Source of the DNA: Candidatus Latescibacterota bacterium
GTDB lineage: Bacteria; Latescibacterota; UBA2968; GCA-2709665
NCBI GenBank assembly: GCA_965248435.1
Contig: OZ252100.1
Location: 1,696,001 to 1,760,000 of the forward strand
DNA: 64,000 bases
Direction of reading: 5' to 3'
The position numbers and the translations under genes were made by a program. Below, piece by piece: positions 1 to 64,000 of this stretch. The notes beneath the pieces are model-generated. The model saw only the letters and a list, made by a program, of their open reading frames with translations. It searched no databases and was not told the DNA's origin. Each line of letters opens with the position of its first letter. Within the stretch, counting starts at the first letter, position 1.

Positions 1-2
1 AG

Positions 3-1385
3 GCCGGAGGTCGACTGCTCCCGCTAGGTGTCGTTAATCCCTGCCAATACGGTCATCCTCCTGAAAAGATCCTTGCCTGGCTGAAGCAAGAATTGAAATG
101 CCCAGCGGTATCGGTACTGAATATTGCGCGAGAGTCCGCTATAGACTGGGAGTCTCCCGCCGTTCGCGCCATAGGGGAAGCTGCAGAGCGACTGAAGATC
201 CCCCTGCAGGCTGGAATCCAATCTGAGCGTGAGCTTGCTGGCGTGGAGCGTTCCTGGGGAAGCCTTAATATTCCGGTCTTGATCCGCTGGATGGCGGGAC
301 ACAGGTACAAGTCGATCGCTTCTGAGTTGGCCGTTGCACACTCGTGCGCGAATTTCCTTTTCGATGTTGGCAATCTGAGTTCAAATGGATCCCTAGAGTT
401 CATGGCCGATCAGATCGGGACGAACCGACTTTTCTGGGCTTCAAACGCCCCACACAATATACCGGACTGCCCGGCTGCCATGCTTAAGGAAGCAGACCTC
501 GCGGCCTCGCAGCGGATGGAGATCGGATGCGGGACGTTGTCGACTGCACTTGGCCTCGATTCGCTCACTCCCTCGCTCGCTTGTCGCGAAGACGTAGCCA
601 GCTGGGAGCGAATCCTGAACACGCCAAAAGTTGACATCCACTGGCACCCAGACCACTGGAACCTGGGCGAGCCGCATCTGGCAGACGAGGACCAGATCGC
701 AACCTTCGATCGATATGCATATCAAAAGGTGATCCTTTTCTCCATCCTCGGACTCACATATGATTTCCAGGCTGGAAACAGGCAAAGCGAAACCTGGTTT
801 GAAAAGGACCCTCGCGTATTCGGGCTCGTTGTCGTCAACCCAAAGCATCCGCGAGAGAGCATACAAGAGATCTATCGGCGTTCAAAGCATCCCCGATTCG
901 TGGGTATCAAGACGATCCAAGACGTCTTCGGCCTGACCCTTGACGACCCGGAATATGGCCCGATTCTGGATGCGGCTGCCGATGTGAACCTCCCTATTCT
1001 GGCCCATCTCCCTGGTTTGGGTCGGTCTGCTCAGCGTTATCCAGAAGTAACATTCGTGGCCGCCCATTCGAACTGGGGCCGAGCGCAGAATCTGATTCCA
1101 TTAAAGAATGTTTGTTTCGATTTTTCGACAGGACACGCGCTACGCCACGAGAGCCAGCTACGGCGTTTTATTGATTCCGTCGGTCCACGCCGTGTACTTT
1201 TCGGTTCCGACGGGCAAGTCGTTGCCCCTCAATGGTCTCTAGCGAAGTTGAAATCTGCGAATCTTCCTCCTGAAGAGGAGTCTTTGATCCTCCGGGAGAA
1301 TGCCTACCGCATCTTTCCGAAACTTCGGGCAATCGGAAGATCCAAATCTGCCTGTCTGCATCCTGGGCTGTTATCCTCTAGCTAG
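3..1385 (+). CDS. Amidohydrolase-family (TIM-barrel metal hydrolase) protein with two tandem domains; 5'-partial
   Basis: Frame is open from base 3 (AGGRLLPLGVVNP...). Second domain has DIHWH, AAH and VLFGSD amidohydrolase motifs; first domain ends in the equivalent RLFWASN. Confidence 0.75.
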   Translation, partial: AGGRLLPLGVVNPCQYGHPPEKILAWLKQELKCPAVSVLNIARESAIDWESPAVRAIGEAAERLKIPLQAGIQSERELAGVERSWGSLNIPVLIRWMAGHRYKSIASELAVAHSCANFLFDVGNLSSNGSLEFMADQIGTNRLFWASNAPHNIPDCPAAMLKEADLAASQRMEIGCGTLSTALGLDSLTPSLACREDVASWERILNTPKVDIHWHPDHWNLGEPHLADEDQIATFDRYAYQKVILFSILGLTYDFQAGNRQSETWFEKDPRVFGLVVVNPKHPRESIQEIYRRSKHPRFVGIKTIQDVFGLTLDDPEYGPILDAAADVNLPILAHLPGLGRSAQRYPEVTFVAAHSNWGRAQNLIPLKNVCFDFSTGHALRHESQLRRFIDSVGPRRVLFGSDGQVVAPQWSLAKLKSANLPPEEESLILRENAYRIFPKLRAIGRSKSACLHPGLLSSS

Positions 1386-1413
1386 TTCTCTTACCTAGTC
1401 CTGGCCTACTATC

Positions 1414-2133
1414 ATGAACCGCATTGGACTCCTGACTACCCGAAGTAACCCGTTAATACCCTATTTTCTAGAAAAGTTTGAGGATTTATCGGACTTCGAG
1501 CCTGTGCTTATTTTCGATAAGAAAGGCTTTTCCGAAAAGGACAGTGAGATCTTTAGAGGCCGTACGCAAGGTAGGTTCCCCGAGCAACCTATCGACCCTT
1601 ATCTCAGAAAGTACCATTGGTGCACGGTCCCGAATCATAACGGAAAGATTTGCAGGACACAGATTAGGGAACTTGAACTAGGTCTCCTCGTGAATGCGGG
1701 TACGCCTCGAATTCTAAAATCTGATCTACTTGAAAATTTGTCCATCGGTGTTCTCAACGTCCACCCTGGAATCCTCCCGAAATACCGCGGAGCCACGTGC
1801 TGTGAGTGGGCAATCTACTACGACGATCCAGTGGGTGTTACCGCCCATTTCATGGATTCTGGAATCGACACCGGTGCGATCATCTTGATCCGTGAATTGC
1901 CAATGACAAGAAAGCAGAATTACTCCGACCTGAGAGCCTCACTATACCATCTTGCTCACGATGTTCGAATAGAAGCAATTCAGAAGATCTTCGCAGAAAA
2001 GCTCACTCCCGAAAGACTCTCTCCCCAGCCTTCGGGTTCATCGTTCAAGCCAATTCCCGACTCCCTGTTAGAGGTCGTGAAAGAAAAGGTGGCTACGGGA
2101 GAATATCAACCGATTCGGGCCGATGTAATATGA
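1414..2133 (+). CDS. Formyltransferase (Fmt-like; probable sugar N-formyltransferase)
   Basis: NVHPGILPKYRG and GVTAHFMDSGIDTG formyl-THF transferase motifs; lacks the Fmt C-terminal domain. Confidence 0.85.
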   Translation: MNRIGLLTTRSNPLIPYFLEKFEDLSDFEPVLIFDKKGFSEKDSEIFRGRTQGRFPEQPIDPYLRKYHWCTVPNHNGKICRTQIRELELGLLVNAGTPRILKSDLLENLSIGVLNVHPGILPKYRGATCCEWAIYYDDPVGVTAHFMDSGIDTGAIILIRELPMTRKQNYSDLRASLYHLAHDVRIEAIQKIFAEKLTPERLSPQPSGSSFKPIPDSLLEVVKEKVATGEYQPIRADVI

Positions 2134-3200
2134 AGATACTTGTTGGGGCCGGTGATGCAGGAGGTGCCCGTGCCGTAGAGCCAGTGATCGAATATCTGCG
2201 GTCCGCACAGAGGGCTCGCGTCGACTGCGGTGCCTATCGGGCCGCCTACAGATTATGGTCTGATGCCGGTCTAAATCCGTTGCAAATGGCCGGATTCGAC
2301 CCGAGAAGCTACGACCGCATCCTCGTTGGCACCTCCGTCTCATCCGAACAATTGGAACTGGAGTTGATCCGAAGGGCTTCCAGATGTGGAGTCCGGACTC
2401 TCAGCGTGCTCGACTTCTGGTCAAATTATCGCGAAAGGTTCACAGATTCGGAAGGGCAGTGCGTATTACCGGACGCTATTGCTGTAATGGATTCACAATC
2501 TCAGAAGGCCATGGTCCGGGAAGGATTTCCCTCCGATCGCCTCCACGTCACGGGTAATCCTGCCTTCGACGATCTGGTCAGGTTCCAAATTTCTGGAGCC
2601 AGGGAATTGTCTAGAAAGAGGATCCGATCGATTGCGGGATGTGCTTCTAACTCCGTTTGTTTGCTCTTTGTCTCACAGCCTTTGTCTGAATTGTACCCAA
2701 AAGGGGAGCTGGGATTCCAAGAAGAGGAAGTCCTGAGGGATGTCGTGAATCAGTTGGATCGAATTTTTTCCGAACGGACGTTGAACGGCGTTTTGCTTTT
2801 AAAGCCTCATCCAAGGGAAGCTGAATACTACTCCTTGCCGCCTTTGAGTCCGACCTCGCACCTTAAGGTTAAGGTGCTGCGGAATCCAGATGTTGGGTCG
2901 CGAGAAGCAACCCTGGGATGCGATCTAGTCGTAGGAATGAATTCGATGGTACTGATGGAAGCCTGCCTGCTCGGTCGACCCGTCGTGAGCTATCAACCCG
3001 GATTGAAAGTGCCAGATCTATTGCCTTCGAACGCTTTGGGCTGGAGCCGGGCGATCTACTGTCGAGATTCCCTGCATGACGCCCTGGTCGCTGAACTCGA
3101 ATCCAGCCAAACGCCCGGCACGCCCAGGCAAACCTTGCCGGGTTCGCCTCCATTAGGTACATCAACCCTTAACGTGGCAAACCTACTTCTCCACAACTGA
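2130..3200 (+). CDS. Putative GT-B-fold surface-glycan protein
   Basis: VTGNPAFD, KPHPRE and DLVVGMNSMVLMEA segments typical of GT-B C-terminal domains; ATGA overlap with upstream gene. Confidence 0.55.
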   Translation: MKILVGAGDAGGARAVEPVIEYLRSAQRARVDCGAYRAAYRLWSDAGLNPLQMAGFDPRSYDRILVGTSVSSEQLELELIRRASRCGVRTLSVLDFWSNYRERFTDSEGQCVLPDAIAVMDSQSQKAMVREGFPSDRLHVTGNPAFDDLVRFQISGARELSRKRIRSIAGCASNSVCLLFVSQPLSELYPKGELGFQEEEVLRDVVNQLDRIFSERTLNGVLLLKPHPREAEYYSLPPLSPTSHLKVKVLRNPDVGSREATLGCDLVVGMNSMVLMEACLLGRPVVSYQPGLKVPDLLPSNALGWSRAIYCRDSLHDALVAELESSQTPGTPRQTLPGSPPLGTSTLNVANLLLHN

Positions 3201-3210
3201 TAGGATCGCT

Positions 3211-4470
3211 ATGAGCGCGAAGCATCTGGCCATTCTGGGCGGCAGCCCGATTCGAACCAAACCGTTCCCAGCCTACAATACGATTGGACCCGAGGAGAAA
3301 CAGGCCGTCAACAGGGTTCTTGACAGTGGCGTTCTCTCAGAATTTCTCGGCACCTGGAGCTCTGGCTTCTACGGCGGTCCCTACGTACGGAAACTTGAGG
3401 AGGAGTGGGCTGCAAGGTTTGGAGTCAAACACGCGATCAGCGTCAACTCCGCAACCTCCGGACTCTACGCGGCAGTGGCAGCCTCAGGTGTGGGCCCCGG
3501 TGACGAAGTCATTGTATCACCATACACAATGTCGTCCTCTGCCGTTGGGGCTCTAATCTACGGGGCGACACCAGTATTTGCCGATATCGACCCCGAGACC
3601 TACTGCATCTCAGCCGACACGATCCGTAAGGTGCTCACTCCGCGAACCAAAGCGGTCATAGTCGTTGACCTGTTTGGCCATCCTGCTGACTATGACGAAA
3701 TCAATCAGATCGCTCGGGAGCAGAACCTGGTGGTCATTGAAGATGCCGCGCAGGCACCGGCAGCGAGCTACAAAGGCCGTTGGGCTGGGTGTCTGGGGCA
3801 TATCGGGGTGTTCAGTCTGAATTACCACAAGACAATACAATGCGGTGAAGGCGGAATCGTCGTTACGAACGACGACAAACTCGCAGACCGCGTTTGCCTG
3901 GTCCGCAACCACGGAGAGACAGTCGTTGAGGACAAAGGTGCAACCGATCTGGCCAATCTGATCGGATACAACTACCGGATGACGGAAATCGAAGCGGCAA
4001 TCTCCGCCGAGCAATTAAAGAAGCTCGATTATCTCACGGAACGCCGGGTTGAAGCGGCACAGTGGCTTTCCGATCGGTGGGGGGACATCCCAGGAATCAC
4101 ACCTGCCTCTGTACGAAAAGACTGTCGCCACGTGTATTACCTCCTCGCACTCCAGTTCGAAGAGGAAGTTGTGGGTGTTCCTAGAGACCGCTTCGTAGAG
4201 GCGGTGTGTGCTGAGGGGGTCCCATTCTCCGTCGGTTACGTCAAACCCCTTTACCTTCAGCCGATCTACCAACAGCGAGCCTTCCACTCTGGACGAGACG
4301 CCGGGTCAGTTTCCTACGACCCGGGGATCTGTCCGACCGCAGAAGCTATGCACTACGACAAGGTGATGTATACCATGATGATCCACGCGAATCTCTCCCG
4401 GTTGGACCTGGAAGATGTCGCGCGGGCCGTTGAAAAGGTCGCACTTGAGTCCAGATCGCTTGCGGCTTAG
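3211..4470 (+). CDS. DegT/DnrJ/EryC1/StrS PLP-dependent sugar aminotransferase
   Basis: VNSATSGL, IEDAAQA, SLNYHKTIQCGEGG, GYNYRM. Confidence 0.95.
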   Translation: MSAKHLAILGGSPIRTKPFPAYNTIGPEEKQAVNRVLDSGVLSEFLGTWSSGFYGGPYVRKLEEEWAARFGVKHAISVNSATSGLYAAVAASGVGPGDEVIVSPYTMSSSAVGALIYGATPVFADIDPETYCISADTIRKVLTPRTKAVIVVDLFGHPADYDEINQIAREQNLVVIEDAAQAPAASYKGRWAGCLGHIGVFSLNYHKTIQCGEGGIVVTNDDKLADRVCLVRNHGETVVEDKGATDLANLIGYNYRMTEIEAAISAEQLKKLDYLTERRVEAAQWLSDRWGDIPGITPASVRKDCRHVYYLLALQFEEEVVGVPRDRFVEAVCAEGVPFSVGYVKPLYLQPIYQQRAFHSGRDAGSVSYDPGICPTAEAMHYDKVMYTMMIHANLSRLDLEDVARAVEKVALESRSLAA

Positions 4471-4490
4471 CGTAAAGGAACGTTCGAGCC

Positions 4491-6371
4491 TTGGCTACGA
4501 ATCTCATCGTCTATAGGTATTTGGGGCCGAAACAGGTCCGCGAGGCTAGGAGGAAGCTAAGACAGAGCTGGCGAGTTTGCTACCTGCAAGCGGATCCCAA
4601 AGTTGCTAGCAAAGAATTCGAAGCGCTTCCAAAACCTCGGGGGATTTGGCCCGGCGCACCCCTGATTAGCCTTGTTGAGTCTCTTTGCCAAGATTTGGTG
4701 AATGGGAGTCGACATCTCCGGTGGGCCGAACGCCAGTATGGTTCAAAGGAAATCGGAATCGCCTTTCGGCGTCGAATCATGGAGGGCCTCCTGAAACTCT
4801 TCCGAGTTCTGGACAGCATCCAGCAGGTTGCTCCGGAGCCTGACACGACGATTCACCTCCGCGCAAACGGGCTCCGGCAGTCGAAGTCTTGGGACCCTCT
4901 GATCCCTCAGTTCCTTGATCTCGTCCGTTCCGGTAGCCTGGGCATCAGCCCCGAAATTCCTCTGCCGCTTTCCGACCTCGTTCACCGGCTATGGGTGGCT
5001 GAAGCTCCCGCTTGGCAGCGACTCCTTGCCGATCTTGCCATCTCGACAACTTTTCTTGTTCGTCGTGTGAGACTCAGAAACATGCCCCGCAAGCATTTTC
5101 ATCTTGCAATAAAGACTTCTCTCCACGACTGGGGCGTATCGGAAGAGTGCTCACAACCCCGATCCCGCGTGGTCGACTTTATCTGCGATGGGGAGTCTTT
5201 TCACCCCAACAACACGATGATCTGGGCGGAGGGAGATGTTCCAACGGCTCGGCTTGCTGCACTTCGAAGCAGGGGATATGAGGTGGCTTCGGCCTCAAAC
5301 ATCTGTTTTGATCCAAGAGTAGCAGTGCAAGCCCTTCCCGTACTGTTTCGATTCCTCCTTTACCGATTGGCCTCCGGATTCAGTCGTTCGTTCGCCTGTC
5401 TGGCATGTCGCGATCTCTACCAAGCCTATCTTCAAACGGTTGCACTTGGTGAATACTTCTCACCGAAATACCTTCTGGTTTACAACGACCTGACAACCGC
5501 TTCTGTAGCAAGAACGCTGGTCCTTCGAAAAACGGGTTGCAGGTCTGTATTTTACGAGCATTCCAGTCATAGCTTGATCCAAGGCGTTGAGCCCGACTTG
5601 TCTTACCTGCTCTACGACGCGGTCGCTACGTGGGGTCCAGCTATGAGTCGGTACTTCCAAAGACCGCCGGGGAACTTCGGTGAAACCTGGGAAGTGGGGT
5701 GCATATGGTCTGAGCATGCCCGAAGGCTTCGCGAGGACGATGATCTTAGGAAGATTCACACAGATGTTGCCTCCAGTCTCAAGGGTCTGTGCGGTCCTTC
5801 CAGAGGTCCAGTCGTAAGCATCTTTGATACAAACCCGAATCCTGTGATATTCCATCGTTCAGACCTGGTCCAGCTTCTCAATGACATCGAATGGTTGGCC
5901 TCTGAGTTCCCTGAGTTGACATTTCTCTACAAACCAAAGCTTGATGCGACGTACTTACACGATAAATTCAGCGTCGACGTAAATGTGAAGCTTAGGGACC
6001 TTCAGGCTGTCTCCAATATTGTGGTCCTCTCAGCCCAGTTCGAAACATCAGCCGCAGTTGCTTTGGCGGATCTTACCATCTCTACATGTTTCACATCCAC
6101 GGCCGTTGAATCCATCGGATGTGGAGTCAAGGCGCTGTATTACGACATCTTCGACAGGAGTGGTCCGGAAAGTGAATGGGGTGCATTCTGGCATAAATTC
6201 CCTGAATTCGTGTGCCGAAATAGAGATCAACTTAAGGCACGAATCCATAAGTTGATGTATGAAATGACGGATAAGGAATATCAGACGTACCTGAATCGTT
6301 ACCTGGATGATGTGGAGGGTTTTTTCGATGGCCGCGCGATCACACGTCTTCGGAAGAAGCTGTCCGCCTAA
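4491..6371 (+). CDS. Large polysaccharide-biosynthesis protein, resembling the 'PFTS motif' family; putative ulosonate transferase
   Basis: 626 aa; YEHSS, YKPK and C-terminal ADLTISTCFTSTAVE; directly precedes neuB. Confidence 0.5.
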   Translation: MATNLIVYRYLGPKQVREARRKLRQSWRVCYLQADPKVASKEFEALPKPRGIWPGAPLISLVESLCQDLVNGSRHLRWAERQYGSKEIGIAFRRRIMEGLLKLFRVLDSIQQVAPEPDTTIHLRANGLRQSKSWDPLIPQFLDLVRSGSLGISPEIPLPLSDLVHRLWVAEAPAWQRLLADLAISTTFLVRRVRLRNMPRKHFHLAIKTSLHDWGVSEECSQPRSRVVDFICDGESFHPNNTMIWAEGDVPTARLAALRSRGYEVASASNICFDPRVAVQALPVLFRFLLYRLASGFSRSFACLACRDLYQAYLQTVALGEYFSPKYLLVYNDLTTASVARTLVLRKTGCRSVFYEHSSHSLIQGVEPDLSYLLYDAVATWGPAMSRYFQRPPGNFGETWEVGCIWSEHARRLREDDDLRKIHTDVASSLKGLCGPSRGPVVSIFDTNPNPVIFHRSDLVQLLNDIEWLASEFPELTFLYKPKLDATYLHDKFSVDVNVKLRDLQAVSNIVVLSAQFETSAAVALADLTISTCFTSTAVESIGCGVKALYYDIFDRSGPESEWGAFWHKFPEFVCRNRDQLKARIHKLMYEMTDKEYQTYLNRYLDDVEGFFDGRAITRLRKKLSA

Positions 6372-6538
6372 ACGGAGCAATCAGATTTAATGACGGTCTG
6401 GGCATGTGCATGGAGAAGTATGCTCTGATTCAGGGAGTCGGCCGATTGCTGCTCAGACAATCGAACGAGTAAACTGATCATCGACATCGCAAGGCTACGC
6501 CCAGGCAACAATTGCGAGTCTGAAGGAAGCATAGAAAC

Positions 6539-7591
6539 ATGAGGGATACAGTCAGAATCGGAATACGGGAGGTTGGTGAACACAACCCGTGCTTCATCAT
6601 AGCCGAAGCAGGTGTGAACCACAATGGTGACCTTCAACTGGCTAGGCATCTTGTAGATGTTGCCGCAGCGGCCGGCGCGGATGCCGTGAAATTTCAAACA
6701 TTCAAGGCGACAGGCGTAGCATCATCTGATGCGCCTAAAGCGGCTTATCAGCACGCAACGACAGATGGCTCTGAATCCCAGCTGCAAATGCTGAGACGTC
6801 TGGAGCTTTCCCTAAATGACCATCGTGAACTCATGAACCACTGCCGCGAGCGCAATATCCTTTTTATGTCCACCCCATTCGACTACGAAAGTGCTGACAT
6901 CTTGTCCGATTTGGACATGCCGGTCACAAAAGTTGGTTCAGGTGAAGTGAACAACCTTCCCTTTCTCTCTCACGTGGCCAAGAAGGGAAAACCTGTCATC
7001 CTTTCTACGGGCATGTCATACCTGGGCGAGGTCGACCGGGCGATACAAACAATTCTTGCGACTGGTAACGATAAAATCATCCTTCTCCATTGTGTTACGA
7101 ATTATCCTGCGGATCCCGCCGATGCGAACTTGAAAGCGATGCAGACAATGGCGTCTGCGTTTCGGTGCCCCGTGGGGTATTCCGACCATACCGAGGGTAT
7201 GGAAATTCCAATAGCCGCCGTTGCCCTCGGTGCATCTGTCATTGAAAAGCACATCACACTAGACAGGAACCTTCCTGGACCCGACCACGCAAGTTCTATG
7301 GAACCTGACGCGTTCGAATCACTCGTGGCCAAGATACGCATTGTTGAAGCCGGGCTCGGTCTTGGAGAAAAGCGACCCGCCACCTCTGAGGCAGAAACGA
7401 GAAAAATCGTGCGCCGCAGCCTTGCAGTTTGTAACGACGTGGAGACGGGGGCGATCCTCCGAGAAGGCGACCTTACAGCGCTGCGCCCTGGGACTGGAAT
7501 TCCCCCGGAGTTCGTTGGACAAGTCGTCGGTCGACGTCTCGCGCGATCTGTCGATGCGGGCTCTCTTTTGACTTGGAATGATCTGATATGA
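6539..7591 (+). CDS. neuB: Nonulosonic acid synthase (NeuB/LegI family) with C-terminal SAF domain
   Basis: IIAEAGVNHNG, ADAVKFQTF, GYSDHT, IEKHITLD, RRSL...RPGTGI. Confidence 0.95.
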   Translation: MRDTVRIGIREVGEHNPCFIIAEAGVNHNGDLQLARHLVDVAAAAGADAVKFQTFKATGVASSDAPKAAYQHATTDGSESQLQMLRRLELSLNDHRELMNHCRERNILFMSTPFDYESADILSDLDMPVTKVGSGEVNNLPFLSHVAKKGKPVILSTGMSYLGEVDRAIQTILATGNDKIILLHCVTNYPADPADANLKAMQTMASAFRCPVGYSDHTEGMEIPIAAVALGASVIEKHITLDRNLPGPDHASSMEPDAFESLVAKIRIVEAGLGLGEKRPATSEAETRKIVRRSLAVCNDVETGAILREGDLTALRPGTGIPPEFVGQVVGRRLARSVDAGSLLTWNDLI

Positions 7592-7735
7592 GAACGATCG
7601 GCATCGTCACCGGTGCACGCTCTGATTATGGGATCTTCCTCCCTCTTTTGAAGGCGATTAAAAGGGATCCAGAGCTAGAGATGTGCTTGATCGTAACCGG
7701 CACACATCTCCTTCCTGAATTCGGGTATTCCGTAA

Positions 7736-8790
7736 CCCGAGTTCAATAAGGAAGTGCAACACTTAGGGTAGCAACTGTCCTATCCTAAGTGTATGGGAAA
7801 CAATTACAAGCATCTTACGATAGACGAACGCGAGCAGATTGCGCTTTGTCGAGCCACTGGTGCAAGCCTTAGAGATATTGCCAAGGCCCTTGACCGGAGC
7901 GCCAGCACGATTTCAAGAGAGTTGAAACGTAATCCGTCCCCGATAGCTGAGAGTTACTCGGGCCTCCAGGCTCACAGAAGGGCTGAGAAACGTAAGCGGG
8001 AGGCCGGCAAGCGGAAACGGCTGAAGAATCCGGTTATCCGGCGATATGTCGAGACCAAACTCAAGCAAGGATGGTCTCCCGAGTTGATCGCTGGGAGGCT
8101 TCCCGAGGAGCGTCCGAGCGCGGGTATCAGCCACGAAGCCATCTACCAGTATATCTACGATCCAAAGGTGCACAAGCAGCGGGATCTGGTTGCTTGCTTA
8201 TCCCGAGCTCACAAAAAACGAAAGCCGCGGTGGCATACCCGAAAACACCGGGAAAGCCACATTCCAGGCCGTATTTCGATCGATCGACGTCCCCGTTACA
8301 TCGAAAAACGGAAACAACCTGGCCACTGGGAATCCGACACCATCATCTCTCGTGAGAGCAAACAGGCCGTTGGCGCTTGTCTTGAGCGATCGTCGAGATA
8401 CCTACACCTGGCTAAGCTGGCAAAGAACGGACCCTCGGAGGTCGCCGAAGCGATTAATCGACGCCTTGGGCGACATCCTCCCCACATGAGGAAGAGCATC
8501 ACATATGACAACGGATCCGAAAACGGCCAACATCAACGGGTCAACGAGGTGCTTGGCACCAAATCCTATTTCTGCAAACCGTTCCACAGCTGGGAGCGAG
8601 GCGCTGTGGAAAACGCTATCGGTCTGGTCCGCAGATACCTCCCCAAGAAGACAGACTTCTCAAAGGTCAGCAAACACGAGTTAAAGAAAATTCAGAACCG
8701 GATCAACAACCGACCAAGAAAATGTCTTAACTTCAAAACACCAGCTGAAGTCTTCAAGTCCAAGTGTTGCACTTAGTCATTGAATCCAGC
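7736..8790 (+). mobile_element. IS30-family insertion sequence, 1055 bp
   Basis: Imperfect ~29-bp terminal inverted repeats (CCCGAGTTCAATAAGGAAGTGCAACACTT vs reverse complement GCTGGATTCAATGACTAAGTGCAACACTT); TAA duplicated at 7733-7735 and 8791-8793. Confidence 0.95.
7793..8776 (+). CDS. IS30-family transposase
   Basis: HTH (STISRELKRN), WSPELI, SHEAIY, GHWESDT, TYDNGSE, WERGAVEN, NNRPRKCLNFKTP. Confidence 0.97.
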   Translation: MGNNYKHLTIDEREQIALCRATGASLRDIAKALDRSASTISRELKRNPSPIAESYSGLQAHRRAEKRKREAGKRKRLKNPVIRRYVETKLKQGWSPELIAGRLPEERPSAGISHEAIYQYIYDPKVHKQRDLVACLSRAHKKRKPRWHTRKHRESHIPGRISIDRRPRYIEKRKQPGHWESDTIISRESKQAVGACLERSSRYLHLAKLAKNGPSEVAEAINRRLGRHPPHMRKSITYDNGSENGQHQRVNEVLGTKSYFCKPFHSWERGAVENAIGLVRRYLPKKTDFSKVSKHELKKIQNRINNRPRKCLNFKTPAEVFKSKCCT

Positions 8791-9831
8791 TAAAGGAAAT
8801 CGAGCGCGACGGATTCGAGATTGCGGAACGGGTCGAGATGTTGCTCGCGTCGGATATGCCTGAGGGTATTGCGAAATCCATGGGATTGGGCACAATCGAA
8901 TTCGCCCAGATATTCAGGCGAATTCGGCCAGACATTCTGCTTCTACTGGGAGACCGCCTGGAGATGCACGCTGCAGCAGTGGCCTCACTCCCTTTCAAAA
9001 TCCCGCTCGCTCACATCCATGGTGGGGAATCCACCGAAGGTGCGATGGATGAAGCCCTTCGGCATTCTCTCACAAAATTCAGCCACCTGCACTTCACCTC
9101 CGCCCAGGAATATCACGATCGCATTGTCCAGATGGGTGAGGAGCCCTGGCGCGTTACTGTCAGCGGCGCTCCGTGTCTGGACAACCTCAATGATCTGTCC
9201 CTGATTTCCAGCGAGAAGCTGCAGGCCAGACACGACATTAGCTTTGAAGAACCTCCTCTCTTGGTGACATATCACCCTGTTACACTTGAGTACGAACAGA
9301 CGGAGTGGCAGGTCTCCGAACTCATGGCCGCTCTTGAGAATGCAGACAGACCGGTGATTTTTACCTACCCTAACGCTGACACCTACGGGCGGCGAATTAT
9401 CAAGGCCATTCATTCCTATGAGACCGCCCATCCTAATGCGAAAGCTGTGAAAAATCTTGGAACGCGCGACTATTTCAGCCTAATGAACATTTCTGCCGCG
9501 ATGGTAGGGAATTCCTCCAGTGGGATTCTGGAGGCCGCCTCCTTCAAACTGCCGGTCGTAAACATTGGTAGTCGTCAGCGTGGGAGAATTCGTAGCCCAA
9601 ACGTCATCGATGTAGACTACACAGAGGACGCCATTTTGAAAGGCATTCGAAGAGCTCTCTCGTCTGAGTTTCGAGCCAAACTGAGAGACCTTCGAAATCC
9701 CTACGGAGATGGCCGATCCACTGAACGAATCCTCGGAGTTTTGAAGACAGCTCAGATGAACGACAGGTTGATGCAGAAGCGGTTCTACAGATTACCGTCA
9801 CCCAAACCCAATCAATCCTGATTCACAGGCT

Positions 9832-10473
9832 TTGCGAATGGATTCTATACGCATCATCGGATTGGGAGCTGGCGGGCACGCTAAACTCGTGATCGATACA
9901 ATTCAGTCAACTGGCAAGTATGATATTGTTGGCCTTTTGGACCCAGACCCAAAGTTGTGGAATGCCAAGGTTCTTGGAATTGATGTACTAGGTGGGGATG
10001 ACAGACTTTTAGAAAGCTACGCCGAGGGTATCAGACACGCATTTGTGGGAATTGGAAGCGTAGGTGATACATCGCTTCGACGACGGGTCCACGAGAAAAT
10101 CGTAGAGATGGGTTTCACACCCGTTTCTGCGGTTCACACGGGCGCGCAAACGGCTCCTTCGGCCCTGATCGGTCTTGGAACTTTTGTAATGGCGGGAGCC
10201 GTAGTCGGTCCCGATGCACGCTTAGGTAAGAATGTTTCGGTCAATTCGGGGGCGATCATAGAGCACGATTGCACCGTAGGTGATCACGTGCAGCTTTCTA
10301 CGGGAGCAAAACTCGCGGGGAATGTGAGCGTCGAGGCGGGTGCCCACATCGGAATCGGCGCTTCGGTCAAGGAGGGCATCTCTATAGGTGAACGCGCTGT
10401 CGTGGGAGGTGGCGCGATGGTCGTCCGTGACGTGGCTCCCGGAAAGACTGTGGTCGGTGTCCCTGCCAAGTGA
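9832..10473 (+). CDS. Hexapeptide-repeat sugar acetyltransferase (NeuD/PglD/LegH-like)
   Basis: GAGGHAK N-terminus, IIEHDC, left-handed beta-helix repeats, VVGVPAK end. Confidence 0.9.
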   Translation: MRMDSIRIIGLGAGGHAKLVIDTIQSTGKYDIVGLLDPDPKLWNAKVLGIDVLGGDDRLLESYAEGIRHAFVGIGSVGDTSLRRRVHEKIVEMGFTPVSAVHTGAQTAPSALIGLGTFVMAGAVVGPDARLGKNVSVNSGAIIEHDCTVGDHVQLSTGAKLAGNVSVEAGAHIGIGASVKEGISIGERAVVGGGAMVVRDVAPGKTVVGVPAK

Positions 10474-10627
10474 GTCAATCGCTGAGGGGATATCCCTATC
10501 TGCAACAACCCGCCAAAGGCCTTTTCAAAATCTCAGACTGAACAGATTCGGGACCCTGTTAGAATCCTCTCTGCAAGACGGGTACCCTCCCGTGATCCAA
10601 AACCCTCCGCACTCCTTGAGTTGATCC

Positions 10628-10864
10628 CGCAAATTTCCTCCAGGTGGAAGAATTTTCCCTCCAGCCCCTTGAGGGCCGTTTGCCCGTTGTGTGCTCCCAT
10701 TGGTCAATTTCATTATAACATATTGATAATACTAGATGTATATAATCTAACCCGAGCGGGGGACAACCCGGGGCCACCTCCAGGAAACTGGTATAGAAAT
10801 TGCCAATGTTCAAAGTATAGAAAGCCGCAGAAACCAATCAAGCGACCCCTACAGCTGCCGATGT
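10628..10864 (+). promoter_or_regulatory. Cassette 1: enhancer palindrome, IHF site, sigma54 promoter, sigma28-like promoter
   Basis: GGAAGAATTTTCC 10646-10658; IHF consensus TATCAATATGTTA on minus strand 10716-10728; TGGTATAGAAATTGC 10789-10803; TCAA-N15-GCCGATGT 10838-10864. Confidence 0.75.
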
Positions 10865-10944
10865 TTACTAAAGAAAGGATGATTCCCAACATCCCACCTG
10901 ATAGCATCCCTCCTCTGCATCCATCCCAGCCCATCTGAGTTGAC

Positions 10945-12006
10945 ATGAACGATCTCAAATACATTCTGGTTTCTCCAACCCAAAGCGTCCGCGAGGCCCT
11001 GGAGTGCATGAACCAAAACTCCAAGGGGATCGTACTGGTTGTGGATGAGTCAAACCGACTCTTAGGCACCGTTACGGACGGGAATATCCGCCGAGCGATC
11101 CTGGAAGGGATCCCACTGGAAGCGCAGCTCTCCAATCTCATAGGAACGGATCCGACCTACCCAAATCCGGTCACTGCAAACGAGGGAGCTAGTCCTTCTG
11201 AACTTCTGGCCCTCTTGAGAGAATATCAAATCCATCAGATCCCTCTTCTGGACGGCGATAGACGAGTTGTCGATCTGGTTACGGTAGATGATCTCACCCC
11301 AAAGAACCATCTGCCGGTAACAGCCGTAGTTATGGCCGGAGGCCTAGGTACAAGACTCCGGCCCCTAACCAACGAAACGCCAAAGCCGATGCTCCCCGTC
11401 GGCGGACGGCCGCTAATGGAACATATCATCGAGGGACTGCGTGAGGTAGGCATCACACAGGTCAACGTAACCACCCATTATAAACCAGAAGTTATCACAA
11501 ATCACTTCGGAGATGGAACCGACTTTGGTGTGAGCATAGAATATGTTGCAGAAGAACAGCCACTGGGTACAGCAGGAGCTTTGGGACTGTTGGATGTATC
11601 GGCGGGGCCCAGGCTTGTGATCAATGGTGATATTCTCACTAAAGTCGACTACAGGGCTATGCTCGCGTTTCATCGGGAAAATGAGGCAGACCTCACTATT
11701 GGTGTGCGAGGTCTCGATGTCAAAGTCCCATACGGCGTAGTGGAGACCAACGGTGCCACAGTCCGGAAATTGAAGGAAAAGCCTGTAATTAGCTTCTTTG
11801 TGAATGCAGGAATCTATCTACTTGACCCAGGTGTTTCCGAGTTTATCCCTAATGGCCAGCACATGGACATGACCGACCTGATCCAAAAGCTACTGTTGAA
11901 TGAACGGCAGGTGATCAGCTTCCCCATCAGTGAGTATTGGATCGATATTGGTCAACGTGAAGATTATGATCAGGCGCTTTTAGACCTCGCAACGGAGGGA
12001 ACCTAG
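10945..12006 (+). CDS. CBS-domain nucleotidyltransferase (PtmE-like hexosamine-1-phosphate guanylyltransferase)
   Basis: N-terminal CBS pair (GTVTDGNIRR), MAGGLGTRLRPLT..PKPML, EQPLGTAGAL, WIDIG. Confidence 0.9.
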   Translation: MNDLKYILVSPTQSVREALECMNQNSKGIVLVVDESNRLLGTVTDGNIRRAILEGIPLEAQLSNLIGTDPTYPNPVTANEGASPSELLALLREYQIHQIPLLDGDRRVVDLVTVDDLTPKNHLPVTAVVMAGGLGTRLRPLTNETPKPMLPVGGRPLMEHIIEGLREVGITQVNVTTHYKPEVITNHFGDGTDFGVSIEYVAEEQPLGTAGALGLLDVSAGPRLVINGDILTKVDYRAMLAFHRENEADLTIGVRGLDVKVPYGVVETNGATVRKLKEKPVISFFVNAGIYLLDPGVSEFIPNGQHMDMTDLIQKLLLNERQVISFPISEYWIDIGQREDYDQALLDLATEGT

Positions 12007-12009
12007 CCC

Positions 12010-12978
12010 ATGCGGGTTTTGGTTACCGGTGGGGCGGGATACCTGGGATCGACTCTGACTTCAGTCCTGTTGGCCAATGATCATTTCGTCAAAGTTCTGG
12101 ACACCGTGAATCACGGTGGACAGTCTCTCCTGGGTTTCTGGAGCCATCCCAATTTTGAGTTTGTACTCGGAGACATATGTCAGGGCGACGTTTTAAGAAA
12201 TGTCTTGGCTGATGTTGATACCGTTGTACACCTCGCGGCAATTGTCGGTGACCCGGCCTGTGCTCGCCAGCCTGACCTTTCACGAAAGGTCAACGTTTCC
12301 GGATCGCTGGAGCTGTTGGACTTTTGCCAAAGGCTGGGCATCGATCGATTCGTATTCGCCTCTACGTGCAGCAACTACGGTTGTTTGACCGATCAAACTC
12401 AACCGGTCTCCGAAACCGCAGAGTTGAGGCCTGTGTCACTCTATGCCCAGACAAAAGTGGCAGTCGAGCTGGAAATATTGAAATCTAAAACACCTCATGA
12501 TTTCTGTCCTACGATACTTCGGTTCTCAACCCTATACGGTGTGTCACCCCGTATGCGATTCAATCTGACAGTCAATGAGTTTGCTGCGGATATGTTCACG
12601 AAGAGGCATTTGGTGGTCTACGGAGAGCAGACCTGGAGGCCTTATCTGCACGTCAGGGATGCTGCCAGGGGGATTCTTGCAGTTTTGCAGGCTCCCAAAC
12701 AGAAGGTTTCTGGCGAAGTGATGAACCTGGGCGACAATTCGGAGAACTACAGAAAGGTCGACTTAGTGGAAATGCTACAGAAACGGATACCGGACGGAAC
12801 GGTAGAGTACGTTAAGAAGAATGAGGACCCAAGAAACTATCGCGTCGACTTCAATAAGATCGCTAAGATACTCAACTACAGAATCACCAGAACCATCGAG
12901 GACGGCATAGACGAGGTGATTTCTACTATCCGACAGGGAGTGATTACGGATCTTGGCAACCCTTGTTATCGGAACTGA
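12010..12978 (+). CDS. NAD-dependent nucleotide-sugar epimerase/dehydratase
   Basis: TGGAGYLG, HLAAIVG, YAQTK (YxxxK). Confidence 0.9.
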   Translation: MRVLVTGGAGYLGSTLTSVLLANDHFVKVLDTVNHGGQSLLGFWSHPNFEFVLGDICQGDVLRNVLADVDTVVHLAAIVGDPACARQPDLSRKVNVSGSLELLDFCQRLGIDRFVFASTCSNYGCLTDQTQPVSETAELRPVSLYAQTKVAVELEILKSKTPHDFCPTILRFSTLYGVSPRMRFNLTVNEFAADMFTKRHLVVYGEQTWRPYLHVRDAARGILAVLQAPKQKVSGEVMNLGDNSENYRKVDLVEMLQKRIPDGTVEYVKKNEDPRNYRVDFNKIAKILNYRITRTIEDGIDEVISTIRQGVITDLGNPCYRN

Positions 12979-14188
12979 CAACGAGGTCAGAAAACCAGGC
13001 TCGGGCACCGCAGCGCTGAGCGCACCTGACTTTATCCCTCTCTGCGTCCCAAGAATCTCTGGAAACGCCTGGGTCTACGTGAAGGAGTGCCTCGATACGG
13101 GCTGGGTCTCCTCCGCGGGCAACTTCGTGGATAGATTCGAAGAGGAATTGGGAAAGCAGCTTGGAGTTCAGCATGTGGTTGCGACGATGAATGGGACTTC
13201 TGCCCTCCATCTTTCTTTGCTCGTCGCCGGAGTGCGTCCTGAGGATGAGGTGTTGACCCCCACCCTGACATTTGTCTCTCCTGCGAACGCGATTCGCTAT
13301 TGTGGCGCCTGGCCCGTGTTTATGGATGTCGACCCAAACTGTTGGCAGATGGATCCAGAGAAAGCTGAGCAGTTCCTTGAAAACGAATGCGAATGGCGTG
13401 AGGGCGCACTATGGAACAGAATTACTGGGAGAAGGGTTCGGGCGATACTGCCAGTTCACGTCCTTGGACATCCGTGCGATATGGACCCTATCCTCCAGGT
13501 GGCCTCCAAATACAACCTAGGCGTTATCGAGGACGCAAGCGAGGGTCTTGGCGCCAAGTATGCTGGCCATTCGATCGGTACCCTGGGAGATATCGGCTGC
13601 CTGAGCTTCAACGGAAACAAAGTTATTACCACCGGTGGCGGGGGTGCACTCCTTACAGACAACGAGTCGTGGGCGATGCGCGCACGCCACCTTAGCACTC
13701 AGGCAAAGGAAGATGGCATCGAATACAGCCACGATGAAATCGGCTACAACTATCGGATGGTTAATCTGTTGGCGGCGCTGGGATGTGCCCAGCTCGAACA
13801 CCTCAATGCTTTCATAGAACGCAAAAGAAAAATCGCGACCAGATACCGCCAAGCCCTAAATGATTTGCCAGCAATTTCATTCTTGAAGACGGCGGAATGG
13901 GCAGAGCCGATCGAATGGCTCTTCACAGTCTATCTGAATCCCGGCAGTCGATGCAACAGGCGTAAGTTGATGCAAGAATTAAGGACACGTAACATCGAGA
14001 CCAGGCCCATCTGGACCCCGCTCCATCGCCTTCCAATCTACGCCGAGGCACAAAGTTACAGAATCGAAGTGGCGGACAGACTTCACGCGGGATGTCTGAG
14101 CCTCCCTTGCTCGGCGTCGCTGAGTGAACAGGACCAGCAAAGGGTCATAGACACCTGCCGTCGAATCTTACTTGAGAAAGGACAATAA
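12953..14188 (+). CDS. legC: LegC-family aminotransferase (start codon uncertain)
   Basis: FIPL...ECLDTGWVSS.G, NGTSALH, SFNGNKVITTGGGG, STQAK, HDEIGYNYRM. Confidence 0.8.
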   Translation: MATLVIGTDNEVRKPGSGTAALSAPDFIPLCVPRISGNAWVYVKECLDTGWVSSAGNFVDRFEEELGKQLGVQHVVATMNGTSALHLSLLVAGVRPEDEVLTPTLTFVSPANAIRYCGAWPVFMDVDPNCWQMDPEKAEQFLENECEWREGALWNRITGRRVRAILPVHVLGHPCDMDPILQVASKYNLGVIEDASEGLGAKYAGHSIGTLGDIGCLSFNGNKVITTGGGGALLTDNESWAMRARHLSTQAKEDGIEYSHDEIGYNYRMVNLLAALGCAQLEHLNAFIERKRKIATRYRQALNDLPAISFLKTAEWAEPIEWLFTVYLNPGSRCNRRKLMQELRTRNIETRPIWTPLHRLPIYAEAQSYRIEVADRLHAGCLSLPCSASLSEQDQQRVIDTCRRILLEKGQ

Positions 14189-14191
14189 GAT

Positions 14192-15340
14192 ATGAACTTC
14201 TCATTCTGGCTAAAGACCGACGTGCGCATCGGCCCAGGTTCAGCGGCTTCGGTATTGGACTATATCGAGAAGCGTGCCGTCGAAAAGGTTGCTGTAATCG
14301 TAGATTCTGGCCTGCACGGGAATACTCATCTTCAGCAGCTTGTTGATGGACTTCGGTCCAGTGCAAAACATGTTCAGGTTGTAGAGAATGACGCCTATGA
14401 GCCAACCTATGGCTATCTGGAGGAATTCAAGAAGACATTCGATTCTGGTCTGGATCTTATTGTCGGTATCGGCGGAGGAAGTACGCTCGATCTGACGAAG
14501 GCTGTCTCTGTCTTACTTACCAACCCTGGACCGGCGATTAGCTACCGAGGGTTCGACAAAATCAAAAATCCTGGTGTGCCAGTTATTGCGGTTCCGACGA
14601 CCGCTGGGACAGGAAGTGAAGTGACCCCAAACGCCGTATTCACCGACGCGGACGAGCAGCGAAAGCTGGGGATCAATACTACTTTATACGTGCCTGTAAT
14701 GGCTGTCTTGGATCCCTTCTTAACAGTCTCTTGCCCGAGGGTTGTTACGGTTTCGTCAGGAATAGATGCTCTGGTACACGCGGTTGAAACCTACGTTTCC
14801 AAGGGCGCAACACCAGTTTCTCGAGTACTATCTAAAGAGGCGTTTAGGCTGGTCATGACGAACCTGCCAGCAGTTGTTGACAGAGCCGACGACCTCGATG
14901 CCCGATCGGCAATGCAGGTAGCCGCTCTATATGGGGGAATCGCCCTGATAAACTCCGGTGGAGGAATTACTGGAGCGTTGTCTTACCCCCTAGGCGTTCG
15001 ATTCAAAGTGCCACACGGCCTTGCAGGCGGCATCTTTCTGGCTACTGCATCGCGGCACAACGTCGCGCTGGGCGCACACCAGTATGGCGATCTTTACGAT
15101 ATGCTCGAAGGTGCCCCTGCCCTTTCAGATGCCCAGGAGCGGTCCGAAGCCGTCTGTGCTGCGTTGGATAATCTAGCTGACCGACTGGAGTTGCCCAGGA
15201 GTCTTAAAGTATTCGGTGTAGATGAATCGGATCTGGATAGACTCGCTGAAGAGACCTTTCTGCTGACCGGATCCGTTCAGCAGAATCCCGTGGAGCTTTC
15301 AAAGGAAGATGTTCTAAAGATTATCGAAACTATCGCTTAG
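14192..15340 (+). CDS. Iron-containing alcohol dehydrogenase family (KdnB-like by context)
   Basis: GIGGGSTLD, VPTTAGTGSEVT, DALVHAVE, PHG; adjacent to a KdnA-like gene. Confidence 0.85.
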   Translation: MNFSFWLKTDVRIGPGSAASVLDYIEKRAVEKVAVIVDSGLHGNTHLQQLVDGLRSSAKHVQVVENDAYEPTYGYLEEFKKTFDSGLDLIVGIGGGSTLDLTKAVSVLLTNPGPAISYRGFDKIKNPGVPVIAVPTTAGTGSEVTPNAVFTDADEQRKLGINTTLYVPVMAVLDPFLTVSCPRVVTVSSGIDALVHAVETYVSKGATPVSRVLSKEAFRLVMTNLPAVVDRADDLDARSAMQVAALYGGIALINSGGGITGALSYPLGVRFKVPHGLAGGIFLATASRHNVALGAHQYGDLYDMLEGAPALSDAQERSEAVCAALDNLADRLELPRSLKVFGVDESDLDRLAEETFLLTGSVQQNPVELSKEDVLKIIETIA

Positions 15341-15355
15341 GGAAAGGGAATACAG

Positions 15356-16528
15356 GTGCCGGGATTCGAACTCGTAGGAGAGGAAGAACGCGCAGCAGTC
15401 AATGAGATCTTCGACGAAGGGGGTATCCTCTTCCGCCACGGCTTTGATACTCTCAGGAAAAACGGACGATTTCGCGTCGTGGAATTTGAAGAGGCGTTTG
15501 CTGACTATGTCGGGTCAGGTGATGCCTTAGCGGTATCGTCCGGCACCGCGGCCCTCAAGACAGGCCTGAAGGCTCTTGGGATCCAACCCGGAGACGAGGT
15601 GATTACTCAGGCCTTTACATTTATAGCGACCGTTGAAGCCATCGTAGACGTAGGCGCCATACCAGTTGTCGTAAACGTAGACGATACGCTGAACATGGAC
15701 CCCGACGATCTGGAACGCCATATCACCCCAAAGACACGAGCAATCATCCCCGTGCCCATGCTTGGAGTATCTCCGAGAATGGATCAAATCATGCCCATTG
15801 CGAGAGAAAACAACCTCCTCGTACTTGAAGACAACTGCGAGTCCCTTGGAGCAACCTACGATGGCCGTTTTTTGGGGACTTTCGGAGATATGGGCGCCTT
15901 CAGTTTTGACTTCGGAAAGGTCATCACGACCGGCGAGGGAGGGATGCTGGTCTCCACCAATCCTGAATATATCAAATTGGCGCGAGAGTATCACGACCAC
16001 GGGCACGAAAACAACCCAAAGCTTCCCAGAGGCCGAGATACCCACCGAATTTTCGGCTTCAATTATCGGATAGGAGAACTGCAGGCAGCGGTCGGCTTAG
16101 CGCAGCTAAGAAAGCTCAACTACATAGTCGACCAGAATAGAGCTCATCATAAGACCATGAAACAGGCTCTTAGACAAATAGAGGGGCTTCGTTTTCGGGC
16201 GATTCCACCTAAGAGTGACAGCCTTTGCGACACCCTGATTCTCGAGCTTCCTACGGCCGAACTTGCGAGCGAATTCGTCGCTCGCATGGGGGCAGTTGAG
16301 CTCGGTACAAAGAATCTTCCTGACGCGATCGAATGGCATTTCGCAGGTTACTGGGATCACATATTTAACCTATTTGATATGAACAAGCAGCAACTGTGGG
16401 ACTCCCTCTATCCGAGCTACGCTCGTCTGTCCCGATGTGTCGCACTACCGATAATGGTGAAGTACACTTCCGACCGTATCGACTTCATGATCGACAACAT
16501 ATCACGTATAGCCGACGATCTGCTCTGA
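15356..16528 (+). CDS. DegT-family aminotransferase, KdnA (8-amino-Kdo transaminase)-like
   Basis: MPGFEL.G.EE N-terminus, SFDFGKVITTGEGG, YHDHGH, WHF motif resemble KdnA. Confidence 0.8.
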   Translation: MPGFELVGEEERAAVNEIFDEGGILFRHGFDTLRKNGRFRVVEFEEAFADYVGSGDALAVSSGTAALKTGLKALGIQPGDEVITQAFTFIATVEAIVDVGAIPVVVNVDDTLNMDPDDLERHITPKTRAIIPVPMLGVSPRMDQIMPIARENNLLVLEDNCESLGATYDGRFLGTFGDMGAFSFDFGKVITTGEGGMLVSTNPEYIKLAREYHDHGHENNPKLPRGRDTHRIFGFNYRIGELQAAVGLAQLRKLNYIVDQNRAHHKTMKQALRQIEGLRFRAIPPKSDSLCDTLILELPTAELASEFVARMGAVELGTKNLPDAIEWHFAGYWDHIFNLFDMNKQQLWDSLYPSYARLSRCVALPIMVKYTSDRIDFMIDNISRIADDLL

Positions 16529-16538
16529 TTTCCCTACT

Positions 16539-18428
16539 ATGAAAAATCTGGTTATCTGCGAGTTTCCCTGGCAGGTTCAACTGATAAAGCCCAGGATATC
16601 AGAAGACGACATTGTTATCTCGTTCAATGCGGAAACAAATTACGAATTGGAGAGAAACGGCATCAATTTCTCCGACGCGCGGGACTATTATGACCACTGC
16701 CACATCTGGAGCCAGTATCCAGACTTCACGCATCGGACGGCTCGTATATGCAACCGACTGGATCAAATCTTCTGGAAGGTTGACCCGGAGTTAGGGGGAA
16801 AGCAACTCAAGCTATCTGACCTCCTGTTCTACCAACTCAAGATTGCCATTGGCCAAGCCTTTTACAAGATCCACGTCTCGCGCGAGATCTTGAGAAGACA
16901 CGCACCAACGGGCAGAGTGACGATCGCATCTGCGGCCGAGACCCCAATCCTGACCAATTTCCTGTTGTTTGACGGGGAGTCCAGCATCCTCAGCTGGATA
17001 TTTGGAGCCCTACAAAGTGAAATGGGATATCAGATCCAGTTCCTTGAGACCCCAGAAACTCGACCTAATAGCCATCAAGGAACAAGATCTCGTCTGACAA
17101 AAGGGATTGGTAAGGCCATACGCAAACTGCAGCGCCTTAAAGCTGCGCGTTTCCCGTTTCCAAAAACTCCCCCTCCCGATAAGATCAACGTCCGTCTTCT
17201 TTCGGTAAACTGCCCGGAGCTGGACACGCTTAAAGGGCCACTCCTTGCCGACAAGATTTGCGTGGAAACTTACCAGGGTGAGATGTTCCATTTGACCACC
17301 AGAACCTACCCGTGCTCCACCGATATCATCGAAGCCATCGAGCAAGACGCCACCATTAAAGATCAACTTACCTTTGAAGGGCTTAATGCCTCTCAGCTCA
17401 TATTCCCAATTCTATCCAAGTTCGTCAAGACTCTGGACCGCTTTCTGGAACACTACAAAGAAATGGAACAACTCCTGGATGCAACCAAGCCGGACTGTGT
17501 TTTCGTTCAGAGCTTGGCCCCGTTCCATCTGTCCAATATCCTTCTCGCTCAAATTTGTGACCGGCGAAACATACCTCTTGTCTGCTGGATGCACGGAGGT
17601 TACGGCGCCTATCACTCCTTGACGGGTTATGACGTGACTGACTTCAGATTGGGCATCAATCATTTTGTCTACGGAAAGGCCGTAAGCGACATTTTGGCTT
17701 CTGAGAAGTGCGTATTAAACCAACTCGGCTTCAACGGACACAATCTCTACGTTAGCGGGGCGCCAGCAATCGAGCAGAAATATCGTACTTATGTGAAGCC
17801 GAAGAACAGTAGGAAGAGAGTATTACTCCCGGTAGGGAATCTCTCGACCTACAATCAATTCCACTTTGGATACAACCGACGGAACGCGGAATACTGCAGT
17901 TGGGAGTATCACAGGGTCATTATAGAGCTTTTTGTAAGATATCAAGATAGATATGAATTCGTAATCAAGGACTATCCAAATCCAAAAGTTAACATGAAGG
18001 ACACATGGTCATCTCTGCTGAAGGATCTCGGCGGCCGGAAAATAAGGCTCGTTACTGACGAAGAGCGATTCGAGGACCTTCTTGTGAAATCCGACTTGTG
18101 TGTCTTTACCTGGGTGAGTACTACCTTTATCGAGAGCCTACTGACAGACGCCGATATCTTCCTATTGGACGACAGTGATATTACGGACGAAGCTAGAGCG
18201 CTATTCGAGGCCTACATAGAATTCAGCGACAACATTCCACAATTCGTTGCAAAACTTGACCGATACCTGGATGTTGGAAGGTTCTACTCACAGGACAAGG
18301 GGCTGCTGCGTGACTATTTTGTTGATTACAGTCATAAGGATGACCGACCTGAGACGGTAGCCAGAATGATAGATCAGATCGTCGATAGGCCTGAGGCAGG
18401 AACTGTCCCAGGCAACCTCACGGGTTGA
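16539..18428 (+). CDS. Large hypothetical surface-glycan protein, putative GT-B transferase
   Basis: 629 aa; WMHGG, IKDYP and C-terminal DLCVFTWVSTTFIESL. Confidence 0.5.
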   Translation: MKNLVICEFPWQVQLIKPRISEDDIVISFNAETNYELERNGINFSDARDYYDHCHIWSQYPDFTHRTARICNRLDQIFWKVDPELGGKQLKLSDLLFYQLKIAIGQAFYKIHVSREILRRHAPTGRVTIASAAETPILTNFLLFDGESSILSWIFGALQSEMGYQIQFLETPETRPNSHQGTRSRLTKGIGKAIRKLQRLKAARFPFPKTPPPDKINVRLLSVNCPELDTLKGPLLADKICVETYQGEMFHLTTRTYPCSTDIIEAIEQDATIKDQLTFEGLNASQLIFPILSKFVKTLDRFLEHYKEMEQLLDATKPDCVFVQSLAPFHLSNILLAQICDRRNIPLVCWMHGGYGAYHSLTGYDVTDFRLGINHFVYGKAVSDILASEKCVLNQLGFNGHNLYVSGAPAIEQKYRTYVKPKNSRKRVLLPVGNLSTYNQFHFGYNRRNAEYCSWEYHRVIIELFVRYQDRYEFVIKDYPNPKVNMKDTWSSLLKDLGGRKIRLVTDEERFEDLLVKSDLCVFTWVSTTFIESLLTDADIFLLDDSDITDEARALFEAYIEFSDNIPQFVAKLDRYLDVGRFYSQDKGLLRDYFVDYSHKDDRPETVARMIDQIVDRPEAGTVPGNLTG

Positions 18429-18432
18429 CGCG

Positions 18433-19206
18433 ATGTGTAGACATGAAGTAGACGCTATCGTTCGGGCCAGGATGAATGCCTCGAGGCTCCCAGGCAAGGT
18501 GCTTCTCCCTGCTGCGGGCAAGCCTCTGCTTTTGCACATGATCGAGCGACTGAGTCGAAGTCGCACCTTGAGGCAAATCGTCGTGGCGACGTCGAGCGAT
18601 CCATCAGATGACGCGATTGAAAACATGTGCCTGGAAGAGGACATCCTGTGCTACAGGGGCAACTCAGAGGATGTGTTGGACAGATACTACAAGTGCGCTA
18701 TCGCGTATGACATGAAACATATGGCTTTGCTCGGAGCAGATAATCCGTTGATCGATCCGATGGTCTGTGATGATTCTTGTGACGCATATCTACAATCTCC
18801 GGGGGAGTTCGATTTTGTATCCAATCACCACCCCCCGACCTATCCCGACGGCCAGGAAATTGAAATCTGCTCCTTCAAGGCCATCGAGTCAGCGTGGCGA
18901 GAGGCGAATAAACAGTTTCAGAGGGAGCACGGGACGCCCTTCATATGGGATCAACCCCAGCGTTTCCGCTGTTTCAACATTACGATGAAACCCAACCTCC
19001 AATGCGAACGTTGGACCCTCGACTATCCCGAGGACTATGATTTCCTTAAGAGCATATTTGATGGCCTATATCTCACAAAACCCGATTTTTCGATGTGGGA
19101 TATCGTCTCCTTTCTTGATGCACATCCGGCATTGCGAAGGATTAACGCGGCCCATTCAGGAAGTAAGTGGTATTCTGAACAAGCTGACGAGCTCAGCACA
19201 GTTTAG
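18433..19206 (+). CDS. SpsF/KdsB-like cytidylyltransferase family protein
   Basis: ARMNASRLPGKVL, GNSEDVLDRY, ADNPLID, RWTLDYPEDY. Confidence 0.85.
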   Translation: MCRHEVDAIVRARMNASRLPGKVLLPAAGKPLLLHMIERLSRSRTLRQIVVATSSDPSDDAIENMCLEEDILCYRGNSEDVLDRYYKCAIAYDMKHMALLGADNPLIDPMVCDDSCDAYLQSPGEFDFVSNHHPPTYPDGQEIEICSFKAIESAWREANKQFQREHGTPFIWDQPQRFRCFNITMKPNLQCERWTLDYPEDYDFLKSIFDGLYLTKPDFSMWDIVSFLDAHPALRRINAAHSGSKWYSEQADELSTV

Positions 19207-19230
19207 ATCCCCAACAATCGAAAGCGACGA

Positions 19231-20238
19231 ATGATGAAGCGATTTCTCGTTACAGGCGGTGCCGGATTTATCGGTTCCCACATCGCGAGGCGACTCCTGC
19301 AGGAGGGCGCTCGTGTCTGGGTACTCGACAACTTCCTGACAGGGAGTCCCGACAACCTTCCCAAAGGTGTCGGCCTCATCGAAGGTGACATCACTTCAGA
19401 GAGTGTCTACCCCATCCTACCGAAGGAACCCTTCGACGCTGTCTTCCATCTGGCGGGCCAGTCCTCAGGTCCCATTTCGGGAAAGGATCCCGTCCAGGAC
19501 CTCGATATAAACGCCAAAGGAACGCTCTTACTGTTGCAGTGGTGCGCCGAAAGAGAGATTCCAAGGTTTTTGTATGCGAGTTCCCAGGCAGTTTACGGTG
19601 ATACCGGCGGAATCCCTGTGGGAGAGAACCATCCTTGCGCGCCTCGCTCTTTCTACGGTGTCACGAAACTGGCTGCAGAGGGTTATGTCAGAATTTTCAA
19701 TAGCCATGGTCTGTCTGTAACCGCCTTCAGAATGAGCAATGTCTATGGACCGGGCCAAAACCTGGACAACCTCCTGCAGGGCATGGTTAGCATATACATG
19801 GCATACCTGCTGCGAGGGGAACCCATTCTCGTCATGGGATCCTTGGATCGATACCGAGATCTGATTTATGTGGACGATGTCGTGGAAGCGTGGATTGCCG
19901 CACTCAACGATCCGATCACAAAGGGGAAAACCTACAATCTGGGAAGCGGCCACAGAACGACAGTCGGTGACTTGCTTGACGCGGAAATCTCGGCATTCGG
20001 CTACGATCCGGAGACCTATAGGGTCATCTGTGAAGGAACGACTCACGGCGACATCTTTGGCCTACAAGTAGACATCTCCCTCCTGACGAAAGACTTGAAA
20101 TGGTCTCCTGAAATCACCGTTCATGAGGGCATTTTGAGGATGTCCGAGTGGGTAAAACAATCTAACAGCTATAAATCCTGCAAACACACCTATCAGCCCA
20201 CCCCCGTGCAAGCCAGAAATCGCCCTAGAAATCTCTGA
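19231..20238 (+). CDS. NAD-dependent epimerase/dehydratase (GalE-like)
   Basis: TGGAGFIGS, YGVTK, NVYGPGQ, RDLIYVDD. Confidence 0.9.
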   Translation: MMKRFLVTGGAGFIGSHIARRLLQEGARVWVLDNFLTGSPDNLPKGVGLIEGDITSESVYPILPKEPFDAVFHLAGQSSGPISGKDPVQDLDINAKGTLLLLQWCAEREIPRFLYASSQAVYGDTGGIPVGENHPCAPRSFYGVTKLAAEGYVRIFNSHGLSVTAFRMSNVYGPGQNLDNLLQGMVSIYMAYLLRGEPILVMGSLDRYRDLIYVDDVVEAWIAALNDPITKGKTYNLGSGHRTTVGDLLDAEISAFGYDPETYRVICEGTTHGDIFGLQVDISLLTKDLKWSPEITVHEGILRMSEWVKQSNSYKSCKHTYQPTPVQARNRPRNL

Positions 20239-20326
20239 GCATCTCTTCCGAAACGAGATGGGTTAAGTAACAGCTTGTCGGTATTAACCAATGCACATAT
20301 AGATCCTACAAAGATGGGAGAACAAC

Positions 20327-21412
20327 ATGCAGTGCCTCGAAGATGATGACAAATTACTTAAAACAATGATGAACGACTATTGGAACCAAGACAAACAATA
20401 TCAAGCTGACACATTTTGGAAGAACTATGAAAATTGGAACTTACAGGTGTTATACGATTATGGGTTGTCAAATTTTCTGGCCAGACCAAACTCCTTCGGA
20501 AATGCCATTACGTCCAAATTCATTCTTCCTAAACGCATCACTCTACGACTCAATAAGGTACTGAGGAGAATTGCGAATTTTTGTCGAAAGGTAAACGTAA
20601 GAACTCACCCCTTCAATGTGTACGACTGGGTGAAGGATAATCCTGCGCGCATCAGACAGATGTATGGAGGGTTGATGTGTGAAGCCTTGTTTTCGTTACC
20701 CAACGGAAATAGACTCATTGAATTGCATGATGAATTGATTGGAACCCCTCGTGAAGTATTTGAAGTAGGAGGCAAAAGGTTTAGTCTCAGCTTTATGAGA
20801 TACTTTTATAAAGCATTGATGATGGAAAAATATCTAAAGATTTCGAGTTCTACCTTCTTTTTTGAAATAGGTGCAGGCTATGGCGGACAGGCTCAAGTTC
20901 TCTTAAAGATGTTTCCACATCTACGAATATGTCTAACTGATTTGCCTCCTCAATTATATGTTATCGAACAATATCTTAAGGCAGTGTTCCCAGGCGAGGT
21001 CTTAGGATACACAGAAACAAGAAGCATGCAGACCATTGATAGAAACATTCTAGGAGAAAATAGGATTGTCATAGTGGCCCCATGGGAGCTCAATAAAATT
21101 GATGACGACGCTTTTGAAAATTTCACTAATCAGGCAAGCTTCCAGGAAATGAGTCACGGAACCGTCAAGAGATATTGTGATGAACTACATAGGCTTATAA
21201 CGAATGGGATCTTTCTGTATCAACAGAGAGAGGGTTGTGGAGGTGTCGAAAATCCCGTTACAAGAGATGACTATGTAGACTATTTATCTGAATTCAAGCT
21301 CGCTCATGAAATGACGACTTTGTTGGCAGCACATCCAAACGGACATCCCAACAAACTTTTGAATCATAATGATATCTATGTCTTTAAAAGAGAAACTGGG
21401 AGTTTCGCCTGA
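20327..21412 (+). CDS. Putative sugar O-methyltransferase
   Basis: FEIGAGYGG, DLPPQL, NQASFQEM; visibly more AT-rich than its neighbours. Confidence 0.75.
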   Translation: MQCLEDDDKLLKTMMNDYWNQDKQYQADTFWKNYENWNLQVLYDYGLSNFLARPNSFGNAITSKFILPKRITLRLNKVLRRIANFCRKVNVRTHPFNVYDWVKDNPARIRQMYGGLMCEALFSLPNGNRLIELHDELIGTPREVFEVGGKRFSLSFMRYFYKALMMEKYLKISSSTFFFEIGAGYGGQAQVLLKMFPHLRICLTDLPPQLYVIEQYLKAVFPGEVLGYTETRSMQTIDRNILGENRIVIVAPWELNKIDDDAFENFTNQASFQEMSHGTVKRYCDELHRLITNGIFLYQQREGCGGVENPVTRDDYVDYLSEFKLAHEMTTLLAAHPNGHPNKLLNHNDIYVFKRETGSFA

Positions 21413-21486
21413 TCTCCTCCTGGACTAGAATATGGAATTCAGAGGATGTCCAAACGGGCAAGAGAATCGGCTTGAGGTGAAGACTC

Positions 21487-22587
21487 GTGTCAAACAATAC
21501 TAGAATACTATTGTGCGGTGCAGGAAACCGGGCATTACCGAAGAATCCCGAAGGGTCTAATTTCGCGGGATGGGTAGAGATGATTCAGAAATCCACCTGC
21601 GCCGATCTGGTCGCCGCGCAGGACATCGAGGGGAAAAACCTACAGCGAATCGAAAGCTCTGGCGTCCTCCACTCAGATCAGCTGTTTACCGATCTGGAAG
21701 AAGCTCTTGAAAGTGTCCCGTGCGACGCCGTGCTCGTCTGTCCTATGGTAGAGGCTCACGCAGACTGCATTCGCAGGGCCTTGAAGTCGGGACGCCACGT
21801 CCTGGTCGAGAAACCTCTTGTGAGTAGACTTTCTGATGCGGTCGCACTCGCCAGGCAGGCGAAGCAGCGAGGGTTGACCGTTGGAGTCGTTCAGAATTGG
21901 CGGGGAAAGTCTGTTGGACAGGCCCTCAGAGAGGCGATCTCAGATCGGCAGATAGGAAGAGTCGGAAACATCTTCTTTCGCTACGTCCGCAATCGCGAAT
22001 ATATACATCTGCCAAGCTATCTCTTTGAGGAACCGTATCCCCTGCTTTACGCCATGGGGATACATCACCTTGACCTGTTCCGCTATATCCTGGGCGAGAA
22101 CATCGTTTCGGTATCTGGAACAGGATTCCGTCCACCATGGACCGGCTACAGTTCCTACCCGGGAGTTGCACTTAACATGGTCACTGAGAGCGGCGTGCAT
22201 ATCTCTTATGCAGGAACGTTTTCCTCGAAAGGCCAGCACACAGCCCTCGAGAATCTCCTCGTCGATGGTGAATTCGGTACATTGACCAACGAATCGGACT
22301 GGGGCGACCCCCCACTGATGCTCTCGACCACCGACTCACCCGAGGCGCGGGATCTGACGGCCGATGTCACGGCCCGGGACATCCGTTCTCAGTACGACCT
22401 GTCAGATACCCACATTCTCCAAGACTTCTGCGACTCAATTCGCCTGGGTCGCCCTCCCCTCTGCCCCATTGAAGACAATCTGTGGACTTTGGCCGCCCTG
22501 GAAGCCTCTGTAGAAGCCTGTGAAACCGAAGGGGAAGTCCAGGTCAGCAACGTCCTGGCTCGAGCAGGCCTGAACGGAGGTGTTTGA
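21487..22587 (+). CDS. Gfo/Idh/MocA oxidoreductase
   Basis: GAG Rossmann start, HVLVEKP, GIHHLDL. Confidence 0.9.
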   Translation: MSNNTRILLCGAGNRALPKNPEGSNFAGWVEMIQKSTCADLVAAQDIEGKNLQRIESSGVLHSDQLFTDLEEALESVPCDAVLVCPMVEAHADCIRRALKSGRHVLVEKPLVSRLSDAVALARQAKQRGLTVGVVQNWRGKSVGQALREAISDRQIGRVGNIFFRYVRNREYIHLPSYLFEEPYPLLYAMGIHHLDLFRYILGENIVSVSGTGFRPPWTGYSSYPGVALNMVTESGVHISYAGTFSSKGQHTALENLLVDGEFGTLTNESDWGDPPLMLSTTDSPEARDLTADVTARDIRSQYDLSDTHILQDFCDSIRLGRPPLCPIEDNLWTLAALEASVEACETEGEVQVSNVLARAGLNGGV

Positions 22588-23477
22588 AAATGGCGCGTGA
22601 ACCTGTCTGTCGGATTTGTGACTCTCCTGAGTCCGTAATCGTTTCAGAGGAAGTCTCCGGGGCGCCGGAGGCGAAGGTCTTCCAGTGCGTAGCGTGTGAC
22701 ATGGTCTACCTGCATCCCATCATGGGTGCTGACGAAGAATCAGATTTTTACGAACAGGACTTTCCGTCATACATGGAAGCTCGAAATGCGCCTGAGGGAG
22801 CCGAAGCCGCATCAAACTTCATTTCGAATCTTCCAGAAGCTGAACGCAGAATTGAGCTTATCCGACCCCATCTGGATGAAGCGATGTCAATCCTGGAGAT
22901 TGGAAGCTCCACCGGCCACTTTCTCTTTTCGCTCCAGGGTTATGTGGATTCGGTAACCGGGGTCGAACCAGGCCGAGCCTTCGCCGATTATGCCCGGTGT
23001 CTGGGAATTCGTACTTTCGAGAAGCTCGGAGACATCCAAAACGAGCAATTCGACGTCATTCTTCTCTATTATGTCCTCGAGCACATGCGCGATCCGATCG
23101 GCTTCCTCTCCGAAGTCCGAACCTACCTGAAGCCACACGGTAAGCTTCTGCTCGAGGTTCCTAATGTAGACGACGTGCTCTTCTCTACTTACGACATCCC
23201 TTCTTTTGGCCCGTTCTATTTCCAGAAGGCGCACTACTACAACTTCTCACGAATCACCCTGGAAGCCGTCATGGAAAAGAGTGGCTACAGACCTCAGATT
23301 CTTCCGGAGCAGCGCTACGATCTCTCGAACCACCTCCACTGGATGATGGCGGGGCGTCCCGGAGGAAAAGGCAAGTACTCGGAAGTATTCTCCAATACGC
23401 TGGAATCTGCGTATGCGGAAACGTTGAAACATCACTGGCTCTGCGATACCCTGTTCGGAGTCGGCTCAACATCTTGA
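22584..23477 (+). CDS. Class I SAM methyltransferase with N-terminal Zn finger
   Basis: CRIC...CVAC, LEIGSSTG, VLEH, EVPN. Confidence 0.85.
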   Translation: MKMAREPVCRICDSPESVIVSEEVSGAPEAKVFQCVACDMVYLHPIMGADEESDFYEQDFPSYMEARNAPEGAEAASNFISNLPEAERRIELIRPHLDEAMSILEIGSSTGHFLFSLQGYVDSVTGVEPGRAFADYARCLGIRTFEKLGDIQNEQFDVILLYYVLEHMRDPIGFLSEVRTYLKPHGKLLLEVPNVDDVLFSTYDIPSFGPFYFQKAHYYNFSRITLEAVMEKSGYRPQILPEQRYDLSNHLHWMMAGRPGGKGKYSEVFSNTLESAYAETLKHHWLCDTLFGVGSTS

Positions 23478-23487
23478 GCGTGGATCG

Positions 23488-24240
23488 ATGAAATTCGACG
23501 GAATCGAGGGAAAGCGGGTCCTCGTCACGGGATCCAGCAGAGGAATTGGAGCAGAGACAGCGGTTGCCTTTGCCGAGGCGGGTGCTGTGGTGGGGCTGCA
23601 CTGTAGAAACCGTAAGAATGGCGCAGAAACAGTCCTGAAACGCATACGGTCTACAGGCGCCACCGCCGATCTGTTTCAGGGCGATCTTCTGGATGTGGAG
23701 AATGCCTCCCAACTCATTGAAGCATTCGTCGAGCGATTCGGCGGAATAGACGTCCTCGTCAACAACGCCGGTTCTCCGATTCACACCAGACACGCCCTCG
23801 ACGTTGATGTGGGGACTTTCGAAGACACCCTAAGACTAAACACCTTGTCCCCTTTCTTCGTCGCGCAGAAGGCGATTTCCCAAATGAAACTACAGGGAAA
23901 CGCTGGAAGAATCATCAACGTCAGTTCAATTGGCGTCAAGTACGCGGGGTCAGATACGACATTGCACTACACCGCTGCGAAGGCGGCTTTGGAGACCATC
24001 ACGCGCAGCCTCGCCAAGATTGTCGCTCCTTGTAACATCCTGGTCAATGCGGTTCGACCGGGCGTTACCGATACCGATGCCGTTGAACACTATGTAAGCG
24101 ACAAACATGAAAGAGTGAGTCAGATCCCGTTGAAACGAATGGCCCATCCCAGTGAGATCTCGAACATGATCCTGTTCCTGGCTTCCAGTGCAGGCGACTT
24201 CATCACGGGACAGATTATTGCGGTGAGTGGAGGCGACTGA
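23488..24240 (+). CDS. Short-chain dehydrogenase/reductase (FabG-like)
   Basis: TGSSRGIG, NNAG, YTAAK, ITGQ. Confidence 0.92.
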   Translation: MKFDGIEGKRVLVTGSSRGIGAETAVAFAEAGAVVGLHCRNRKNGAETVLKRIRSTGATADLFQGDLLDVENASQLIEAFVERFGGIDVLVNNAGSPIHTRHALDVDVGTFEDTLRLNTLSPFFVAQKAISQMKLQGNAGRIINVSSIGVKYAGSDTTLHYTAAKAALETITRSLAKIVAPCNILVNAVRPGVTDTDAVEHYVSDKHERVSQIPLKRMAHPSEISNMILFLASSAGDFITGQIIAVSGGD

Positions 24241-24282
24241 GGCCCTGAACTCACTCCATTGGCCCAGGTTTTGCGCCGCAGT

Positions 24283-24462
24283 GCAAAATGGTTCCAACCG
24301 GCAGAAACTTCCCTCCTTCCGCGTTTCTCGCACGCCTCTATAGCCCAAACCCTCCAAACATTATTCATATAACATCATATTTTACCGGATCTTAGTTGTG
24401 CCTTCCTCGTACCCAGGACCCGGTATAGATATTGCTAAGGCTAAGTCTAAAGGTGCCGATAA
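24283..24462 (+). promoter_or_regulatory. Cassette 2: enhancer palindrome, AT-rich tract, sigma54 promoter, sigma28 promoter
   Basis: GGCAGAAACTTCC 24300-24312; CGGTATAGATATTGCT 24421-24436; TAAG-N15-GCCGATAA 24436-24462. Confidence 0.7.
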
Positions 24463-24601
24463 GTTACGTAGAAACCTGTAATTCCCTTTGCCATCCCCAT
24501 CCTCACCAGTTGTCGTATCCCCACCCAGTCTCAACCGGTCCCTGCAACGCCATCGGGCCAACCCAAGCAGAATTCAAGTCAGAAGACCAAGAGGTTCAAG
24601 A

Positions 24602-25558
24602 GTGAAAGTGTGTGTGTTTGGCGGTTCAGGTTTTGTAGGCAGTCACGTTTCGGAGGCGCTCGATAACGCTGGACACGAAGTTACAATCTTCGATCGACGC
24701 GACACAGAGTTCCGCCGCCCCCGCCAGCAATTCGTATCAGGGAACATTCTTGATCAGGATGCCGTTCTGGACGTTGTGCAGGGGAAGGACGTGGTCTACA
24801 ACTTTGCTGGGATCGCGGATATCGAGGAAGCACGCCAGCGGCCGCTCGATACGGCAAACGTCAACTTCATCGGAAACGCGACGCTTCTGGATGTATGTCG
24901 TCAAACCGGCATAAAGAGATATGTGTTCGCCAGCACGATCTATGTTTACAGTCGCTCGGGATCGTTTTACAGAGCAAGCAAACACGCCTCGGAACTCTAC
25001 ATCGAAGAGTATCAACGACAATACGGCCTGGACTATACGATTCTCAGATACGGCACGCTCTACGGACGTCGAGCCAACCTTCGAAACAACATTTACCGCT
25101 GCCTTCAGCAAGCCCTCGTACACAGAAAGATCGTCTATCGTGGAGATGGAGAGGACATCCGGGAGTATATCCACGTTGAAGACGCAGCCCAAAGCAGTGT
25201 AGATATCCTCTCGGATGAATTCAAGAATGAACACGTGATCCTCACAGGTCATCAGCCAATGAAAGTGAAAGACATGCTGGTGATGATCAGAGAAGTCGTC
25301 GGGGCTGATGTGGAAATCGAGTATGATGAACCGGATCACGAAAACTGGCATTACAAGGTCACGCCCTACTCCTTTACTCCGAAGATTGGAAAGAAGCTGA
25401 TTCGACACCACTACCTCGACCTGGGGCAGGGTCTGCTCGATTGCCTGGAAGAGATCCACGGCAGGCAGGTTCATTCGAAGGAACAAACAACATCCGATAG
25501 GAAAATTGCCTCTCTGAAACCTCTTCCGGTTGGTGGAAATGGCAAAGAAGACATCTAG
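24602..25558 (+). CDS. NAD-dependent epimerase/dehydratase
   Basis: Likely GTG start at 24602 (MKVCVFGGSGFVG); YRASK, LRYGTLYG, REYIHVED. Confidence 0.88.
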   Translation: MKVCVFGGSGFVGSHVSEALDNAGHEVTIFDRRDTEFRRPRQQFVSGNILDQDAVLDVVQGKDVVYNFAGIADIEEARQRPLDTANVNFIGNATLLDVCRQTGIKRYVFASTIYVYSRSGSFYRASKHASELYIEEYQRQYGLDYTILRYGTLYGRRANLRNNIYRCLQQALVHRKIVYRGDGEDIREYIHVEDAAQSSVDILSDEFKNEHVILTGHQPMKVKDMLVMIREVVGADVEIEYDEPDHENWHYKVTPYSFTPKIGKKLIRHHYLDLGQGLLDCLEEIHGRQVHSKEQTTSDRKIASLKPLPVGGNGKEDI

Positions 25559-27494
25559 ATCCGACTCGGAAAACAAGGAATTACACCAAAGCCCTTGTTT
25601 AATCCTTACCGACGGTTACAGCATTGATCGCCTCGTGAAACTCGTCTCATCCTTGCCGATTGAGCGATGGATCTACCTCGGACACAATGCCATCACTCGA
25701 TTACATCTGGAGAAAGCTTTCGGCGGCGGGATTCCCAGAACCTCAATCGTCGAGACGATGGACAAGATAACAAAAAGGCTAAAGCCTGAATTCCTGAACC
25801 TGATAGGAAAGCTCGCACTTCGGAATTCATCCCCCTTGTGGTGGAGCACGAAGCTGGCCGCAAAGGATCCGCACCATTCCGCACTCTTTCCTGAGATCTG
25901 TCTAATGAGCCTGGGAAAGAACCTGCTGCGGCAATCTAAAGGTCGTCCCTCCGCGATCCTGGTGGAGAACCCTACAGTCTGGGAGTCGCTGAAAGATTTC
26001 GCAGAAGAAGCAAATGTTCCCGTTCGGAATTATTCTTCTGCAAGGAGTCGCTGGCGGAGGCCATTGGTACGATGTCTAAGAGGTGTAAGGCGACATCTCT
26101 GGATGTGGCGCCAGATCCGATCCAGGCAGCGCGAACTGATCAGACGTGGCCTGAGGACAATTCCCGCGTTCTCGGGTGAGAGAACGGCACTCCTTTTCAC
26201 GTGGGTTGACCATAGGAACTTCACGGATTCAGGTGAGTATCAAGACCCACACTTTGGCCCGCTTCCGAACCACCTGCAAAAGCGTGGATATCGGCTGGTC
26301 TACGTTGCACGACTGCTCAATTCTGTTGAGTTCGGTCCCACATTAGACCGACTTCAACAAACCGGGGAGTCATTCATCTATCCGGAAGCAGCCCTAGGAA
26401 AAGCTCAAATCCTGCGCACTATGTGGCAGGCGCTCAGATATCGCCCCACGCTGCCAGATCCAATCTCCCTTGACGGAATGGAAGTCACAGACCTGGTTCG
26501 GCAGCACGTGCGTGACGAGTGGGAGACGACCTCTCACGCGACAGCAATGACATCTTACTATGCAATGCAGATTCTCGCTGATCTTGGTGTTCAACCCGAG
26601 ACTATCTTCTACACGCACGAAGGCCACAACTGGAGTCACGCCATGGGGCTGGGCGTAAAGAGCTTTATGCCCAACACCCATATCACGGCGTTCGTGAACC
26701 TTATATCTGCTCCGATGCTGCTCTCGCTCCACGCGTCTCGAGACGAACTCAGCTGTATGCCCCTCGCGGAAAAGTACGTCACTCACGGTCCCCATTCAGC
26801 CCAAGAGTTGAAACAGGAGGGATACCCCAAAAACCGAGTCCTTGATGGAGCCGCAATTCGGCATGACTACATTTGGAAACGTCCCGCAAGGACAACTGCT
26901 CCCGTCTTGGCCGGCAAAGCGCGGGTTCTGATCGTACCCCATATCGACATGGCGGATGCAGTCGAGCTCGTAGTCAAAGCCTCAAAGGCATTTTCTGGCC
27001 TTCCCGACTATGATCTCATCGCAAAGTGTCACCCCGCTGTCCAGACAGAAGCGCTCGTGAGAGAGCTCGATCGGCATCTCGACAGCATCGACATTGAGTT
27101 TTCCGATGCCCCCATAGCAGAACTCCTGCCACAGGTGAATGTACTCTTGTACACATACACTTCTGTCTGCTTTGAAGCGCTTGCGCACGGCGTCCCGCCC
27201 GTATACGTCCATCCCGAAAACTGGCTGTGCATGGATCAACTGAGTGGCTCCCCTGACTGTCGGTGGACGGCTACGAGCCCCGAGGAGCTTCGAAACACCG
27301 TCGCTCAGGTTTTGGATATGTCGGAAGCATCTTGGAAGGTGTGGTACACGCGGGCAAGGCAGGAGCTAGAGACGTATCTACCTCCTGTGACCGAAGATCG
27401 ACTCGACCGTTTCCTCTTCAATCATGGCCAAGCAGATTCCCATTCCTTCACTTCCAAAAGTTCCAAAGCCTTCAGAAAAATAGGAAATTCCTGA
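25539..27494 (+). CDS. Large surface-carbohydrate biosynthesis protein, putative GT-B transferase
   Basis: About 650 aa; HEGHNW, KCHP, YTYTSVCFEALAHGVP. Confidence 0.5.
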   Translation: MAKKTSRSDSENKELHQSPCLILTDGYSIDRLVKLVSSLPIERWIYLGHNAITRLHLEKAFGGGIPRTSIVETMDKITKRLKPEFLNLIGKLALRNSSPLWWSTKLAAKDPHHSALFPEICLMSLGKNLLRQSKGRPSAILVENPTVWESLKDFAEEANVPVRNYSSARSRWRRPLVRCLRGVRRHLWMWRQIRSRQRELIRRGLRTIPAFSGERTALLFTWVDHRNFTDSGEYQDPHFGPLPNHLQKRGYRLVYVARLLNSVEFGPTLDRLQQTGESFIYPEAALGKAQILRTMWQALRYRPTLPDPISLDGMEVTDLVRQHVRDEWETTSHATAMTSYYAMQILADLGVQPETIFYTHEGHNWSHAMGLGVKSFMPNTHITAFVNLISAPMLLSLHASRDELSCMPLAEKYVTHGPHSAQELKQEGYPKNRVLDGAAIRHDYIWKRPARTTAPVLAGKARVLIVPHIDMADAVELVVKASKAFSGLPDYDLIAKCHPAVQTEALVRELDRHLDSIDIEFSDAPIAELLPQVNVLLYTYTSVCFEALAHGVPPVYVHPENWLCMDQLSGSPDCRWTATSPEELRNTVAQVLDMSEASWKVWYTRARQELETYLPPVTEDRLDRFLFNHGQADSHSFTSKSSKAFRKIGNS

Positions 27495-27495
27495 C

Positions 27496-28425
27496 GTGAT
27501 CAAACAGACCCTGAGGAGAGGCTGGTACACATTCTTTGCTGCCCACCCATTGAGCTATCCAGCCCGTTTCATTCTTTGGACTATGTCTTCGAAGCATCGG
27601 TCTGAATACCTGGGCGGCTTTCTTTCCGGCAATGAAAAACGGTGGCCCCGGCTGGACAAGATGATCAGGAAAGAGGTATGCAGGCAGTACTACTCCAAAC
27701 CTGATGGAGAAATCAGAAAACTCAACAGAGAAAAGTTCTGGGGAGCGTCAACTGGAAAACAGTGGCACCAGGCCAAAAGAGAGAGTTACAACGATCCGGG
27801 TCGATTCCTTAAGATCAGGGGCATCCTGGTCTCCCAGCTCTCTGAGTTGCTCTCAGAAGATTCTAGCTACGATACAATCATTGAGATAGGCACTGGAAAT
27901 GGAATGTTCATCCAACATCTCTCCAAAAAGTTCCCCGACGTTAAGAACTTCATCGGTATCGATCTTAATGAGGAACAGATCTTAGAAAACAAAGCCACCT
28001 ACAAGGATTCAAATATACACTTCGTTCACGACGAGGTAACGGATTGGGTACGCAAGAATGACATTCAAAACAGCATATTTGTTTCCTGTGGAACGTTTGA
28101 ATACTTTACCCAAACCGAACTTCAGGAGCTCCTTGAATTCATTCAGAACACTTCGCGTCCATCGGCCTTTGCCATTTGCGAGCCTGTTAACATTGACCTG
28201 AGCCGTGAACTGGTTTCGCAGCCTAGAGGAAACATCGCCTTCAGCCACAACTATCCATACCTGTTTAGGTGTCATCACTATGGGGTATTCCGACAAAACG
28301 TTGTACAAATTCGTTCGGATGTCCCCTTCTATAACAATGTGATCATGGTATCGAGATCTCAGTTTGTACCTGAAATGACACGCTCGATTACCCAAAAGCA
28401 GTGTTGCTTGGACGCAACAACATAG
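27496..28425 (+). CDS. Class I SAM methyltransferase
   Basis: IIEIGTGNG, GIDLN. Confidence 0.8.
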   Translation: MIKQTLRRGWYTFFAAHPLSYPARFILWTMSSKHRSEYLGGFLSGNEKRWPRLDKMIRKEVCRQYYSKPDGEIRKLNREKFWGASTGKQWHQAKRESYNDPGRFLKIRGILVSQLSELLSEDSSYDTIIEIGTGNGMFIQHLSKKFPDVKNFIGIDLNEEQILENKATYKDSNIHFVHDEVTDWVRKNDIQNSIFVSCGTFEYFTQTELQELLEFIQNTSRPSAFAICEPVNIDLSRELVSQPRGNIAFSHNYPYLFRCHHYGVFRQNVVQIRSDVPFYNNVIMVSRSQFVPEMTRSITQKQCCLDATT

Positions 28426-28536
28426 CGGGACCCACATTTCACCTCTGCCTTTTTGGCAGTTAATCCTAGCTGCGATGTCAACTCAAAGTCTTGCCTTTCG
28501 ACCGCATCATAATATCACAAACCCTCTGGAACAACC

Positions 28537-29565
28537 ATGTTAGAATTTTCCCAAAGTAAAAAAGGCAGGGTAGTCTCTATCGTCGTACCTGTTCGCAATG
28601 AGCAAGAAAGTATTCCACAGCTCTATAACCGTGTGCAAGCAGTCATGGAGCAGGATGCGTTGCCGTTCGAACTGATTGTTGTTGATGATGGAAGTACGGA
28701 TCGATCGCTCGAGATCCTGAAGCGGCTTGAAAATCAGGATTCCCGTGTGAGGTACCTGAGTTTCTCCCGAAACTTTGGACATCAGAGTGCGATCCTCGCA
28801 GGCCTGGACCACAGCGTGGGCGATGCTGTGATTTCAATGGATGCCGATCTGCAGCATCCACCAGAGCTAATTCATAGGATGCTTGAGCTGTGGCGTCAGG
28901 GCTACGAGGTGGTCTACACAGTAAAGCGCGAGGACCACTCATTGAATCTTTTCAGGCGGGTGTTACACCGTCTCTTCTACTGGGTACTCAGCAAGTTGTC
29001 GGGGATGAAGCTTTCATTCGGTCAGACCGACTTTCGTTTGATGGATCGAAAGGCCGTGGACGCCATTTGCGGGATGCCGGAACGAAAGAAGTTCCTAAGA
29101 GGTTTGGTGAGCTGGATAGGATTCCGTCAAACTCAGGTCGAGTATGACGTCCCCACTCGATTTGCAGGCGAATCTAAGCTTCTGAGTTTGCGGCACCGAT
29201 TGGGATTTGCATTAGACGGAATTCTGGGCTTTTCAATCGTTCCACTAAGGGTCTTTATCTTCTTCGGTCTGTTCGTATCGAGCACAGCACTCCTTTACGG
29301 CACCTACGTGACAGGTCTTGCCCTACACGACCTGCTCACAGGCCACACAGGTCGCTTCGTGCTAGGCTGGGCAACGGTGGTTGCTGCCATACTGTTTATC
29401 GGCGGTGTGCAGTTGATTGGTCTAGGTGTTCTTGGAGAGTACCTCATTCGTGTCTTTGATGAAACCAAACAGCGCCCCCTCTACCTTGTCCGCCAAAAGT
29501 CGACAGGACTGGATGCATCGTTTCAAAAGACGGAGCAAGAGATCATTTCCACAACACTAAGTTGA
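28537..29565 (+). CDS. GT2 polyprenyl-phosphate glycosyltransferase (GtrB/ArnC-like)
   Basis: VDDGSTD, SRNFGHQ, MDADLQHPP, DFRLMDR, two C-terminal TM helices, RPLY. Confidence 0.92.
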   Translation: MLEFSQSKKGRVVSIVVPVRNEQESIPQLYNRVQAVMEQDALPFELIVVDDGSTDRSLEILKRLENQDSRVRYLSFSRNFGHQSAILAGLDHSVGDAVISMDADLQHPPELIHRMLELWRQGYEVVYTVKREDHSLNLFRRVLHRLFYWVLSKLSGMKLSFGQTDFRLMDRKAVDAICGMPERKKFLRGLVSWIGFRQTQVEYDVPTRFAGESKLLSLRHRLGFALDGILGFSIVPLRVFIFFGLFVSSTALLYGTYVTGLALHDLLTGHTGRFVLGWATVVAAILFIGGVQLIGLGVLGEYLIRVFDETKQRPLYLVRQKSTGLDASFQKTEQEIISTTLS

Positions 29566-29632
29566 TGTTGGACCGAGACAAGCTACAGGCCAAAGCACTT
29601 ACCCACCTATATCTCCAACAAAATAATTTCTA

Positions 29633-31615
29633 ATGCATCGAATATTCAAGATCTTTCCGTGTTTCAGAAAGTCAAGCCAGGCTTGGAAACTCGAAGCCTT
29701 CACTCGCATTGCGGGAGTTCTGTTTCCGATTGGCGTGGTCTTGGCCTTTTGTTTTCCGCTAGTTCGTACCGGAGCTGACACCCTCTCAATGGTCAGATAT
29801 TTTGACCAGGATGAGTCTGTTCTTGTAGAGTTTGGCATGAGAATGTATGAAAACGGACTGCTCCCGGTTGAGTTTCCCTCGAGCTATCCGAAGTTTTTCT
29901 ACTACGTTTGCGGGATTTTTCTTTATCCATATACGTTTTTCTTTGGGCCAGATGCCCAGGTCATTACCATTACCCTTAGAATCGCAAACGTGCTTGCGAT
30001 GGTCCTAACGGTATTTTTCATCAATCGGATTTGCATAAGGGTATTTCGCTCACCTACTACAGGCATGCTTAGTTCAGTACTTTTTGTCTTTACTCCTGCG
30101 TTTCTTCATTGGGGAATCAACTCCCGCCCCCATCCATTTGAGTTGCTTTTGATCGTTCTGTCCGTGTACTACAGCCTCCTGGCCGTGACCACGAGGGAGG
30201 GAAAAACCCTATGGGTGGCGGTCATTCTTGCTGGCTTGGCGGCGGGTACAAAACTTGGGGGTCTTTTCATTATCCCAATGATTGTTGTTGTCTACGCCCA
30301 CCTGCTTTATGCAGATGACTCAGATGACCGCGTATTGCGCCTGAAGCCCCAAGTTGGAATTGGGAACGCTCTTTCTGCGCTTATGGGAATCCTGGGCTGT
30401 AGCATCCTGGGCATTGTTTTTTATACCATATTCAACGTACAGCGCAGCTCTACCGGAATAACTGTTGCAGAGGAAGTTGGCTGGCAGAGTGCAGCCTTGT
30501 CTTCTCCGTTCAATTTGGGTGTCGCCTCAGGGCTTTTATTAGTAGGCATCGGTACCCTCTTCCTTCTGTTTACCAAAAGCGTAGGGAAGTCGTATGCCAG
30601 CGCATCTATCGCCTCGAGTCGATGCCTGAATCGCAATTCTATTGCTAGTCTCCTTGCCCACAAAGGCGCGATCTTTGGAGCCAAGGTCTCTCTTGTTATA
30701 GCGTTTGTTTTCTTGATTACGAATCCGGATTTTTTGGTCTATCCAAAGGAAAGTATCTGGGTAACCATCAAACGGCTCTATATCTCATCCCACGGCACAG
30801 ACTTTCAGCGAGATCAGAACTATCTCGCCTGGCTTACCTTCTTTCATCGTACAAGTTGCATGGGGCTCGCAGGCGTGGCTATGGTAGGCTTCTACTTCGT
30901 GCTTGAGACGATGCACCTTCGCTCGAAAAACCACAACGCACATTCTCGTGACCTGTTTTGTCGACTGGCGCTTCTTTCCTATCCGGTCACTTTGGTAGGC
31001 TTTCTGAGCCTCGTGATTCAACACAGGCCGAATCATTACTTGTTGCCCGCAATTCTCTTCCTCTTCATTCTTGGTACAGATGCCCTTATCCGAGCGAACT
31101 GGAAAGTCAAGCGGGGGTACAAGCGCAGACTCTACCAGGGTTTGTGCGCATTATTGTTCTTGATTTGTCTTGGGGAAAGACTCCCGGAGTTCATGGAAAA
31201 CAGAGTGCGATTTGCGTCGCGCGACATCGATCCTGCAATTTCCGAGCTTGGCCCCTGGCTGACCTCCTCCTATCCAGATTCCACGGCGATAATGACGGAC
31301 AGCGTCAAAATGTACATTCCTGACTCTTTCATCAATCTCTACTATTGGAAAGGGATATGGAGAGAGTGGGGAAGGATGCCGGGAATCAGTGATGAATCAT
31401 ACCGCGGCATCGCCGAGGTTCCCCCTGCTATATTTATCCGAACGGATTTTGACGGTGTGAATCTGGATGGTGAGATTCCAAAACGTGAATTGGCATACTT
31501 GGAATCCAACTACACCCTCATAAAGAAAATTCCGTACGAACAACAAACACAGGCGTGGTACACCAGGGGTCAAGATATCAAAGTGTATGAGAGGAAACCT
31601 CAACTGTTGCAGTGA
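29633..31615 (+). CDS. Multi-TM GT-C glycosyltransferase (ArnT/PMT-like)
   Basis: DE motif after the first TM (FDQDE), SYP, RPH, GLAAGTK, many TM segments, soluble C-terminal domain. Confidence 0.7.
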   Translation: MHRIFKIFPCFRKSSQAWKLEAFTRIAGVLFPIGVVLAFCFPLVRTGADTLSMVRYFDQDESVLVEFGMRMYENGLLPVEFPSSYPKFFYYVCGIFLYPYTFFFGPDAQVITITLRIANVLAMVLTVFFINRICIRVFRSPTTGMLSSVLFVFTPAFLHWGINSRPHPFELLLIVLSVYYSLLAVTTREGKTLWVAVILAGLAAGTKLGGLFIIPMIVVVYAHLLYADDSDDRVLRLKPQVGIGNALSALMGILGCSILGIVFYTIFNVQRSSTGITVAEEVGWQSAALSSPFNLGVASGLLLVGIGTLFLLFTKSVGKSYASASIASSRCLNRNSIASLLAHKGAIFGAKVSLVIAFVFLITNPDFLVYPKESIWVTIKRLYISSHGTDFQRDQNYLAWLTFFHRTSCMGLAGVAMVGFYFVLETMHLRSKNHNAHSRDLFCRLALLSYPVTLVGFLSLVIQHRPNHYLLPAILFLFILGTDALIRANWKVKRGYKRRLYQGLCALLFLICLGERLPEFMENRVRFASRDIDPAISELGPWLTSSYPDSTAIMTDSVKMYIPDSFINLYYWKGIWREWGRMPGISDESYRGIAEVPPAIFIRTDFDGVNLDGEIPKRELAYLESNYTLIKKIPYEQQTQAWYTRGQDIKVYERKPQLLQ

Positions 31616-31670
31616 GACGCACTCGGACTAAGTCCTCACAACTTGCCCCTTCCGGTATGGAGAATTCCTC

Positions 31671-33125
31671 TTGCTGTTTAACTCCTTCGATTTCGCGCTT
31701 TTCTTCCCAGCAGTTGTTGCGGTCTACTATTCGATCTCGGCCAAGCACCGTTGGGCCTTTCTCCTTCTTGCAAGCTACTACTTCTACGCCTGCTGGAAAC
31801 CGGAGTACGCACTACTTATCCTGTTCTCTACGAGCATCGACTATTTCGCAGCAATTTGCATGGAAAAGAAGGCTCATCGAAGTCAGAGAAGGCCGTATCT
31901 GATTCTCAGCCTGATCGTGAACATTGGGATTCTTTTCGCATTCAAATACTTTAACTTTTTCAGCAATTCCATTTCTGAGTCGCTAAACCGATTCAACATA
32001 TTCCATTCTGCTCCCGCCTTTGACGTCCTCTTACCTATTGGCATCTCATTCTATACCTTTCAGACACTGAGCTACTCGATAGATGTTTACAAAGGGAGTA
32101 GACCGGCAGAGAGACATTTTGGCATTTTCGCCCTCTATGTCTCCTTTTTTCCGCAGCTTGTTGCCGGTCCTATCGAGCGCTCGACCCGATTGCTACCGCA
32201 ATTTCGTCGCAAGGTATCATTCGACCCGTACGAGGTCTCCAGTGGCCTGAGGCTGATGCTTTGGGGGCTGTTCAAAAAGGTTGTAATTGCCGACCGGTTG
32301 GCCGTCCTCGTAGACGGAGTCTACAGCAACCCCGCATCTTTCGACGGCGTTCATCTGATTGTCGCGTCCTATGCGTTCGCTTTCCAGATCTATTGTGACT
32401 TTTCGGGATATTCAGACATGGCCGTGGGTGCGGCTCGGGTGCTCGGATACCGGCTAATGGAAAATTTCGATCGTCCCTATGCCGCACGATCCGTCACAGA
32501 CTTCTGGAAGCGATGGCACATATCCCTTTCTTCATGGTTTCGTGACTATTTGTACTTCCCGCTTGGCGGCAGTCGTGTGGCTGTTCCCCGGTGGACGTTT
32601 AACATTCTGATTGTCTTCGTAGTTAGCGGTTTGTGGCACGGCGCGAACTGGACATTCGCGGCTTGGGGAATGTTGCACGGAATGTTCCTGATTTTCTCTC
32701 GGCTGACCAGAGCTCTCCGAGGTTCGATCAGTGGCTGGATCTTTTCTGAGTCTGACTCGTTCCTCCTCCGCGCTACCCAAACGGTGATGACGTTTCATCT
32801 CGTGCTTGTTGGATGGATCGTCTTTAGATCAGAGTCTCTGGCCGATGCGGCAGGCATCTTCCAAGCCATTTTCGCTCTAGAATTCGGATCTCTATTCGGA
32901 AATCGGCTCTTGAACATGCCGATTGACTTTGGAGACCTGCTTATCGCCTGTGCTGCCGTGATCGTCGTAGAAGTAGTCGAGGCGATCCGGCTCCGTGGGA
33001 ATCTTGGCACTCTGCTTAGCCGAAGCCCCAGGTGGGCGCGTTGGACTGTCTACTATGCTGCGTTGTTAATTGTCTCCACTATTGGACGATTTACCGCTTC
33101 ACCCTTTATCTATTTCCAATTCTGA
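31671..33125 (+). CDS. MBOAT O-acyltransferase (AlgI/PatA/DltB family)
   Basis: MLFNS, LPIGISFYTFQ, FFPQLVAGPI, DFSGYSD, FWKRWHISLS, SGLWHGA, FIYFQF end. Confidence 0.95.
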   Translation: MLFNSFDFALFFPAVVAVYYSISAKHRWAFLLLASYYFYACWKPEYALLILFSTSIDYFAAICMEKKAHRSQRRPYLILSLIVNIGILFAFKYFNFFSNSISESLNRFNIFHSAPAFDVLLPIGISFYTFQTLSYSIDVYKGSRPAERHFGIFALYVSFFPQLVAGPIERSTRLLPQFRRKVSFDPYEVSSGLRLMLWGLFKKVVIADRLAVLVDGVYSNPASFDGVHLIVASYAFAFQIYCDFSGYSDMAVGAARVLGYRLMENFDRPYAARSVTDFWKRWHISLSSWFRDYLYFPLGGSRVAVPRWTFNILIVFVVSGLWHGANWTFAAWGMLHGMFLIFSRLTRALRGSISGWIFSESDSFLLRATQTVMTFHLVLVGWIVFRSESLADAAGIFQAIFALEFGSLFGNRLLNMPIDFGDLLIACAAVIVVEVVEAIRLRGNLGTLLSRSPRWARWTVYYAALLIVSTIGRFTASPFIYFQF

Positions 33126-34369
33126 TGAACCTACTATCAAATACTCGACCCTTTCTTAACTATATCTGCAATCTTGCGATATTTGTCTCCGTGTATTTGT
33201 TGACACTGACTTCGATAAACTATATTGCAGATGCAGGAAACCTATTTAGGCCCTCTCATGCGGTAGATATAGCGAAGTTGCTTGCCGAGAATTGGAATGT
33301 CGCAAATGTAGGAAACTATGACGAGCGAAGCCTGCAGAAGCACTATGTGGAGCTGATTGAGGAGAGGAAGGAAATCGTCGCTGTCGGCTCGAGTCGATCT
33401 TTACAAATACAGGCATCTCACGTGGGAACCCTGTCCTTCTTCAACAGCTCCGTCACTGGGGCCAGCCTGGAGGACCTTGTGGGTATCTACTATTTCTATC
33501 GGAGAAACGACCTGCTTCCTAAAGTGCTGCTGATAGGACTTGAGCCATGGTTCCTCAATCGACACCACGGGCAAACTCGGTGGAAGGCAATTGGCCCCTC
33601 AGTGGAAGAAGCGACAAAACTAATCGGCGTTCCGCTTGAGAGAGGTATTCAGGAATTCCCCACTCCGAGTTACCTCATGGAACTGGTCTTCTCAGAAAGG
33701 CATTTGGAATTATTCTCTCCTAGCTACTTTCAGCACTCTCTCGGAGACCTCTTCACCTATTGGACGGTGTTCCAAGGTTACGAGGGGCAATCTCTCGAGC
33801 GCCTTTTTGGCTTGATCGGAAAGGTCCCCGAATCAGACTTCTACGCTACGGATCGTCAAACCTCAACAGGACCCTTGAAACGGTTCGACGGCAGCCTGGT
33901 GTATCCGCTGAGCCATCGTTCCAGGACGATCGAGGAGGTGGCAAAGAGGGCATCAGGATACGCGAAGTGGTACCCGCCCTATTCAATGGCGAATTTCGAT
34001 CGGCTGGATCCGGACCTAAAGATATTCCTCCAAGCTTTTCTTGATCTGCTTAGGCGCGATGGTGTAAGGCCTGTTTTCCTTCTGCCTCCTTACCACCCCA
34101 AGGCTTACCAGACCCTTTCACAGGATTACCCCATTGTCAAGGATGTTGAGACATATTACCGAACGTTGGCCGCCGCTCACCACATCCCTCTTTTGGGCTC
34201 CTTCGATCCAAACCTTTGTGAGTGCACGGAGTCCGATTTCTTCGATCCCGTTCATCCCAAGCCGAGTGCGATTCGAAGGATCCTCTCTGCACAGAGTCTG
34301 CTTGCTTCTTTCGAGCCTATGAGCTCAGCCTACGTTCCCACCAAACAAAGTGCCTCACCATCTCGCTGA
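33125..34369 (+). CDS. Membrane-anchored partner of the MBOAT (SGNH/AlgJ/DltD-like)
   Basis: ATG overlaps the MBOAT stop; N-terminal TM, VGSSR, C-terminal FFDPVH (DxxH). Confidence 0.75.
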   Translation: MNLLSNTRPFLNYICNLAIFVSVYLLTLTSINYIADAGNLFRPSHAVDIAKLLAENWNVANVGNYDERSLQKHYVELIEERKEIVAVGSSRSLQIQASHVGTLSFFNSSVTGASLEDLVGIYYFYRRNDLLPKVLLIGLEPWFLNRHHGQTRWKAIGPSVEEATKLIGVPLERGIQEFPTPSYLMELVFSERHLELFSPSYFQHSLGDLFTYWTVFQGYEGQSLERLFGLIGKVPESDFYATDRQTSTGPLKRFDGSLVYPLSHRSRTIEEVAKRASGYAKWYPPYSMANFDRLDPDLKIFLQAFLDLLRRDGVRPVFLLPPYHPKAYQTLSQDYPIVKDVETYYRTLAAAHHIPLLGSFDPNLCECTESDFFDPVHPKPSAIRRILSAQSLLASFEPMSSAYVPTKQSASPSR

Positions 34370-34464
34370 AATTGCCCCTACAAGCCTGGCTGCATCCGAA
34401 CGCTCCCAATCAAGATTCGTTCCGAATCCGTGAAACCCCTTTTGCACATAAATCGGTGAAATGG

Positions 34465-34638
34465 GGAAAAAATTTCCCAGAATTGCCATACATCTCTGCA
34501 GAACAAGGCATCCCCGATCCGCTTTAGCCGCTAGCTGCGGACCCGATCCCCAACTGGCTCCCGTGTATGAAATATGGCATAAATCTTGCATTATAACCAC
34601 CTTGCGTAAGCTAAACGTTCTAGAAAACAGGCCGATAT
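34465..34638 (+). promoter_or_regulatory. Cassette 3: enhancer palindrome, sigma54 promoter, sigma28 promoter
   Basis: GGAAAAAATTTCC 34465-34477; TGGCATAAATCTTGCA 34575-34590; TAAA-N15-GCCGATAT 34612-34638. Confidence 0.85.
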
Positions 34639-34757
34639 AAGAAATAGCAGGCACAGGTCTGTATCCACCCTGATCCATGCCCCTTAAATGGTCACGCCAT
34701 CCCACCACCGCCGTTCTCCAATTTGCCCAGAGGTTTGAACCCTGTCACACATTTTAT
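34571..34757 (+). repeat. Diverged direct repeat, copy A (promoter plus leader)
   Basis: Aligns by eye with 42396-42595 (shared blocks TGGCATAAATCTTGCA, TATAACCACCTT, GGCCGATATAAGAAATAGCAG, GCCCCTTA, CGCCATCCCAC). Confidence 0.85.
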
Positions 34758-34879
34758 CTCGAACAGTCGAATGGTACAGGGCCTTCCTCAGTGAGTATGC
34801 GGGGAAAAATTCCCATCTCATTCGTCTCTCGACCCTTTCGGAAAATCCACGATACACAGTCGTGTAGGTAGGTCTCTAG

Positions 34880-35587
34880 ATGATCCGGCAGATTCGTCAG
34901 CGCGATCCCGCTATGAAGAAGACTGTAGATTACTTCGACTCCATCGCTGAAGACTACAACTCTTGGTTGAATCCATTCGATCTGGCCGCGCGGCAGGTCT
35001 GGTTCGCCAAACAGCTTGACCTGTTCAAGTTGCACGGAGAAGTGGCACTCGATGTCGGCTGCGGAGTGGGACACTTTTCGCAGCTGGTGATGGAACGCGG
35101 AGGCACTCCGGTTCCTCTAGACATTGCTGGAAAGCTGCTCTCTAAAGTGAAATGTGAAATGTCTAATTGCATTCAAGGAAACTCGCTCAAACTACCGTTC
35201 AGGGACAACTCCTTTTCCCTTGTTATCTCCTCCGAGTGCATAGAGCACACACTGGAACCTTCTCAAGCGATACGAGAAATGGTCCGAGTCCTTCGTCGAG
35301 GAGGGGTCCTTGTTCTAAGCACGCCCAATCATGCCTGGCGATGGTCCATCTATATTGCCGAGACCCTGGGATTCCGAAAATTCGCGGGCATTGAAAACTG
35401 GCTTACGCGTCACCAAGTACGAAAAGTACTAACTGAATTCGGTACGGAAATCGTTGTGGATGAAGGACTCCACCTCTTTCCATTTCAGCTGCGCTTCCTG
35501 TGGCCCCTTCTCGCGCGGTTCAACAGGCTTGGCCAGTCTCTCCGACATTGGATGATCAATCAGTGCTGGGTCGCACGGAAACTGTAA
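34880..35587 (+). CDS. Class I SAM methyltransferase
   Basis: LDVGCGVG, LPFRDNSF, IEH, LSTPN. Confidence 0.9.
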   Translation: MIRQIRQRDPAMKKTVDYFDSIAEDYNSWLNPFDLAARQVWFAKQLDLFKLHGEVALDVGCGVGHFSQLVMERGGTPVPLDIAGKLLSKVKCEMSNCIQGNSLKLPFRDNSFSLVISSECIEHTLEPSQAIREMVRVLRRGGVLVLSTPNHAWRWSIYIAETLGFRKFAGIENWLTRHQVRKVLTEFGTEIVVDEGLHLFPFQLRFLWPLLARFNRLGQSLRHWMINQCWVARKL

Positions 35588-35608
35588 CAGATAGAAGGCG
35601 GTGTTTCT

Positions 35609-36391
35609 ATGAAGGTCGTTATTCTTTGTGGTGGTAAGGGCACACGTCTGCGTGAAGAGACGGGGTACCGTCCAAAGCCTATGGTGGAGATCGGCGGTCG
35701 CCCGGTCTTGTGGCACATCATGAAACTCTATGCGCACTATGGGTTCAATGACTTCATACTCTGCCTGGGTTACAAGGGAGAGGTTATCAAGGAATACTTT
35801 CTGAACTACCACACGATGAACAAGGATTTTACGATCAACCTGGGATTTCGAAAAGGAATCATGTTTCACGGCAATCATGACGAAGAGGACTGGAACGTCA
35901 CACTGGCGGATACCGGTGCTGAAGCGCTAACCACGGAACGAATCAATCGCGTTCGGCACCACATCGGAAGTGAGCCGTTCATGCTGACTTACGGGGATGG
36001 CGTTGCAGATCTGGACATCGGCAGGTTGGTGCGGTTTCATCGCTCCCAGGGTCGGCTCGCAACACTAACCGGGGTTCGAGACGCTTCCCGTTTCGGCGTT
36101 GTTCAGTCGAATGGCAACGGGCAGGTCACGAAATTCAAGGAAAAGCCGAACGTCCAGGAGCGGATCAACGCCGGATTTTTTGTCCTCGAGCCCGGTGTGT
36201 TTGACACCTTCGAGGGGCAGACCGGGATGCTGGAACAAAGCCTCCCTCCGCTCGCCGAAGCAAATCAACTCTCGATGTTTCCCCATGATGGGTTCTGGCA
36301 TTGCATGGACACCCATCGTGATTACCTGAAGCTGAATCAATTGTGGGATCAGGGAGATGCCCCCTGGGAAGTCTGGGAGGATGACCGTTGA
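35609..36391 (+). CDS. rfbF: Glucose-1-phosphate cytidylyltransferase
   Basis: ILCGGKGTRLREET..PKPMVEIG, LWHIMK, TYGDG, FWHCMDT. Confidence 0.92.
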   Translation: MKVVILCGGKGTRLREETGYRPKPMVEIGGRPVLWHIMKLYAHYGFNDFILCLGYKGEVIKEYFLNYHTMNKDFTINLGFRKGIMFHGNHDEEDWNVTLADTGAEALTTERINRVRHHIGSEPFMLTYGDGVADLDIGRLVRFHRSQGRLATLTGVRDASRFGVVQSNGNGQVTKFKEKPNVQERINAGFFVLEPGVFDTFEGQTGMLEQSLPPLAEANQLSMFPHDGFWHCMDTHRDYLKLNQLWDQGDAPWEVWEDDR

Positions 36392-36441
36392 GGCTTGTTG
36401 ATGGGTGAAGCGTGATCGCTTGAATTGTGCAGGAGTCTGAA

Positions 36442-37488
36442 ATGAATATTCTCGTGACAGGTCATCTGGGTTACATCGGCAGTGTTTTGACGCGAGTCTT
36501 GCACCGCTGCGGGTACACGGTCGTAGGCCTCGACACAGGCTATTTTGCGGACTGCTACATTTCGGAAGATATGCAGTTCCCAGACCGGGAACTTCAGAAG
36601 GACCTCCGGTCCGTAGAGGTTGAGGACCTGAGAGGGATCGACGCCATAATCCACCTTGCGGCGCTCTCGAACGATCCGATGGGTGAGCTGAGCCCCGCTC
36701 TGACTGATGAAATCAACCATCTCGCCACAGTCCAGCTGGCCCAGAAGGCGCGAGAAGCGAACATATCCCGGTTCATTCTCTCCTCGTCCTGCAGCATATA
36801 CGGCGCTGCAAACGGAAGCGCCCCGCTTACAGAAGGTGCTCCGCTCAATCCAGTTTCGGCCTACGCGGAATCCAAGATCCGTGCCGAAGGAGGACTATGC
36901 TCCCTGGCGAATGAGCACTTTTCACCTGTATTTCTACGCAATGCAACGGCATACGGGGTCTCCCCCAGGTTCCGCTTCGATCTCGTCGTGAACAACCTTG
37001 TAGGATGGGCTCTGGCAACTGGAAACCTCCAGGTCAAAAGCGACGGCAGTCCCTGGCGCCCACTCATTCACGTGGAGGACATTTGCTGTGCCTGCGTCGC
37101 AGCCCTTGAGGCTCCAAAAGAGGCCATCCACGCTGAAGCCTTCAATGTCGGACAGGATTCCGAAAACTTCCAGGTTCGTGACATCGTGAAAACGATTCGA
37201 GAAACCATTCCCAGCCAGGTGGAATTCACGGGGGAGAACCAAGGAGATTCCAGAAGTTACCGTGTCTCCTTTCAGAAGATCAAAGATAGGCTTCCTGGAT
37301 TTCGGCCGAAGTGGACGCTGTCCGATGGGATTGAAGAGCTGTATCAGGCCCTTCGAGAAATAGATTTGGATCTCTTTAGAGACAGGAGATTCTCTCGCCT
37401 GGATCAACTTCAATACCTGATGGCATCAGACTATCTCAATACCGATCTGTTCTGGAAAGGTGAACCGGAGGTACTGGCACATGATTGA
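36442..37488 (+). CDS. NAD-dependent epimerase/dehydratase (probably acting on a CDP-sugar)
   Basis: TGHLGYIG, HLAALSNDP, YAESK, RNATAYG; RBS AGGAG before ATG 36442. Confidence 0.88.
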   Translation: MNILVTGHLGYIGSVLTRVLHRCGYTVVGLDTGYFADCYISEDMQFPDRELQKDLRSVEVEDLRGIDAIIHLAALSNDPMGELSPALTDEINHLATVQLAQKAREANISRFILSSSCSIYGAANGSAPLTEGAPLNPVSAYAESKIRAEGGLCSLANEHFSPVFLRNATAYGVSPRFRFDLVVNNLVGWALATGNLQVKSDGSPWRPLIHVEDICCACVAALEAPKEAIHAEAFNVGQDSENFQVRDIVKTIRETIPSQVEFTGENQGDSRSYRVSFQKIKDRLPGFRPKWTLSDGIEELYQALREIDLDLFRDRRFSRLDQLQYLMASDYLNTDLFWKGEPEVLAHD

Positions 37489-37930
37489 AGGGGTTCTGAT
37501 CGTCCCGCTTCGACAGATTCCGGACGAGCGCGGCAAGATCATGCACATGCTCCGCGCTGATTCCGACCACTACGAGAAGTTTGGAGAAATATACTTTTCG
37601 GTGGCCTATCCAGGAACTATCAAGGGATGGCACCGCCATACACGCCAGACCCAAAACTATGCCGTCGTATCGGGGATGATCAAACTCGTTCTGTTCGATT
37701 CGAGGGATAACTCGCCTACGAAAGGGGAATTGATGGAACTCTTCATCGGCGAGGATAACTACTGTCTGGTCAAGATTCCTCCCGGTATCACGAACGGGTA
37801 CAAGACATATGGCGTAAGACCGGCCTTCCTGGCCAACTGTGCAACGGAACCGCACGACTCGCAAGAGATGATTCGAATCGACCCCTTCTCTACCGAGATT
37901 CCATACGACTGGGCACTCAAAAATCGGTGA
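37481..37930 (+). CDS. NDP-4-keto-sugar 3,5-epimerase (RmlC-like cupin)
   Basis: MIEGV, DERG, KGWHRH, DSRDNSPT, IPPG. Confidence 0.88.
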   Translation: MIEGVLIVPLRQIPDERGKIMHMLRADSDHYEKFGEIYFSVAYPGTIKGWHRHTRQTQNYAVVSGMIKLVLFDSRDNSPTKGELMELFIGEDNYCLVKIPPGITNGYKTYGVRPAFLANCATEPHDSQEMIRIDPFSTEIPYDWALKNR

Positions 37931-38814
37931 CCGATGTGACGAAAGTGAAGAGAATACTGATAACAGGAGGTGCTGGGATGCTGGCATCCGACCTGGCGCG
38001 GCATTTCGCCAGCGGAGACCAGTACGAACCACTTCCACTCTCTCGCACAGACCTGGATGTCACAAACGCTGATGACGTGAACAGCACACTGGAGGATGCC
38101 AGACCAGATGTGCTCATTCACACTGCCGCGCTTCACGTCGACGCGTGCGAAAAGGATCCTGATAGGGCGTTTCAAGTAAATGCTTGGTCAGCAAGAGGAC
38201 TTGCGCTGGCTTGCCAGCGTCACGGGATCACCTTGGTGCAGATCAGCACTTGTGGTCTCTTCGGAGATGATTACAGGGCCTATACGGAATATGACACCGT
38301 CACGCTGAAGACGGTGTATGCTCGGTCAAAACACGCAGGAGATGACTTCGTTAGGAATCTCTGCGAACGCCATTTCGTTCTACGCCCCGGATGGCTCTTT
38401 GGGGGCAGTACTCGCCACCCGAAGAATTTTGTGGCCAGACGATACGAGGAAGCCCTGGGAAGCAACTGTGTTCAAAGCGCATCAGACAAACACGGATCAC
38501 CAACTTACTGTGCCGATCTGGCGATGGGAATCGAGACCCTTCTGGAGACGAAGGAGTACGGGACGTATCACCTGGCGAATTCGGGCGGATGTTCGCGGGC
38601 TGAATACGTCAAGCACATCTTCGAATGCTTCGGACTCACGACCGAGGTGGAAGAAGTCGATTCACGCCACTTTCCTCGCAATGCCGATGTGCCCGACTGT
38701 GAGATTCTTGACAGCCTTAACGTTCGGTTCTTGGGACTCAACCCTCTTCCGCCCTGGGAAGACGCGTTAGAACGATACATCCGATCCATCAACACGGAGG
38801 TCTGCGTTCAATGA
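37927..38814 (+). CDS. NDP-4-keto-sugar reductase (RmlD-like)
   Basis: ITGGAGML, VDACE, YARSK, GSPTY, GTYHLAN. Confidence 0.88.
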   Translation: MTDVTKVKRILITGGAGMLASDLARHFASGDQYEPLPLSRTDLDVTNADDVNSTLEDARPDVLIHTAALHVDACEKDPDRAFQVNAWSARGLALACQRHGITLVQISTCGLFGDDYRAYTEYDTVTLKTVYARSKHAGDDFVRNLCERHFVLRPGWLFGGSTRHPKNFVARRYEEALGSNCVQSASDKHGSPTYCADLAMGIETLLETKEYGTYHLANSGGCSRAEYVKHIFECFGLTTEVEEVDSRHFPRNADVPDCEILDSLNVRFLGLNPLPPWEDALERYIRSINTEVCVQ

Positions 38815-39749
38815 GTGTTGTGCCCGTTACGATTCTGATGACCGTGAGGAACGGTGAATCCTTTGTGGAAGAGACAGTGTCGAGCATTCTGAATCAGACG
38901 TTCGGCGACTTCAAATTCCTGATCCTCGACAATGCCTCGTCTGACCGTACCCGGGAGATCATTCGAAGTTATCGAGATCCCCGGATCGGACTTATCGCAT
39001 TAGAAAGAGATATTGGCCAGACTGCAGCGCTAAACCGTGGGTTGGCACTTTCGAACACGCCCTATGTCGCACGCACAGACGCGGATGACATATCGCATCC
39101 TGATCGGCTGCAGATCCAGATGGATTTCGCAACCAAACATCCCGAGATCGCACTTATAGGGACTTGGTACGAAATCATAGACTTCCGTGGGACGATAGTT
39201 TCCAAGCGAAGACCTCCCTGTAAGCCTGATCAACTTTCAAAGCAAATCCTGTTGGACAACCCGTTTGCGCATTCATCGGTGTTGCTCAATCGATTGAAGG
39301 CACTTGAGTGTGGCGGATACAATCCAGCATTCAGCTTCGCCCAGGACTATGCACTATGGATAGAAATGGCATCTGGCTCCCCGGCAGCTATCCTCCCTGA
39401 ATTTCTCGTTCAGATAAGGAGGCACGGGCAACGCTCTACTGCGGACCCTTCGGTAGCCTTTCAGCGTGCAAGGGAGGCGATGGTGGCCGTCTTGGGAAAG
39501 GCAAACCGTTCCGTGGACAGAGGAAAAGTAGAAGCTCACGCCTGCCTTCGGTACGCCACAGTCGCCAAGGACACTGGACAGGTGAAAGAATCTCTGAATT
39601 GGTTGAAGCACGGCATCTCTCAGCATCCGTCGATGCTATTCTACAAAATGCCTACCATAGCGCCTATTTTCCTTCGAGCGGTCGTTAGCGATAAAGGATT
39701 TACAGCCCTTCGAAGAGTGAGGCGTCTTTTTCTGCAGGGCACGGCCTGA
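38811..39749 (+). CDS. GT2 glycosyltransferase
   Basis: SILNQT, DNASSD, DADD, QDYALW. Confidence 0.9.
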   Translation: MSVVPVTILMTVRNGESFVEETVSSILNQTFGDFKFLILDNASSDRTREIIRSYRDPRIGLIALERDIGQTAALNRGLALSNTPYVARTDADDISHPDRLQIQMDFATKHPEIALIGTWYEIIDFRGTIVSKRRPPCKPDQLSKQILLDNPFAHSSVLLNRLKALECGGYNPAFSFAQDYALWIEMASGSPAAILPEFLVQIRRHGQRSTADPSVAFQRAREAMVAVLGKANRSVDRGKVEAHACLRYATVAKDTGQVKESLNWLKHGISQHPSMLFYKMPTIAPIFLRAVVSDKGFTALRRVRRLFLQGTA

Positions 39750-40111
39750 ATGAAGCCTACACAGCTGCCGAAGGGAATGAGAGTAGGCGTAACAGGGGCT
39801 AGAGGATTCCTGGGCCGGCATCTTCTTGACGCACTCCGAAGCCAGCCAGTCGCGTTAGTGTGTCTAGATGATGATGTTCGCTCATCTGATTCGCCCAAAC
39901 AGGATTTCGACATTTTATACCACCTAGCCGCCGTTCTTCCAGCAAGATTCAAAGAAGATCCAAAACTGAGCTTCTCAGTCAATGTGGACTGCACGCGGTT
40001 CCAGAAGCAAAGATTTTCGCGAAGTGTAAATTGATACAAGAGCAACTCGGATGGGAGCCCAGGATGAAATTTGAAGAAGGGCTGCTCGAGATGATGCGCT
40101 CAACGAAATGA
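39750..40111 (+). pseudogene. NAD-dependent epimerase remnant with internal deletion and frameshift
   Basis: N-terminus VTGARGFLG...YHLAA...VNV in one frame; C-terminus ...LGWEPRMKFEEGL..* (stop 40109-40111) in another; catalytic YxxxK region missing. Confidence 0.85.
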
Positions 40112-40142
40112 TCAACCTACACCCCTTTTATCCGGTTGTCAA

Positions 40143-40922
40143 ATGAAAACACTTCTCAAAAATACAATCGCCGGTGTGTTCGGTACTCTCGGATACGATT
40201 TACACGTAGCACGCAAAAATGGATCAAAAGACTGGGAGGTCTTCGATAAGTTCATTCTCTCCTCCTACTACAACAAGAACAAAATACGTGAAGCCTACAG
40301 TAAATCTCTCGAGCGCACCGGCATGGAGTGGTCTGACAATTTCTCCAAGCAATGCCGACATTACATCCTACATCAAATGGCCCAGCACGCCATTTCCAAC
40401 AAAGGTGACTTTGCAGAGTGTGGCTGCTGGAAAGGACAATCTGCCTACCTGATCGCGAGTATTCTCGAAGAGAACGAATTCGAAGGTGAGTTCCACATCT
40501 TCGATTCGTTCGAGGGATTGTCAGATCTGTCCTCGGATGATGGAAACGAAAGGCGGAAACTTACTCGGGTGGGAATGGAAGCGCAGAGGAAATGGTTCGA
40601 TTCGACGGAGGAGGAAGTCTCCAAGAACCTCTCTGAATTCGAATTCGTGACTCTCTACAAGGGCTGGATCCCGGATAGATTTTCAGAGGTTCGTGAGAAG
40701 ACATTCTCGTTTGTACATCTCGATGTAGACCTCTACCAACCCTATGTCGATTCCCTTAAATTCTTCTATCCCAGGTTGGTAGACGGCGGCGTCATCTGTT
40801 TGGACGATTATGGCCTCACCCAATTTCCTGGGGCGAAAGCGGCCCTTGAAGAGTTCCTTCGTGACAAGACTTATAACCTATTTCTTGAAATGCCGACGGG
40901 TGGCGCATTTCTCATCAAGTGA
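40143..40922 (+). CDS. TylF/MycF/NovP-family sugar O-methyltransferase
   Basis: GDFAECGCWKG, FDSFEG, KGW, HLDVDLY, GGVICLDDY. Confidence 0.92.
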   Translation: MKTLLKNTIAGVFGTLGYDLHVARKNGSKDWEVFDKFILSSYYNKNKIREAYSKSLERTGMEWSDNFSKQCRHYILHQMAQHAISNKGDFAECGCWKGQSAYLIASILEENEFEGEFHIFDSFEGLSDLSSDDGNERRKLTRVGMEAQRKWFDSTEEEVSKNLSEFEFVTLYKGWIPDRFSEVREKTFSFVHLDVDLYQPYVDSLKFFYPRLVDGGVICLDDYGLTQFPGAKAALEEFLRDKTYNLFLEMPTGGAFLIK

Positions 40923-40987
40923 CGTGGAATCGCGATGAAATCTGATCGCCTTCACAAACGCAATGAAGATCCGAAAGAGGAAACGCA

Positions 40988-42100
40988 ATGAATCTTGACT
41001 TTCTGCAGATCGGATTCCAAAAGTGTGCGACGACCTTTCTCGAAAACAACGTCTATCCCTACAATCCTGGCATTCACTGCATTCAAGCCGCGAACAATGT
41101 TGATCTGGAACGCTCTCTCCTGAGAAGCCTGATACTTCCTGATGGATTGGAGTTCAGCCAAAAACTCGCAAACGATTCCATTTCAAAAACTTGTAGTAAT
41201 TTGTTTAGCGATGAAACAGTAAATGGAATCATGTTCGAGTCATTCACATTTTCGTATCAGCGCAGGTTTGACCGTAAGAGTGTGATTGATAGGATAAACG
41301 ATACGTTTCCAGGCGTTAAGGTTATAACCTTCGTCAGAAATCAGAAAACATGGCTCTTAAGTCATTACTCTCAGTATGTGAAATCAGGCGGATTGTTATC
41401 GCTGCACGATTTCATCGAATGTTTCATTTCTAATCCATACATGGAAAGCCACCACATTGACTGGTATCCGTTAATCTCGTACCTACACGAAGTATTCGGT
41501 AAAGAGAGAGTTTTAGTCTGCCTCTATGAGGACTTGAAGGGTTCTCCGCAGGATGTTGCAGACCAGATCTTTTCATTCTTGGGTGTGCAATCTACAAAGA
41601 TAAATCCAGACGTTGTCAACCCATCCTTGAGCCGTTACGGTTTGGGACTGAAGAGAATGCTGAATCACTTTCTAAGGTCTGACAATGGGGAATCTAGTTA
41701 CACCTTCAGAAGGGATCCCTACGAATCCCAGCCATCCTTCTACTCCAGGCTTAAACACAAAGTGATCTATAAAGCCTACAAACCAATCACGCATAGAATG
41801 TGTTACAAATTTGACCAAGTGCTTAGGTTGCGCAAGAAGGTAGAATTGAACGATACTCAAATTCAGAGAATATATGACAGGTACTCGGAGAGTAATGAAA
41901 AGTTGTCTAAACTGCTGAATGTTGATTTGTCTGGATATGGGTATCCACTTCCTAGAAGTCAAGCCCCAGAAGTGCCAGGTCAGCGTAACGTCGCGGCTCC
42001 GATTCAGTCGGAAGCTGTCGGTTTAGTGCCAAGATTGCTGAACAAAGGATTTCAGTTCGAATCGGCCGATGAAGTCGTCCAGCTCCTTCAGAGCGATTGA
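40988..42100 (+). CDS. PAPS-dependent sulfotransferase family protein
   Basis: 5'-PSB-like IGFQKCATT, 3'-PB-like VRNQ...SHY, LYEDL, FLGV; AT-rich. Confidence 0.8.
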   Translation: MNLDFLQIGFQKCATTFLENNVYPYNPGIHCIQAANNVDLERSLLRSLILPDGLEFSQKLANDSISKTCSNLFSDETVNGIMFESFTFSYQRRFDRKSVIDRINDTFPGVKVITFVRNQKTWLLSHYSQYVKSGGLLSLHDFIECFISNPYMESHHIDWYPLISYLHEVFGKERVLVCLYEDLKGSPQDVADQIFSFLGVQSTKINPDVVNPSLSRYGLGLKRMLNHFLRSDNGESSYTFRRDPYESQPSFYSRLKHKVIYKAYKPITHRMCYKFDQVLRLRKKVELNDTQIQRIYDRYSESNEKLSKLLNVDLSGYGYPLPRSQAPEVPGQRNVAAPIQSEAVGLVPRLLNKGFQFESADEVVQLLQSD

Positions 42101-42270
42101 CCAGCCTTGAGGCCTCATCCTCCTACATGCCGCTCAAGAAGGCTTGTGGCCCCTCTCTAGCACTACCTATCTATTCTAGAAAGACCCCAGATCCTCCGCA
42201 AGGGGGAAATGCCTTAGGCGTGCGTTCCTGTCCTGCATGCCAACGCGTGCCGGTCCCCTCGCGTTTTCAT

Positions 42271-42471
42271 CAGAATTTTCCTGAGGTGGAAAAATCTTCC
42301 TGAAATCGCCCCAGCGTCTCCTTGCTGTCCCCATCCGTCGTCCCCCTGACCCCGCCTGGCCACAGACTCAGCTCCCATTTCGTTCTGATGTACAAAATGT
42401 GGCATAAATCTTGCAATATAACCACCTTAGAGCATTGTCAGAACTAAACGTTTTAGGAAGCCGGCCGATAT
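42271..42471 (+). promoter_or_regulatory. Cassette 4: enhancer palindrome, sigma54 promoter, sigma28 promoter
   Basis: GGAAAAATCTTCC 42288-42300; TGGCATAAATCTTGCA 42400-42415; TAAA-N15-GCCGATAT 42445-42471. Confidence 0.85.
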
Positions 42472-42595
42472 AAGAAATAGCAGACGTAAGTCTATATCCC
42501 ACACGAACTCAAGCCCCTTAGATGGTCGCGCCATCCCACAACGGTCGTTTTTCCGCTCTTCCCAGAAGTCTTGAAGACCCGTCTCACATTCTACC
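42396..42595 (+). repeat. Diverged direct repeat, copy B (promoter plus leader)
   Basis: Aligns by eye with 34571-34757. Confidence 0.85.
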
Positions 42596-42658
42596 AGCTG
42601 TGCAAGTCAGAAAACCATCCGCTCACCGTAGTTGATGAAGTGAACACGGAGCTGCCCT

Positions 42659-44140
42659 ATGAGTCCCGCCATTCGGTCTGAAATCAAAGCTATCCATCCA
42701 TCCGAATTTCCGTATCCCTACCCTTCAAAGGATCCAGCCGGGCGAATCGCTCGCTACGATGAACTGGCCGAACGACGCGACGCGTTCCGGCGGCGCAACG
42801 CGTATTACCACTCGGAAATGGAAAAGGCATACCGGTTCGTCGTTCCAGAGGGTGCGTCCGTTCTTGAGATCGGTTGCGCGACCGGTGATCTCTTGGCAGC
42901 CATGAAGCCCCGTCGGGGTGTCGGAATCGACTTCAGCCCACGGATGCTGGAAGTTGCCAGTTCAAGGTATCCCCACCTCGAATTCCTGGAAATGGATGCG
43001 GGGTCGCTCCTGCCGGCCGAGACGTTCGACTACGTGATCATCTCCGGCCTCCTCGGAGATTTGGACGATATTCAACTCTTCTTCCAGCGACTGCGCCAAG
43101 TTACACGTCCCGAAACCCGAATCATTATCGACTACTACAACCATCTGTGGGAACCGATCGTGCGTCTGGCGGAATTCGTGGGTCTCAAAATGCCCCTGCG
43201 CTACCAAAACTGGCTACCCCTGAGTGACATTGAGAATCTGCTCTATCTGAACGACTATGAGGTTGTGAGAAAGTCACATCGCCTCCTCCTCCCAAAGCGA
43301 ATTCCCCCTTTCACGACGCTATTCAACCGGTTCCTTGCGAAATTGCCGGGTCTCAGAAAACTCTGTCTTGTCACGATGTTGGTGTCGAAGGAGCGAGGAT
43401 GGCTCCAAAATCCAGACGAGTTCACGTGCACTGTTCTTATCCCCTGCCGAAACGAGCGAGGAAATATACACGACGCCGTCAGGCGTACTCCGACCATGGG
43501 AGCCCACACCGAGCTCATTTTCGTAGATGGAAACTCCCAGGACGGGACGCCTGAAGAGATCAACAAAGTCGCGTCGAAGTACCCCGAAAAAGACATCAAA
43601 CTGATTCATCAGGGTGACGGTGTTGGCAAGGGTGATGCGGTTCGAAAAGGTTTTGCAGCTGCCTCCGGAGATGTGTTGATGATCCTGGACGCCGATCTCA
43701 CCGTACAGCCGGAGGATCTTCCAAAGTTCTTTAACGCACTACTGGAAGGCAAAGGGGAATTCATCAACGGCACTCGGCTCGTCTACCAGATGGAAAAACA
43801 GGCGATGCGATTCCTCAATTTGCTCGGAAACAGGTTTTTCGGCGCAGCTTTTACGTGGCTGTTGGACCAGCGCCTGAGAGACACTCTATGTGGTACGAAG
43901 GTGCTGTTCAAGAGGGATTATGAGAAGATCGCCAGAGACAGGGCCTTTTTTGGAGACTTCGATCCCTTTGGAGACTTCGATCTTTTGTTCGGAGCGGCGA
44001 AGCAGCATTTGAAAATCACCGAAGTTCCAATCCGCTACAAGGAGCGGACCTACGGTAGGACCAATATCAGCCGATTCAGCCACGGCTGGCTGTTGCTCAA
44101 GATGTGTGGCGTGGCTATGAGGAAGTTGAAATTTGTCTAA
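42659..44140 (+). CDS. Fused class I methyltransferase / GT2 (DPM-synthase-like) glycosyltransferase
   Basis: N-terminal LEIGCATG; C-terminal IPCRNE, VDGNSQD, GKGDA, LDADL, DTLCGTK. Confidence 0.9.
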   Translation: MSPAIRSEIKAIHPSEFPYPYPSKDPAGRIARYDELAERRDAFRRRNAYYHSEMEKAYRFVVPEGASVLEIGCATGDLLAAMKPRRGVGIDFSPRMLEVASSRYPHLEFLEMDAGSLLPAETFDYVIISGLLGDLDDIQLFFQRLRQVTRPETRIIIDYYNHLWEPIVRLAEFVGLKMPLRYQNWLPLSDIENLLYLNDYEVVRKSHRLLLPKRIPPFTTLFNRFLAKLPGLRKLCLVTMLVSKERGWLQNPDEFTCTVLIPCRNERGNIHDAVRRTPTMGAHTELIFVDGNSQDGTPEEINKVASKYPEKDIKLIHQGDGVGKGDAVRKGFAAASGDVLMILDADLTVQPEDLPKFFNALLEGKGEFINGTRLVYQMEKQAMRFLNLLGNRFFGAAFTWLLDQRLRDTLCGTKVLFKRDYEKIARDRAFFGDFDPFGDFDLLFGAAKQHLKITEVPIRYKERTYGRTNISRFSHGWLLLKMCGVAMRKLKFV

Positions 44141-44897
44141 CGCAACCATGGACATCTCAGGCCCTCGTCGGCCTGCCAGGTACTCAGGGGAAATTCGACA
44201 CGGCGAAGCCATCGCTGACCGTGCGGATGAAATTTGGGGTTGGGACCTGCCCACTGGACCCGCTCGATTGCAGCGAAGATCAGCCCTTCTGGTCCACCAC
44301 GCCGACATCAACCCGAACAAGAGGGTCCTGGAATTGGGATGCGGCACGGGATGCCTGACGAAATTCCTGGCCAAAACTGGCGCGAGAATCATCGCCCTCG
44401 ATCTTTCTCCTGATCTTCTGATCAAGGCAGAGACCAAGGAACTACCCCAGAACGTTTCGCTCCAGATCGGCAATGCAGAAGCGCTCGATTTTTCAAACGA
44501 GACCTTCGATGCCGTGGTGGGAAGCTCCGTACTGCATCACGTCCATACCGACATCGCGCTCGACGAAATTTATCGGGTACTTCGACCTGGGGGTAGAATC
44601 GCATTTTCAGAGCCAAACATGTTTAATCCTCACATCTTCATTCAAAAGAACATCCCGTGGATCAAGAGACTGTCTGGAGACTCTCCCGACGAGACGGCTT
44701 TTTTCAGGTGGCCGCTATTCAAGATGCTTCAACGAATCGGGTTTGACGACATCAGAGTCTCTCCCTACGACTTTCTCCATCCCCTTCTACCGAAGTTTCT
44801 CATCTCTCCTTTTGCGAGCCTTGGTATGAAATTGGAGCGACTACCGCTACTACGGGAGATTGCCGGTTCGCTCATCATAGGGGCGTTAAAAACTTGA
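44133..44897 (+). CDS. Class I SAM methyltransferase
   Basis: LELGCGTG, DLS, VLHH, LRPGG. Confidence 0.9.
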   Translation: MSNATMDISGPRRPARYSGEIRHGEAIADRADEIWGWDLPTGPARLQRRSALLVHHADINPNKRVLELGCGTGCLTKFLAKTGARIIALDLSPDLLIKAETKELPQNVSLQIGNAEALDFSNETFDAVVGSSVLHHVHTDIALDEIYRVLRPGGRIAFSEPNMFNPHIFIQKNIPWIKRLSGDSPDETAFFRWPLFKMLQRIGFDDIRVSPYDFLHPLLPKFLISPFASLGMKLERLPLLREIAGSLIIGALKT

Positions 44898-46624
44898 AGA
44901 TGGAATCAACGCACGAATCTTCAGAAATTCACGGTTCTCCGATCGCTGGAGCCAAATGGTCCAGATACCTCCTTGCCGCGTTGCTGGTTCTGGCTGCGTG
45001 CGTCAGGTTCTACAACCTGGACGAAAGAGGGATCTTTGACTACGATGAAGCCTGGTATCTTCTGGAAGCCAAGACGCTCTATAACACTTTAGAGTTCGCG
45101 TGGGAAGGGGTGACAACAACAAGTGGCCCCAGGCCGGAACTGAAAGATTACTTAAGGGAGCGTGGAACAGTCCCCATTACATCCTTCAAACCCGGACACA
45201 CCCTGCTCATACTGTTGAGCTTCTTTCTACTTGGTCCACACGACTATTCGGGTTTTGCTGTCTCAGCAACCCTTGGGGTCTTAACGGTTTATCTGGTTTC
45301 CAGGCTGGCGACCAAAATGTTTGGGAGTCGCGTTGGGCTTCTAGCAGGCCTGATCCTGGCGGTTTCTCCGTTCCACGTTGGATACTCGAGAGCAGGGTAC
45401 GCACAGGCCAATTCTATCTTTTTCGCTGTTCTTGCAATTTACATCTGGTACATCCAGTATCGTTCGTCTGTTCCGAAAAATAGGCATCTCTTTGCCGCCG
45501 GCCTATCGTTGGGGTATGCGTTCACCTGTCACTTCAACCTGTTCATATTCCCTCCTCTCTTGCTCCTGTGTGATGTACTTGCTGTCAGAAGAAGATATGT
45601 AATACAACTCAAGAGACTCAGTATTCTAGCGATGGGCTTGGTGCTGCCCCTCCTCCTCTTCGAATTGCCAGCACGTCTACTACGACTTCTCGATCGTCTT
45701 CCCTCAGGTCAGCTTACTTATTTTGAGCAGTATTCGTACAGAAGCCAACTATCCCGACACCTACGTTTCTCACTCGAAGGCGCATATGCCTTTCTAGAGA
45801 AACTCTATTTGTCTGAAGGTCTCTTGCTCATTGCCGCAATAACGTTCGCACTGATATTAGGGGCTTACCGATTCCGTCATAGTTTCGAGCACAGATTCAT
45901 TATCAGTCTCCTTCTCGTGCCCGCACTTCCATGGTGCATACTATCGTGCGGGCTACCTCCCCTTTATAGAACCTTCGCAGTTACAAGCCCGGCATTGTCC
46001 ATCCTGGCAGCAGTAGGTCTCTTGCGGATCGTGACACACACGGAAAGGCTTCCAGGTATGTATCGCCTCGTCTTTCCATTGACTTGCGTCTTTGTCTTGT
46101 CGAACGGCCTATACAACCTCAAAGAACTGTTGCCTTTAAAGTCAACTTACAGAGAGGCAACCCACGCGTGGCTCAACTATATAGAAAAGAACGGAGGCCG
46201 TATCTCTTTTCTTCCTGGAAGTGTCTGGCCCATCTGGTATTTCTATCTTTCTACGCTAGCTGAAGATGCCGATGAGGTGGTGGACTTTTATCCCGGAGAG
46301 GAAGACGGTATGCCACCTGAAGGCGATTTCGATGCTCTGGACATAAAACGCTATCAGCGCGCTCTAAAAATTCGGCCAGACCTATTGGCCTATCTCAATC
46401 GAACCCGGGCCAGTTATCGACCGGTTGTACGAATTTTCAATCCCATCTCTGAAAAGCAATTTGCCTTCTCTGAGGTAGGTGGAAAGCAAGCAAAGAAATT
46501 CCGCGATGATCTGAATCAGATTTCAGCTTCAAAAACCATTGAGATCTATGATCTACGCTCCGAACACAGCAAGCAAGGTGTGGTTTCAATGCCAAACTCC
46601 GGAACCAAAAGGGGATATCAATGA
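44894..46624 (+). CDS. Multi-TM GT-C glycosyltransferase (ArnT/PMT-like)
   Basis: RFYNL...DYDEAWY, KPG, LAVSPFHVGYSR, multiple TM segments. Confidence 0.8.
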   Translation: MKMESTHESSEIHGSPIAGAKWSRYLLAALLVLAACVRFYNLDERGIFDYDEAWYLLEAKTLYNTLEFAWEGVTTTSGPRPELKDYLRERGTVPITSFKPGHTLLILLSFFLLGPHDYSGFAVSATLGVLTVYLVSRLATKMFGSRVGLLAGLILAVSPFHVGYSRAGYAQANSIFFAVLAIYIWYIQYRSSVPKNRHLFAAGLSLGYAFTCHFNLFIFPPLLLLCDVLAVRRRYVIQLKRLSILAMGLVLPLLLFELPARLLRLLDRLPSGQLTYFEQYSYRSQLSRHLRFSLEGAYAFLEKLYLSEGLLLIAAITFALILGAYRFRHSFEHRFIISLLLVPALPWCILSCGLPPLYRTFAVTSPALSILAAVGLLRIVTHTERLPGMYRLVFPLTCVFVLSNGLYNLKELLPLKSTYREATHAWLNYIEKNGGRISFLPGSVWPIWYFYLSTLAEDADEVVDFYPGEEDGMPPEGDFDALDIKRYQRALKIRPDLLAYLNRTRASYRPVVRIFNPISEKQFAFSEVGGKQAKKFRDDLNQISASKTIEIYDLRSEHSKQGVVSMPNSGTKRGYQ

Positions 46625-47406
46625 TCGCGGCTTTGCTACTCGGCAGAGAGGGAAGCATAGGATTCCCAGGGAAGAACGTGTATCCGGTCCTTGGGCGGCC
46701 GCTTATGGCCTATCCGCTCCTCGCGGCGCAGGACGCCCACTATGTAGACCGCGTTTACGTGTCTACCGACTCTGAAAGAATCAAGCAGATCAGCCGAAGC
46801 TACGGAGCTCAGATCATCCACCGGCCCCCGCAGCTTTGCACAAAAGACGCGCTTTCGGAAGATGCCTACACCCACGGCTACCATCACATTCTTCGTGATT
46901 CTTGTGAAACCGTCGAACTGATGGTCCTCCTTTTCTGCAATGCCCCGACCATAACAGGGGAGCTGATTGACGAGGGTGTCGAGGCCCTTCGAGTCAATTC
47001 CGAGATAGACTCCGCGGTCTCTGTTTCTTGCTACAACATGTGGAGCCCCCTCCGCGCAAGGAAGCTTGGGGAGGATGGCCTGCTCCATCCATTCGTGCCC
47101 TTTGAGTCCATCGGGGATCCCTCGAAACTCAACTGCGACCGAAATTCCCAGGGAGACGTATACTTTGCGGACATGGGCGTATCTATCGTCCGCCCCTACT
47201 GTCTTGAGAATCACCGTGATGGCCTCCTCCCCCAAAAGTGGATGGGACACCGGATCTTTCCACTGAAACAGTGGGGAGGACTCGATGTAGACTCCGAATG
47301 GCAGATACCCATGGTCGAATACTGGCTCAAAGCCCACGGTGTCGAATCAGCGGAGGAGGACGACTCTATTATGACTCGCCAACTCCTCCAAACGCAGCTG
47401 CCTTAG
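46621..47406 (+). CDS. CMP-ulosonate synthetase (NeuA-family cytidylyltransferase)
   Basis: GREGSIGFPGKN, VSTDS, RP, LDVDSEW. Confidence 0.82.
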   Translation: MIAALLLGREGSIGFPGKNVYPVLGRPLMAYPLLAAQDAHYVDRVYVSTDSERIKQISRSYGAQIIHRPPQLCTKDALSEDAYTHGYHHILRDSCETVELMVLLFCNAPTITGELIDEGVEALRVNSEIDSAVSVSCYNMWSPLRARKLGEDGLLHPFVPFESIGDPSKLNCDRNSQGDVYFADMGVSIVRPYCLENHRDGLLPQKWMGHRIFPLKQWGGLDVDSEWQIPMVEYWLKAHGVESAEEDDSIMTRQLLQTQLP

Positions 47407-47422
47407 CTTCGGTGCACGTACA

Positions 47423-48565
47423 ATGAGAATTCTGATGCTCAATCACGAATTCCCGCCTGTTGGGGGAGGTGCTGCGGGTGCCACCTCCAACATCGCCCGT
47501 GAATTGGCTGTGCTGGGCACAGGGGTTACCGTGATGACGACCGCCTACAACGGCCTCCCCCGGATGGAGGTCGTGGACGGTTACTCGGTCATTCGAGTGC
47601 CCGCCTGGCGGAGGGAGGCAAGCGAATCACATCCCCACGAGATTGCCTCCTACCTGACGAGTGCGTTCTGGAAGGCCTTTCCACGTTGCTTCCGATCGGA
47701 AAGTGACCTGGTCCACGCATTTTTCGGCGTTCCGTCGGGGGCCATAGGATATGCGCTCAAACGGCTGACTGGTTTCCCATACGTTGTCTCGTTCCGGGGT
47801 CGAGACGTCCACAACGGCAAGGGGCGTGATTCCAACGGCATCTCAGGTCCCCTCCGGGCCATAAGTAAGATCATCTGGCGACACGCTGATGCCCTTGTCG
47901 CGAACAGCCAGGGCTTGAAACAAATCGCCCTTCGTGTCGACCCTGGCATAGACGTTGATGTCATCCCCAATGGCGTCGACACAACCTGGTTCACACCAGG
48001 TCCTTCTGCCCACTCGGACCGCCCCCTGCGTCTCCTCTTTGTCGGTCGGCTGGAATCCTACAAGGGGCTTACCGACCTCTTCGAAGCTCTCCGGATCGTT
48101 GGCACTCGGACAAACAGACCCTTCACCCTTCAGGTCGTCGGAGACGGATCTCTTCGAAACAGCTTGGTCGACGCGGCCGTGAAAAGAGGCCTCGCCGATC
48201 GAATCAGTTTCAGGGGTGCAGTCCCGGGAGCTGAAATGCCTGACGTCTACCGGGACGCAGATCTCTTCATCCTCCCATCCATCGTGGAAGGCATGCCGAA
48301 CGCCGTCTTGGAGGCAATGGCCTCAGGGCTGCCGGTGCTTGCCACGCGTATTCCCGGCAGCGAAGATCTGATCGAGGAAGGTCAGACAGGTTTCCTGGTT
48401 CCCCCCGTCGATCCCCAGACCCTGGCAGATAGACTCTATACATTGATAGAAAACGATAAACTCAGGATCAACACGGGTAGGCGTGCCCGCGGCGAGGCCG
48501 AAAACCGGTCCTGGAGGCAAATCGCCAAATCCTACTTCGATCTCTATAAACGCGTCCTAGAATAG
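47423..48565 (+). CDS. GT4 glycosyltransferase
   Basis: EFPPVGGG, IPNGVD, FVGRL..YKG, EGMPNAVLEAMASG. Confidence 0.95.
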   Translation: MRILMLNHEFPPVGGGAAGATSNIARELAVLGTGVTVMTTAYNGLPRMEVVDGYSVIRVPAWRREASESHPHEIASYLTSAFWKAFPRCFRSESDLVHAFFGVPSGAIGYALKRLTGFPYVVSFRGRDVHNGKGRDSNGISGPLRAISKIIWRHADALVANSQGLKQIALRVDPGIDVDVIPNGVDTTWFTPGPSAHSDRPLRLLFVGRLESYKGLTDLFEALRIVGTRTNRPFTLQVVGDGSLRNSLVDAAVKRGLADRISFRGAVPGAEMPDVYRDADLFILPSIVEGMPNAVLEAMASGLPVLATRIPGSEDLIEEGQTGFLVPPVDPQTLADRLYTLIENDKLRINTGRRARGEAENRSWRQIAKSYFDLYKRVLE

Positions 48566-48630
48566 CCCTGACCTCCTCTGGTAGATTCCAAGCGTAGAAT
48601 TCCGTAGCGAAACCACTTGATTGGACAATC

Positions 48631-48758
48631 CGGAAACTTTTTCCGTATCCCGCCCAAAGATTCATATTCAATTGAGTTGGCTGTATTTCTTAACATACTG
48701 TTTTTATTGCCTATTAATGGGATCTGATTCACGGGCCTCAGTAGGTATACGAATTGCT
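48631..48758 (+). promoter_or_regulatory. Cassette 5: enhancer palindrome, AT-rich tract, sigma54 promoter (no clear sigma28 site)
   Basis: CGGAAACTTTTTCCG 48631-48645; AGGTATACGAATTGCT 48743-48758. Confidence 0.65.
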
Positions 48759-49030
48759 GACTCTTCCCATCAAGGCTGCCGGAGTTAAACCCCGCCCCAT
48801 CCCTCGAACCTGCCATCCCGCCCGCGTAGGCCCTCCGGTGAACGCCATTCCCAGCCTTCCAACATCCCCTATAGTCGGCTCGTATTCACACCCTCGAAAG
48901 CGACGAATCCACATTTATTCGGCTTCTTTCGAGCAGATCGTCTGAAAATGTCCCCAACGATGCTGAAAAACTTCGTGCCTAAGCTTGACAGGGTTAATGC
49001 AGAACTTCGAACCTGTTTGAAGGGAAAACT

Positions 49031-50560
49031 GTGGATACCAGACGAGGTAATGTCTTAACGCTTGATGAACTGAGTAAGAAGGTGACGCAACTCAAGACTG
49101 ACGGATCAAGGATCGTGATGTGCCACGGTGTCTTCGACTTGATGCATATTGGACACATCCGTCACTTCGAGGAGGCCAAAAAATTCGGAGACGTTCTACT
49201 CGTGACAATCACACCGGACCGATTTGTGAACAAGGGCGTCCATCGACCTGCGTTCCCACAATCCCTTCGTGCGGAAGCGGTAGCGGCTCTCGAGGTTGTG
49301 GATTTCGTCGCCATCAATCCTCAGCCAACAGCTGTAGATACGATTCGTCTACTGAGTCCCAATGTCTTCTGCAAAGGCAGTGAGTATCTCAGCAATCAAG
49401 TTGACGCCGAGAGCAACTTGCATCCTGAGATCAAAGCAGCAGAGGAGGTCGGCGCTCAGATCCAGTACACGAATGGCGTTGTCTTCAGTTCTTCTTCGCT
49501 ATTGAATAGCCACATTCGCACTTTTCCTACAAAGACAGAGGCCTGGCTTGACTCCTTCAGAGCCAGATACTCCTCCAAGGATATCATCGAGAGCCTGGAC
49601 AGGCTCCGATCATTGAAGGTTCTGGTCGTCGGAGAGGCAATCATCGATGAGTATGTCTCTTGCGATGTGATCGGAAAGTCGACGAAAGATCCGGTGCTTG
49701 CCGGCAAGTACACTTCCACTGAGGCATTCGCGGGCGGGAGCCTGGCAGTGGCAAATCATCTGGCGGGGTTCTGCGAACGCGTGGGTCTCATTACCTGTTT
49801 AGGAGAGATAGAACGTCGCGAAGCGTTTGTCCGCGGGACCCTCTTGCCTAACGTAGAAGCAACGCTCCTCACGAAACACAGGTCACCCACGATCCATAAA
49901 CGGAGATTCGTGGACGCATATACTCAGAATAAACTGTTTGAGCTGTATGTGATGAAAGACAAATCGCTCGAAGCCGAGGATGAGGCCAAGCTTCTGGACG
50001 CGTTCGAAGCGCAATTGAAGAACTACGATGTTGTCGTTGTAACAGATTACGGTCACGGAATGCTTACCCCCTCTTCTATTTCGGCACTTTGTGAAAGTAC
50101 GCGTTTTTTGGCTGTGAATGCACAGTCGAACGCGGGGAATCGAGGATTTAATCCGATTTCCAAGTACGGCCGCGCCGACTACGTTTGCTTGGCACATCAC
50201 GAAGTCGCAATGGAGACCCGAATGCGCGAGGGCGATTACAAGGATCTGCTGACTGAAGTTGCGCAGCGGATCGATTGCAGCCGATTCACGGTGACGCTTG
50301 GAAAATCTGGAAGCCTGCACTACGAGGAGAATCGTGGATTTACGGAAGTTCCCTCATTTGCGACACGGGTCGCTGATCGGGTTGGTGCGGGAGATGCTGT
50401 CCTCGCACTTACATCGCTCCTCGTGGCCCAGGATGAGGCCTGGGACGTGGTGGGATTCATAGGGAACGTGGCTGGTGCGCAGATGGTCACCGAACTGGGG
50501 AATCGGGTCCCGGTGAGCCGGGTCCCCCTGGCGAAACACATTATTTCTCTCCTGAAGTGA
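49031..50560 (+). CDS. Bifunctional cytidylyltransferase-family / PfkB kinase protein (RfaE/HldE-like, reversed domain order)
   Basis: HGVFDLMHIGH N-terminal domain; DYGHG and DRVGAGD PfkB motifs in the C-terminal domain. Confidence 0.9.
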   Translation: MDTRRGNVLTLDELSKKVTQLKTDGSRIVMCHGVFDLMHIGHIRHFEEAKKFGDVLLVTITPDRFVNKGVHRPAFPQSLRAEAVAALEVVDFVAINPQPTAVDTIRLLSPNVFCKGSEYLSNQVDAESNLHPEIKAAEEVGAQIQYTNGVVFSSSSLLNSHIRTFPTKTEAWLDSFRARYSSKDIIESLDRLRSLKVLVVGEAIIDEYVSCDVIGKSTKDPVLAGKYTSTEAFAGGSLAVANHLAGFCERVGLITCLGEIERREAFVRGTLLPNVEATLLTKHRSPTIHKRRFVDAYTQNKLFELYVMKDKSLEAEDEAKLLDAFEAQLKNYDVVVVTDYGHGMLTPSSISALCESTRFLAVNAQSNAGNRGFNPISKYGRADYVCLAHHEVAMETRMREGDYKDLLTEVAQRIDCSRFTVTLGKSGSLHYEENRGFTEVPSFATRVADRVGAGDAVLALTSLLVAQDEAWDVVGFIGNVAGAQMVTELGNRVPVSRVPLAKHIISLLK

Positions 50561-50566
50561 CGAAGA

Positions 50567-51565
50567 ATGAATAAGATTCGCACAGTATTGGTGACGGGCG
50601 GCGCCGGCTACGTTGGTGCGGTCCTGGTTCCCAAGTTGCTACACGAGGGGTATCGGGTGAGAGCCCTCGATCTCTACATCTATGGGGAGCACGTACTGGA
50701 CGCTGTCAAGGGCCATCCGTGTCTCGAACAAATCAAGGGAGATATCCGCAATCGCACCCTCTTAGAACGGGTTGTCGCGGGCTGTGACGCGGTCATCCAT
50801 CTGGCGTGCATTTCCAACGACCCCAGCTTTGACCTGGATCCCGAACTGGGACGTTCGATCAACTATGATGCCTTTCCAGCATTAGTGGAGGTATGCAAGA
50901 GGCAAGGTGTGCGTCGGTTCGTCTACGCCTCGTCTTCCAGCGTCTACGGCGTCAAAGCGGAAGACCAGGTAACCGAAAACCTGCCTCTAGAACCGCTGAC
51001 AGACTACTCAAAATACAAGGCGATGTGTGAAGATGTACTGCTGGCAGGACGCGAACCCGGGTTTGTGACCCTGATCCTTCGCCCCGCGACGGTGTGTGGG
51101 TATTCGCCCCGTTTGAGACTGGACTTGACGGTGAACATCCTGACCAATCACGCGTTCAACCGCAGGAAGATCACGTTGATGGGCGGCGAGCAGAAGCGCC
51201 CAAACATCCACATTGATGATGTTGCTCAGCTCTACCTCCAGTCTTTGAGATGGCCGGATGCACGCGTTGATGGGCAGATTTTCAATGCAGGTTATCAGAA
51301 CCTACCCTTGAGGGAAATTGCCGAGGTCGTGCGGAGCGTCGTCGGTAACGATGTGGAGATTGAGACGAAACAGACGGATGATCTGAGATCCTATCATATT
51401 TCGTCGGAGAAGATCAAGCAGGAGCTCGGGTTCAAGCCCAGCCATACGATTCAGGATGCTGTGAGAGATTTAGTTAATGCCTTTCGGGCTGGGAAGGTTC
51501 TCGAACCCATGGAGGGCATCCTCTATTCAAATATCAAGACGATGAAAGCCATAAAGTTCAAGTGA
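50567..51565 (+). CDS. NAD-dependent epimerase/dehydratase
   Basis: TGGAGYVG, HLACISNDP, YSKYK, RPATVCG. Confidence 0.9.
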   Translation: MNKIRTVLVTGGAGYVGAVLVPKLLHEGYRVRALDLYIYGEHVLDAVKGHPCLEQIKGDIRNRTLLERVVAGCDAVIHLACISNDPSFDLDPELGRSINYDAFPALVEVCKRQGVRRFVYASSSSVYGVKAEDQVTENLPLEPLTDYSKYKAMCEDVLLAGREPGFVTLILRPATVCGYSPRLRLDLTVNILTNHAFNRRKITLMGGEQKRPNIHIDDVAQLYLQSLRWPDARVDGQIFNAGYQNLPLREIAEVVRSVVGNDVEIETKQTDDLRSYHISSEKIKQELGFKPSHTIQDAVRDLVNAFRAGKVLEPMEGILYSNIKTMKAIKFK

Positions 51566-51581
51566 AAGGGGTAACCACCAG

Positions 51582-51710
51582 ATGAAAGTGGAATATGCTT
51601 GCCTCAAGGAACAGTTCGCTGATTCCAACGAGATCAGTGGAAAGAATAATCGGCCGATGAAGGTGAGATATACTAGCATCAAGGAACAGTTCGCTGATTC
51701 GGATGAAATC
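51582..51710 (+). repeat. Diverged tandem duplication (75-bp period) of a DegT gene start
   Basis: MKVEYACLKEQFADSNEI (51582) vs MKVRYTSIKEQFADSDEI (51657); identical core TCAAGGAACAGTTCGCTGATTC. Confidence 0.9.
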
Positions 51711-52757
51711 ATAGAAGAGATCAGAAGACTGGTCGCCAGGGGTGACTTCACTCTGGGTGCGCAGGTAGACGAATTCGAATCCAGGTTCGCCCAGCTAGTC
51801 GGAGCAAAGTATGCTGTTGGTGTCAACAGTGGGACGGACGCCTTGATGCTGAGCCTGAAGGCCCTTGGGGTCGGTCCGGGAGATGAGGTCATTACCGCTG
51901 CGAATACGTTTGTGGCCACCGCAGGAGCCATCAATGCTGTAGGTGCGCGGCCTGTATTCGTGGACGTTGCACCCTACTACACGATGGACCCAACTCGGGT
52001 CGAGGATGCGATTACCGAAAAGACGAAGGCCATTCTCCCAGTACACCTGACGGGTGAGCCGGCGGATATGGATGAGCTTCTGGCCCTGAGTCGTAAATAC
52101 GGGATTCAGATCGTCGAAGACGCCTGCCAGGCGATTCTAGCGGAGTATAAGGGCCGCAAAGCAGGAACCTTCGGAGCGATGGCCGGCTTCAGCCTGCACC
52201 CCCTGAAGAATCTAAACGTCTGGGGCGACGCCGGCATGATTGTTACGAATTCCGAGGAACACTACGGGGCATTGAGGTTGCTTCGAAACCACGGGTTGAA
52301 GAACAGAGACGAAATTGAGTTGTTTGGATACAACTCGCGTTTGGATACACTTCAAGCCATAGTCGGAAACTGGTTGATTGATAAAGTGGACCACATCACC
52401 GAAAAGCGAAGGGAAAACGCCCGACGATACGACGCGGCGTTCAATCTACTGAATGGATCACTCACACTCCCAACTCGGCGGACTCACGTTAAACACGTAT
52501 ATCACCTGTATGTTCTACAGGCTGAAGGTCGAGACGAGTTGCTCTCGCACATGACCGAGAACGGGATCTCGGTCAAGATCCATTACCCCATTCCGCTGCA
52601 TCTGCAGAAGGGTCTTGCCCATCTGGGATACAGGAAGGGCGATTTCCCGGAGGCTGAACGCCAGGCATCCTGTATCCTTACGCTTCCAGTCGACCAGCAC
52701 TTGACCGAGGATCAGCAGCAGGCGGTGATTGACGCTGTCGAGTCCTTTTACACCTGA
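51582..52757 (+). CDS. DegT-family aminotransferase (alternative start at 51657)
   Basis: NSGTDAL, EDACQA, SLHPLKNL, GYNSRLD. Confidence 0.95.
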   Translation: MKVEYACLKEQFADSNEISGKNNRPMKVRYTSIKEQFADSDEIIEEIRRLVARGDFTLGAQVDEFESRFAQLVGAKYAVGVNSGTDALMLSLKALGVGPGDEVITAANTFVATAGAINAVGARPVFVDVAPYYTMDPTRVEDAITEKTKAILPVHLTGEPADMDELLALSRKYGIQIVEDACQAILAEYKGRKAGTFGAMAGFSLHPLKNLNVWGDAGMIVTNSEEHYGALRLLRNHGLKNRDEIELFGYNSRLDTLQAIVGNWLIDKVDHITEKRRENARRYDAAFNLLNGSLTLPTRRTHVKHVYHLYVLQAEGRDELLSHMTENGISVKIHYPIPLHLQKGLAHLGYRKGDFPEAERQASCILTLPVDQHLTEDQQQAVIDAVESFYT

Positions 52758-52766
52758 TAGGGCCAC

Positions 52767-53414
52767 ATGAATTTATCACGCCTATCTCCCATTCGTTTGG
52801 GGATCGACTTTGACAATACGATCGTCGACTACGACGACCTCTTTAGGGAGACGGCCAAGGCGTTTGCACACGAATTTCGCTCGAAGGAGGAACTTCGATA
52901 CCACGTTCGGACCCTACCGGACGGAGAAACCACCTGGCAACAGATTCAAGCCGAAGTGTATGGAGAGAGGGTATCGGAAGCGAAATCAGTCGAGGGGTTT
53001 GATGCTTTCGTGAGGCGTTGTGACGCACTCTCCGTCCCCATCTTCGTTGTAAGCCACAAAACGAATTTTGCTGCCCAGAATTCAGATGTGAATCTGAGGA
53101 AGGCGGCGCTGGAATGGATGGAATCGCAAGGCTTCTTCGATGATCCGGAGGCCGGCCTAGCGCGATCTCGCGTGTTTTTTGAGGACTCACGAAAGTCCAA
53201 GATCTCGAGGATTCAAGACCTGCGATGCACGCATTTTATTGATGACTTAAGGGAAGTGTTCCTCGAGGAAAAGTTCCCAGAAGGTATCGTCAAGATCCTG
53301 CTTTCAAAGCACCGTCAGGAAGAGTTGAATGGGATTCTCACATTGGGTTCGTGGCAAGAAATATCGGGGTTTCTTCTTGGCAGGGAGTTATCGGGAATTG
53401 TCAGAGCGAATTAG
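52767..53414 (+). CDS. HAD-superfamily hydrolase/phosphatase
   Basis: GIDFDNT (DxD), VSHK, FIDDL. Confidence 0.8.
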   Translation: MNLSRLSPIRLGIDFDNTIVDYDDLFRETAKAFAHEFRSKEELRYHVRTLPDGETTWQQIQAEVYGERVSEAKSVEGFDAFVRRCDALSVPIFVVSHKTNFAAQNSDVNLRKAALEWMESQGFFDDPEAGLARSRVFFEDSRKSKISRIQDLRCTHFIDDLREVFLEEKFPEGIVKILLSKHRQEELNGILTLGSWQEISGFLLGRELSGIVRAN

Positions 53415-54435
53415 AGAGACGATCCAGAATCGGTTCAATAGCAAATTGATCCGGTTGGAGCAGATAAAGAGCGGAAACAACCGGGTGCTGAAAGCCTGCT
53501 GCGAGAATCATCGGTACTTTCTCGTCAAGGTATATCCTTTGACAGAAGATGATCAGCGGGATCGTCTGGGTGTCGAATTCCAGGCGTTGACATTCCTCCG
53601 AAAGAATGGGATGGTCGCTGTTCCAAGACCTCTCCACGCGGAAAGGAAAGAGGGTTTTGCTGTCTACGAGTTTATCGAGGGAACACCGATTCGACAAAAC
53701 GGTGTGGGCAGAGAGGATATTGAAATTGTAACCGACTTCTTGAAGGAACTCTCAGAGCTTTCGTTACTTCCTAACAGTGCCTCTTTGCCTGCCGCTTCGG
53801 AGGCTTGTGGGTCTTACAGTTCTTACGCGAATTCGCTCGAGCGGCGATTGAAGAGACTGCAAGCCATTTCCAGCGAGACCTCCCTGCACGAAGAAGCACA
53901 GCTGTTCTTAGAAACAGAGTTTATCCCTGTTTTCGAGGACACCAGGGCGCATTACTACGAAGCGCTGTCTGCAGTCAGCCTGGATCCTTCCGAGGGATTC
54001 CGTCGGGACCAGATGACGCTCAGTCCTTCCGACTTCGGGTTTCACAACGCCATCAAGAAGGCCGCGGGCGGTATCGCCTTTGTCGATTTCGAGTACTTCG
54101 GGTGGGACGATCCGGCGAAGATGATCGGAGATTTCCTTCACCACGCAGCCTTTTCATTGTCTGAAGATCTGAAGCAGTTGTTTATGAAGAATATGCTGAG
54201 CGTGTTTGGCCGAGACGGATCATTGCCCGACCGGGTGCGGCTGGTTCATCCCCTCATCGGTCTGAAGTGGTGTATGATCCTACTCAATGAGTTCCTGCCC
54301 GGTCCCCTTGAAAGGAGAAAGGCAGGGAATGGTTCTCTGACTATAGAGGACGCTTTGAATGGGCAATTGATGAAGGCGAGAAGAAAGCTCTCTGAGGTTG
54401 TAGAACAACGTAATTTGACTTACGAGGTTGCCTGA
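53398..54435 (+). CDS. Aminoglycoside-phosphotransferase/choline-kinase-fold kinase (start uncertain)
   Basis: SGNNRV, LVK, PSDFGFHN, VDFEYFGWDDP. Confidence 0.82.
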   Translation: MSERIRETIQNRFNSKLIRLEQIKSGNNRVLKACCENHRYFLVKVYPLTEDDQRDRLGVEFQALTFLRKNGMVAVPRPLHAERKEGFAVYEFIEGTPIRQNGVGREDIEIVTDFLKELSELSLLPNSASLPAASEACGSYSSYANSLERRLKRLQAISSETSLHEEAQLFLETEFIPVFEDTRAHYYEALSAVSLDPSEGFRRDQMTLSPSDFGFHNAIKKAAGGIAFVDFEYFGWDDPAKMIGDFLHHAAFSLSEDLKQLFMKNMLSVFGRDGSLPDRVRLVHPLIGLKWCMILLNEFLPGPLERRKAGNGSLTIEDALNGQLMKARRKLSEVVEQRNLTYEVA

Positions 54436-55257
54436 ATGGAGAACGACCGTCTGGATACCCGATCTCTGGAGTTGAGAAGAGACATCGTCTCTATGGTCGA
54501 ATATGGCGGCAGGGGTCATCTGGCCTCGGCATTTTCACTCGTAGAGATTCTGAGGGTGCTCTACGACGACATCTTGAAGGTGAGGCCGGGACAACCCGGT
54601 TGGTCGCACCGTGATCGCATGATCCTGAGCAAGGGGCACGGCTGCCTTGCGCTGTATGCGGTTCTTGCCGATAGAGGTTTTTTCGACAAAGAAGAATTCA
54701 AACGTGTCTGCAAATCTGACGGCATTCTCGGAGGTCACCCGGAATTCCCGAAGGTGCCCGGTGTGGAGGCGTCCACAGGCGCCCTTGGACACGGGATCTC
54801 GATCGGTATCGGCATGGCACTCTATGCCAAACACGAGGGGATGGGTCATAGGGTCTTCGTAGTGATCGGTGACGGGGAATGCAATGAAGGGTCCATATGG
54901 GAGGGAGCCCTTTCGGCAAGCAAACACGCGCTGGATAACCTTAGCGTCGTCATCGACTGTAACAAGATGCAGTCTTACGCCAGTACCTCAGAGGTCCTGA
55001 ACCTCGAGCCATTTACTGACAAATGGAAGAGCTTCGGGTTCGAGGTAAGGGATGTCGATGGTCACGATGTAAAGAGCATGGGCGAAATCTTTCGAGAGTT
55101 GCCTTTCAACCCGGGAAAACCGAGTGCCGTGGTTTGCCATACGGTTAAAGGCAAGGGTGTTCCCTATGTAGAGAACAATCTGTCCTGGCACCACAAAAGC
55201 CGAATGAAAGAAGAGGAAGTGTCATCGCTTTACGCGGACTTAAGGAGTGAAGCTTGA
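54436..55257 (+). CDS. Transketolase-like protein, N-terminal (TPP-binding) subunit
   Basis: LSKGH, STGALGHG, GDGECNEG, TVKGKG, WHH. Confidence 0.95.
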   Translation: MENDRLDTRSLELRRDIVSMVEYGGRGHLASAFSLVEILRVLYDDILKVRPGQPGWSHRDRMILSKGHGCLALYAVLADRGFFDKEEFKRVCKSDGILGGHPEFPKVPGVEASTGALGHGISIGIGMALYAKHEGMGHRVFVVIGDGECNEGSIWEGALSASKHALDNLSVVIDCNKMQSYASTSEVLNLEPFTDKWKSFGFEVRDVDGHDVKSMGEIFRELPFNPGKPSAVVCHTVKGKGVPYVENNLSWHHKSRMKEEEVSSLYADLRSEA

Positions 55258-56198
55258 GAGCGACAGCGCTTGAGTGTGTCACGGAACAGGCTCGGATTGA
55301 CAACAGGATATTCTTCATCGGATCGGACCTTGGTGAAGGCACTCTTGATGAGTTCAAACAGGATATGCCGGACCGCTTCCTGATGGAAGGGATATCCGAG
55401 GCGAACATCATTGGGCTGGCGGCGGGTCTGGCACTGGAAGGTAAGATTCCATACGTAAACACGATTGCGACCTTTCTGACGCGGCGGTGCTTCGAACAGA
55501 TCGCCATTGATCTATGTCTGCATAATCTGAAGGTTCGACTGATCGGCAACGGGGGAGGGCTTGTGTATGCTCCACTGGGACCTACCCATATGGCGATCGA
55601 GGATCTGGCGATCATGCGTTCGCTGCCGAACATGACCGTCGTCGCCCCTGCGGATGCCGATGAAATGCGTCGATTGATGCCACTCACGGTGGATTATCCC
55701 GGCCCCATCTATATCCGGCTGGCAAAAGGCTACGAGCCCATCGTGACTACAAATGATGTTCCCTTCCAGATCGGAAGGGCGATTCCGATGCGTGAGGGGT
55801 CCGATGTGCTGATCGTGACAACAGGCATCACGCTGAAAATGGCTCTGTCAGCCTCAGAGCATCTTAGCCAGGCGGGCATCGAGGCCGCTGTCCTCCACGT
55901 ACCAACAATCAAGCCTCTGGACATCGATGCGATTTTGAATATGGCTGCTTCGGTCAGAGCGATCGTGACAGTGGAGGAACATACTATTACGGGAGGCCTG
56001 GGCAGTGCGGTGGCGGAAGTGATCTCAGAGGCAGATTTTGAAACACCTAAATTGTTTCGTCGGATCGGCATACCAGACACCTTTCCGGATCAATATGGAT
56101 CTCAGAAGAGCCTTATGTCTCGCTACAACATTACTCCAGAGGAGATTGCTTCCGTAGCCGAAAGAACTCTGGAAAAAGCGAAGAGATCCCTCTTTTAG
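55254..56198 (+). CDS. Transketolase-like protein, C-terminal subunit
   Basis: GISEAN, GPTH, YIRL, TIKPLD, VEEH..GGLGS. Confidence 0.95.
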   Translation: MRATALECVTEQARIDNRIFFIGSDLGEGTLDEFKQDMPDRFLMEGISEANIIGLAAGLALEGKIPYVNTIATFLTRRCFEQIAIDLCLHNLKVRLIGNGGGLVYAPLGPTHMAIEDLAIMRSLPNMTVVAPADADEMRRLMPLTVDYPGPIYIRLAKGYEPIVTTNDVPFQIGRAIPMREGSDVLIVTTGITLKMALSASEHLSQAGIEAAVLHVPTIKPLDIDAILNMAASVRAIVTVEEHTITGGLGSAVAEVISEADFETPKLFRRIGIPDTFPDQYGSQKSLMSRYNITPEEIASVAERTLEKAKRSLF

Positions 56199-56210
56199 AA
56201 AGGATTGCTC

Positions 56211-56873
56211 GTGGGAAAGCTCCTCAATCTTTTCACCCCGCTTCACAGACGGACCAAACGCGACTACTTGGGGCGGATGATGGATGACAAAGTGCATTGT
56301 ATGATGAAGGCAAAGGAGTATAAACTCGATTATTGGGACGGCGACCGGAGGTACGGATACGGCGGGTACGTCTACGATGGCCGCTGGAAGGGGGTTGCCG
56401 AGGAGTTTATCCAGATCTACGACCTGAGGAACGATTCCAGGATTCTGGACGTTGGGTGCGGTAAAGGTCATCTGCTTTACGAACTGAAAAAGCTGTTGCC
56501 GAACGCATACATTCAGGGCTTGGATATCTCCAGACACGGAATCGGAGATGCGCCGGAAGCGATAAAGGATTCCCTCTTCATCCATCGGGCTGAGGAGGCC
56601 CTCCCCTATGAGGACGACGAGTATGACCTCGTTATCTCCCTAGGATGCCTGCACAATTTGCGCCTCTTCCAACTTGAAACGGCAGTAGCGGAAATAGAGC
56701 GCGTAGGAAAAACGAAATATGTCATGGTGGAAAGCTACCGGAATGAACAGGAACTGTTCAACCTTCAGTGCTGGGCGTTGACCGCGGAAACATTCCTCGA
56801 CAAAGAGGAGTGGGTTTGGATTTACGACCACTTCGACTACACCGGGGACTACGAATTCATATACTTTGAATGA
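56211..56873 (+). CDS. Class I SAM methyltransferase
   Basis: YWDGDRRYGYGGY, LDVGCGKG, LHNL. Confidence 0.88.
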   Translation: MGKLLNLFTPLHRRTKRDYLGRMMDDKVHCMMKAKEYKLDYWDGDRRYGYGGYVYDGRWKGVAEEFIQIYDLRNDSRILDVGCGKGHLLYELKKLLPNAYIQGLDISRHGIGDAPEAIKDSLFIHRAEEALPYEDDEYDLVISLGCLHNLRLFQLETAVAEIERVGKTKYVMVESYRNEQELFNLQCWALTAETFLDKEEWVWIYDHFDYTGDYEFIYFE

Positions 56874-56886
56874 ATCGGAGTAGATC

Positions 56887-57936
56887 TTGATTTCACGAGC
56901 TGTCAAAGCTGCAATCCTGGTCGAGTTGAATCAGCCGCTCGTCGTGGCCGATATCGAACTTCCAAAAGAGTTATGCTTCGGCCAAGTGCTGGTAAAGGTC
57001 CATTATAGTGGCATCTGTGGAGCCCAGATCAACGAGATCGAGGGAGCCAAGGGCCCGGACAAGTTTCTACCCCACCTGCTCGGTCACGAGGGTTCGGCGA
57101 CCGTGCTGGATGTAGGACCAGGCGTGAAGACGGTCAAGAAGGACGATCACGTCGTAATGCACTGGCGGCCGAGCAGCGGGCTGCAGTCGGAGACGCCGTC
57201 CTATCGCTGGAACGGCCGCGAGTTGAACGCGGGGTGGGTGACTACCTTCAATAACTATGCCGTTGTGTCAGAAAATCGCCTCACCCCCATCCCGAAGGAT
57301 TTCGACCTGAAACTCGCGCCCCTGTTCGGCTGCGCGGTGACAACGGCGATGGGTGTGATCAATAACGACGCCCGCGTCAAGATCGGGCAGTCCGTGGTGA
57401 TCTTTGGAGTCGGTGGCGTGGGACTAAATATCGCGCAGGCCGCCAGCATGGTATCAGCACATCCGATTGTTGCGGTGGATCTGTCTGATTCAAAGCTCGA
57501 GATGGCCAGGAAATTTGGGGTCACCGACGTGTTAAACGCCAATACGGCGTCCAACCTGGCAACACAAATCCTTGAGATTGTCGGGGAGCGTGGTGCGGAT
57601 GTGGTTGTGGACACGACAGGAAATTCCCGTGTGATCGAACAAGCTTACGAGCTGACCCATCCCGACGGAAAGACGATTCTTGTTGGTGTGCCCTCGAAGG
57701 GGGACAATATCTCCATCTATTCCCTTCCGCTGCACTTCAAAAAAGTCCTCACCGGCTCCCACGGGGGCAGCTCCGAACCCCACCTTGAGATCCCGCGCTA
57801 CATCCGTCTCTGCCGAACCGGCAGGATGCAACTGGACGGCCTCATCACCCACGAATTCAGCCTGGATCAGATCAACGAAGCCATTGAGGTGGTCAGCAAC
57901 CGCGAGGCCGGTCGAGTTCTTGTTGTTATGGATTGA
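56887..57936 (+). CDS. Zinc-binding (MDR) dehydrogenase
   Basis: GICG, GHEG, GCAVTT, GVGGVG. Confidence 0.92.
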   Translation: MISRAVKAAILVELNQPLVVADIELPKELCFGQVLVKVHYSGICGAQINEIEGAKGPDKFLPHLLGHEGSATVLDVGPGVKTVKKDDHVVMHWRPSSGLQSETPSYRWNGRELNAGWVTTFNNYAVVSENRLTPIPKDFDLKLAPLFGCAVTTAMGVINNDARVKIGQSVVIFGVGGVGLNIAQAASMVSAHPIVAVDLSDSKLEMARKFGVTDVLNANTASNLATQILEIVGERGADVVVDTTGNSRVIEQAYELTHPDGKTILVGVPSKGDNISIYSLPLHFKKVLTGSHGGSSEPHLEIPRYIRLCRTGRMQLDGLITHEFSLDQINEAIEVVSNREAGRVLVVMD

Positions 57937-57975
57937 GAGCTACTGGATCTTACGGCGATATGAAAGGTGATTTAG

Positions 57976-59085
57976 ATGGAGGTTCGTTATCTCGACCTGA
58001 GTGTGCGTGATCCTCTTCTCAAGAAGGACCTGTTGGGCGCGGTCGAAAATATTTTGAGACACGGTCAAGTCTTGCTGGGCCCTGAGGTGGAAGAACTTGA
58101 ATCGAAGTTGGCAGATTACTGTGACCGAAGATTCGCCGTAGGTGTCAGTTCCGGGACAGACGCCCTCTATCTGGCGCTTCGGGCCCTAGGCATCGGCCCC
58201 GGTGACGAGGTCATCACCACTCCCCTGTCGTGGATTGCGACGGTCAACGCCATCGTAGTGGCAGGTGCGACGCCGGTTTTCGTCGACATCGGCACCGATT
58301 TGAACATCAACGCCGACCTGATATCCAGCGCGGTCACGCCCCGTACCAAGGCCATCGTTCCGGTTCACTTTAGCGGCAAGATGTGTGATATGGACCGAAT
58401 CTGCACGGTCGCTGACGAACACGACCTTAGCATCGTTGAGGACGCAGCTCAGGCATTCGGGGCCCATTTAGGACCCGGTCGACGGGCCGGCTCCTTTGGC
58501 CGGGTTGCTTGCTTTAGTATGAACCCAATGAAGGTCCTCCACTCCTATGGCGAGGCGGGGGCGGTGCTCACCAACGACAAAACGCTCAGGGATACGATCG
58601 TTACTCTCCGTTATGCAGGAACCGTTAACCGTGAGGATTGTCACCATCCCTGCCTCAACTTCCGCATCCAGACAATCCAGGCGGCGCTTCTCTTGGTCGA
58701 GTTCAATCGGATTGATCGCATCGTCCAACGTCGCCGAGAAATCGCTGGGACATACGGTGAAGGCCTACGGAGTGTGGTCGAGTGTCCCCAGGAAGACCCT
58801 GGCTCCAGCCATGTGTACTATACATACACAGTCCAGGCAGAAAATCGGGACCAACTCAAACACTTCCTGGCAGGCAAAGGCATTGAGACCAAGATTCACC
58901 ACGCCCTGCTGGCGCCGAATCATTCCGCCTACAAAGGCAAGTTCAGGGTAAACATCCCAACTGCCGAGCGCTTACACAAAAGGATCCTCTCCATCCCTAA
59001 TCACGAGAAGATGACGAACGCCGAAGTCGAATATGTCATTTCGTCTATCCAGAAGTTCTATGGAGCCACGTTAGCAACGCGATAG
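57976..59085 (+). CDS. DegT-family aminotransferase
   Basis: SSGTDAL, EDAAQAFG, SMNPMKVL. Confidence 0.95.
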   Translation: MEVRYLDLSVRDPLLKKDLLGAVENILRHGQVLLGPEVEELESKLADYCDRRFAVGVSSGTDALYLALRALGIGPGDEVITTPLSWIATVNAIVVAGATPVFVDIGTDLNINADLISSAVTPRTKAIVPVHFSGKMCDMDRICTVADEHDLSIVEDAAQAFGAHLGPGRRAGSFGRVACFSMNPMKVLHSYGEAGAVLTNDKTLRDTIVTLRYAGTVNREDCHHPCLNFRIQTIQAALLLVEFNRIDRIVQRRREIAGTYGEGLRSVVECPQEDPGSSHVYYTYTVQAENRDQLKHFLAGKGIETKIHHALLAPNHSAYKGKFRVNIPTAERLHKRILSIPNHEKMTNAEVEYVISSIQKFYGATLATR

Positions 59086-59150
59086 CCGCGAACGATAATG
59101 TTTTGCTCCGTTCCGTCGCGCCTAATAAAGCGAGGCGAAGAGAAAAGTCG

Positions 59151-60353
59151 ATGAAATCATGCCACCTCTGTAGGACCGAGCCAGTTAGGGAACTGTTTGA
59201 TTTCGGAATGCAGCCAATTTCCAACCGTTATCTAATGAATCCTGACGATGACGAGTACACCTATCCTATGGCAGTCAGCCAGTGTTCCGAATGTGGGCTT
59301 ATCCAAATCAGCAACCCGGTGCCTCCAGCAGAGCTCTTACCTCCCTATGATTGGATCACATACAATGAGCCTGAAGAACACCTCGATCACATGGTGGATA
59401 TGCTATGCAACCTGCCCGGCCTAACAAACAAATCCCAAATTTGCGGTTTTACCTTCAAGGACGACTCATCCCTGACACGTTTGAAAAAGCGTGGATTCAA
59501 GCGCACCTGGAGAATAGATCCAAAGGATGACCTGGGCATTGATGACACGCGAGCAGGTATTGAAACTGTTCAACATCATTTCACAGATAGAGCAGCGAGT
59601 CGAATTGTTCAAAGGCGTGGCAGACCGGATGTCGTTATTGCCAGGCACATTCTGGAACACGCACAGGATCTGCGTGGATTTATGAAGGCGCTCAAACAGC
59701 TGGTCAGTCCTAAAGGGTATATCATTGTTGAGGTTCCTGATTCTACACAAGCCTTAAAGAATTTCGACTATGCGACCTTGTGGGAAGAACATTGCCTCTA
59801 CTTTACTCCTGAAACCTTTCAAAACTCCTTCGCCTTTGGAGGTTTCTCCCTCGTTGGTTTGGAGAGTTACTCATATCCTTTCGAGAACTCTCTGGTCGGT
59901 ATTATGCGGCTCCAAGGGGATCTAGCCTCTTCTTTCCCTGCTGAGCAGATTCTGGAAGAGGAGAGACTCAGAGCACAGACCTACTTTGATCGTGTTGAAA
60001 AGAGTCGCAAAACTTTCAACAAATATCTCTCAGAGTTTCGCCATCGCGAAGGTAAGATTGCGCTGTTCGGTGCGGGGCACCTTGGTTGCGCCTTTGTCAA
60101 TCTAATGGGACTAAAAAGTCAGATTGAATTCTTCGTAGACGACAACCCGAACAAGCGAGGACTCTTTATGCCTGGTTCCCACCTTCCCATCTATGGGTCC
60201 TCAGCCCTAGTTAAGAAAAACGTCAAACTCTGTCTGTTAGGTCTCAATCCCTTGAGTGAAGAGAGAGTAATTCTGAACAATTCTGATTTCACGAAAAGCG
60301 GAGGAATCTTCGCGTCTATCTTTCCTGGCAGCAAGCATTCAATGCGGCCGTGA
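59151..60353 (+). CDS. NDP-sugar C-methyltransferase-like protein
   Basis: CHLC...CSECGLIQ Zn domain, RHILEH, EEH, C-terminal FGAG...VDDNPNKRGLFMPGSHLPI; SAM motif I degenerate. Confidence 0.78.
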   Translation: MKSCHLCRTEPVRELFDFGMQPISNRYLMNPDDDEYTYPMAVSQCSECGLIQISNPVPPAELLPPYDWITYNEPEEHLDHMVDMLCNLPGLTNKSQICGFTFKDDSSLTRLKKRGFKRTWRIDPKDDLGIDDTRAGIETVQHHFTDRAASRIVQRRGRPDVVIARHILEHAQDLRGFMKALKQLVSPKGYIIVEVPDSTQALKNFDYATLWEEHCLYFTPETFQNSFAFGGFSLVGLESYSYPFENSLVGIMRLQGDLASSFPAEQILEEERLRAQTYFDRVEKSRKTFNKYLSEFRHREGKIALFGAGHLGCAFVNLMGLKSQIEFFVDDNPNKRGLFMPGSHLPIYGSSALVKKNVKLCLLGLNPLSEERVILNNSDFTKSGGIFASIFPGSKHSMRP

Positions 60354-60461
60354 AGAATCTGACAGGCGGCGTTAATCAAGAGAAATAGAGGATTATTTTA
60401 AAACACAGAAATTCGAATACGTCACTCTATCCATTCGGAATTTAAACAACCCGATGAACCA

Positions 60462-60986
60462 ATGAACTATTCAATCGCTAGCGACGAGGTGCTCTACACC
60501 ACGGAGCCTGTGACCGCGGTGAATCACGCCGACATACAACGCCTCATAGGCCTCGCGGCAAAGAATCCTAGGCAACGGATCCGTCTTTGCGCTCATCCAG
60601 ATACCGAGGACCGCCTTCACGAAATGCTCATCGTACACGCCAAGGGCACCTATGTGAGACCTCACAAGCATCCTGGTAAGAGTGAGTCATTCCACATGAT
60701 TGGTGGCCAACTCCAGGTCGTCTTGTTCGAGGACGACGGACGAGTCAAAGACGTAATCAGCATGGATGAGGTGCGCTCGGGCGACACTTTCTATTATCGC
60801 CTTTCCGAGGGCTGGTTTCACACTGTTATTCCTACCAGTACGGTCGTCGTCTTTCACGAGACTACGAACGGACCCTTCAAGCGAGAAGAGACCCTTTTTG
60901 CGCCCTGGGCTCCGGAGGAGGACAATTATGAGGCCCAAGAGCATTATCTGAAAGAATTGTCTTTAACGACGAGGTCCCGCCCTTGA
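60462..60986 (+). CDS. WbuC-family cupin-fold metalloprotein
   Basis: NPRQRIR..H, YVRPHKH..KSES, FHT, ETTNGPF, APWAP. Confidence 0.88.
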   Translation: MNYSIASDEVLYTTEPVTAVNHADIQRLIGLAAKNPRQRIRLCAHPDTEDRLHEMLIVHAKGTYVRPHKHPGKSESFHMIGGQLQVVLFEDDGRVKDVISMDEVRSGDTFYYRLSEGWFHTVIPTSTVVVFHETTNGPFKREETLFAPWAPEEDNYEAQEHYLKELSLTTRSRP

Positions 60987-60987
60987 A

Positions 60988-61218
60988 CGGAAAAATTTTC
61001 TTTCCGTCCCGAGGGCCGGGAAAGAAGGCCTGGTCCTTACCTCACAAAGTCTCCAAGCTTTTCCATCGTAAGATACATAAAATAAAGTAGTTATATATAA
61101 ATCGACGTTCGAATTCCCTCTACCAGAGAAGCGGGCTACAGGACGGGCATAGGAATTGCTTACACTCCCAATCGTCTTTGTCCAAACCGCTAAGCGTCTC
61201 TAAAGCCATTGCCGATAG
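60988..61218 (+). promoter_or_regulatory. Cassette 6: enhancer palindrome, IHF-like site, sigma54 promoter, sigma28-like promoter
   Basis: GGAAAAATTTTCT 60989-61001; AATAAAGTAGTTA 61081-61093; GGGCATAGGAATTGCT 61145-61160; TAAG-N16-GCCGATAG 61191-61218. Confidence 0.7.
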
Positions 61219-61387
61219 TGTAGATATTGCAGGTAGCGTTGGTGCCGAATGGTCACCTTCTTAAAGCGCCTGCTCAAACTTGCGAGAAAGACGACGCGCC
61301 GATGTAGATGGACAGACTACGCGAATGTTCGAGTCATCCTTCTTGATCCGATCTTGAGTCCAGCTTAGCATAAGGAGAAAACACAAC

Positions 61388-62158
61388 ATGTCGTTCACTA
61401 AGGAGCAAATCCTGAATCATTACCGCTCCGAGGTTGAACAGCATGGGCTTGATGGCACAATTACCATTAAAGACGATCGGACCCGACGCCTGGAGGTAGA
61501 AGCCCTCTCTTCGTATATCCGAAATGGATATCGGGTCCTGGAAACTGGGTGCGGAAACGGATATGTTGCCCAAATGATCGTGGAGAAGTTTGAAGTAGAA
61601 CTCGATGGAATAGACTTTTCTCCGGAAATGATCGAACTAGCCCAAAAAAGGGAATTGAGGCAGGCCAGAGGACGCGTCAAGTTTACTCTGCAGGACATTC
61701 TGACCTTCGATTCGGTAGAGGAATATGATCTCGCAATCACCGAGAGGTGTTTGCAAAATCTGGTCTCCTGGGAAGATCAGAAAACTGCACTGGGCAACAT
61801 TGTGCGTTCTCTTAAACCCGGGGGGTATTTTGTTCTCTTGGAGTCGTTCTGGACAGGTCTGAACAACCTGAATGAAGCCCGGAGTGATCTGGACTTGCCT
61901 CCTATCGAGCCTCAATGGCACAACCTATTCTTTGATGAAGAGGAAACAAAGATTTATATGTCGGATTTGGGGTGTTCATATATCGACCAGAATCCCTTCC
62001 TGAGTGGGTATTATTTTGGATCCCGTGTTATGCTACCTGCCTTAATTCCAAAAGGCAAACCTGTATCTTCGAAAACAGTACTGAATGACTACTTCTGTAG
62101 TTTCCCCCCCTCCGGGGATTTCTGTCCGATGAAGATTTTGAGATTCGTCAAGAACTGA
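61388..62158 (+). CDS. Class I SAM methyltransferase
   Basis: RBS AAGGAG; LETGCGNG, GIDFS, ERCLQN, LKPGG. Confidence 0.9.
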   Translation: MSFTKEQILNHYRSEVEQHGLDGTITIKDDRTRRLEVEALSSYIRNGYRVLETGCGNGYVAQMIVEKFEVELDGIDFSPEMIELAQKRELRQARGRVKFTLQDILTFDSVEEYDLAITERCLQNLVSWEDQKTALGNIVRSLKPGGYFVLLESFWTGLNNLNEARSDLDLPPIEPQWHNLFFDEEETKIYMSDLGCSYIDQNPFLSGYYFGSRVMLPALIPKGKPVSSKTVLNDYFCSFPPSGDFCPMKILRFVKN

Positions 62159-62162
62159 TCTT

Positions 62163-63291
62163 GTGACTAGGATCCCGAAAATGGCAGAGGCTTCTCTTCT
62201 TGAATACTACCAGCAGAATAGTTTTAACCCTGTTCCTATTCCCCTGGAAGATCGGATTGCCTGGAAATCTCACTTTGAAAAGCGTCTAAACCTTTACGTA
62301 AGGCACCTGGGAATTCCGGTTTCTCTATTGCAGAATCGCTCTGTGCTCGAATTCGGTTGCAGAAGGGCGAATTGTCGAGTTGTCACAAGAAGATGTCGAG
62401 AGCTTTGAATCTCAAACTCTTTACGACGTCGTACTTGCCGAAGGGTTCCTGTTCACGTTGCCGACTCGGGCTGAGCTCATTCAAAAAATTTGCGCTTTGC
62501 TGAAACCAGGTGGCCTAGCTGTCATTTCATTCATCGACCGATACGGCTGCCTGCTTGAAATCACGCGAAAATTGATCCTGCACCGAGCGTGTCAACTAGC
62601 AGCGGTCGACGATCCTCACAGCAAAGCGTCCCTGGAAATCGCTAAGCAACTTTATGGGCAGGATTTCTCAAGAATAAGTGTTTCCCGGCCCTTTGAGGCG
62701 TGGTGGAAAGATTCTCTGGTAAACCCGCTGTTTTGCTCGCCATATCTTTGGAGTTATGAAGATCTTCTCCCTCTAGTGGAGGAGGTTGGTTGTGAGTTCT
62801 ATTCTTCTTCCCCCCAGTGGAATTCCACTGATCACTTTTCCTGGTACAAGCAAACTTCCGAAACAAACATTCGGCACCAACACCCCCTGAAAGATTGGGC
62901 CCGAGTTTTTCCCTACTTCATTACAGGAATTCGTCCCTTAAACAATATCGCCGTGCCTCCAACGCCTGAAGTGCTGAACTCAGTCTTTGAATTGACGACC
63001 CAGATTTCAGAATATGTTGCGACGTTCGGTGCGCAAATAGATTCAGTCATATATCCGCATTCACTGGAAATGTATCTCAACAAAAGCCAGGACCCAAGAG
63101 TCGTGCGCTTCAATTCAGAAATGAAGAATCTGTATGCGGCATCAAGATCAGACAAACTGGAAGACTTGGTTTCCGCCTATCATGAGTCGGGAGTTCTGAG
63201 AAATCTATGGGGGACACACTATCACTACATTTGCTTCAGCAAGCAGTTTAACTCCACTGTCGAGCCAAGGTCGGTCTTGCTCCCCACTTGA
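62163..63291 (+). pseudogene. Class I methyltransferase split by deletion/frameshift
   Basis: First frame stops making sense after VLEFGC (half of motif I); second frame resumes at DVESF..YDVVLAEGFL..LKPGG; motif II segment absent. Confidence 0.75.
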
Positions 63292-63321
63292 TCTTGATTC
63301 TCCCTTCTGGAAAGAACAAAA

Positions 63322-64000
63322 ATGAAACCTTCGATATCCATCATCATTCCGGCCCTGAACGAAGAAGATTGCCTGGCGGATAGCTTGGAAATGGCCGTGG
63401 GCGCTGCTACCAACAAAGGTCTGGATTACGAAATTCTAATCTACAACGATGGGAGTGAAGACAAAACGGGGTTGATCGCCGACCATTTTGCTTCTCAAAA
63501 CCCTCGCATTCAGGTCATACATCATTCCCGGAACATGGGAATAGGCTACAGCTTTCGAAAGGGTGTTGAGTTGGCCGGCAATGAATACATCGGCTGGCTT
63601 CCCGGTGACACGAGCCAAAACGTCCTGCAAGCGGACGTAGAAAACATATTCGATGGCGTCGGGAAGGCAGAAATTGTCCTGACCTATGTCGCGTCAGATC
63701 GCAGGTCCCTATTCAGGCGGATGACCTCGTGGGGATTCATTAGAGCGTTGAATCTGATGTTTCGCCTGAAGATAAAGTACTATAATGGCGCCAACTTCTA
63801 TAAGGGCGAACTGATTAAGAGTGTTACAATGAGCACTGATGACTATGGCGCGCTGAGCGAGGTCTTGATCCGTTTGCTCAAATCTGGACATAGCTATGTC
63901 CAAGTAGGCATGGACAACCGGGATGTCTGTCAGAATTCAAAGGCGTTTCAAATGAATCACATCAATCGGGTTATCCATGCTGTATTCAGGTTGTTCTGGG
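63322..64000 (+). CDS. GT2 glycosyltransferase (DPM-synthase-like); 3'-partial
   Basis: Not in the ORF track because it runs off the end; MKPSISIIIPALNEE...YNDGSEDKT...NMGIGYS...LPGD. Confidence 0.85.
   Translation, partial: MKPSISIIIPALNEEDCLADSLEMAVGAATNKGLDYEILIYNDGSEDKTGLIADHFASQNPRIQVIHHSRNMGIGYSFRKGVELAGNEYIGWLPGDTSQNVLQADVENIFDGVGKAEIVLTYVASDRRSLFRRMTSWGFIRALNLMFRLKIKYYNGANFYKGELIKSVTMSTDDYGALSEVLIRLLKSGHSYVQVGMDNRDVCQNSKAFQMNHINRVIHAVFRLFW

Follow-up and report, generated by a model that had tools for sequence, protein, structure and literature searches.

Flagellar-type sigma54 and sigma28 promoter motifs in the intergenic gaps of a surface-sugar gene island of a Latescibacterota bacterium

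The long intergenic gaps of a surface-sugar gene island in a Latescibacterota genome are, in our judgment, fairly likely to be composite promoter regions drawn from the organism's own flagellar transcription hierarchy. Because these regions carry the control signals of flagellar genes, production of the sugars encoded by the island is probably coordinated with the building of the flagellum. Six of the regions, here called cassettes c1 to c6, lie in the 64,000-nt stretch of DNA that was analyzed (the window). The island itself spans ∼100 kb, with all genes co-oriented and at least eight cassettes, including c0, 21 kb upstream of the window, and c7 beyond it; an earlier note on this DNA had reckoned with just over 60 kb and six cassettes.

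From the motifs described below we infer the binding proteins, the firing of both promoters, its timing, and the glycan target. A cassette would begin with a candidate binding site for a sigma54 activator (EBP), GGAAA-N3-TTTCC, often with an extra half-site. This would usually be followed by an AT-rich, probably bent segment, then by a putative sigma54 −24/−12 promoter and, in most cassettes, by a putative FliA/sigma28 promoter ∼30 to 36 nt farther on, ending in a C-rich, unstructured leader that usually contains GCCATCCC. At the rod/hook stage, the active flagellar EBP would loop onto sigma54-RNA polymerase and fire the upstream promoter; at the filament stage, released FliA would let the downstream promoter take over, with a transcript ∼50 nt shorter. 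Each block of sugar biosynthesis and transferase genes would then be expressed mid to late in flagellar assembly. The predicted products are nonulosonic acids and 6-deoxy, amino, methylated, and sulfated sugars, with lipid-linked transfer steps, and their probable target is flagellin and/or some other surface structure that only motile cells make.

The TGGCAC-N5-TTGCW-like (−24/−12) and TAAA-N15-GCCGATAA-like sequences, which we take to be the RpoN and FliA consensus, were applied to the cassette sites as the patterns GGYAT-N5-TTGC (sigma54) and TMAR-N15/16-GCCGAT (sigma28); the sigma28 consensus was also re-derived from the genome's own flagellin promoters. All six GG-N10-GC sites ending in TTGC that had been proposed are present on the + strand (Table 1), one base higher than first given, and each reads GG(C/T)AT-N5-TTGC with the GG and GC doublets 10 nt apart. 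The five proposed sigma28 sites were found at the expected positions, 14 to 48 nt past the GG; those of c2, c3, c4, and c6 are near consensus, and c1 has TCAA. The 48.7-kb cassette, c5, has no sigma28 site, again as claimed. Further window matches comprise one genic sigma54 site (52268), two genic sigma28 sites on the + strand (4241 and 51634), and one sigma28 site on the − strand. Both patterns exceeded every one of 100 dinucleotide shuffles of the window: sigma54 matched 7 times against 0.78 ± 0.95 and sigma28 matched 8 times against 1.24 ± 1.21, with no shuffle reaching either count. Matches to sigma70-type promoters were not enriched (16, 6, and 10, versus 17.0, 16.1, and 12.7 in shuffles), and only two, both weak, lie inside gaps. 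Across the whole genome (5.67 Mb), GGYAY-N5-TTGC matched 184 times and TMAR-N15/16-GCCGAT 178 times. Same-strand sigma54-to-sigma28 pairs within 120 nt number only six genome-wide and, far from being equally common elsewhere, five of them fall within the window (the sixth is at C1:5540897). The suggestion that every long gap holds a cassette was correct for six of the seven + strand gaps of at least 240 nt; the seventh, 39749-40143, contains an epimerase gene remnant and no cassette.

TABLE 1 Gene modules and putative cassette parts in the window (position 1 is its first nucleotide)
Feature	Position	Strand	Remarks
IS30-like element	7728..8798	+	Transposase 7793-8776; 37-nt imperfect terminal inverted repeats
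c1 putative UAS GGAAGAATTTTCC	10646..10658	+	144 bp upstream of −24 GG
c1 extra half-site AAATTTCC			Just upstream of c1 UAS
c1 AT-rich block	10708..10750	+	Includes TAACATATTGATA
c1 sigma54 element GGTATAGAAATTGC	10790..10803	+	−24/−12
c1 sigma28-like TCAA-N15-GCCGAT	10838..10862	+	Weakest −35 among five; PWM rank 49th genome-wide
c1 leader motif CCATCCC	10921..10927	+	ACATCCC also at 10889
Module 1	10945..24240	+	CBS-nucleotidyltransferase, epimerases, 2 DegT aminotransferases, Fe-ADH, LIC12162-like protein, cytidylyltransferase, sugar O-methyltransferase, oxidoreductases
c2 sigma54 element GGTATAGATATTGC	24422..24435	+	
c2 sigma28 TAAG-N15-GCCGAT(AA)	24436..24460	+	Abuts sigma54 −12 box; flagellin PWM rank 9
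Module 2	24488..34369	+	Epimerase, TIGR04326-like protein, methyltransferase, GT2, PMT_2 (GT-C), MBOAT, unknown
c2 leader motif GCCATCCC	24490..24497	+	
c3 putative UAS GGAAAAAATTTCC	34465..34477	+	Exact palindrome; 111 bp upstream of GG
c3 sigma54 element (T)GGCATAAATCTTGC(A)	34576..34589	+	
c3 sigma28 TAAA-N15-GCCGAT(AT)	34612..34636	+	
c3 leader motif GCCATCCC	34696..34703	+	
Module 3	34880..42100	+	Methyltransferase, RmlA/B/C/D-like genes, GT2, TylF methyltransferase, sulfotransferase
Module 3 epimerase gene remnant	39750-40034		
c4 extra half-site AATTTTCC			Upstream of c4 UAS
c4 putative UAS GGAAAAATCTTCC	42288..42300	+	113 bp upstream of GG
c4 sigma54 element (T)GGCATAAATCTTGC(A)	42401..42414	+	
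c4 sigma28 TAAA-N15-GCCGAT(AT)	42445..42469	+	
c4 leader motif GCCATCCC	42530..42537	+	
Module 4	42659..48565	+	Methyltransferase-GT2 fusion, methyltransferase, PMT_2 (GT-C), cytidylyltransferase, GT4
c5 putative UAS GGAAACTTTTTCC	48632..48644	+	Exact palindrome; 112 bp upstream of GG
c5 sigma54 element GGTATACGAATTGC	48744..48757	+	
c5 leader motifs CCATCCC (two)	48797..48819	+	At 48797 and 48813
Module 5	49031..60986	+	HldE-like kinase/nucleotidyltransferase, epimerase, DegT, kinase, split transketolase, methyltransferases, Zn-ADH, DegT, C-methyltransferase, WbuC cupin
c6 putative UAS GGAAAAATTTTCT	60989..61001	+	1 mismatch; 157 bp upstream of GG
c6 sigma54 element GGCATAGGAATTGC	61146..61159	+	
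c6 sigma28 TAAG-N16-GCCGAT(AG)	61191..61216	+	
Module 6	61388..64000	+	Methyltransferases, GT2; continues past window

The enhancer that the earlier note assigned to the cassettes corresponds to the GGAAA-N3-TTTCC palindrome, which five of the six window cassettes have, with at most one mismatch, 105 to 157 bp before the GG; EBP sites are expected ∼80 to 200 bp away. The 24.3-kb cassette, c2, has only a degenerate version (two mismatches in the best match) and no convincing UAS. In c6 the palindrome sits within a longer inverted repeat, ACGGAAA-N7-TTTCCGT, and the 15-nt core of the c6 sigma54 element is identical in c0. To our knowledge, the palindrome matches no described EBP site. The sequence TAACATATTGATA in the AT-rich block of c1 fits what we take to be the IHF consensus and is a candidate DNA-bending site. 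In 10 of 13 tandem cassettes that were tabulated, the sigma54 TTGC and the sigma28 TAA are 30 to 36 nt apart; in c7, the two boxes stand in reversed order without a palindrome. The idea of six copies of one cassette did not survive alignment: only c3 and c4 (34.5 and 42.4 kb) are homologous, with ∼80% identity over the promoters and ∼130 nt of leader, and the other cassettes have only the motifs in common. Since only this pair aligns and the cassettes do not form a repeat family, the motifs appear to have been kept independently. Judged by their sequences, all but c3 and c4 are independent promoter regions with short common motifs.

The genome encodes both sigma factors that the original proposal presupposed, each in one copy: rpoN (Sigma54_DBD, 199.5 bits, C1:264316-264786) and a fliA above the TIGR02479 cut-off (281.8 bits). 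Among eight Flagellin_N matches, four flagellin genes (C1:1555454, 1650552, 231900, and 5500103) have CTAAAG-like-N15/16-GCCGATA, and the flagellin gene at 229427 has the near variant ACCGATA. A PWM built from the four flagellin promoters only ranked the island sites 9th, 47th, 49th, 71st, 233rd, and 668th among 11.3 million positions. Upstream of a fifth flagellin gene and of the flgF rod operon, the sigma54 motif of the cassettes is accompanied by their GGAAA-N3-TTTCC palindrome. When the whole genome was scanned for palindromes (at most one mismatch) 70 to 200 nt from GGYAY-N5-TYGC, 16 pairings were detected versus ∼3 by chance (estimated from 286 and 436 sites). A crude ORF map places eleven in non-coding space, and one more precedes the sigma54 flagellin gene; among these twelve are the flgF-flgG-flgI rod/P-ring operon, five window cassettes, and c0. 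The expectation that flagellar genes carry the same cassette thus held for its parts (sigma54 with palindrome, or sigma28) but never for the tandem. Of the ∼21 Sigma54_activat (EBP) genes, none adjoins the island or the flagellar clusters, and no convincing FleQ-type regulator was found, the one weak FleQ-domain match lying in a non-flagellar neighborhood.

It is possible, though rather unlikely, that these promoters are real but form part of a wider regulon for surface remodelling or development, of which a few flagellar genes are merely co-members. Such a regulon would be read by a GGAAA-N3-TTTCC EBP and possibly by a FliA-like paralogous sigma factor, and its target would be a lipid-linked cell-envelope glycan of LPS, capsule, or S-layer type. 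Consistent with this, some genes with the palindrome-sigma54 pairing are not flagellar and encode a 1760-aa cohesin/dockerin protein, a TPR protein, and an enzyme of the EPSP-synthase family, and the gene for a 1710-aa dockerin protein has a sigma28-type site upstream. Besides fliA, there are 12 group-3-like sigma factors (∼290 aa each), one of which could read the GCCGATA box instead. We count against a flagellar origin of the promoters these extra sigma factors, the non-flagellar members of the palindrome-sigma54 set, the uneven anatomy of the cassettes, the lack of the tandem at flagellar genes and of an EBP gene beside the island or the flagellar clusters, and the scarcity of the tandem in the two largest related genera. 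However, the clearest sigma54 members outside the island are flagellar, namely flgF-flgG-flgI and a flagellin gene, and palindrome plus sigma54 motif also precede flgF-like genes in three relatives from two other genera (G004, G005, and G008; three of four plausible matches examined). In addition, the sigma28 motif occurs at four to five flagellin genes, and its consensus would most naturally be read by the one sigma factor that passes the FliA equivalog cut-off.

The gene content of the island bears on both targets. Genes for nonulosonic acid biosynthesis and CMP activation, as expected of a flagellin glycosylation island, include NeuB (TIGR03569, 450.9 bits), NeuC, a PglD-like acetyltransferase, DegT aminotransferases, and cytidylyltransferases in the window, and a PseB-like gene, DegT, CTP_transf_3, and a second NeuB upstream of it. 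The IS30-like element splits neuC, within the island and outside the cassettes. The dedicated flagellin glycosyltransferase of such an island would be Maf or a TPR-type enzyme of the FlmG kind. The two nonulosonic acid pathways fit flagellin modification, as do two giant TPR-glycosyltransferases (1011 and 1134 aa) encoded outside the island, between the flagellin genes and a flgL-like gene of the flagellar cluster. In contrast, a broader regulon is favored by the lack of a Maf/PF01973 flagellin glycosyltransferase in the genome, by Leptospira-O-antigen-type families (TIGR04326, TIGR04331, and TIGR04417), and by PMT_2 GT-C, MBOAT, and ABC exporter genes and the Wzx-like flippases of relatives, all of which fit an envelope glycan. 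A lipid-linked glycan that faces the periplasm is suggested by the three PMT_2 GT-C enzymes, the MBOAT protein, the exporter, and an LPG_synthase_TM protein, whose genes speak against an island directed at flagellin alone. The island is not physically linked to flagellin genes: the nearest (C1:1650552, with fliL) lies ∼24 kb before c0 and 46 kb before the window, and the main flagellar cluster occupies positions 1550-1576 kb. Downstream of the window, module 6 extends to an asparagine synthase-like gene and c7.

How the modules are transcribed is a separate matter. We consider it improbable that the island forms one or a few very long transcripts in which the cassettes act as boosters, re-initiation points, or sigma54 roadblocks/insulators rather than as module switches. 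The co-orientation of the genes fits such transcripts, as do the six gaps, in which no intrinsic-terminator-like hairpin was found on the + strand, and the leaders, which are C-rich, G-poor, and unstructured (z-scores −0.26 to +0.54). Rho loading sites are expected to have such a composition, which would make conditional termination possible. Given the absence of terminators between modules, switching module by module is only one possible outcome, and read-through assisted by internal booster promoters is just as plausible. Long transcripts would bear on what the promoters bring about rather than on what they are, and are compatible with a flagellar origin of these promoters. Like JUMPStart/ops-RfaH and Bacteroides UpxY operons, the island is long and co-oriented, with long leaders that mostly share a short conserved motif. 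Unlike in JUMPStart/ops, this motif (GCCATCCC) is not ops, and the promoters are of sigma54/sigma28 type. A single antiterminated operon would lack its usual parts, since the genome's one NusG-family match leaves no RfaH-type paralogue and there is no JUMPStart/Rfam match: in the window, no match to an Rfam family attained the gathering score, and a search of the c4 region yielded nothing relevant at E ≤ 1.

The principle has precedents, as RpoN control of flagellin glycosylation enzymes has been described in H. pylori and C. jejuni, where these enzymes go with the sigma54 "middle" genes and sigma28 serves late flagellin (PMC3930126), and the flaB-jhp0106 operon relies on an RpoN site (PMC5368276). 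Both those species and the island have nonulosonic acid pathways. However, the former use single promoters or flagellin co-transcription, whereas the island has at least eight separate putative composite promoters over ∼100 kb, mostly with a DNA palindrome and with sigma28 in tandem, has no Maf glycosyltransferase, and is not adjacent to flagellin genes. In H. pylori and C. jejuni, FlgR is not known to need a DNA enhancer. Dual-tier flagellar promoters are likewise already described: the fliDST, flgKL, flgMN, and fliL operons of E. coli and Salmonella receive class 2 and class 3 input, with continued supply during filament growth and repair as proposed roles (PMC4183435). As predicted for the island, two successive tiers act on one operon and the second is FliA, but the upstream enteric tier is FlhDC with sigma70 rather than an EBP with sigma54, flagellar structural or chaperone genes are controlled rather than sugar biosynthesis, and there is no repeated use over a large island. 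The cassette arrangement would be the sigma54 counterpart of these operons. The predicted order, an EBP-sigma54 tier and then a FliA tier, is that of Pseudomonas and Vibrio, in which EBPs (FleQ/FleR, FlrA/FlrC) activate sigma54 basal-body/hook promoters before FliA late genes (PMC5550985, PMC4481668); no convincing FleQ-type regulator was found here.

Eight further genomes of the order also have the tandem architecture ahead of glycan genes. A relaxed tandem pattern matched three times in G004, three times in G008, and once in G005 among 31 relatives (one match for the reversed-pattern control), and 25 times in 15 genomes of a 151-genome phylum sample (five control matches), including G143 (four), G074 (three), G088 (two), and G120 (two). 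Each of the 15 cassettes inspected in relatives lies upstream of glycan genes, with a small ORF first in one (G008, L051). The two largest related genera gave single matches only (one in 15 genomes for g3, one in 20 for g6), and the one match in the same-genus genome G001 is upstream of a CARDB-domain protein, not a glycan gene. Orthologues of the first gene of module 5 occur in G004 and G005 (68 to 70% nucleotide identity) and in G143. Their upstream DNA is unalignable, yet all three keep the palindrome, AT block, sigma54 site, and a CCATCCC- or CATCCCA-type leader motif, and they have the sigma28 site (GTCGATA or GCCGATA) that c5 lacks. That the matches are chance or functionless relics, as short, degenerate motifs and the one weak or missing element in each of c1, c2, c5, and c7 might suggest, is scarcely credible and effectively refuted by the shuffles, the concentration of pairs in one 64-kb window, the near-zero reversed-pattern controls, and this retention of motifs at orthologous positions in other genera. 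The sigma28 box of c6 closely resembles that of a G004 cassette (L125).

In the study genome (G000, Candidatus Latescibacterota bacterium; 5.67 Mb, 56.6% GC, two contigs), nearly all genes of the window (C1:1696001-1760000) lie on the + strand; their products make sugar nucleotides, modify sugars, or transfer glycosyl groups. These include NeuB, NeuC, a PglD-like acetyltransferase, six DegT aminotransferases, RmlA-D-like enzymes, cytidylyl- and nucleotidyl-transferases, many methyltransferases, one sulfotransferase, GT2 and GT4 enzymes, two PMT_2 GT-C enzymes, and one MBOAT. The earlier note had described a glycan island of more than 60 kb partitioned by six promoter cassettes (c1 to c6) built from an enhancer, a sigma54 (RpoN -24/-12) element, and, in five of them, a sigma28 (FliA-type) element. 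The island is in fact larger: it spans ∼100 kb (approximately C1:1671 kb to 1775 kb) and contains at least eight cassettes, including c0 and c7 beyond the window. Its upstream part encodes a PseB-like dehydratase, DegT, a cytidylyltransferase, a second NeuB, and others; its downstream part encodes an asparagine synthase-like protein, two carbamoyltransferases, a third PMT_2, LPG_synthase_TM, a GT2, and three GT4 enzymes. neuC (hydrolysing UDP-GlcNAc 2-epimerase) is interrupted by an IS30-like element, and a second transposase copy with identical Pfam scores lies inverted upstream, such that the two copies bracket ∼14 kb of the island.

All six sigma54 sites and all five sigma28 sites that had been read by eye were confirmed. 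By pattern search and direct reading, each sigma54 site, first reported as GG-N10-GC ending in TTGC, conforms to GG(C/T)AT-N5-TTGC, and the five sigma28 sites conform to T(A/C)A(A/G)-N15/16-GCCGAT. Relative to shuffled DNA, both patterns were enriched in the window (7 sigma54 matches versus 0.78 ± 0.95; 8 sigma28 matches versus 1.24 ± 1.21), and no shuffle reached either count. Genome-wide, we counted 184 matches to GGYAY-N5-TTGC and 178 to TMAR-N15/16-GCCGAT; same-strand pairs within 120 nt of each other numbered six, five of them in the window. The sole G000 tandem pair outside the island region (locus L024) comes with a weak palindrome as well as an AT block; 150 to 430 nt downstream of it are an ORF of 94 aa and an antitoxin-like gene of the HicB family. 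Seven + strand gaps reach 240 nt or more; six have a cassette, as had been asserted of every long gap, and the seventh (39749-40143) is instead what is left of an epimerase gene. Screening the gaps for intrinsic terminators and sigma70 promoters returned no convincing ones, with sigma70-type matches at or below shuffle level. The cassettes may mark separate modules or may boost one long transcript.

Coordinates of cassettes and associated features (window positions unless prefixed C1 or G008)
Feature	Position	Description
c1	10790; 10838	sigma54 site; sigma28 site (starts)
c2	24422; 24436	sigma54 site; sigma28 site
c3	34576; 34612	sigma54 site; sigma28 site
c4	42401; 42445	sigma54 site; sigma28 site
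c5	48744	sigma54 site
c6	61146; 61191	sigma54 site; sigma28 site
c0	21 kb upstream of window	before ABC exporter; TAAT-N15-GCCGATTA after sigma54 site
c7	C1:1764929/1764989	two boxes in reverse order, without palindrome
c3/c4 homologous stretches	34576-34770; 42401-42600	promoter plus leader
(G)CCATCCC, in window	10921, 24490, 34696, 42530, 48797, 48813	
(G)CCATCCC, outside window	C1:1674800, 1760208, 1765067, 1575220; L125-L131, L137, L138	1760208 in an island gap without promoter cassette
Interrupted neuC	7582-9821	N-terminal 55 codons, 7582-7749; remainder from 8784
IS30-like terminal inverted repeats	7728-7764; 8762-8798	37 nt, imperfect
Second transposase copy	C1:1688728-1689711 (L098:8728-9711)	
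Epimerase gene remnant	39750-40034	NAD-dependent; N-terminal GxxGxxG-like motif, then breaks off
L024	C1:5540897-5541862	tandem pair outside island region
L022	C1:2390183-2390720	46-aa membrane peptide, 59-aa ORF
L051	G008:C34	87-aa membrane protein, epimerase
FliA-like sigma factor gene	C1:1325725-1327809	sigma54 match at 1326713
FliA-like sigma factor gene	C1:4460247-4462458	sigma54 match at 4461160
1760-aa surface protein	C1:1808489-1813771	dockerin, cohesin, FlgD_ig, Por_Secre_tail
1710-aa protein	C1:4229681-4234813	dockerin matches

The enhancer was found in five of the six window cassettes as a candidate judged from its sequence, the 13-bp palindrome GGAAA-N3-TTTCC (at most one mismatch), located 105 to 157 bp upstream of the -24 GG; c2 carries a degenerate form only. 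Several cassettes have an extra palindrome half-site. Between palindrome and promoter, an AT-rich block with a recurring TAACAT core was observed in c1, c2, c5, and c6, and the block of c1 resembles the IHF consensus. In 10 of the 13 tandem cassettes tabulated across genomes, the sigma54 TTGC and the sigma28 TAA are separated by 30 to 36 nt, so the predicted starts would lie ∼50 nt apart. The exceptions are c2 (0 nt), c3 (22 nt), and one cassette of the related genome G008 (26 nt).

These promoter elements recur at flagellar genes. G000 has a single rpoN and, above the equivalog cut-off, a single fliA, so both sigma factors presumed by the earlier note are present; another twelve sigma factors are group-3-like, and Flagellin_N matched eight times. 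Its expectation that flagellar genes carry the same motifs was borne out in part. The sigma28-type sequence (C)TAAAG/TCAAG-N15/16-GCCGATA precedes four flagellin genes with long leaders, and the variant ACCGATA precedes a fifth; the sigma54 site and palindrome were found at the flgF operon and at one flagellin gene (C1:1557323), which has TGGCATATTCGTTGCT and, 129 bp upstream, a palindrome with one mismatch (GGAAAAATTTTCA). With a weight matrix built from the four flagellin promoters alone, the island sigma28 sites ranked 9th to 668th among 11.3 million positions. Of 286 genomic palindromes with at most one mismatch, those 70 to 200 nt from a sigma54 pattern gave 16 cases; 11 were in non-coding space, an approximate count because the gene map, drawn crudely from longest ORFs, wrongly took certain gaps (such as the flagellin sigma54 promoter region) for coding DNA, and adding the C1:1557323 flagellin yields 12. 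These twelve comprise that flagellin, the flgF-flgG-flgI operon, five window cassettes, c0, and sites before a 1760-aa cohesin/dockerin protein, an EPSP-synthase-family gene, a TPR protein, and a small-ORF locus with a sigma28 site.

In a search for candidate sigma54 enhancer-binding proteins (EBPs), no Sigma54_activat gene adjoined the island or the flagellar clusters, and a weak FleQ-domain match at 744 kb was set aside because its neighbors (a histidine kinase, Omp85, and BipA) are not flagellar. Elsewhere in the genome, two FliA-like paralogous sigma factor genes each adjoin an EBP gene and have a good sigma54 match upstream, an arrangement that points to cascades from sigma54 to group-3 sigma factors having no connection with the island. 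Given that giant dockerin proteins lie behind a palindrome-sigma54 promoter (1760 aa) or a strong sigma28-type site (1710 aa), large surface proteins may share a regulon with the island promoters. At two further loci, L022 in G000 and L051 in G008, a palindrome/AT block/sigma54 array and then a sigma28 site precede small ORFs, whose products may be flagellar or glycan-related small proteins that annotation has missed.

The cassettes had been described as six copies of one unit. This was not upheld: c3 and c4 alone are homologous (∼80% identical between the -24 box and approximately position +130), and in an all-against-all blastn-short comparison the other pairs had nothing in common beyond the motifs. 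An origin from a repeat or mobile element was therefore rejected. The same short boxes have instead been kept independently, which argues for function. The c3/c4 pair itself is a recent duplication of promoter and leader, and the two drive different genes: c3 a methyltransferase gene, c4 one for a methyltransferase-GT2 fusion.

We then compared relatives. Our first tandem pattern (GCCGAT, TMAR) undercounted these genomes, which often use GTCGAT and TAAT, and a relaxed pattern was used thereafter. Among 31 genomes it matched four times in G000, three times in G004 (within 43 kb), three times in G008 (within 9 kb), and once in G005; single matches in G001 and G014 were not cassette-like, and a reversed-pattern control matched once in the 31 genomes. 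Across 151 sampled genomes of the phylum, 25 matches in 15 genomes were detected versus 5 control matches. The genomes with multiple matches in this sample, G143 (4), G074 (3), G088 (2), and G120 (2), all belong to the sister family, and the two largest genera sampled (g3 and g6) had single matches at most. All 15 of the relatives' cassettes examined precede glycan genes, with a small membrane-protein ORF standing first at L051. The genes that follow encode HldE-like proteins, hexapeptide acetyltransferase, PMT_2, Wzx-like flippase, formyltransferase, GDP-mannose dehydratase, an acetyltransferase-aminotransferase fusion, and epimerase. The palindrome and sigma54 site also precede flgF-like genes in G004, G005, and G008, from two other genera of the family.

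Orthologue footprinting worked for module 5, the gene block after c5, only. Its HldE-like first gene has orthologues in G004 and G005 (68 to 70% nucleotide identity), whose upstream DNA cannot be aligned with c5 and has the order palindrome, AT block, GGCATA-N4-TTGC, a sigma28 site with GTCGATAG, and CCATCCC in the leader. A comparable arrangement precedes the module 5 orthologue in G143, with CATCCCA as leader motif. For the first gene of module 1, no close orthologue was found in the relatives (best, 40% identity in G005), and a scan of other genome contigs returned distant MAGs only, the best a Latescibacterota MAG at 66%. Gene content is not conserved even within the genus, while promoter grammar is. 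Together, these data show that the cassette design is real and conserved.

The leaders between promoters and first genes share a further motif. (G)CCATCCC occurs eight times in six of seven G000 leaders (0.19 expected) and in all six glycan cassettes of relatives in family f1; in family f2, the exact motif is present in two of eight glycan cassettes and a CATCCC-type motif in four of eight. Leaders with the motif were found in G000, G004, G005, G008, G088, and G120. In every case the transcribed strand carries it, and its spacing from the start codon varies; a single copy occupies the flgF-flgG interval. RfaH-type antitermination could be considered as an explanation, but the genome has one NusG-family gene and no second, leaving an ops/RfaH-like reading without its protein. 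A riboswitch or known leader RNA was rejected: no Rfam family reached gathering score in the window, the sole match at E ≤ 1 in the c4 region being a spurious lncRNA model (E = 0.85), and the leaders, which are C-rich and G-poor, fold no better than shuffles.

Parts of this regulation have precedents. In the portions of the literature consulted, flagellin glycosylation enzymes of H. pylori and C. jejuni are described as RpoN dependent (PMC3930126; PMC5368276), the E. coli fliDST, flgKL, flgMN, and fliL operons as receiving input from two flagellar tiers (PMC4183435), and EBP/sigma54-then-FliA hierarchies as standard in polar flagellates (PMC5550985; PMC4481668). The island design thus extends known control and is not a system of a new kind. 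In the openly accessible full-text literature, no paper was found that describes a glycan island with tandem sigma54/sigma28 promoters; in the text retrieved, "tandem promoter" matched only Chlamydia sigma66/sigma28 (PMC10597470), and a literature search on flagella or sigma54 in Latescibacteria found nothing relevant. The cassette design therefore appears to be undescribed in the searchable literature.

If the promoters work as read, this would be the most extensive case so far of a flagellar hierarchy scheduling sugar biosynthesis, with ∼90 genes in at least eight transcription units tied to two checkpoints of flagellum assembly. It would also illustrate how an island that is variable and horizontally shuffled can remain co-regulated, with the same short promoter grammar at each module; from genus to genus the genes change, yet the cassette is found again. 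A joint reading, which we consider possible though on balance doubtful, is that order-wide hypervariable surface-glycan islands are under a flagellar assembly clock through one modular unit (EBP palindrome, bend, sigma54, sigma28 at near-fixed 30 to 36 nt, and strand-specific GCCATCCC leader) rebuilt before each acquired sugar module, with GCCATCCC as a new post-initiation signal (for example, Rho loading, processivity, or an RNA-binding regulator) replacing ops/RfaH. For a lineage without genetics, the analysis provides a candidate EBP operator (GGAAA-N3-TTTCC), lineage-specific consensus sequences for sigma54 and for sigma28, and a leader motif.

Two targets of the glycan fit the gene content. 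GT-C enzymes, MBOAT, exporters, and flippases agree with a lipid-linked envelope glycan, and Maf was not found in the G000 genome. Flagellin as target agrees with the two nonulosonic-acid pathways and with two giant TPR-glycosyltransferases (1011 and 1134 aa) in the flagellar cluster at C1:1550-1576 kb (L095, L096). The same cluster also encodes a GNAT, an FGE-sulfatase-type enzyme, a 1006-aa FliD, and a 768-aa protein in which a flagellin/FlgL-like N terminus is fused to a methyltransferase domain.
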